Shown here: piece by piece, positions 1 through 25,694 of the stretch
How positions within the stretch are numbered: position 1 is the stretch's first letter
Layout of the letters: every line of letters starts with the position of its first letter
Source of the DNA: a virus
Lineage: Duplodnaviria > Caudoviricetes
Reading direction: 5' to 3' (one strand)
DNA length: 25,694 nucleotides
IMG/VR virus record: IMGVR_UViG_3300016652_000041
Location: 1-25,694 of that record
Program-made: the position numbers and the translations under genes
The notes under the pieces: generated by a model
The model's input: the letters and a program-made list of their open reading frames with translations, nothing else
What the model was told of the DNA's origin: nothing
The model's database searches: none

Positions 1-25
1 ACTCGCTTTCATAGGGTTAGACGTT

Positions 26-352
26 TCAATTATTCGACAGTCTTACGCCAGCGCACTGCATCGCTTTAATCCAATACTTCGCTTTCCTGACTGGATTGTC
101 GCTGCTAAAGTGGATGGATTCGTCACGATATTCGCCAGTCCTGTAATCATGTTCTGATTCACTGGTGAACCAGACACGAGTAGTGCGGCTAGCAGGTGAT
201 TGTGACGGGTGAATGAATCGCTCTCTTAGCATGCAGACTAGCTCACGAAAAGAGACTGACTCATTGATAGCAGAGAATCCAGTATCCTCTACTTCCCCAT
301 GCTCTGCACTTTCTTCTGTTACTACTTCGAATGTCTTATCAATCAATAACAT
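26..352 (-). CDS. Hypothetical protein (early/accessory arm, ~108 aa)
   Basis: ORF 26..367 in track; start moved to ATG at 352 (MLLIDKT...) because GAAAGGA lies 6 nt upstream on the minus strand. No recognisable motif. Confidence 0.7.
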   Translation of the reverse strand: MLLIDKTFEVVTEESAEHGEVEDTGFSAINESVSFRELVCMLRERFIHPSQSPASRTTRVWFTSESEHDYRTGEYRDESIHFSSDNPVRKAKYWIKAMQCAGVRLSNN

Positions 353-422
353 GATGATTCCTTTCATAGGTTAGGTAGTGAAAAGAAGCATACTACAAAT
401 TGTGCCCCTCTACATATATATG

Positions 423-439
423 TGAGAAAATCGTGCCAA
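423..439 (-). promoter_or_regulatory. Sigma54-like -24 element facing the leftward gene (degenerate -12)
   Basis: Minus strand reads TTGGCACGATTTTCTCA: perfect TGGCACG -24 box, but TC instead of GC at -12. Confidence 0.3.
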
Positions 440-441
440 AG

Positions 442-450
442 TTATCCACA
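442..450 (+). promoter_or_regulatory. DnaA box
   Basis: Exact TTATCCACA in intergenic DNA, next to an IHF consensus and an AT-rich tract. Confidence 0.5.
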
Positions 451-458
451 ATGAATAA

Positions 459-471
459 AATCAATAGATTA
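459..471 (+). promoter_or_regulatory. IHF binding site
   Basis: AATCAATAGATTA matches WATCAANNNNTTR exactly, with A-rich sequence upstream. Confidence 0.5.
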
Positions 472-513
472 GCGTTGGTTCGTGACTACTCACTAACTAG
501 ATTCTTTAAATGT

Positions 514-529
514 TGGCATGGTTTATGCT
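514..529 (+). promoter_or_regulatory. Sigma54-like promoter (-24/-12)
   Basis: TGGCATGGTTTATGCT has GG-N10-GC spacing and is close to TGGCACG-N4-TTGCW. Confidence 0.4.
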
Positions 530-625
530 ATTTATTAATAAATGTATAGTAATAATAGTTTATTAATAAACATTTAATAATAAATGTATGTGTATAAGTA
601 TAATAATAACTGTAGATAAGTATAT
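530..625. repeat. Very AT-rich tract with two perfect 14-bp palindromes
   Basis: ATTTATTAATAAAT (530-543) and GTTTATTAATAAAC (558-571) plus TAATAA repeats. Confidence 0.8.
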
Positions 626-847
626 GTGAGGGGATACTAACTTAGATTAGCAACTCCCTGCTCGGCAATATTTGCCTATTGGGTACTGGGCATCGACATG
701 TCGGCCAGTACTCACTAACTTGCGTAGTCATCATTGGTCATGGGTAGTGAGCGCACACTAACTCAGCTATGTGTGTGAGTGGCTACTTACATTGGACTTT
801 GAGTCGTGGCGGGCGTGCCCCCCAACGTCCTCCCCCCATAAGAAAAA

Positions 848-875
848 TTGTGTTTCTGGTGTGGTGGTGTATAGT
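848..875 (+). promoter_or_regulatory. Possible sigma70 promoter for the rightward operon
   Basis: TTGTGT-16 nt-TATAGT, ~30 nt upstream of the AGAGAGG RBS and ATG 908. Confidence 0.3.
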
Positions 876-907
876 GTGGTTGTAGTTGTTATTTAAGAGA
901 GGCTGAC

Positions 908-1120
908 ATGTACGAGATAGAGAAGAATGTTCCGATTCCTGAGTGCCAGAAGGCTGGCAGGTTTCCTTACGAGGAGTTAGATGTGAATGATTCGTTTAGG
1001 GTAGAGGGAGTGAAGTTACAGAGTGTGTGTAACAGTAACTATCGGGCTAATAAGAGGTTGGGTAGGAAGTTTGTGGCTAGGGTAGATGGGGATGGTGTGC
1101 GGGTGTGGAGGGTTTCTTGA
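908..1120 (+). CDS. Small conserved phage protein, possibly DNA-binding
   Basis: IEKNVPIP...FPYEELDVNDSF...VRVWRV pattern is a recurrent small phage protein family; RBS AGAGAGG. Confidence 0.75.
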   Translation: MYEIEKNVPIPECQKAGRFPYEELDVNDSFRVEGVKLQSVCNSNYRANKRLGRKFVARVDGDGVRVWRVS

Positions 1121-1129
1121 GAGGGATTT

Positions 1130-1321
1130 ATGGCTACGGATATTTTGGAGAGCCTGCGGTCTGATGTTAGGAGGGAGCCTTTGGTGTGTTTAGCTGCTGC
1201 TCAGGAGATTGATTCGATGAGGGCGGAGTTAGACAGGGCCAAGAGGGATGCTTTCTTTTGGCAGATGATTGCTTGTGCCTTACAAGATGAAAATCGCCAT
1301 AGTTACGCCGACCACGGGTAA
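1130..1321 (+). CDS. Hypothetical protein with short coiled coil
   Basis: RBS GAGAGGGA; tiles between 908 ORF and glycosyltransferase; AAQEIDSMRAELDR helix. Confidence 0.65.
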   Translation: MATDILESLRSDVRREPLVCLAAAQEIDSMRAELDRAKRDAFFWQMIACALQDENRHSYADHG

Positions 1322-2039
1322 TCCGTATTTGGCTAAGGCGATCTATTCGGTGCGCTATCAGAGTGTGCCGGTGGATCACTATGTCTTTGTGGATGGTAAG
1401 CAGTATTGGTCTAAGGCGTATGAGATTACGAGGCAGTATCCGCATTTGAAGGTTTACCAGTTGCCTGAGAACACTGGGAGCAATGGGTTTAATGGGCATC
1501 GCATTTATGCGGCCTCATCGTTTTTGGTCAATGCTGACTATGTGTTTTTCTTAGATGAGGATAATTACTATGACTCCGATCATGTGGAGTCTTGTATGGC
1601 TTTGATACAGAAAAATGGTTTGGACTGGGCGTATTCCTTACGCAAGATTGTGGGTGAGGATGGTGAGTACCTGTGCCATGATGATTGTGATTCTCTTGGC
1701 TTTTATGGGAACTATTGTGATGGTCGCCCCGGCTTTGTGGATACTTCTTGCTATGCCTTTTCGTTGAAGGTTTTAACGACTCTTGGTCATGTTTGGTATA
1801 GCAATGAGTACACGACAGACTTTAGGTTTTATCAGTATGTGTCTGCCATTTTTCCCAAGTATGGCTGCACAGGGCAGTACACCAGTGAGTATCGGCTGCA
1901 TGGTAAGACCTTCCCAAGGTTTAAGGGTTGGTTTACTCCCGGTAATGCCAATGCTAGACAACAACATCCCAAGGCGTTTCCTTGGGCAACACCTAAAGTA
2001 AATGAGCCATCACCAATTCAACATAAAGCAGTTCTATAA
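1287..2039 (+). CDS. Glycosyltransferase family 2 (GT-A fold)
   Basis: N-terminal IAIVTPT..YLAKAIYSVRYQ, VFVDG, and FFLDEDNYY (DxD motif). Start set at ATG 1287 (MKIAIV). Confidence 0.85.
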   Translation: MKIAIVTPTTGNPYLAKAIYSVRYQSVPVDHYVFVDGKQYWSKAYEITRQYPHLKVYQLPENTGSNGFNGHRIYAASSFLVNADYVFFLDEDNYYDSDHVESCMALIQKNGLDWAYSLRKIVGEDGEYLCHDDCDSLGFYGNYCDGRPGFVDTSCYAFSLKVLTTLGHVWYSNEYTTDFRFYQYVSAIFPKYGCTGQYTSEYRLHGKTFPRFKGWFTPGNANARQQHPKAFPWATPKVNEPSPIQHKAVL

Positions 2040-3771
2040 GTTCTGCCAGCAGTTAAAGATTGAATCCAAGGAAAGAGGGATGATTACCCTTGGAGACACG
2101 CTTCTTGGAAGCCAGACCTATGTGATGGATGAGGTGGGCAAGGGACTCAATGATGGGGTTCACTTCTTTATAGTCCTGAAAGGACGGCAGCTTGGTATCA
2201 CCACCATCAGTCTTGCGCTTGATCTTTATTGGCACTTCCTGCACCCCGGTATGCAAGGCACCCTGACAACTGATACAGAGGAGAACAGGGAGCAGTTTAG
2301 AAGTACCTTGCAGATGTACATGGATGGCTTGCCAAAAGAGTACAAGATTCCTTTGCTCAGTCATAACCGCAATCAATTGGTTCTGAAGAACAGGTCTAGG
2401 TTGTTCTATCAGGTGGCTGGTTTGAGGGCCAAGGGTTCGCTTGGTCGGGGCAAAGGGATCACCTTTTTGCATGGCACGGAGACAAGTTCATGGGGCGATG
2501 AGGAGGGTTTAGCGTCCCTGCTTGCTTCTCTTGCAGAGACTAACCCGCTGCGCTATTACATGTTTGAGAGTACCGCCCGTGGCTTTAATATGTTCCACGA
2601 CATGTGGGTGACGGCTAAGAGGGCCAAGACTCAGAAGGCTATCTTCTGTGGCTGGTGGAGAAACCAGTTTTATTCAGTCAATGCTGATAGCAACATCTAC
2701 AAAGTGTACTGGGATGGAAAACTTAACTCCGAGGAAAAAGAATGGGTCAGAGAGATCAAGAAGATATACGGAGTGGAGATCAACTCACGCCAGATAGCTT
2801 GGTGGCGATGGAAGATGCACGAAGGACTGAAAGACGAGAGTTTGATGTATCAGGAGTTCCCGCCCACGGAAGACTATGCTTTCATAATGACGGGAACATC
2901 TTTTTTCTCTACGGCTCGATGTACGGACGCTGCGAAACTTGCAAAGAAGAATGTACCGGATCACTACCGATTCGTTTTTGGATCGAACTTTGAAGACACC
3001 CAGTTAATCAAGTCTACAGAGCGTCTAGCCACCCTGCTAATCTGGGAAGAACCCAAACCCAATGGCTACTATGTCATTGGTGCAGACCCCGCCTACGGCT
3101 CATCAGACTGGGCTGACCGCTTCTGCATACAGGTCTATAGATGCTACGCAGATGGTATGGATCAGGTGGCAGAATTTGCCACTGCTGAACTCAACACTTA
3201 TCAGTTTGCTTGGGTAATTTGCTACCTTGCTGGCTTGTATAAGAACTCGGTCTTAAACCTTGAGATTCAAGGTGGTGGGCAGGCAGTTATCAACGAGATG
3301 CGTAACTTAAAGCGTCTAGCCACTGCTATGCCCGGAGGCTATGGTAAGGCGCTTACCGATGTACTGTCGCACATGCAGTATTACCTCTGGCGGCGCAATG
3401 ACTCCCTTGGCGGCATCTCCAATAGCCTTGGTTGGCTGACTACTAGTCAGACCAAAGAGAGGATGCTTAACTACTTCAAGGATTACTTTGAGCGAGGCAT
3501 GTTAAGGGTCAGTAGCATGGATTTATTAGATGAGATGAAATCAATCACCCGTGATGGCTCACAGATTGCTGCCTATGGGAGAGGTAAGGATGACCGTGTG
3601 ATGGCTACAGGCTTGGCCTGCGCTGCCTTTGCCGAACAATTACAACCAAGGCTGATCCAAGGCAAGTTAACCAGAGAGCGTCAGGCACCCATTGAAGACA
3701 AGACTGCTGACCAGATGGCTTATCAGAGGAATGTCACCGACTATCTAAAGCGCATTGGCTATGGAACATAG
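2002..3771 (+). CDS. terL: Terminase large subunit
   Basis: Walker A LKGRQLGITT, Walker B variant FLHGTE, coupling motif ESTARG, RNase H-like nuclease motifs IGADPAYG and DDRVMA; upstream of portal. Confidence 0.92.
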   Translation: MSHHQFNIKQFYKFCQQLKIESKERGMITLGDTLLGSQTYVMDEVGKGLNDGVHFFIVLKGRQLGITTISLALDLYWHFLHPGMQGTLTTDTEENREQFRSTLQMYMDGLPKEYKIPLLSHNRNQLVLKNRSRLFYQVAGLRAKGSLGRGKGITFLHGTETSSWGDEEGLASLLASLAETNPLRYYMFESTARGFNMFHDMWVTAKRAKTQKAIFCGWWRNQFYSVNADSNIYKVYWDGKLNSEEKEWVREIKKIYGVEINSRQIAWWRWKMHEGLKDESLMYQEFPPTEDYAFIMTGTSFFSTARCTDAAKLAKKNVPDHYRFVFGSNFEDTQLIKSTERLATLLIWEEPKPNGYYVIGADPAYGSSDWADRFCIQVYRCYADGMDQVAEFATAELNTYQFAWVICYLAGLYKNSVLNLEIQGGGQAVINEMRNLKRLATAMPGGYGKALTDVLSHMQYYLWRRNDSLGGISNSLGWLTTSQTKERMLNYFKDYFERGMLRVSSMDLLDEMKSITRDGSQIAAYGRGKDDRVMATGLACAAFAEQLQPRLIQGKLTRERQAPIEDKTADQMAYQRNVTDYLKRIGYGT

Positions 3772-4180
3772 ACCCTATTCCAAAGTAGAACTTGTCAAAA
3801 TCATCAAACGCTTTGCTGCTGACAAGAAACGTGGCATTAGCCTAGAGAACTTCTGCGAGATGGCAGGCGTTGACCTGCGGGATTTCCGCAAAGCCTTCCT
3901 ACAAGAGACCATCAATATCTCAGAAGTGATGCAAATTCGGGTGTCCAAGACCATCAAATCTTGGGAAAACGGGGAAATAGCGGTCTACAAGAACTGGGAT
4001 AGAACCGTTACACCCGAATACAGACGCTTTGCCAAACCAGCCTTTAAGCGAAACATGGGCTTTGTAATGACCAAAGATGGCGTAAAGCTGGACATCGGCA
4101 TTGTCAACAGGCGTGACTACACCAAACCAACCTTCCTAGAACACTTGGAAGCATTACCAAAAAAGGGGCCAAAATGGTAA
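3761..4180 (+). CDS. Hypothetical protein with HTH-like segment
   Basis: RGISLENFCEMAGVDLRDFRKAF resembles an XRE-type HTH; overlaps terL stop; start set at ATG 3761. Confidence 0.6.
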   Translation: MEHRPYSKVELVKIIKRFAADKKRGISLENFCEMAGVDLRDFRKAFLQETINISEVMQIRVSKTIKSWENGEIAVYKNWDRTVTPEYRRFAKPAFKRNMGFVMTKDGVKLDIGIVNRRDYTKPTFLEHLEALPKKGPKW

Positions 4181-4602
4181 TCAAAGAATGGAAATGCGAA
4201 GAACACGGATACTTTGAGAGCAAAACAGCACAATGCCCACAAGGATGCACCAATGGCATCTCTCAAGTATTCCTAACACCAGTTGCTATGAAGTCAGACA
4301 AGACTAAGCATAGTGACAAGACATTAAAGCAATTAGCGATGGATTTTAATATGACGGATATAAAGAGTGCCCGTGAGGGTGAGGCGCAGCCGCCTCGTTT
4401 TGCCCAACCCAAGCCGCAGCCTGAGAATCCTTTTGCTGTGCGTTGGGGAAGTCCCGGTTCGATTGGCAATTACAACGTGCGCTCGGTTGCTGGTGAGAAT
4501 GTCAATGGTCTGGCTGCTGTCAAACAATCTGGCGTACAGTTGACAAAACCTAGAACAGCCTCGTACATTGCAGATCATCAGAACTTGAAGATTGACAAGT
4601 AA
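4174..4602 (+). CDS. Zinc-ribbon (FmdB-like) phage protein
   Basis: N-terminal EWKCEEHGYFE...CPQGC; commonly found between terminase and portal; TAATG coupling to portal. Confidence 0.65.
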   Translation: MVIKEWKCEEHGYFESKTAQCPQGCTNGISQVFLTPVAMKSDKTKHSDKTLKQLAMDFNMTDIKSAREGEAQPPRFAQPKPQPENPFAVRWGSPGSIGNYNVRSVAGENVNGLAAVKQSGVQLTKPRTASYIADHQNLKIDK

Positions 4603-6233
4603 TGCGGATACCGTCAAAAGATGCTGACCGACTTTTCTTTGTACTTGACCTGATACGCAAGTGCGAAATCTCGGTTGAGCAGCGCAAAACGACGTACAAC
4701 ACGCTACGCAATTACTTCCTGTTTGGCTCTGCACCCAATGACTCGCCAGCAGCCTTTAACAAGATTTACCCGCACATTGACCAGTTAGTCTCTTTCCTCT
4801 ACTCGGCAGAGACTACCCGCTTTAACGTCCATCTGGGCGCTACCGTCAATGAGCATGAGCATAAGAAAGTTCCTCGCCTTATCTCCGCACTGTCTGACGA
4901 ATGGCTTAACTCCAATGCAGACATGGTGTTTAACGAGGCATTGACTTGGGCGCTTTGCTACAACAGCACCTTTATCAAACTGGCGTGGCGCAATAGCGTC
5001 CATCCGTTCTTCGTAGAACCCGGAGCCATTGGTGTGCTGCGTGAGGACGTTCCCTACACGGATCGTCAAGAAGCTATCTCACAAAAGTACTACATCACCA
5101 AGTCTGAGTTGATGTCTAGGCTCTACAACCACCCAGACCGTGATCGCATCGTCAAAGAGATTACCTACATGCCCCACCAAAGGACGGATTCGCCTCAAGG
5201 TGTCTCCCGTCTGATTACCTCTCAGATCAACCCAGTCATGTACGGCAACGTCAACCTAGACTTGCAAAGCACCAACATGTACAAGCCCAATGTGGCTGAA
5301 GACACGGTGGAAATGACCGAGTTGTGGGTGTTTGATGATGAAATCAATGACTATCGGGTGTTTACGGTTGCAGACCCCGGTGTGGTGATCTACGACCGTC
5401 CGGGTGAGCAGTTATTCCTCAAAGGTGAGTTGCCCTTTGTTCAAATCTGCCCCAACCCGCAATACGACTACTACTGGGGTCAATCTGAGGTACAACGCCT
5501 GATCTACCTGCAAGACATGCGTAATAAACGCATGGGCGAGATCATGGACTTGCTTGCCAAACAGGTGTCCCCGCCAACAGCCTTGATCGGCTTTACAGGT
5601 ATCTTGGATGAGAAAGATTTTGCTCTTAACCGTGCTGGTGGTTTGCTTGCAACCGATATGCCAAACGCAAAGATTGAAAAACTATCTCCAAACATCCCAA
5701 ATGATGCCTTTAGAGAGATTAACGAGATAGATAACATGTTTGCAGAGATGTCTGGTATCTCTTCAGTCCTGCAAGGACGGGGGGAATCAGGGGTGCGCTC
5801 TGCCGGACATGCCAGTCAATTAGCCCGTCTAGGCTCCTCAAGAGCCAAAAAACGGGCGCTCATCATCGAGGATTCCCTTGAAAAGGTGGCTACGCTATAC
5901 CTAAAGATGATGCAACGCTACGATAACCGGCACTACAAGGACGAAGACAACCTGCCGTTTATCATTGAACAGTTCACAAAAGACTTTGTGGTGAAGGTGG
6001 ATGCCCACTCTAACTCCCCAATCTTTATGGAAGACAGCCGTTCGCTTGCATTTAACCTCTTCAAGGCCGGTGCATTGACTAAAGAACGGTTGATAGATAT
6101 GGTGGAACCACCGTTGAGGCAATTAATTAAGGAAGACCTTAGAAAAATGGCTCAACAACCGCAGCAACCACAAGCAGGAGGCGCTCAACCTGCTCAACCA
6201 AAAGAGAGCGCACCAATGCAAAGGGTGAAATGA
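4602..6233 (+). CDS. Portal protein (podovirus/P22-like)
   Basis: 543 aa between terL and head genes; LPFVQ..YYWGQSEV..LIYLQ, MSGISSVLQG..SGVRSA motifs; Q/P-rich C-terminal tail. Confidence 0.85.
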   Translation: MRIPSKDADRLFFVLDLIRKCEISVEQRKTTYNTLRNYFLFGSAPNDSPAAFNKIYPHIDQLVSFLYSAETTRFNVHLGATVNEHEHKKVPRLISALSDEWLNSNADMVFNEALTWALCYNSTFIKLAWRNSVHPFFVEPGAIGVLREDVPYTDRQEAISQKYYITKSELMSRLYNHPDRDRIVKEITYMPHQRTDSPQGVSRLITSQINPVMYGNVNLDLQSTNMYKPNVAEDTVEMTELWVFDDEINDYRVFTVADPGVVIYDRPGEQLFLKGELPFVQICPNPQYDYYWGQSEVQRLIYLQDMRNKRMGEIMDLLAKQVSPPTALIGFTGILDEKDFALNRAGGLLATDMPNAKIEKLSPNIPNDAFREINEIDNMFAEMSGISSVLQGRGESGVRSAGHASQLARLGSSRAKKRALIIEDSLEKVATLYLKMMQRYDNRHYKDEDNLPFIIEQFTKDFVVKVDAHSNSPIFMEDSRSLAFNLFKAGALTKERLIDMVEPPLRQLIKEDLRKMAQQPQQPQAGGAQPAQPKESAPMQRVK

Positions 6234-6397
6234 TGGCAAAACAAGCAACTGGCGGCAGCATGGTGGGCGATCAGCCCCGTATGAGTCAGAAATCCATCAG
6301 AGAGTTCTCCGATAGGACTCCAACAGTCACATATTCTCAAAAACGCATCGGTCAAGTAAAGTCTGACCGAACACAGCGCAGTTATGGCAGGGGCTAA
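6230..6397 (+). CDS. Small basic hypothetical protein (55 aa; not in ORF track)
   Basis: ATGA overlap with portal stop; MMAKQATGGSMVGDQPRMSQKSIREFSDRTPTVTYSQKRIGQVKSDRTQRSYGRG. Confidence 0.7.
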   Translation: MMAKQATGGSMVGDQPRMSQKSIREFSDRTPTVTYSQKRIGQVKSDRTQRSYGRG

Positions 6398-6414
6398 CTC
6401 TCTAGGAGAAGACT

Positions 6415-6459
6415 ATGTACGCTAAGAAAATGAAGCGTGGTCGGAAAACACGGCGCTAA
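6415..6459 (+). CDS. Arg/Lys-rich micropeptide MYAKKMKRGRKTRR (14 aa)
   Basis: AGGAGA (6404-6409) 5 nt before ATG; leader closely resembles that of the major capsid gene; 8 of 14 residues basic. Confidence 0.65.
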   Translation: MYAKKMKRGRKTRR

Positions 6460-6462
6460 AGG

Positions 6463-6514
6463 TTTCCTTAATCAGGAAAAGGGTATGGCTGCTTGCCCTG
6501 TGAACTAGGTGGCC
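6463..6514 (+). other. Structured RNA: hairpin plus H-type pseudoknot candidate
   Basis: TTTCCT/AGGAAA hairpin (6463-6479); AGGGTA/TGCCCT stem (6480-6499) whose loop GGCTGCT can pair with GGTGGCC (6508-6514). Confidence 0.45.
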
Positions 6515-6537
6515 CCTGCTATTGAAAGGAATCGATC

Positions 6538-6579
6538 ATGGCACGCAAAGCTCGCAAAGGCCGTAAGGCTCGCAAGTAA
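6538..6579 (+). CDS. Arg/Lys-rich micropeptide MARKARKGRKARK (13 aa)
   Basis: GAAAGGA (6524-6530) 7 nt before ATG; four (A/G)RK repeats encoded with varying synonymous codons. Confidence 0.7.
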   Translation: MARKARKGRKARK

Positions 6580-6580
6580 T

Positions 6581-6649
6581 TGGTAGCCCTTCGGGGCTTC
6601 CATTCAGGGGGTGGCTAGTCCACCCCTTGACAAAACAATGTTTTTTTTT
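6581..6649 (+). terminator. Tandem hairpins followed by T9 tract (terminator or 3' stability element)
   Basis: TGGTAGCCC-TTCG-GGGCTTCCA (cUUCGg loop) and TCAGGGGGTGG-CTAGT-CCACCCCTTGA; T9 at 6641-6649 is 10 nt from the stem, so not a canonical geometry. Confidence 0.45.
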
Positions 6650-6675
6650 AACCTTTGTCGTAAGTAAGTACTAAC
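6627..6675 (+). promoter_or_regulatory. Sigma70-like promoter with downstream 16-bp palindromic site
   Basis: TTGACA (6627-6632)-16 nt-TAACCT (6649-6654); GTAAGT-AAGT-ACTAAC (6660-6675) overlaps the expected +1. Confidence 0.5.
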
Positions 6676-6685
6676 TGAGGGTGTT

Positions 6686-7135
6686 ATGGACGGACAAGAC
6701 AAGAAAATGATGGAACTACTGAAGCGGGACGCTAATGCGGCTCCCACTACGCCACCGTCTTCTCTTGCCGAAGCTGAAACCCCTCCTACTGGCTCTCCCA
6801 TGAGTACGCCTGAACCCAAAGAGGGTGAGAGGGCCGCTGCCAAAATTAACATCCAGATTGCGATGGATTTGCTTCAGCAATCCCTGCCTGCCATTGGTTC
6901 AGACACCGAAGAGGGCAAAGCACTCATGGATACGGTCAAGGGTCTAGCGAAAGTCTTTGGAAAGCCAGAGGCTCGGACGCAAGAACTCATCCCGTCAGAG
7001 ATTATTCAGATGATGCAAACGCTGCCTCAAGCGGCGGGGGCAACACCGGAGCAAAAGGTGGTTCAGTCTCAACCGGCTGTTCAACCACCGATGCCTCCAC
7101 AACCACCGGCAGGTCAACCCACTCCACCCATGTAA
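6686..7135 (+). CDS. Hypothetical head-module protein, Pro-rich termini
   Basis: RBS GAGGG; helical core flanked by P/Q/T-rich tails; between portal and capsid genes. Confidence 0.75.
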   Translation: MDGQDKKMMELLKRDANAAPTTPPSSLAEAETPPTGSPMSTPEPKEGERAAAKINIQIAMDLLQQSLPAIGSDTEEGKALMDTVKGLAKVFGKPEARTQELIPSEIIQMMQTLPQAAGATPEQKVVQSQPAVQPPMPPQPPAGQPTPPM

Positions 7136-7147
7136 AGGAGATTTATC

Positions 7148-7333
7148 ATGGATTTGTTCAAACCCCGTGGCGCAAGTCACATCCGTGGCCCCGTTGACAA
7201 CAAGAAAGAAAACGGGCAAATCAACAACCCACCTCGGTTTAGCGAAATCGGTGGTCTTAACAGTCCCAGTGATGCGACTGCTAAGAACAAGATGACGCTC
7301 TCTAAACCCGGTGATACCAAAAAAGTAATCTAA
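7148..7333 (+). CDS. Small hypothetical head-module protein
   Basis: Strong RBS AAAGGAG; tiles in operon. Confidence 0.75.
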   Translation: MDLFKPRGASHIRGPVDNKKENGQINNPPRFSEIGGLNSPSDATAKNKMTLSKPGDTKKVI

Positions 7334-7352
7334 CTCTAGGAAGGGGCTAACT

Positions 7353-7883
7353 ATGAGTCTGGAAAACTACACAGCAGAACAATTGGAAGAACTCGCTCTT
7401 CTGAGCAAAACCTTGGCTGAGAACAAAGAAACTCGTAAAGACTTTCTGCGTTTGACCAAAAGGGTTCGTCCTGACCTTCCCATTCCTGAACTTGAAGTCG
7501 AAGACACCGCTAATAAGTTAGCGAGTACTTACGAACAAAAGTTGCAGGCGATGGAAGCAAAACTGGCTGAGAAGGATGCCCGTGAAGAACTCTCCAAGCG
7601 CAGGGATGCCCTCAAAGCATCTGGCAAGGCTAGGAGTTCTGAGGACATTGAGGCCATTGAGAAGGTCATGCTGGAAAAGGGTATTACCAACCATGACGCT
7701 GCGGCAGATTATTGGAAGTGGATGCAGGAGACTGCTACTCCCACTCCCAGTGCTTTCCCGAAGCCAGTCATGCAACAGTTTGATGTCAACGGCTACATGA
7801 AGAATCCCGTAGTCGCTGCCAGAGAAGAAGCGATGAAAGCCTTTGAAGAATTGCGTAAGGCTCCTCGTCCAATCGGTTTGTAG
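7353..7883 (+). CDS. Putative scaffolding protein
   Basis: Highly charged coiled-coil protein immediately upstream of the major capsid gene. Confidence 0.6.
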   Translation: MSLENYTAEQLEELALLSKTLAENKETRKDFLRLTKRVRPDLPIPELEVEDTANKLASTYEQKLQAMEAKLAEKDAREELSKRRDALKASGKARSSEDIEAIEKVMLEKGITNHDAAADYWKWMQETATPTPSAFPKPVMQQFDVNGYMKNPVVAAREEAMKAFEELRKAPRPIGL

Positions 7884-7917
7884 AAGTAAATGGGGCTTAA
7901 ATTTTTAGGAGAATGAT

Positions 7918-8919
7918 ATGGCTATAGGCGGCGGCATCATTCCAGCTTCGGGAAGTAATCAGTTCAACGAGTTGACCTATGTCACCCGTAGAGCGTTCAT
8001 CCCCAAGATGGTGGTGCAAATCTACAACTCGACACCTTTAATGGCTGCTCTGCTAGCTAATAGCCAGCAAGCGTCAGGCGGTGTGTCTTCGGTGACTGTC
8101 CCTGTTCAGGGCGCTCAATTTGTCAATGCTCAGTGGTCTGACTACTCTGGCTCTTTCGCTCAACCGAGCGTTCAGCAGGGTGCTTATAACGCTGAGTTCA
8201 ACCTCAAACTGATGATCTGCCCCGTACCGTTCCTCGGTATGGAAGGTGCCGTTCAGCAGGATTACGCTATTGTCCCCCTGATCGAGGCTCGTATGAACGA
8301 TGCGACCAACGTCATGCTGGACTCAATGGCTTACTCCCTGTACAACAACACCAGCGATACTCAGCAATTTACCGGCCTGCCTGCTGCGGTTTCCGCTACC
8401 GGCACCTACGGTAACATTGACCGGTCTCAGTATTCTTGGTGGCAGTCTAAGGCTTATGCCGCAGGCTCCGTCAACCCCACTCGTCAGAACTTGCTCCAGT
8501 ACATTTCCGGTACGGTTAAGAACTGTGCAGAAGTTCCTTCGTTTGGCGTTTGCGGATTCGGTACTTGGACGCTGCTTGCTCAAGACTTCGTAGGTCAAGA
8601 GCAGTATGTGATTACTCCGGGTTCCGCATTTACTAGCGATCCTAATGGCGCACAGGCTGCTTTCCGTGCCCTGATGGTTGCTGGTGTTCCCATTTATCCT
8701 GACCCCTACTGCCCAGAGGGAACTCTGTACCTGTTGAACAACAACTACCTGTCGCTCTATATCCATGAGCAGGGTTCGTTTGCGTTCACCGGTTTTGAGT
8801 CAACCCTACCGAACTGGCAGATTGGATATGTTGGCGCTGTTCTGACCATTGCTGAACTGGTTAGCACCAAGCCCAAGTCCATGACTGCGGTCACGGGTTA
8901 CAACTATCTGTCACTATAA
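7918..8919 (+). CDS. Major capsid protein (HK97-fold)
   Basis: 333 aa; strong RBS AGGAGA; QFTGLPAAV, GTYGNIDRSQYSWWQ, GVPIYPDPYCPEGTLYLLNNNYL motifs typical of this capsid class; strongly biased codons. Confidence 0.88.
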   Translation: MAIGGGIIPASGSNQFNELTYVTRRAFIPKMVVQIYNSTPLMAALLANSQQASGGVSSVTVPVQGAQFVNAQWSDYSGSFAQPSVQQGAYNAEFNLKLMICPVPFLGMEGAVQQDYAIVPLIEARMNDATNVMLDSMAYSLYNNTSDTQQFTGLPAAVSATGTYGNIDRSQYSWWQSKAYAAGSVNPTRQNLLQYISGTVKNCAEVPSFGVCGFGTWTLLAQDFVGQEQYVITPGSAFTSDPNGAQAAFRALMVAGVPIYPDPYCPEGTLYLLNNNYLSLYIHEQGSFAFTGFESTLPNWQIGYVGAVLTIAELVSTKPKSMTAVTGYNYLSL

Positions 8920-8931
8920 GGGAGATAGAAA

Positions 8932-9267
8932 ATGGCTTTGGCTCTTAATAAAATCATCATTTCGGGCGCTAACGCTAACTCGACTGGTGCGTATTTCCTA
9001 ACCAAGACCTTCTCGGTTCCGAATACCACCTCTGTCGTGATTACTGCTGGCACCTATCTGCTTAGTGCAACCACTAACGTGAACGTGGAAATCCAGACTG
9101 CTTCTACCGGAAATACTTGGGCAACCATGTATGCCAACGGTACGGGCGGTATGGTGATCTCTGACGGTACCAACGTGCGTCTGACCGGAACTCAGGCTGG
9201 CGCAAAGACGGTTACTGCTCTGACGGTCAATCCCTCTACTAACGCTACTGGTCAGTTCAACACCTAA
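8932..9267 (+). CDS. Putative capsid decoration/cement protein
   Basis: Small T/A/G/N-rich beta protein directly after MCP; RBS AAGGGAG. Confidence 0.55.
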   Translation: MALALNKIIISGANANSTGAYFLTKTFSVPNTTSVVITAGTYLLSATTNVNVEIQTASTGNTWATMYANGTGGMVISDGTNVRLTGTQAGAKTVTALTVNPSTNATGQFNT

Positions 9268-9279
9268 AGGAGGTTCGAC

Positions 9280-9684
9280 ATGAACGCTAATCATGTAGCA
9301 TCGCTCTATCCCAACTCGTTTGGTAGTTTTCGTCTGGCTACAAAGCAAGCTGCAAATCTTGCCTCGACTGGCGACATCACCACTCTAGTTGCTCAAGAAG
9401 CGACTAAGTACATTGTGCGGCGCATCACACTGTCGAACTTCTCTGGTTCTGCAACAACGGTCAATGTTGGTGTCTTCACTGCTGCAAGCGGTGGAGGCAC
9501 TGCCATTGTCGCTGATGCTGCGTTGGGTGCTACGGCTATTGCTGGCGGGTTCAAAGACCTTACCCTAGCGACTGCTGCAAATGCCAACGTACAGACAAGT
9601 CAGGTGTTGTATGTAAACGTTTCAACGGGCAATACCGCAGTCACATGCGATATTAGTCTGTATGGTGACATCGTTTCTCTGTAA
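9280..9684 (+). CDS. Putative capsid decoration protein
   Basis: A/T-rich beta protein, very strong RBS AAGGAGGT, second gene after MCP. Confidence 0.55.
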   Translation: MNANHVASLYPNSFGSFRLATKQAANLASTGDITTLVAQEATKYIVRRITLSNFSGSATTVNVGVFTAASGGGTAIVADAALGATAIAGGFKDLTLATAANANVQTSQVLYVNVSTGNTAVTCDISLYGDIVSL

Positions 9685-9778
9685 GAACTTTGTTATCGGA
9701 AATAGCCACTTACCAGCCCCGGTGGGAATGGAAACCCTTGAAGGTGAGTGAATACTCACTTTCTTGGGTAGAAGTTCT
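9684..9778 (+). other. Multibranch RNA structure filling the head/tail intergenic gap
   Basis: Closing stem AGAACTTT/GAAGTTCT encloses three hairpins, the last carrying GTGAGT-GAAT-ACTCAC (9744-9759). Confidence 0.45.
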
Positions 9779-9797
9779 AAAATGATATGAGGAAGTT

Positions 9798-10679
9798 ATG
9801 GCAACTTTGTCTGGATACATTACAGAAGTACGCCGGTTACTTCACGATGCGGCTGGTAACTTCTGGTCTGATAGTGACCTTACGGCGTATATCAATGACG
9901 CTCGTGAACGGGTGGTCAGGGATACGGGTTGTCTACGATATATTCGTCAAGTCAACTTTCTTACAAATGTGGAGACTTTTACTCTCTCACAACTACCTAA
10001 TGGGTATTTGGATAGCGTTACTATTACTTCTGCTGGCTCTGGTTATGGTACGAGTCCTCCTACCGTAACTGTCTCACTGCCCAACTCTGCCCTTGGTGTT
10101 CCTGCCACGGCAGTTGCAGTCTTAGATGGCAATGGCTCTGTAGCCTCGATTGCCGTTACAAACCCCGGATCAGGTTACTCTGCTACCCCAACGATCACTT
10201 TGACTGGCAATGCCACTGCTACGGCTACGCTTGCTCAAACCCCGACTCGTAACCTTGATACCCTAAACGTCAACCTCTACTGGGGAAACAGTAGGGTTCC
10301 TTTGCTCTATCGCCCGTGGACTCAGTTCAATACCGAGTTGCGCTACTGGCAGAACTACATTGGCAGGCCGATTGCCTTCTCCCAGTATGGGCAGGGTCAA
10401 ATCTACATCCAGCCTGTTCCCGATCAAACTTATGTAGCTGAACTCGATACGGTGGTCTTGCCCGATCCTTTGGTGAACGATAACTCCATAGAAGTGATCC
10501 AAGACCCGTACACATCACCGATTAAGTACTACGCAGCGTATCAAGCCAAGTACCAAGAACAGTCTTACGGAGAGGCTGAAATCTTCCAAGCGCAGTACGC
10601 CAAGCAGGTTCAGGCGGTGCTGAACTCAACCTTTACCCGTAGGATGTACAACCCTTATACCTATACTATGGGTAGGTAA
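9798..10679 (+). CDS. Head-tail adaptor-like protein with inserted GSGY-repeat domain
   Basis: N-terminal EVRRLLHD..FWSDSDLTAYINDA, IYIQPVPDQTY and IKYYAAYQA motifs typical of podovirus adaptors; position after capsid module. Confidence 0.65.
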   Translation: MATLSGYITEVRRLLHDAAGNFWSDSDLTAYINDARERVVRDTGCLRYIRQVNFLTNVETFTLSQLPNGYLDSVTITSAGSGYGTSPPTVTVSLPNSALGVPATAVAVLDGNGSVASIAVTNPGSGYSATPTITLTGNATATATLAQTPTRNLDTLNVNLYWGNSRVPLLYRPWTQFNTELRYWQNYIGRPIAFSQYGQGQIYIQPVPDQTYVAELDTVVLPDPLVNDNSIEVIQDPYTSPIKYYAAYQAKYQEQSYGEAEIFQAQYAKQVQAVLNSTFTRRMYNPYTYTMGR

Positions 10680-10681
10680 GC

Positions 10682-12412
10682 ATGGCGCAATCCGCAGAAC
10701 AATCTAAGCGCTACCATGTAACCAAAGACTTTAAGGGCATGGACACCAAGGCCAACAGAACGGCTATTGGCGCTGACGAGTTCTCTTACATTGAAAATGC
10801 CATGCCAATTGGCTTTGGCAACATGCGGGTCATTGCCGCACCCGATACCGTGGCTAATGTCACCTTCAGTGGCAACGTGGTATCCATGTTCTCGGCTTCC
10901 ATCAATTTGGCTAATGTCAACTCAGACATCATTGTTGCCATGCTGGACAATGGCGCATCGCAATATGTCAACCTGACTGCTGGCAATACGCTAGGCAACA
11001 TTGCCAATGCGTCAACATTCTCCAACAGTGGGGTTCAGGTTACACAGTGGAAAAATGAGCGTGTTTTGTTCATCGACCCCATAAAAGGCTACAAAACATG
11101 GGATGGAACGAGCCTCAATAGCGTAGGCAGTGTACTGTCCGTAACCATAACCAGTGGCGGCAGTGGCTACACTTCTGCGCCTAATGTGACGATTTCTGCC
11201 CCTAATGAAGCGAATGGCGTACAGGCGACTGCGGTTGCTTCCCTCACAGGCAATACGGTAAGCAGCGTAACGATTACCGAGGCCGGATCGGGATACACCA
11301 ATTCTGCCAATCTGACGGTCAGTTTTAGCACCGGTAACGCCAATGCGACAGCTACTCTTTTCAGCCAAGTTGGAACCTCCATTGCTACGTTTTCAGGGCG
11401 TGTCTGGATTGCCGATGGACGCACCATCTATTACTCGGCTGCTGACTCCTACAACGACTTTGGCACCATATCAGCCGGTAACATCACACTAACCGACTCA
11501 ACGCTACACGGCAACATCATCCAGTTAGTGAGTGCTAACAACTTCTTGTATGTCTTTGGTAGCGATTCCATTAACGTCTTATCTGATGTGCGGGTGTCCT
11601 CTATCAATGGTGAGACGCTCTTTAGCAATACCAACATCTCGGCATCCATTGGCTCTGACCTGCCAGATGCCATCTTCCCTTACTTCCGGTCAATCCTGTT
11701 TATGAACCGCTATGGCATGTACGCTCTAGTGGGTTCTACGACTAGCAAGATCAGTGATGCCTTAGATGGTGTTTTCCCTTACATTGACTTTAACTATCCC
11801 ATCTCTGCCTGTCAGGTCTTGTTAAACAACATCCTGTGTGCTGCCTTTAACTTCCGCACCAACTACTACACAGGCTCTAGTCGCTTTGTGCAGGCGATAT
11901 TCTTTGACAAGAAGTGGTTTATCACCAATCAGTCTGACTCGCTCAAGTACATCGTGAGCAGCCCTGTGGGTGGCACAATTGAGTCTTATGGCACCCGTGG
12001 CGATGACTTTGTGAACCTGTATGCCAACACCAGTGCCTCGATAGCCAGCACGGTGCAGACGGCTTTGCTTCCGATGGGTGATCCAATCAGGGACAAGCAG
12101 GCGCTCAAGATTGGGGTGGAGTTGACCTCTACGGCTGGTGCGGTCTGTTATGCCACGGTAGACAATGAGAACAGGTCATCTAGTCAGATTACGCTGTCAT
12201 CTGGGGTGACATGGTACAACCTTAACAATGTCACGATACCGTGGGTGAACAACTCAAATGCAGAGATTGACTGGATCAACTCAGGGTATTTCCTTTATAA
12301 GTCAGATGCACAACAATATGGGAAATATCTTGGTATGACGCTGACTTCCAATAGTGCAGCTTTTATCTACAACGGAATGAACTTTGAATACGAATTGAGA
12401 GCGAGGTACTAA
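10682..12412 (+). CDS. Tail nozzle / packaged-DNA stabilisation protein-like (beta-propeller) with GSGY-repeat insertion
   Basis: DFKGMDT N-terminus, FSGRVWIADGRTIYYS, NFLYVFGSDSINV, SKISDAL; follows adaptor gene. Confidence 0.65.
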   Translation: MAQSAEQSKRYHVTKDFKGMDTKANRTAIGADEFSYIENAMPIGFGNMRVIAAPDTVANVTFSGNVVSMFSASINLANVNSDIIVAMLDNGASQYVNLTAGNTLGNIANASTFSNSGVQVTQWKNERVLFIDPIKGYKTWDGTSLNSVGSVLSVTITSGGSGYTSAPNVTISAPNEANGVQATAVASLTGNTVSSVTITEAGSGYTNSANLTVSFSTGNANATATLFSQVGTSIATFSGRVWIADGRTIYYSAADSYNDFGTISAGNITLTDSTLHGNIIQLVSANNFLYVFGSDSINVLSDVRVSSINGETLFSNTNISASIGSDLPDAIFPYFRSILFMNRYGMYALVGSTTSKISDALDGVFPYIDFNYPISACQVLLNNILCAAFNFRTNYYTGSSRFVQAIFFDKKWFITNQSDSLKYIVSSPVGGTIESYGTRGDDFVNLYANTSASIASTVQTALLPMGDPIRDKQALKIGVELTSTAGAVCYATVDNENRSSSQITLSSGVTWYNLNNVTIPWVNNSNAEIDWINSGYFLYKSDAQQYGKYLGMTLTSNSAAFIYNGMNFEYELRARY

Positions 12413-12415
12413 ACC

Positions 12416-13354
12416 ATGACCGCTAAAGTCACCATACCCAATACGTTTGCCACGGCAACTACTGCCATACCGTTATCTCAGTTAGATAACAACTTCTCTA
12501 ATGTAAGTGCCGCTATCAATAATGCGCTTACCTATTCTAACTACGCAGTCGATACTGGTCTAGCGGATAACTATGCCATTACGATCAGTGGTCAGGTGAC
12601 AACGTATGCGGCTGGTTTGTCGTTCCAGTTTAAGGCTGCTAACACCAATACGGGTGCTTCTACCCTTAATGTGAACGCTCAGGGTACGCAATCCATTGTC
12701 AGGACGGATGGTTCGGCCTTGGCTGCTGGTGACATCCTTGCCAATGCAATCGTAGCGGTCATGTATGACGGTACTAACTTCCAGTTGATGAATGATGCTG
12801 GTGGTAAGGCTGAAACCTTTAGCAATGTCACGGTTACAGGCACAGCCACCATCAATGTGGCAAATGTGACCACATTTAGCCCCGCTATCACCAATGCCCA
12901 ATTAGCCAACTCTAATGTCACCATTGGCAATACGGCAGTCAGCCTCGGTGGAACGATCACTACCATTAACAACGCTACGTTAGTGAACGCTAACGTGGCA
13001 TCAGGCAATGTGACGGTGACTACGGTATCTGACCAATATGGCAATGTGAGGGCGATTGCTGATGTTGGTAGCAAGACAAGTGCTTACACGCTTACAAAGG
13101 CAGATGTAGGGCGTTATGTAACGATTGGTTCTGGTGGATCAATCAACATTACAGACAACGTATTTCTGTCTGGTGATGTGGTGTCTATCTTTAATAACAC
13201 CAATGCCAATGCCAACATCGTATGTACGATTACTACGGCATATATTGCCGGTACGGATTCAGATAAGGCAAGTGTAAACGTGGCAACCCGTGGCGTGGCT
13301 ACGGTATTGTTTATTTCCAATACGGCTTGTGTGATTGCAGGGAACGTATCCTAA
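12416..13354 (+). CDS. Tail fibre/spike-associated structural protein
   Basis: LSQLDNNF attachment motif, YAAGLSFQFKAANTNTGASTLNVN, MYDGTNFQL, C-terminal RGVATVLF..VIAGNVS. Confidence 0.7.
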   Translation: MTAKVTIPNTFATATTAIPLSQLDNNFSNVSAAINNALTYSNYAVDTGLADNYAITISGQVTTYAAGLSFQFKAANTNTGASTLNVNAQGTQSIVRTDGSALAAGDILANAIVAVMYDGTNFQLMNDAGGKAETFSNVTVTGTATINVANVTTFSPAITNAQLANSNVTIGNTAVSLGGTITTINNATLVNANVASGNVTVTTVSDQYGNVRAIADVGSKTSAYTLTKADVGRYVTIGSGGSINITDNVFLSGDVVSIFNNTNANANIVCTITTAYIAGTDSDKASVNVATRGVATVLFISNTACVIAGNVS

Positions 13355-15729
13355 TGACTGCTTCTCAACAATTATTGCTTGGTGAAGGGCCGGTAGCTGC
13401 TGCCGGTGCTTACCAAATCCAGCGCAGCCTGAGGTTTAACTCTGCTGACTCTGCGTATTTGAATAGGACTCCTGCGTCTGCTGGTAACCAAACAACTTGG
13501 ACATGGAGTGGTTGGGTAAAGCGAGCAGCTATTGGAAGTGGTAGCACTCAAAACCTGATGCATGCAGAAACGGCAACAACCACTTATACGGTTATGCAAT
13601 TTTCAGGCGATAACCTGATTTTTGATGTTCGTAATGGCGGTGCTGTGGTTGGTAATAAATACACTACTGCGGTATATCGTGATGTTTCGTCTTGGTATCA
13701 CATTGTATTTGTTTGGGACACCACCAACGCAACCGCAGCAGACCGAATTAGAGTATATGTAAACGGCGTTCGTGTCACGGCCTTTTCAACATCCAATGAC
13801 CCAGCATCTAGCGCAACATCTCACGGTATTAACGGAACCGTGCAACATAGGCTTGGTGCTGGTGTTTCTTTTGCAAACTACCTTAATGCCTACCTCACCG
13901 AAGTCAACTTCATTGACGGGCAAGCACTAACCCCATCATCCTTTGGCGAGACTGACCCTGTGACTGGCGTATGGAAGCCTAAAAAATACACAGGCACATA
14001 CGGCACGAATGGCTTTTACCTAAACTTCTCTGATAACAGTGGCACTACCAGCACAACGCTTGGTAAAGACTACTCAGGCAACGGCAACAACTGGACACCT
14101 AATAACTTCAGCGTGACTGCTGGTGCTGGTAATGACTCCGTGGTAGATACGCCTACTCAGTATGGTACTGATACTGGTGCTGGCGGCGAGGTGCGTGGGA
14201 ATTACTGTACGTTGAATCCGCTGGATAAGGGTAACGGCGTAACTCTTGCCAACGGCAACCTTGATTATTCAGTATCAAATGGTGCGGTCGATTCAGTAAG
14301 AGCCACCATCGGAATTTCGTCTGGCAAGTGGTACTGGGAAGGCCAAAAAACTAGCACTGACCAAGAGATATTTGGAATTGCAAATGCTTCTGCAAGCACT
14401 GGAACATACCTTGGTGGAGACGCCAATGGATGGGGGTTTGGAACTTCCGGCAACAAATACAATAACAACACCGCAACATCGTACGGTTCTTCTTGTTCAA
14501 CCACTGACATTGTCGGCGTGGCCTTTGATGCGGACAACGGAACTCTGACGTTTTACAAGAATGGTGTGAGCCTTGGAACTGCGTTTAGCGGACTTACTAC
14601 TGGGGTCATTTACTTCCCCGCTGCTGGGTCTAACAATTCGGCTGGCATTGTAAATTTTGGTCAACGTCCCTTTGCCTACACTGCGCCCTCTGGTTTTTCG
14701 GCCCTATGTACGCAGAACTTGCCTGATCCAACGATTGCAGATGGTGGTGATTACTTTAATACTCTGCTTTATAACGGAAACGGTAACACAGGACAAACAG
14801 TAACGGGCGTTGGTTTTCAACCTGACTTCGTATGGTTAAAAAATAGAAATCAAGCCGGTGGTTATTACCACTGTTTGTTTGATGCAGTTCGTGGCGCTGG
14901 ATATAGATTAAAGTCAAACTCAACCGATGCAGAAGCAAATGCAACGGCTATCTTTTCGGCATTTACATCAGACGGGTTTACTTTTCCGGCTGGTCAGGGA
15001 AACACAATTGAAAACGATTCCGCCGGAACCTATGTCGCATGGAACTGGAAAGCAAACGGCGCAGGTGTAACCAACACTGCTGGCACTATCACCTCGACAG
15101 TATCTGCTAACACCACGGCTGGGTTCTCCATTGTGACGTGGACTAATGCCGGTAATGGTGACGCTACAGTTGGTCATGGGTTGGGGGTTGCTCCTAAGTT
15201 CATAATTACCAAGAAAAGAAGCACCACTAATGATTGGTATACATACACAACAATTATTGATGGGTCTTATGATTATTTAAGCCTTAACACAACAAACTCT
15301 AAGGCAGATAGCGTCAAAGCCGCACCAACATCAACGGTGTTTACAACCGACATGGGAGATACGTCCACGGCAGTAGCCTACTGCTTCGCCCCTGTTGCGG
15401 GCTACTCAGCCTTCGGAAGTTACACCGGCAATGGTAGTGCTGATGGGCCGTTTGTTTACACTGGGTTTAGGCCGAGGTTTTTGCTTGTGAAGTCTGCTAC
15501 AACGGCACAGCATTGGATTATTGACGATACAACGAGAAATCCATACAACATTACTAATCTTGAATTGTATCCAAGTTTAAGTAATGCAGAAAGTTCTGAT
15601 CCATCTTACGATTTGTTAAGCAATGGATTCAAACTCAGGATTACAAGTGCAAACAAAAATGCTTCTGGTGTTACATACATCTACGCAGCATTTGCAGAAA
15701 ACGCTTTTAAAGTGTCGCTCGGGAGATAG
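13354..15729 (+). CDS. Large receptor-binding/fibre protein with LamG (ConA-like) and SPRY-like domains
   Basis: SLRFNSADSAYLNRTP, TWTWSGWVKR, WYHIVFVWDT (LamG); SSGKWYWE, VGVAFDADNGTLTFYKNG (SPRY); GVGFQPDFVWLK, GFRPRFLLVK repeats. Start set at ATG 13354 (TAATG coupling). Confidence 0.8.
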   Translation: MTASQQLLLGEGPVAAAGAYQIQRSLRFNSADSAYLNRTPASAGNQTTWTWSGWVKRAAIGSGSTQNLMHAETATTTYTVMQFSGDNLIFDVRNGGAVVGNKYTTAVYRDVSSWYHIVFVWDTTNATAADRIRVYVNGVRVTAFSTSNDPASSATSHGINGTVQHRLGAGVSFANYLNAYLTEVNFIDGQALTPSSFGETDPVTGVWKPKKYTGTYGTNGFYLNFSDNSGTTSTTLGKDYSGNGNNWTPNNFSVTAGAGNDSVVDTPTQYGTDTGAGGEVRGNYCTLNPLDKGNGVTLANGNLDYSVSNGAVDSVRATIGISSGKWYWEGQKTSTDQEIFGIANASASTGTYLGGDANGWGFGTSGNKYNNNTATSYGSSCSTTDIVGVAFDADNGTLTFYKNGVSLGTAFSGLTTGVIYFPAAGSNNSAGIVNFGQRPFAYTAPSGFSALCTQNLPDPTIADGGDYFNTLLYNGNGNTGQTVTGVGFQPDFVWLKNRNQAGGYYHCLFDAVRGAGYRLKSNSTDAEANATAIFSAFTSDGFTFPAGQGNTIENDSAGTYVAWNWKANGAGVTNTAGTITSTVSANTTAGFSIVTWTNAGNGDATVGHGLGVAPKFIITKKRSTTNDWYTYTTIIDGSYDYLSLNTTNSKADSVKAAPTSTVFTTDMGDTSTAVAYCFAPVAGYSAFGSYTGNGSADGPFVYTGFRPRFLLVKSATTAQHWIIDDTTRNPYNITNLELYPSLSNAESSDPSYDLLSNGFKLRITSANKNASGVTYIYAAFAENAFKVSLGR

Positions 15730-15731
15730 GT

Positions 15732-16256
15732 GTGCCACAAGGTAGATTCCACAAAAATCAAAGCGGGCAAAAAATTGGGATGCTTACGCTTTTGAAGTTG
15801 ACCGATCAAAAAACTGCCAATGGTGGCTATAAATATCTGGTCAAGTGTGACTGCGGAACGGAAAAGATTATTGGGTATAGTTACATGACCCAAAACAAAA
15901 CGCAGTCATGTGGATGTTTACAAAGGCGCAAAGGAGTAAACAGTCCAAACTTTAAACATGGCCTATCTCAGAATAGAGATTCGGTAGAGTACAAACGCTA
16001 TCAGCGTGAGTGTTTTGATAAGCACAAATACAATCTTGAGCCAGAGCAAAAAACTGCATTGATTGAAAGTCAAAACAATTCTTGCGCTATCTGCTCCTAT
16101 GAGTTTGGGCAAAAAGTTGGAGATATGAAAGTTGACCATGACCATGCAACAGGTAAGGTTCGTGGCTTATTGTGTGACTTATGCAACCGTGGTCTTGGGA
16201 TGTTCAAAGATAGCCAAGACAATCTGAATAAAGCAATCTCTTATCTAGCGAGGTAA
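15732..16256 (+). mobile_element. Free-standing homing endonuclease, endonuclease VII (His-Me finger) domain
   Basis: N-terminal KCDCG..SCGC module; C-terminal QNNSCAIC..VDHDHATGKVRGLLCDLCNRGLGMFKD; more A-rich than flanks; interrupts fibre module. Confidence 0.82.
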
Positions 16257-16258
16257 TC

Positions 16259-16768
16259 ATGGCATTTCAATTGAACGGTAAACCAATCAACATCAAAAAA
16301 GAGTACATCCGTGAAGACGGTGTGCGCTATGAAAACCTGCTAGACGCTGCGGTACGGGCAAAGTTAGGCGTGGTTGAAAACAATGATCCAGACCCGTTTG
16401 AGCCTAATGAACCTTGGTATGACCAGCGTTTTTATTGGGGTGTAAATAATCCCAAGCAGCTAGAAGACATCACGGTTACGCCTGAAGAAGAAAACAGGGA
16501 GCCATATACCCAAAAAGGTATGAAGTCCCAATGGATTGCTCAGATCAAAGATACGGCTGGCAAGATGCTTGCACAGACCGATTGGATGGTGATTCGTAAG
16601 GCAGAAAGAGGCGTGGATATTCCTGTTGCTACTCAAACGTATCGTGCTGCTGTGATTGCCGAGGCTAACAGACTTGAGACTGCGATTGCTGCCTGCGCTG
16701 ATGTGCCTGCGCTGATTGCTGTTGTTGAATCACAAGATTGGCCTAAGGGAGAAGACAATGGGAATTAA
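16259..16768 (+). CDS. Tail fibre assembly chaperone-like protein
   Basis: LAQTDWMVIRKAE...YRAAV...WP motif; follows fibre gene. Confidence 0.65.
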   Translation: MAFQLNGKPINIKKEYIREDGVRYENLLDAAVRAKLGVVENNDPDPFEPNEPWYDQRFYWGVNNPKQLEDITVTPEEENREPYTQKGMKSQWIAQIKDTAGKMLAQTDWMVIRKAERGVDIPVATQTYRAAVIAEANRLETAIAACADVPALIAVVESQDWPKGEDNGN

Positions 16769-17102
16769 CGCATTTACCGCCATGGGCAAGACGGTCAAGC
16801 TGACTGCTGCCACTACCGCACCAAGCCCTGTTCAGGTGCCATCTTTTACGGTTGGTGGCAATCAGTACCGGGTGATTAACCTGTCGAGCAATACTGCTTG
16901 CTGGCTGGCCTATTCGCAGACTTCCGCTGACGCAGCCACTAATTGTGTGATTCCGACTGGCGCTGGTGCTAACAGCACAACGGTGCTGACTTTGCTGCCT
17001 CAGACGGATGAGATTCTGTCTTTTGTGCCCAATGCGTACTTCACGGCAATTACGTCATCTGGCACAGCAGACTTGTACATTACGCCCGGTGATGGGCTGT
17101 AA
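16758..17102 (+). CDS. Small beta-rich virion-like protein (paralogue of 25275..25634)
   Basis: Start set at ATG 16758 after AAGGGAGA; ends LYITPGDGL. Confidence 0.7.
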   Translation: MGINAFTAMGKTVKLTAATTAPSPVQVPSFTVGGNQYRVINLSSNTACWLAYSQTSADAATNCVIPTGAGANSTTVLTLLPQTDEILSFVPNAYFTAITSSGTADLYITPGDGL

Positions 17103-17112
17103 GGAGTAAACC

Positions 17113-17850
17113 ATGTTAAAGGCGTTAGGCGGCTTTGCATCATCTGGTGGTGGTGTTGGGGCAGTAACTTATAAGGGCACTTGGAACGCCTCTACAAACA
17201 CGCCTACGCTTGTCTCTAGCACCGGAACTCAGGGTGATTACTATGTGGTCAGCGTTGCCGGTACTACAAACCTGAATGGTATTACCGACTGGCAGATTGG
17301 TGACTGGGCCATCTTTAATGGCACGGTTTGGCAGAAAGTTGACAATACAGATGCGGTAACTTCTGTGAACGGGCAGGTTGGAACTGTTGTTCTAACCGCA
17401 GCCAACGTAGGAGCTACCCCTAATACCACCTTTGTACTAGCCGGAACAGGCATCAATGGTGGTGGACAGCTTAATGCCAACGTGACCATTGACTTGGCTA
17501 ACACGGCAGTAACCGCTGGCACTTATGGCAATGCAACACAAGTCGGGCAGGTTGTCATTGATGCACAAGGGCGCATCACCAATGCCTCTAATGTCACTAT
17601 TGCCATTTCTACATCTAATGTATCCGGCCTCGGAACAATGGCTACTCAAAACGCCAACTCCGTGGCAATCACAGGCGGTAACGTCAATAGTGTAATCATC
17701 AATTCAGCTACGTTAGTAAGCGCTAACATCTCTGCAACTACAGCAAATACGGCAGCGATGCCAGACCCAAGTCTTCCTTTGAACCCGGAAGGCTACATCA
17801 CAGTTTCTATTAATGGCACCAATAAGAAAATTCCTTATTACGGGGTATAA
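17113..17850 (+). CDS. Fibre-like structural protein
   Basis: YKGTWNASTNTPTL, GDYYVVSVAG, VTSVNGQVGTVVL, VTAGTYG..IDAQGRIT, GLGTMATQNAN repeats typical of phage fibres; RBS AAGGAG. Confidence 0.75.
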   Translation: MLKALGGFASSGGGVGAVTYKGTWNASTNTPTLVSSTGTQGDYYVVSVAGTTNLNGITDWQIGDWAIFNGTVWQKVDNTDAVTSVNGQVGTVVLTAANVGATPNTTFVLAGTGINGGGQLNANVTIDLANTAVTAGTYGNATQVGQVVIDAQGRITNASNVTIAISTSNVSGLGTMATQNANSVAITGGNVNSVIINSATLVSANISATTANTAAMPDPSLPLNPEGYITVSINGTNKKIPYYGV

Positions 17851-18084
17851 ATGGATGGTCAAACTTTAATCAATCTTGGATTTAGTGTTGGTGGCGTTCT
17901 CGGTGGGTGGATACTAAAAACCGTCTGGGATGAGATCAAACTGCTTCAGCACAATCAAAGAGAAATAGAACGCAACTTAACTGATAACTATGTTAAGCGT
18001 GATGACTATAAAGATGACATATACGAGATCAAGACGATGCTCAATGACATCTATAAAGAATTGCGTAACAAGGCAGACAAGTGA
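17851..18084 (+). CDS. Single-TM lysis-region protein (holin/antiholin-like)
   Basis: N-terminal hydrophobic helix, coiled coil, YVKRDDY motif; upstream of holin and endolysin. Confidence 0.6.
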   Translation: MDGQTLINLGFSVGGVLGGWILKTVWDEIKLLQHNQREIERNLTDNYVKRDDYKDDIYEIKTMLNDIYKELRNKADK

Positions 18085-18452
18085 TTGCGGAAACTATCAT
18101 TGGCGCTCTAGTACCTGTTGGTGTTGAAGGCATCAAGCAGGTGGTTGCCCGTTTCTTTGGCGGGGTAAGAGCAACAACGATAGATGAGCAGATCAAGTTA
18201 GATGAGAATGAAATCAAGCGTATTGAGGCACTGGCTCGACTGGATACTCCTATTGGCACTCCTAGCCAATGGGTTGTTGACCTTCGGGCCTCTGCTCGTT
18301 ACGTTGGTGCTCTAGTTGTTATTGCCGTTGGAATCATAACCATTCTGACAGGCACCGATGCCAAGGTGCAAGAGATAGCATTGCAGGCGGCAAATATTTC
18401 CTTTGGCTTCTTGTTTGGTAGTCGTATTGTGACTGGGTGGCAGAAAAAATGA
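18081..18452 (+). CDS. Putative holin (3-TM type)
   Basis: Hydrophobic segments, SQWVVDLRASAR and FGFLFGSR motifs; ATGA overlap with endolysin. Confidence 0.65.
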   Translation: MIAETIIGALVPVGVEGIKQVVARFFGGVRATTIDEQIKLDENEIKRIEALARLDTPIGTPSQWVVDLRASARYVGALVVIAVGIITILTGTDAKVQEIALQAANISFGFLFGSRIVTGWQKK

Positions 18453-18889
18453 CTTATCTGACTCCGCACTTTACTTTAGAGGAATTGAGTGCTTCAGAGA
18501 TTGCGGAGCGTCATGGTATTGACAATACTCCGCCAGAGGACGTAGAGGACAACCTCAAGCGGCTTGCAATGGCTCTTGAGGAGATCAGAGTCTTGCTTGG
18601 GGGGAGGCCCATACATGTTACCTCGGCGTATCGTAGCCCGGAGGTCAATCGGCTGGTCGGTTCAAAACCTACTTCTGACCACACTAAGGGCTTGGCAGCA
18701 GATTTTGTTTGTCCGTCTTTTGGCGGGCCAGACGATGTGGTACGGGCGATTCTTGCTTCTCCTATATCGTTCAAGCAAGTTATTAGAGAGTTTGATCGCT
18801 GGACGCACTTCTCAATACCAGAGCAAGGAGAGGAGCCGAGGAAGCAAGCACTCATCATAGATAAGACAGGAACAAGAGGTTACGCATAA
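18449..18889 (+). CDS. Endolysin, peptidase M15A family
   Basis: LTPHFTLEEL, SAYRSPEVNRLVG, SDHTKGLAAD (H-x6-D) and WTH zinc ligands. Start set at ATG 18449. Confidence 0.88.
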   Translation: MTYLTPHFTLEELSASEIAERHGIDNTPPEDVEDNLKRLAMALEEIRVLLGGRPIHVTSAYRSPEVNRLVGSKPTSDHTKGLAADFVCPSFGGPDDVVRAILASPISFKQVIREFDRWTHFSIPEQGEEPRKQALIIDKTGTRGYA

Positions 18890-19230
18890 TGAATCTCGAT
18901 GACCTAGCTACGGTTCAGTATGGAGATGATGAGGGATTCAACAGGTTTTTGTTTGAGAACTACCTGCAGCACATACTCTTTAAGGATGTGTTAGCAGGCG
19001 CTAACATAGTCATACCGCAGTACCCAATAGCCGATGCAGACCCAACAGATGTGGATGATTGGCTATTGGCGCATCAGCAAGAGCATCAGGCGATTTCAGC
19101 CGCCCTTGGTCTTGACAACCCGATCAATTTGTTAGATACAGATTGGAGAAAAGAGGGTGATTTTTACGATTGGCTGAATAACCACTATTTGTTGCATACA
19201 CAGATCATAACAAGACTGGGACTCACATAA
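18889..19230 (+). CDS. Hypothetical acidic, His-rich helical protein
   Basis: TAATG coupling on both sides; repeated DWL..H...H motif. Confidence 0.7.
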   Translation: MNLDDLATVQYGDDEGFNRFLFENYLQHILFKDVLAGANIVIPQYPIADADPTDVDDWLLAHQQEHQAISAALGLDNPINLLDTDWRKEGDFYDWLNNHYLLHTQIITRLGLT

Positions 19231-19688
19231 TGGCACAACCAGACGTAATGAAACTGCTAGAGAAAGAACAGGGTAAGGCACCTCGTCTTTCTACTCAAGA
19301 AATTGTACAGGAAAGTCTACGCCGTACTGGTGAGGAGGATCAGTTTGAAGACCTCTATGGGCGTATGCAGTCGGCTTTGAAGACACCTCAGTTCAGAATT
19401 ATGCGTTCTGGAAACACTCTGTTGTTTTACAAGATTGTAACGCCAAAAGATACAGTAGAGTTCGACATCTTGACTGCAGACTCTCCCAAAGAGTTGCTCA
19501 ATAGTCTAAAAGACTTGATGGAGGCCATGAAGAAAGCAGGCTTCAAGCGTGGCATTGCCAAGACCGAAAATACCAATCTAGTGAACATAGCCAACTCTGC
19601 AGGCATCCCCGTACAGGTCAAGATGGGGGAGCGCATGATGGGCGATCAAATGGTTCCAACACAAATCGTGGAAGTGGGGTTGCAATAA
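19230..19688 (+). CDS. Hypothetical protein, possible GNAT-like fold preceding ejection genes
   Basis: Position before ejection block and alpha/beta pattern (MKKAGFKRGIAKT); fold is an inference. Confidence 0.55.
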   Translation: MAQPDVMKLLEKEQGKAPRLSTQEIVQESLRRTGEEDQFEDLYGRMQSALKTPQFRIMRSGNTLLFYKIVTPKDTVEFDILTADSPKELLNSLKDLMEAMKKAGFKRGIAKTENTNLVNIANSAGIPVQVKMGERMMGDQMVPTQIVEVGLQ

Positions 19689-20542
19689 TGGGTGGCGTTG
19701 TTAGAGCAGTTGAAAAAACCGCTAAAGCAATTATTGAGAACCCATTGCCGGTTATTGAGACAATTGCTTTGACCGCTATTGGGGTTCCGCCTCCTGTTGC
19801 ATCAGCCGTTGTGAGCGCTGCCAACGGTGGCGACATGGGCGACATTGCCAAATCCTATGTCGGTGCTGAACTTGGTGGTCAAGTAGCCGGTGAAGTAGGC
19901 GGTCAAGTGGCTGGTGCTGTAGACCCTGCTGTACAACAAATTATTGAATCGGCAACTGCCGGTGCGGTAAAAAGTGCCGTAACGGGTGGTGATGTTGGTG
20001 AAGGTGCGGTTACTGGTGCGGTTAGTTCTGGTATCAAGAAGGGCATTGACTATGTAGGAGATCAGTTTGCAGAGCCATTAGGGACGGGTATCACGCCCGG
20101 AGCCGGTGGTGAGACTGGTCTTACGCCTAGAGTTCCAGAGCTGCCTGCTGCTGGCGATATTGGGACTACGCCTGTGGACTATTCATTTGTCCCTCCAAGC
20201 CAGACAACTGCTCCCGGCATGGGTGGCGCTCAGGGTACTGGCATCACCGCTACAACCCTGCCTGAGCCTCCCTCACCTACAGAGGAGTTTGGCAAAGAGG
20301 CTGTGAAAGCAGGTGAGTCCTTACTAACTAGTGCTTTGACTAGAGGCGTTACAGATTCAATTTATGGAGGTTCGCAGCCCACCTCTACCTCTGCATTGAC
20401 ATCGACTGGTCTATTCCAGCCGGTATCTATTGTTCCCACTTCTTCTACTGGTATTGCCCCTGTTGCACGGGGTGCGCCAATCCTCGGTGGTGAGGATGAG
20501 GAAGCAACTGGTGTTTGGGGTAGAAAGACTCTGAGAGGATAA
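19688..20542 (+). CDS. Putative internal virion/ejection protein
   Basis: G/A-rich N-terminal helices starting MGG; low-complexity P/T/G C-terminal half. Confidence 0.55.
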   Translation: MGGVVRAVEKTAKAIIENPLPVIETIALTAIGVPPPVASAVVSAANGGDMGDIAKSYVGAELGGQVAGEVGGQVAGAVDPAVQQIIESATAGAVKSAVTGGDVGEGAVTGAVSSGIKKGIDYVGDQFAEPLGTGITPGAGGETGLTPRVPELPAAGDIGTTPVDYSFVPPSQTTAPGMGGAQGTGITATTLPEPPSPTEEFGKEAVKAGESLLTSALTRGVTDSIYGGSQPTSTSALTSTGLFQPVSIVPTSSTGIAPVARGAPILGGEDEEATGVWGRKTLRG

Positions 20543-20544
20543 GT

Positions 20545-21579
20545 ATGAGCAAATTAGCGGCCTTATTGGGTGGAATGACCCTAAATGATTTAGCCAAAGA
20601 GGTTCTGCAACTGCAGGGTCGGCGTGGCGATACTCAGCTTGCTCACATCAACAAGCGTGAGGCTGCTTTGCTTAAAGACGCTGGTGGCTCTGGAACTATT
20701 AACCCAAACACGGGTATGCAAGAGTTCTATGAGGACGCTTACGATATTGGCGGAGAGCAATATCTTGGTCAAAGTTTCGATACAAGCACTCCTGAACCCT
20801 CTTACGGTGCTGCTATGTATGACCGTGACTTCGATATTGGTACTGTTGGGCAACCCACCCCCCAAGTGGGTGGGGGGCAACTTTCTGCCCCGCCCCAAGA
20901 AAATTTCGGTTTTGACCAGATAGGTGAATCCTACGCAGTTCCCGGTGTAATCCCCGGTGCAGCACCATCTCCATATACAGGAGTTCCCGGTCTGCCAGCG
21001 CAGGGTGAAACCTTTTCGTATGAACCCAGTTTCCAAGACACCCTGTCTGACATTGGTGGTCAGGCTAAAGAGTTCCTCAAGCAACCCGGAGTGGCCCGTG
21101 CTGCTACTGCTGCCGCACTTGGTGTACCCGGATTGGTGGCTGCTCGTCAGGCTCGTCAGGAAGCGGCTAAGACCCGTGCTGAGATGGAGAGAATGGCTGC
21201 ACCAATTCGTCAGACTGGTGAGCAATTATTGCAAGCAGGTCAGGCTGGTACATTGACTGCCCCGCAGCAGCAACAAGTACAAGCGCTACAGGCTGCTCAG
21301 GCTCAGGCTAGGGTTAGGCGTGGTGCGACAAGTGGAACGGCACAGGCTCAAGATCAAGCCCGTGTAGCAGAGTTTGTCCAAAGGTTAGCGCAGACTAACA
21401 TTGACAATGGTGTGCGTCTGATTGGTGCTGCCAACTCCTATAACGCTACTGCCATTCAAAATGCCTATCGGATGAATCAGGATGCCAATACCCTGACTCA
21501 GAATTACTTTACAAATCTGATGAGAGCAGCAGGCGCACTGCCTAGCCCGACAACCACCACGACTACGACTCAGGGCTAA
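20545..21579 (+). CDS. Putative internal virion/ejection protein
   Basis: GRRGDTQLAHIN..EAALLK..GGSGTINPNTG..EFY motif recurrent in phage proteins; Q/A-rich helical C-terminus. Confidence 0.6.
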   Translation: MSKLAALLGGMTLNDLAKEVLQLQGRRGDTQLAHINKREAALLKDAGGSGTINPNTGMQEFYEDAYDIGGEQYLGQSFDTSTPEPSYGAAMYDRDFDIGTVGQPTPQVGGGQLSAPPQENFGFDQIGESYAVPGVIPGAAPSPYTGVPGLPAQGETFSYEPSFQDTLSDIGGQAKEFLKQPGVARAATAAALGVPGLVAARQARQEAAKTRAEMERMAAPIRQTGEQLLQAGQAGTLTAPQQQQVQALQAAQAQARVRRGATSGTAQAQDQARVAEFVQRLAQTNIDNGVRLIGAANSYNATAIQNAYRMNQDANTLTQNYFTNLMRAAGALPSPTTTTTTTQG

Positions 21580-21581
21580 AA

Positions 21582-22913
21582 ATGGCTGAAACGACACCCA
21601 CCAAAGATACCGGAGCTGTTCAGCAGCTTGTATCGCCTGATGCTTTTCGTCTAGGCCCACCTCCTCCGTTGCCTGATTACAAGCGTCTGAAGGAGGCGGG
21701 AGAAAAGTCTGTTCGCTCACAGGAGGCGTTCAAAAGAGAAACGGAACGTGCTGAATCCGAGGCTCTAGGCAAAGAAGCAAAGATGATTACGGATCGTGCT
21801 GCTGCCCAAGAGAGAGAGATTGCTGCTGCACAACAAAAACTTGCCGAACAGAAGCCTTATTTAGAGCCTACTAAAGAGAACTTTAATGACTTTGCGACCA
21901 TGTTTTCAGTCCTTTCTGCCCTCTCGTTTGCTGTTGGAGGCAAGGGGCGTGGGCATGGAATGGGTGCGCTTTCTGCTCTAAATGGTGCTGTAGAAGGTTG
22001 GAACAAGGGGAGAAAAGACTTGTTCGACCGAAACATGAAAGAATTTGAAAAGCAATTGGCTGCTTACAAGAATACTTCTGAAGAAGTTTACAAGAACCTA
22101 AAACTTGGATTTGAACTTGGCGGCATGAGAACTGAGGCTGGCAGGGCGCAGATCAAGCAGGCGCAACTGATGGACAATGGTGTGATCGCCGCCCGTTTGC
22201 AGGCTGGTCAAGATCAAGAAGCGCTCAAACAGGCAGAGCAGAATGTAGCGCAAGCCGAAAAGTTGGAAATCGCTTACAACAGGAAAAAAGAGGAAACTGC
22301 CAAAGGAATCCAGCAAAGATTCATGGCTCAACGTTCTATAAACGCCCTTGGAGGCGTGGCTTCTGCCCTAGAGAACATTGGAAGTCTGCCTGCTGGAACG
22401 ACAACTGGAATCTTGCCTAACTTACAGACTAAGGATGGCATGATTAACGCTATTCGTAATGCTGCTGGCAGAAAGATTAGCAGCAAAGAAGCGCAGGCTA
22501 TGGAAGTCCTGTTTACTGGTGTTGCTCGTAACTTGGCAGCGATTGAAGCGTCTGGTGCCGCTACTGGCTTGGTAGGCTTGGCTGTTCAGATGGAAAAACT
22601 GATTCCAAAACCCGGAGATACGACCTCCACTCTGGCTATCAAGCTGTCAGATATGCGGCGTATTGCTGTGGAAAACATTATGCCTCTCATCGAATCTGGA
22701 CTGCTATCCAAAGAGCAGGAGGCCAGCGCCAGAGTTCTTGTTTCTCGCATCGAAAGGGCTATCCCGTACACCAACGAGGACGTTCTCAATGCGCTTGGCA
22801 GGGGCAGGAAGACTATGGTTGAAAAGGGTTCTGAGTACGCTGGTGGTGGATCGGATATTGAAAAGCAAAGACGTTTGGAAGAATTGAGGAGGAAACAAAG
22901 TGGCGCTCAGTGA
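21582..22913 (+). CDS. Putative internal virion/ejection protein (coiled coil)
   Basis: Long charged helices with one hydrophobic G/A segment; position in block. Confidence 0.6.
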   Translation: MAETTPTKDTGAVQQLVSPDAFRLGPPPPLPDYKRLKEAGEKSVRSQEAFKRETERAESEALGKEAKMITDRAAAQEREIAAAQQKLAEQKPYLEPTKENFNDFATMFSVLSALSFAVGGKGRGHGMGALSALNGAVEGWNKGRKDLFDRNMKEFEKQLAAYKNTSEEVYKNLKLGFELGGMRTEAGRAQIKQAQLMDNGVIAARLQAGQDQEALKQAEQNVAQAEKLEIAYNRKKEETAKGIQQRFMAQRSINALGGVASALENIGSLPAGTTTGILPNLQTKDGMINAIRNAAGRKISSKEAQAMEVLFTGVARNLAAIEASGAATGLVGLAVQMEKLIPKPGDTTSTLAIKLSDMRRIAVENIMPLIESGLLSKEQEASARVLVSRIERAIPYTNEDVLNALGRGRKTMVEKGSEYAGGGSDIEKQRRLEELRRKQSGAQ

Positions 22914-24324
22914 CCAAGAACAAGCCGAATTAAAACGGTTAGAGGATTGGGAAAAAACTCGGCGGCGCTCTACTGTTGACCCCGGTGAGCCAACACAAGC
23001 GCAAAAGTTGGGTGCTCTGGCCTATGGTGGTGTCACAGGTCTAGCAGGATCACTGGGTGAGCTTGAAAAGTTTGGTGCATACGATATTCCTCGTTTTGCT
23101 GGATTTCGTGATGAAGGCGAACCAAAAAACAAGTTCTTGGGCAGGGAAACGATATTTCCCACCATCTCGGAGGCCAAAAAAGGGTTGTCCTATCTTGGCA
23201 TCAAAGAGCCGGGAGAGGAACTAAAGACACAAAAAGAGATTGGTGAGTTTGTTGGTGGCATGTTGCCGGTTACCCCCTCTGCGGTTAAAGGAACTGCCAA
23301 AGTACTGTTGGGAACCCCAAGCAAGACGGGTGAGGCAATTGCTCGTAAAGCAGAATCCCTTGGATTCAAACTATCACCCGCCCAAGTGCGTGCTGACATT
23401 CCTACACCAGCCAAAGGCGCTACCTTCAATGCTGCTAAGAATCAGAGCCTAGCCAACAAACTGGCTTCTGCCTCTACAGGAAAAGAAGCAAGCGAGATAA
23501 GCGAGGGATTCATCCGTGGTCGCTTGAAGACTCTTGGTGGCGAATTTGACAAGTTATACAAAGGCAAAACTTTCCGCATTGATCCAGATGCGGTGCAAGC
23601 CATTGAGAACATTCGGGTGGCAGAGGCAGCATCTCCCGGCATTTCTGGCACATCTGCCGTTTCCCGCACTGCCGATGACATCATCAACAACTTTAGGAAC
23701 CTTGCCTCTGGCCCCGGTGCCAAGCCTAATACGTTTGGCATTGAGGGGGAGGCTTTGCAGCGCTTACGGACTTCTTTATTAGAGCGTGCCCGGTCTACTA
23801 CCAGCCGTTCTGATGCACATGAGATTTACAACCTGATTGATGTGATTGATGCCTCTGTAGCCAAGAATCATCCAGAAGTTGCCGAGAAACTATCTGTTCT
23901 GCGTCCCCAATACCGCAATACGATCATTCTGGAAGACTTGCAAAGACGAGGTGGCATCAAGCAAGGAAACATCAGCCTGAACCAACTGGGCGATATGTTG
24001 CGTGGCAAAAGAGATGCCCTGCGCCGCACAGGAAACGATATTGATGAACTTGGTCAATTAGGGCGTGAACTCCAACTCAAGGCACGGTGGGAGACTGAGG
24101 GCAAGGCTGCTCTGGCAGGTCAAGACGTTCTCGGCAAAGTTCTTGGAACGGGTACTGACATTGCCTCTACTGTGACTGGATTGCGTTCAAGGCCAGCCCG
24201 TGCTGTACAGAGATTTTATGCAGGACAACCAGAGACGTTATTGAAATTAAGACCCGGCCTAGCGACTGCTCCAAAAGCTATCGCTGCTGGAACTGTAACC
24301 AGACCATTGCAAGAGGAGGAGTAG
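22900..24324 (+). CDS. Putative DNA transfer/ejection protein (P22 gp16-like position)
   Basis: [16 protein letters not shown] and helical repeats typical of ejection proteins; last large gene of block. Confidence 0.55.
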
Positions 24325-24326
24325 CC

Positions 24327-24467
24327 ATGCCGATGAAAAAAGGTGCTAGTAGCAAAACCGTTTCCGAGAACATCAGCCGTGAGGTGAAGCGTGGCAAGCC
24401 ACAAAAGCAGGCTGTCGCTATGGCTCTTGCCAGCGCTCGTAAATACAAGCGGAAGGCAAAAAGATGA
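24327..24467 (+). CDS. Small basic conserved phage protein (46 aa; not in ORF track)
   Basis: [46 protein letters not shown]; RBS GAGGAG; resembles the widespread PxKKG..QKQAVAIAL family. Confidence 0.8.
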
Positions 24468-24616
24468 AAACCAAACCCTACTATGAGATGAACGAGAAGG
24501 AAAAGCGTGCTGCTGATAAAGAGGCAAGCCGCAACTCTGCCAATGAGACTGCTGGCATCCCTACCCCCGCACGTTCAACTGTCCGTAAAAGCAAAGCAAG
24601 GAAGGCTACCCGGTGA
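24464..24616 (+). CDS. Small protein with basic C-terminal tail (50 aa; not in ORF track)
   Basis: ATGA and GTGA overlaps with both neighbours; [50 protein letters not shown]. Confidence 0.75.
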
Positions 24617-24813
24617 GTAAGAAAAAGACCGGGATCAATCCTGACTTAGAGAAGGCCATTTCTGACCTGCTCAAGTCAACTATGTCTGACCCTACTGCCT
24701 CTCTGAATGACAAGACCAAGATCATCGACAGAGCCTTGAAACTAGAGGCTATCAAGCAGAAAGCATCCGATGAGGAGTGGGGTGCAGCGTTTACTGGCGA
24801 GGATGAGGAGTAG
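24613..24813 (+). CDS. Small helical hypothetical protein with acidic tail
   Basis: GTG start overlapping previous stop; two amphipathic helices. Confidence 0.7.
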   Translation: MSKKKTGINPDLEKAISDLLKSTMSDPTASLNDKTKIIDRALKLEAIKQKASDEEWGAAFTGEDEE

Positions 24814-24854
24814 TACAATGGTGCATCATAACAACACTAAGAAGGAGAGTTATT

Positions 24855-25073
24855 ATGGATGCACAGATGTTGAAGGTGATTCGGCTAGCCATCATGGTTC
24901 TTGGAGACAGGCTCTTGACTATTCTCAGTCTATCCATGACATTCGGATTAGCTTGTTGGGTGATGACGGAGCCCACTTGGGAAAGAATGGCTATGGCAGC
25001 GTTTTTCGCAGTAGTTGTGTTCATCCCCACGGCAATCAAGGAAAGGCGTAAACATGAAAGTACAGATGAGTAA
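24855..25073 (+). CDS. Two-TM membrane protein
   Basis: RBS AAGGAG; two hydrophobic helices and charged C-terminus. Confidence 0.7.
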   Translation: MDAQMLKVIRLAIMVLGDRLLTILSLSMTFGLACWVMTEPTWERMAMAAFFAVVVFIPTAIKERRKHESTDE

Positions 25074-25275
25074 GGTAGAGGCCACGGTAGTTACTGAGAA
25101 GTCCCGTGTTCGCCCTCAGAGGGTTGAAACCCCGATGGATGCTTATGGCAATCCTCGTCCCACCCGCACTCAACCGTGGGGAGGCTTTGTAGGCACATGG
25201 TGCTGGAGTGATTCTTACAACCAGCAGAAGTCGCCCACCTCTAAGCCCGGAAACGCCAAGGTGGGGAAGAAGTAA
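25054..25275 (+). CDS. Hypothetical protein
   Basis: Start set at ATG 25054 after GAAAGG; TAATG coupling to next gene. Confidence 0.65.
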   Translation: MKVQMSKVEATVVTEKSRVRPQRVETPMDAYGNPRPTRTQPWGGFVGTWCWSDSYNQQKSPTSKPGNAKVGKK

Positions 25276-25634
25276 TGGCTAACAATATCGCCTTTCAGCC
25301 GATGGGCAAGACGATACAGTTAACTGCTAATGCGGTTACTGCCAACGTTGCCACCATTTATTCAGACAGCCCATCGAACCAATACCTTGTTGTCAGCCAT
25401 GAGAAGACCAATGGCACTGGCAACCCTGTCTACATCAGAATTGCGGATACTGCTGCAAATGTGGCGATCCCGACTGGCTCTGGGAACAATGCTGCATACG
25501 GTATTCCCATTCCACCGGGACAAATGTTTGTCTTTACTGGCCCTCAGTGCAGTACGACTAAGCCTGCTTATGTATCTGTCATTTCTGAGAGTGATAGCCC
25601 TGAGTTGTACATCACTCCGGGTGAAGGCTTGTAA
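25275..25634 (+). CDS. Small beta-rich virion-like protein (paralogue of 16758..17102)
   Basis: AFQPMGKTIQLTA start and LYITPGEGL end match the 16758 protein. Confidence 0.75.
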   Translation: MANNIAFQPMGKTIQLTANAVTANVATIYSDSPSNQYLVVSHEKTNGTGNPVYIRIADTAANVAIPTGSGNNAAYGIPIPPGQMFVFTGPQCSTTKPAYVSVISESDSPELYITPGEGL

Positions 25635-25694
25635 TGCCTCGTAAGAAGTTTCCCAATCTGTCAGTCGGGCGTGGCGAGAAGCTACCCGTCAGCC
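25634..25694 (+). CDS. 5' fragment of a basic conserved phage protein (truncated by window)
   Basis: TAATG coupling; MPRKKFPNLSVGRGEKLPVS... open to window end. Confidence 0.65.
   Translation, partial: MPRKKFPNLSVGRGEKLPVS

What the first reader, a model, noticed from the sequence alone, without database searches (positions are those of the whole stretch)
482..21399. Dispersed 16-bp palindrome resembling SlmA (nucleoid occlusion) binding sites, written even into coding sequence
Seen: GTDAGY-N4-RCTHAC matches at 747, 775, 6660, 7517, 9744, 11524, 12979, 17712, 18990, 20313 and 21384, with near matches at 482, 626 and 704. At equal base frequencies about 0.06 matches are expected in 25.7 kb (consensus derived post hoc, search by eye). 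Seven copies are inside CDSs and all contain an in-frame TTA Leu codon. The spacer is biased (GAGT/AAGT/GAAT/AAGC or reverse ACTC), creating a nested 12-mer such as GTAAGTACTAAC (6664), GCGAGTACTTAC (7521), GTGAGTGCTAAC (11528). Established: E. coli SlmA (TetR family) binds the core GTGAGTACTCAC as a dimer of dimers and DNA-bound SlmA antagonises FtsZ. Inference: the phage genome could recruit host SlmA so that replicating phage DNA itself blocks host septation or protects itself from it, a cis-acting, protein-free division control. Alternatives are a phage repressor, a partition protein or a DNA-organising protein.
Basis: partly seen in the sequence, partly recalled or inferred. Interest (0 to 1): 0.9.

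Follow-up and report, generated by a model that had tools for sequence, protein, structure and literature searches.

The report
Phage genome studded with SlmA sites
This phage fragment carries about a dozen copies of a short DNA palindrome, seven of them inside genes, that matches the docking site of the bacterial division-blocking protein SlmA, so replicating phage DNA likely recruits the host protein and would thereby hinder cell division, though neither binding nor effect has been tested.

Summary
The motif is real: 11 exact copies against 0.03 expected, and 7 in genes against 0.10 after synonymous recoding. It is one half of a 20-bp site, GTDAGTDAGYRCTHACTHAC, made of two such dyads offset by 4 bp. 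In E. coli this 20-mer includes two published SlmA sites and avoids the terminus (0 of 27); the bare 16-mer does not. In betaproteobacteria it tracks slmA and the origin half of the chromosome. The window has 9 loci within 3 mismatches, about 60 times the E. coli density. One in-gene copy is kept by codon choice in four divergent relatives. Unrelated uncultured phages carry dense arrays beside their terminase genes, and no TetR gene was found in 31 records. Against: the host is unproven, a Rhizobium phage has 30 similar sites though its host is not expected to have SlmA, and most relatives lack sites. The scan noted such sites before on other DNA; my eight paper searches found no report on phages. 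Binding by host SlmA is likely; a division block is the leading, untested function.

The parts
470..800 (.). Non-coding region between leftward early genes and the rightward packaging operon, holding a loose cluster of five SlmA-type sites
   Evidence: ORFs; sites; alignment with 5 relatives
478..497 (.). 20-bp SlmA-type site, 2 mismatches (two overlapping near-dyads at 478 and 482)
   Evidence: kept in L228 and L233
626..645 (.). Weak site (dyad 1 mismatch; 20-mer 4 mismatches); a better site sits nearby in L229
700..719 (.). Weak site (20-mer 4 mismatches)
743..762 (.). 20-bp site, 2 mismatches, containing exact dyad 747-762; present in relatives with TerL at 91% identity
771..790 (.). 20-bp site, 3 mismatches, containing exact dyad 775-790
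2002..3771 (+). Terminase large subunit (landmark downstream of the cluster)
   Evidence: phrog_2, E 8.7e-14
6627..6655 (+). Possible sigma-70 promoter (TTGACA, 17 bp, TAACCT) ahead of the head genes; weak -10, not listed by the promoter scan
   Evidence: sequence; TTGACA invariant in 5 aligned sequences; absent
6660..6679 (.). Intergenic 20-bp site, 2 mismatches, over the predicted start of that promoter; in L002, L230 and L232 a site instead abuts the -35 from upstream
7513..7536 (.). In-gene site in ORF 7353-7883 (likely scaffold, by position); encodes KLASTY where most of the 14 closest relatives shown have xRASxA
9744..9763 (.). Intergenic 20-bp site, 2 mismatches; kept in L001, shortened by 4 bp in L002 and L232
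11524..11543 (.). In-gene site in ORF 10682-12412 (virion structural protein), QLVSAN; dyad kept by codon choice in four relatives
12979..12994 (.). In-gene dyad in ORF 12416-13354; its inner 12 bp equal the core in the E. coli SBS12 primer; absent from the 89%-identical L001 protein
17712..17731 (.). In-gene site, 3 mismatches, in tail-protein ORF 17113-17850
18990..19005 (.). In-gene dyad in ORF 18889-19230 (20-mer 4 mismatches)
20309..20328 (.). In-gene site, 3 mismatches, in ORF 19688-20542
21384..21399 (.). In-gene dyad in ORF 20545-21579 (20-mer 5 mismatches; weakest)

Best explanation
The repeats match the extended 20-bp SlmA-binding site, and the phage likely keeps them so that its many replicating genome copies recruit the host's SlmA, which would then break up FtsZ rings throughout the cell and delay division during infection. 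Shown: the motif, its excess over codon-preserving controls, its identity with a site that behaves like the SlmA site on E. coli and betaproteobacterial chromosomes, its retention by codon choice, and its recurrence in unrelated phages with no TetR gene found. Inferred: each 16-bp dyad is the footprint of one dimer and the +4 pair that of the known dimer of dimers; the host is an slmA-carrying betaproteobacterium; its SlmA binds these copies and antagonises FtsZ as in E. coli; and delayed division benefits the phage.
For: (1) Published SlmA specificity is G, T, A, G at positions 1, 2, 4, 5, a purine at 3 and a pyrimidine at 6 (PMC3020112 passages), the same half-site except that T at 3 also occurs here. 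(2) The 20-mer in E. coli K-12: 27 sites vs 11 control, none between 938,521 and 2,519,703, p 0.0014 for 1.2-2.2 Mb; it holds the SBS12 and SBS17 sequences printed in PMC4117426 primers. (3) 187 dyads from other viral contigs, not selected on their flanks, extend to the same 20-mer; 97 of 187 are in +4 pairs. (4) slmA is in 146 of 201 sampled genomes of a betaproteobacterial order. Site/control counts are 64/57 with slmA and 10/43 without. 26 of 29 sites lie in the origin half of 7 dnaA-started chromosomes. One genus gives 189 vs 72 in 81 genomes. (5) The helix-turn-helix is 16-19 of 25 residues identical to E. coli, with T33 and E45 invariant in 5 of 5. (6) 30 of 121 seed-matched viral loci hold at least 3 dyads in 300 bp, next to terminase genes of at least four groups; a perfect 20-mer is in about 350 IMG/VR stretches against 0 for the reversed control. 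(7) No TetR_N in 31 records, 8 of them viral records at least 90% complete; no shared regulator among complete site-rich genomes. (8) Tandem SBS on a multicopy plasmid inhibit Z rings (PMC3573117 passages). (9) Sites spread through coding sequence fit a need for number, not promoter position.
Against: No binding or phenotype data. The host is unproven: only short co-binned contigs (2 of 4 genome hits are betaproteobacterial MAGs; 3 of 151 genomes of one genus). Rhizobium phage B1VFA has 30 matches and SSU5 has 6; Rhizobium is not expected to have SlmA (recalled; among alphaproteobacteria only the Caulobacter control was tested), so another protein can likely read such a site. The plasmid block used about 4-fold extra SlmA. 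Betaproteobacterial SlmA has Leu for R73 and lacks G97, both FtsZ-regulating residues in E. coli (5 of 5). Sites are dense only in the window's sub-clade (3.5 vs 0.43 per 10 kb) and absent from T7, T5, lambda, P26218, DU_RP_II and DSL-LC05. Four dispersed or clustered copies are poor 20-mers (4-5 mismatches), and bare dyads are not terminus-excluded. The 6660 site overlaps a possible promoter. About 10 kb of this phage's genome is missing. The pattern was written with SBS17 in mind, so that single match is not independent, and the genome tallies are not corrected for kinship.
Confidence: 0.45

Rival explanations
1. Host SlmA binds the sites but acts as a borrowed transcription factor at the early/late switch region and the head-gene promoter; in-gene copies add binding or act as roadblocks.
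For: Five sites lie between the divergent early and packaging genes, as do most arrays elsewhere. A site stays next to the 6627 TTGACA though its side changes between lineages. SlmA activates Pchb in V. cholerae (10.1101/141812 passages) and represses an SBS reporter promoter.
Against: Seven of 11 dyads are in mid-gene, far from promoters, with codon-level selection. A site that flips sides of a promoter suggests position matters little. These regions are also nearly the only non-coding space. The promoter is weak and was not called.
Confidence: 0.2
2. The reader is not host SlmA but a phage-encoded or other host protein with convergent specificity, such as a repressor, packaging or DNA-organising factor.
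For: B1VFA (Rhizobium host) and SSU5 are related (portal 51% identical) and share a similar 20-mer at gene junctions. Arrays sit near terS/terL and, in G208, across the contig ends. The window lacks part of the early region.
Against: The B1VFA/SSU5 variant has A at positions 3 and 7 in 91-97% of half-sites, whereas window and array sites are degenerate there. Arrays occur in terminase groups that barely or do not align by blastp. No TetR_N in 31 records, SlmA profile best E 0.71, no shared candidate among complete site-rich genomes, and none in 22 early ORFs of the window and its two closest relatives.
Confidence: 0.2
3. Host SlmA binds, but the purpose is local: keeping the septum off the phage DNA, or titrating SlmA away from the chromosome, rather than blocking division cell-wide.
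For: Nucleoid occlusion normally protects the DNA that carries the sites. E. coli has about 300-400 SlmA molecules (PMC4726725 passages), so tens of genomes with about 10 sites each would outnumber it (inference).
Against: Plasmid-borne complexes inhibit Z rings globally rather than locally. No integrase or partition gene was recognised in the window.
Confidence: 0.12
4. The matches are a by-product of amino-acid content and codon bias.
For: Peptides such as LVSAN and LVNAN are common in these virion proteins, and some relatives share them.
Against: 7 vs 0.10 under synonymous resampling; 4 copies are non-coding; three relatives with LVSAN use codons that break the site; about 350 vs 0 in IMG/VR.
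Confidence: 0.01

Closest known systems
SlmA-binding sequence (SBS) of E. coli, K. pneumoniae and V. cholerae chromosomes (PMC3020112, PMC4117426, PMC3116907, PMC4726725; passages read)
   Same: Same half-site rule; the 20-mer recovers SBS12 and SBS17 and is terminus-excluded in E. coli; many copies lie in coding regions; +4 pairs fit dimer-of-dimers binding.
   Different: Here on a phage, about 60-fold denser (9 per 25.7 kb vs 27 per 4.64 Mb), many copies are single dyads, the likely host protein is betaproteobacterial, and binding is untested.
Engineered multicopy pUC-2xSBS plasmids (PMC3573117, PMC4117426) and the NBS plasmid for Noc (PMC4726725)
   Same: Extrachromosomal multicopy sites that delocalise a nucleoid-occlusion factor and block division.
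   Different: Laboratory constructs, with about 4-fold extra SlmA in E. coli; here a natural element with more but weaker sites.
Phage FtsZ inhibitors: lambda Kil (PMC3961180) and P1 Icd (PMC11897509); search listings and abstract starts only
   Same: Same predicted outcome, division arrest during infection.
   Different: Those are phage proteins; this would be cis-acting DNA using a host protein.
20-bp gene-junction palindrome of SSU5 and Rhizobium phage B1VFA (found here)
   Same: Fits the same 20-mer pattern.
   Different: A-strict at positions 3 and 7, in B1VFA mostly between genes by its annotation, on larger plasmid-like phages, one of them in a host not expected to have SlmA.

Membership tests
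SlmA-binding site (SBS) | Half-site G,T,x,A,G,pyrimidine in palindromic arrangement | tested here: met
SlmA-binding site (SBS) | Pattern recovers experimentally used E. coli SBSs | tested here: met
   SBS12 and SBS17 from primers in PMC4117426 are among 27 hits; SBS17 helped shape the pattern
SlmA-binding site (SBS) | Exclusion from the terminus of host chromosomes (20-mer) | tested here: met
   E. coli 0 of 27 in 1.2-2.2 Mb; 26 of 29 origin-proximal in 7 dnaA-started betaproteobacterial chromosomes
   16 vs 13 control, 4 of 16 in 1.2-2.2 Mb
SlmA-binding site (SBS) | Host encodes SlmA with a conserved DNA-binding head | tested here: inconclusive
   146 of 201 genomes in the candidate order, helix-turn-helix conserved, but the host is only suggested by co-binned contigs
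SlmA-binding site (SBS) | Direct binding by SlmA as a dimer of dimers | not testable with these tools
   needs EMSA or ChIP
Nucleoid-occlusion module | Bound SlmA antagonises FtsZ (F65, R73, G97, N102 surface) | tested here: inconclusive
   F65 and N102 kept, R73 replaced by L and G97 not kept in 5 of 5 betaproteobacterial proteins; activity untested
Operator of a phage-encoded TetR repressor | TetR gene on the same element | tested here: not met
   none in window or in 31 records; the window's own genome is incomplete

The most novel reading that the evidence does not exclude
Many uncultured phages arrest or delay host cytokinesis without any inhibitor protein: their DNA carries arrays and codon-embedded copies of the host's nucleoid-occlusion site, so each new genome copy becomes an activated FtsZ antagonist whose dose rises with replication.
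Probability: 0.4. Interest if true: 0.85.

Novelty: new variant of a known kind. Interest (0 to 1): 0.7.

Why it matters
Known phage division blockers are proteins. A DNA-only route through the host's own nucleoid-occlusion factor would be a new kind of host takeover, invisible to gene annotation and written partly into codon choice. It is cheap to test in E. coli K-12. The work also gives a 20-bp SlmA site model that extends to betaproteobacteria, where my searches found no description of SlmA sites, and a possible host marker for uncultured phages, with the Rhizobium case as a limit on that use.

Tried and rejected
The bare dyad as a chromosomal signal: not enriched in E. coli, in 4 MAGs or in 201 genomes. 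De novo exact-palindrome scans of 80 relatives found no comparable motif; pooled results were dominated by homology. A phage-encoded SlmA or TetR: none. The 9 INPHARED hits look like host DNA or distant TetRs, judged from identity and titles. ORF 908-1120 as reader: a DUF7303-like small phage protein that is also present in site-free relatives. Host by prophage or spacer: 1 of 401 genomes with only a 38-bp hit. No longer contig of the sub-clade was found, and scans with two late ORFs found no relatives. blastn of an array against cultured phages gave only three Rhizobium phages. Cultured or named relatives of array-bearing groups had no dyads. Rfam: nothing. PMC5900048 passages did not say whether Rhizobiales lack SlmA. 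No complex prediction was run, because SlmA-FtsZ binding depends on DNA.
Full report
Setting. The window is a 25.7-kb fragment of a tailed phage: terminase 2002-3771, portal 4602-6233, major head 7918-8919, adaptor, fibres, endonuclease VII, M15 endolysin and a DNA-ejection protein. Named relatives are 34-36 kb spring-water phages without a host, so about 10 kb of early region is probably missing.

Observation. The 11 dyads are exact (shuffles 0.03). Only spacers 4 and 0 occur, and the spacer-0 hits are nested. Seven in-gene copies compare with 0.10 under synonymous resampling. All seven hold an in-frame TTA, but TTA makes up 77 of 589 Leu codons.

What the motif is. SlmA's published half-site rule matches the dyad half (PMC3020112, passages), and SlmA binds as a dimer of dimers (PMC4726725 and PMC4396457, passages; the primary structure papers were not read). 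Two dyads offset by 4 bp give GTDAGTDAGYRCTHACTHAC. That each dyad is one dimer's footprint is my inference. In E. coli K-12 the bare dyad is unremarkable (16 vs 13, 4 in 1.2-2.2 Mb). The 20-mer at up to 3 mismatches gives 27 vs 11, none from 938,521 to 2,519,703 (p 0.0014 for recalled terminus bounds). It includes the SBS12 and SBS17 sequences in primers of PMC4117426 (passages). SBS17 helped shape the pattern, but viral dyads not chosen on their flanks give the same extension: positions 17-20 read T in 161, A or T in 171, A in 141 and C in 120 of 187. The window has 9 loci at this threshold against 0.10, 60-fold the E. coli density.

Candidate hosts. slmA passes the NCBIfam cut-off in 146 of 201 genomes of the order of a betaproteobacterial MAG (the tally includes unpublished G027, which adds no site). 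Site/control counts are 64/57 with slmA and 10/43 without (Fisher 2.6e-5, kinship uncorrected). Of 10 large-contig genomes that I picked, 7 start at dnaA; 26 of their 29 sites lie in the origin half, and one of the 7 has no site. The three left out are G047 (no slmA, 8 sites vs 12 control), G106 (0) and G117 (5 sites within 1.2 of 6.0 Mb). In the genus of G089 (small genomes, probably Polynucleobacter, an unverified guess) 81 genomes give 189 vs 72, many at apparently orthologous places. The DNA-binding head is conserved; of the FtsZ-regulating residues F65 and N102 are kept, R73 and G97 are not. Host evidence is weak: 2 of 4 genome hits are betaproteobacterial MAG contigs, themselves without dyads, and 3 of 151 genomes of that genus hold short contigs with homologues of window genes, against none of substance in 401 across the order. 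A different phage contig with a perfect 20-mer is binned in slmA-positive G063.

Selection and turnover. Among 160 terminase loci (some duplicated between collections), those at 88% identity or more have 28 sites in 81 kb, and 8 of 8 with enough flank have one upstream of terL. Those below 80% have 57 in 1312 kb and 4 of 83. The 11524 dyad is intact in four relatives at 92, 76, 75 and 60% protein identity, varying only GTG/GTA and AGT/AGC, while three other LVSAN relatives break it; the chance per lineage is 0.015. At 7517 the window has KLASTY where most close relatives have xRASxA, suggesting residues changed to fit the site. The 12979 site is missing from L001, while L002 has another dyad that by offset falls in the same gene. 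Sites are thus gained and lost while their number stays high.

Breadth. A 14-base seed in IMG/VR gave 121 loci; 30 hold at least three dyads in 300 bp. In the 22 with flanks the arrays are non-coding, mostly between early genes and terS/terL, in at least four terminase groups that barely or do not align by blastp. A perfect 20-mer occurs in about 350 stretches (estimated from 122 in 23 of 64 parts) against 0 for the reversed control. No TetR domain was found in 31 records and no shared regulator among complete site-rich genomes.

Against. Rhizobium phage B1VFA has 30 matches and its relative SSU5 has 6; T7, T5, lambda, P26218, DU_RP_II and DSL-LC05 have none. Rhizobium is not expected to encode SlmA (recalled; only Caulobacter tested). 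The B1VFA/SSU5 variant is A-strict at positions 3 and 7, unlike the window and the arrays, so it may be a separate system, but it shows that the pattern alone does not prove SlmA. The plasmid precedent needed about 4-fold SlmA (PMC4117426 and PMC3573117, passages). A site flanks a possible promoter at 6627 in all 5 aligned sequences, on different sides, and SlmA can regulate transcription (10.1101/141812, passages).

Mechanism. I put binding by host SlmA at about 0.75 and a cell-wide division delay as its purpose at 0.45. E. coli has 24-52 sites and about 300-400 SlmA molecules, so tens of genomes with about ten sites each would draw SlmA off the chromosome and spread active complexes, as on SBS plasmids (inference). 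Dispersal through coding sequence favours dose over promoter control.

Novelty. The site is known. Eight full-text searches (listings and abstract starts only) showed no report of it on phage DNA; subscription papers and all supplements were not seen. The scan's notes record SlmA-type sites in other phages (unchecked, not counted as support); a look-up of relatives of this window and one for the Rhizobium case returned nothing. What this window adds is codon-level embedding with turnover, chromosome-side tests in betaproteobacteria, and a counter-example.

Noticed in passing
window 6415-6459 and 6538-6579: Two tiny Arg/Lys-rich ORFs (14 and 13 aa) upstream of the head genes, conserved in L001, L002, L230 and L232; possibly DNA-condensing peptides.
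   Followed up: partly
window about 6480-6515 and 9705-9715: A conserved hairpin-like stretch between those ORFs; its 3' arm is complementary to a conserved stretch near 9705, 3.2 kb away, so the two flank the head genes. No Rfam match.
   Followed up: partly
MT770738.1 (L317-L319): Rhizobium phage B1VFA, related to SSU5 and annotated with ParA, ParB and RepC, has 30 matches to the 20-mer, mostly at gene junctions; reader unknown.
   Followed up: partly
G031:C14:174178 and G084:C4:162775: The same 20-mer lies about 400 bp upstream of slmA, in G031 inside the preceding gene.
   Followed up: partly
G089:C1:1710984, G468:C1:177, G478:C1:145: A site at the very end or start of the chromosome contig in the genus of G089; in G089 this is next to dnaA.
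   Followed up: no
G208 37394-811 (L327, L328): Ten 20-mers, nine perfect, across the ends of a complete 37.8-kb phage contig.
   Followed up: no
window 806-837: G/C-rich tract between the site cluster and the packaging genes, nearly invariant in relatives; similar tracts border other arrays; possibly a packaging signal.
   Followed up: no
window 15732-16256; L231:2086-2403: An endonuclease VII gene sits among tail genes; a close relative carries a Rap1a immunity-like early gene.
   Followed up: no

Follow-up and report, generated by a model that had tools for sequence, protein, structure and literature searches.

A conserved cassette of lysine- and arginine-rich micro-genes with a predicted RNA pseudoknot in the head module of uncultured tailed phages

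The window, i.e., the whole 25,694-nucleotide stretch of DNA analysed here (virus record completeness estimated at 72%), contains the head module of a tailed phage, with genes for the terminase, the portal and the major head protein (Table 1). The portal gene is followed by a short cassette that begins with ORF55, continues with two very small open reading frames, micro-ORF1 and micro-ORF2 (hereafter ORF1 and ORF2), and is followed by ORF149. Positional equivalents of ORF55 occur in most of the relatives displayed, and Pfam, PHROG and Atlas gave it no assignment. The ORF149 product is rich in Pro and is predicted to form a helical hairpin; neither a family nor a significant fold match was found for it, and Atlas returned only unnamed clusters. 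A preliminary description of this DNA placed the micro-ORFs between portal and head genes, with the scaffold gene as the downstream boundary; the general setting holds, but the next gene is ORF149, and the scaffold-like protein is more likely the all-helical product of ORF176, whose predicted fold gave no significant match. That description also overlooked the noncoding DNA within and after the cassette, namely a hairpin (P0), a predicted pseudoknot and two further hairpins. Two other reading frames were noted in passing: a small conserved one in the head module, without a family match, and one among the tail genes whose Cys/His motifs look, by eye, like those of an HNH-type endonuclease.

Table 1. 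Features of the head module and the micro-gene cassette in the window.
Feature	Positions	Strand	Details
Terminase gene	2002-3771		
Portal gene	4602-6233		
Candidate sigma-70-type promoter	6075-6103	+	In portal 3' end; TTGACT-17-TATGGT, consensus match only
ORF55	6230-6397	+	55 aa, overlaps portal stop; 11 K/R, 4 D/E, net +7
Shine-Dalgarno of ORF1	6404-6408	+	AGGAG, 6-nt spacer
ORF1	6415-6459	+	ATG at 6415, TAA ends at 6459; 14 aa, 8 K/R; MYAKKMKRGRKTRR
Hairpin P0	6463-6479	+	Immediately 3' of ORF1 stop
Predicted H-type pseudoknot	6480-6514	+	S1 6480-6483/6496-6499; S2 6487-6494/6507-6514
Shine-Dalgarno of ORF2	6526-6530	+	AAGGA, 7-nt spacer
ORF2	6538-6579	+	ATG at 6538, TAA ends at 6579; 13 aa, 8 K/R; MARKARKGRKARK
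Two stable hairpins 3' of ORF2	6581-6630	+	UUCG-capped, then G/C stem
Candidate promoter after ORF2	6627-6654	+	TTGACA with weak -10 TAACCT
ORF149	6686-7135		149 aa
Small conserved ORF	7148-7333		61 aa, net +5
ORF176	7353-7883		Scaffold-like protein (more likely than ORF149)
Major head protein gene	7918-8919		
ORF with Cys/His motifs	15732-16256		174 aa

Re-derivation of the frames and charges returned what had first been described for both ORFs, i.e., a strong, well-spaced Shine-Dalgarno (SD) sequence with eight K/R and no D/E residues each, together with the mixed synonymous codons of ORF2. Micro-ORFs were then defined by a filter requiring an ATG, an SD, 8-25 codons, at least 45% K/R and no D/E. 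Exactly these two ORFs pass it on both strands of the window, where the chance expectation is 0.01 (order 1) or 0.05 (order 3) matches per window, as estimated from Markov-resampled windows (100 each); among resampled intervals, one in 5000 held a single match and none in 5000 held two. The remark that such genes fall below the size recognised by gene callers is borne out by both GenBank relatives, which are uncultured, carry the ORF pair and are annotated with minus-strand hypotheticals at its site; these two records, from a spring, bear the only habitat labels encountered.

Portal queries fetched 269 loci with a portal of at least 58% identity, and 221 contained the whole interval to the ORF149 homologue; these reduce to 178 distinct intervals, whose sequences are related and do not represent independent lineages. 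The search in relatives that the preliminary description had proposed as a check, and whose failure would have refuted it, found basic micro-ORFs in most: at least one is present in 169 of the 178 distinct portal-selected intervals, the counts by filter being none in 9, one in 35, two in 120, three in 13 and four in 1. Near-identical peptides are duplicated to three copies in 13/178 intervals. Seven of the 178 truly lack a micro-ORF; the other two filter-negative intervals are L528, with a longer and less basic ORF in place of a filter-passing one, and L038. In the latter, the ORF2 start is ATA and both SD and pseudoknot are intact, as in a fresh pseudogene, a rare start or an assembly error. 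A context-blind pattern made of the SD and the first seven codons of ORF2 yielded 120 loci. Among the 80 with long flanks, 78 encode a 10-15-aa peptide beside a portal or ORF149 homologue, the remaining two being unrelated longer ORFs, and all 40 short loci encode 10-15-aa peptides (ORF149 match in 17). By scan estimate, some 340 viral stretches carry this pattern.

The cassette extends well beyond close relatives. With remote portals (26-52% identity), 16 of 19 distinct loci have a K/R micro-ORF followed by a gene for a Pro-rich, ORF149-like protein, the likeness being judged by eye where tblastn was silent; one of the other three (L472) has none, and two contigs end too soon. The head-module position is thus held across portals of 26-96% identity. 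Absence is also found: complete genome G001 has no K/R micro-ORF anywhere, and G002 has none at the locus and a single minus-strand candidate elsewhere, whereas the control genomes G003 and G004 have micro-ORFs at the expected locus. No K/R micro-ORF lies between the portal and capsid genes of Mx8, Mx9 and BUCT555, which are cultured phages with distantly related capsids. In a quick tree of 61 portals, hand-picked to cover cassette types, losses fall inside groups of carriers at two or more points, and the cassette type of L027 differs from that of its sister L017. From these sequences, the micro-genes look ancestral, exchangeable and accessory, and the cassette is a deeply conserved one in a widespread family of uncultured tailed phages. 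A capsid search matched four MAG contigs (two uncultured betaproteobacteria, one Balneolaceae and one Terrimicrobiaceae); because these are probably binned phage contigs, no host was assigned.

Several variants of the locus were recorded on the way. In L465, the micro-ORF lies 149 nt 3' of the portal stop and begins with an 8-residue, non-basic N-terminal extension containing two Glu before the K/R units, which could conceivably be a cleavable leader. Some loci have a 24-aa ORF1-ORF2-like fusion 3' of the pseudoknot, and in L431 (4156-4313) two inserted tRNA genes separate the portal gene from the leader of the micro-ORF. Stenotrophomonas phage BUCT555 (L550:2942-3100) has a 52-aa basic ORF (14 K/R, 3 D/E) right after the probable portal gene, a testable candidate for a positional analogue of ORF55 in a cultured phage.

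Peptide composition was analysed on ORFs chosen by their position relative to the pseudoknot, at loci not picked by peptide (five ORFs are cut by contig ends). The median K+R fraction is 0.62 among 110 distinct DNA variants of ORF2 and 0.54 among 125 of ORF1, with one variant in each set carrying an acidic residue. Overall, 60% of residues in these peptides are K or R, D accounts for 0.1%, and L, F and V for under 0.5%. In the close clade, R (0.31) and K (0.29) are nearly balanced, in units of (A/G/S)RK; Arg-richer forms are confined to one distant clade (L406, L407, L410). Peptide lengths range from 9 to 24 aa and K and R swap freely; with length and the order of K and R both variable, what is conserved is charge and not a binding motif. 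Values of pN/pS (ungapped, uncorrected) are 0.11-0.54 per length class, with 0.30 for ORF2 (50 variants of 13 aa) and a moderately low 0.41 (13 aa) and 0.53 (14 aa) for the two largest classes of ORF1; lower values of 0.17 and 0.21 were set aside because the rows had been picked by peptide pattern. Variation is mainly synonymous. A DNA-repeat origin of ORF2 was rejected because its variation falls on third positions (0.31 versus 0.08 and 0.10 at the others), in line with the initial suggestion that the peptide is what is selected. Codon usage is more skewed than that of the capsid gene: the CGY share of Arg codons is 0.88 in micro-ORFs, 0.76 in the capsid gene and 0.61 in the portal, and the GCW share of Ala codons is 0.92 in micro-ORFs versus 0.70 in the capsid gene. 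TAA accounts for 211 of the 230 stops that are complete. By these measures, the peptides are under purifying selection, and ORF1 and ORF2 are confirmed, at the level of sequence, as true micro-genes selected as peptides; they are almost certainly translated.

The predicted pseudoknot between the two genes was evaluated on an alignment of 70 distinct spacers (MAFFT, not fitted to the model). Its cells are paired in 92.6% of 903 cases, compared with 83.3% after shuffling and 38-63% for slid controls, compensatory change occurs at 9 of its 13 pairs, and the covariation score is 0.267 versus at most 0.137 in slid controls; the model was derived from the same spacers, which gives it an advantage over slid controls, and these statistics ignore kinship. 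RNAalifold recovered S1 unaided. S2 contains tandem U-G/G-U pairs, and tandem wobble or mismatch pairs are retained in its middle among relatives. The 3' end of the pseudoknot lies 17-25 nt upstream of the ORF2 ATG, with 5-12 nt of mixed sequence before the SD. When the pseudoknot was searched irrespective of context, an SD-led basic micro-ORF came next in 120/120 matches (119 ATG, 1 GTG), and about 480 viral stretches carry the pattern by scan estimate. It is found without ORF1 in some loci, is retained in phages of 38-52% portal identity, and was lost together with ORF2 in L073/L080. The pseudoknot usually precedes the last micro-gene of the cassette; one three-peptide cassette type has none, and a regular expression, which overlooked some variants, left 36/178 intervals without a match. 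Covariance models of Rfam 15 gave no match at E<=5 over 5800-7200; the predicted motif qualifies as a new RNA motif, absent from Rfam. The pseudoknot quite likely controls ORF2 output. Folding of the 70 sequences gave no support for a switch that pairs the SD with an anti-SD, and no conserved hairpin sequestering the SD was seen (median probability that the SD is unpaired: 0.43 with the pseudoknot bases in place, 0.40 after their removal).

Other signals suggest that the cassette could be a transcription unit of its own. Hairpin P0 (-4.3 kcal/mol) is alone no better than shuffles; a hairpin of -2 kcal/mol or better occupies its site in 63/70 relatives, with a GNRA loop in 23. The region after ORF2 (6577-6660) folds at -33.8 kcal/mol (z -4.5, 0/200 shuffles as stable), similar G/C stems occur in relatives, and no U-tract follows immediately downstream; the predicted hairpins are likely to serve as 3' protection of a mini-mRNA. 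No terminator was called on the plus strand in 6100-7400. Upstream of the cassette, a promoter match is present in 71/114 intervals, many of which overlap codons and may be coding by-products. TTGAC is found at the equivalent Leu-Asp site of the portal in 47/54 relatives, versus 59/424 other Leu-Asp sites in these related sequences, and we infer that the candidate promoter in the portal 3' end would drive the ORF55/micro-ORF cassette. Downstream of the last micro-ORF, TTGAC[AT] is present in 95/114 intervals, with a full promoter-like match in 28 only. The site after ORF2, which the consensus scan did not call, is a candidate promoter of the ORF149-to-capsid genes, so that the peptides of close relatives may be encoded on a transcript other than that of the capsid. 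The start of the pseudoknot coincides, to within one base, with a predicted +1 in L087 and L092.

Distant clades have leaders of other kinds, and those of 10 distant loci gave no Rfam match. L416 (2310-2480), L431 (4551-4721) and L480 (3342-3518), with portals of about 28-30% identity, share another, larger conserved RNA leader, in which a long-range helix closes the structure, one stem shows an apparent compensatory change and pseudoknots are possible, again without an Rfam match. A third type, about 100 nt upstream of the micro-ORF in L403, L404 and L471, has two hairpins with complementary loops and a common CCACGGTGAC motif, and in L403 starts near the predicted +1 (all by eye). Directly 5' of the SD of an Arg-rich 13-mer, L406, L407 and L410 have a bulged hairpin whose stem covaries and whose terminal loop is constant. 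In L027, L088, L129 and L418, which encode three peptides and have no pseudoknot, a G-run after ORF1 is complementary to a C-run after ORF2, possibly as a helix spanning the middle gene.

Altogether, the reading that we prefer, with a probability of about 0.5, is that the peptides are sequence-nonspecific polycations, made in bulk from a structurally stabilised mini-mRNA, that would act on phage DNA at head filling. ORF55, ORF1, the hairpin, the pseudoknot, ORF2 and the last hairpins would form one short transcript, and the peptides would be produced in large numbers late in infection, at head assembly. The ORF2 message would begin with the pseudoknot, whether because transcription starts there (+1) or because the A-rich linker is cut; in that position, just upstream of the 30S footprint, the pseudoknot would shield the 5' end and set initiation, and excess peptide might feed back on it, as on the T4 gene 32 mRNA. 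Peptides of 1.5 kDa would require no targeting signal to partition into DNA-filled heads as counter-ions, and would partly neutralise the DNA during and after head filling in a polyamine-like manner. For a genome of 35.5 kb, about 830 copies would cover some 9% of phosphates and take up about 1,500 cubic nm of an assumed head volume of 74,000-92,000 cubic nm.

Conservation of charge only, the presence of one to three copies and the head-module position fit a bulk nucleic-acid polycation, and the peptides probably are nonspecific nucleic-acid polycations; their presence in the mature virion stands at slightly less than even odds. Strong polycations can impede packaging and ejection, which counts against a role in the head. 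So does the account in the accessible text of PMC7096446, where motor-packaging phages are the group without typical positively charged capsid arms. Short basic peptides are described as binding DNA nonspecifically in the part of PMC4797294 that is available. The preliminary description had proposed co-packaged, DNA-condensing peptides; conserved and selected micro-genes stand. An essential structural role is disfavoured by the absence of the cassette from 7/178 intervals and from two complete genomes, and by the lack of a capsid-anchoring motif; the peptides have neither a hydrophobic anchor nor a targeting segment. The polycation function would be accessory rather than essential. A bolder version, in which the peptides are peptide polyamines that occupy the head together with the genome and adjust the pressure of the DNA, their output being set by a pseudoknot operator that free peptide binds once the DNA is saturated, is doubtful.

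The peptides might instead stay in the cytoplasm and, late in infection, act by compacting or coating ribosomes, anionic signalling molecules or the nucleic acid of host or phage, in host shut-off or counter-defence. We regard this as unlikely; it fits the sequence evidence almost as well as the head role. The charge-only, dosage and codon evidence fits both equally, the candidate promoters in the portal 3' end and after ORF2 would set the cassette apart as a separate unit, and repeated loss together with cassette exchange (L027 beside L017) is typical of accessory genes. However, the site between portal and head genes is kept in very distant phages, and in L416, L431, L480 and L433 the next head-module gene starts at a distance of 4-8 nt from the micro-ORF stop. 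Host-takeover genes, moreover, are mostly early.

The constant association of RNA structure with a basic micro-ORF, found behind 120/120 pseudoknot matches, would also be expected of arginine-rich RNA-binding regulators (lambda N or Tat-like) that act on the pseudoknot, P0 or other leaders and control late head genes. The leaders of distant clades differ yet are again structured, and the wobble or mismatch pairs retained in tandem at mid-S2 could be a ligand site. Such a role is nonetheless quite improbable: the pseudoknot core is fixed while peptide length and K/R order vary freely, very similar peptides exist without a pseudoknot (the 36/178 regular-expression-negative intervals, some variants being missed), the peptides leave no space for an activation domain, and copy gain is unexpected of a specific regulator.

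Short ORFs rich in two amino acids and followed by hairpins, with a pseudoknot 3' of a stop codon, could alternatively mean that the act of translation alone matters, the ORFs being Lys/Arg-sensing attenuator leaders or parts of a fusion made by readthrough or frameshifting at the pseudoknot; we give this very little credence. The ORF1-ORF2 gap of 71, 72, 73, 77 or 78 nt does not preserve frame and ORF2 has its own SD and ATG, on which grounds joining of the two ORFs was rejected; the pseudoknot also occurs without ORF1. The attenuator was rejected given that no plus-strand terminator was called in 6100-7400 and that TTGAC is conserved after the cassette, and the codons used are common, acidic residues are excluded and no U-tract lies right behind the hairpins. 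Faintest of all is a function as lysis helpers that displace cations from lipopolysaccharide and destabilise the outer membrane: polycations do permeabilise outer membranes and high expression is predicted, but the peptides are not amphipathic (L, F and V under 0.5%) and have no export signal, and the endolysin gene lies at 18437, about 12 kb away.

Returning to polycations acting at head filling, neutralisation of motor-packaged phage DNA is ascribed to metal ions and polyamines, not to phage proteins, in the accessible text of PMC7096446, and peptides that enter heads would be a missing virion component. They would escape detection, as they are too short for gene callers and are destroyed by trypsin. 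If the feedback reading were true, the cassette would combine a minimal gene 32-type loop with a class of virion component invisible to tryptic proteomics and to gene callers. In any case, a compact RNA motif is tied to a single 13-codon gene, and both peptide and pseudoknot can be synthesised and assayed without a host. The cassette anatomy reads as a device by which a short message with protected ends yields, at head assembly, large amounts of a peptide defined by its charge; the simplest use of this peptide would be as a counter-ion for phage DNA.

Among known systems, protein J of the Microviridae (phiX174/G4) is likewise very small, strongly basic and encoded among capsid genes. Protein J has a hydrophobic C-terminal capsid anchor, whereas the peptides described here end in K/R and have none. 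It is present in the mature virion according to the accessible text of PMC7096446. The present phage is a dsDNA terminase-portal phage (terminase, portal, tailed-phage major head protein and ejection-protein matches) rather than an ssDNA microvirus, and its peptides are of 10-15 aa, with 0-3 copies per genome. Adenovirus mu is a small polycation proposed to neutralise a dsDNA genome. The same proposal exists for the small polycation P6.9 of baculoviruses, in the source text available. Peptides of the protamine/P6.9 type are Arg-dominated with poly-Arg clusters, as far as the available part of PMC3073880 goes, whereas here Lys and Arg are about equal (0.29 and 0.31) without poly-Arg runs. The micro-ORFs also differ from protamines, P6.9 and mu in being translated directly, in belonging to a bacterial virus with a packaging motor and in being dispensable in some lineages. 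By analogy, the peptides may act like J or protamine-type core peptides, yet they fall outside both groups. Topic searches of the literature, with subscription papers mostly outside their scope, did not turn up any description of comparable peptides from tailed phages, and a search with four peptide strings returned irrelevant papers only. The motif strings are absent from the readable supplements of PMC10690425, and the pseudoknot may still be among the candidates in its remaining supplements.

For the RNA element, the closest parallel is the T4/T2 gene 32 operator, also an H-type pseudoknot 5' of the ribosome binding site of a gene whose product, here as well, is probably a nonspecific nucleic-acid binder. 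In the accessible part of PMC3014915, RNase E cuts the gene 32 mRNA just 5' of the operator pseudoknot and this is the most stable T4 mRNA; by this parallel, the A-rich linker 5' of the pseudoknot could be a processing site. In contrast to gene 32, the pseudoknot here occupies roughly -58 to -24, the 5-12 nt between it and the SD form no long A+U-rich tract, and the product is a 13-mer rather than a cooperative SSB. The 5'-UTR pseudoknots of tisB and timP (ribosome standby, S1) also lie upstream of a small ORF and govern its translation, as described in the available text of PMC11228461, whereas the peptide here is no hydrophobic toxin. By analogy, tisB and timP would offer a precedent for activation, and T4 gene 32 a precedent for a processed 5' end and feedback.
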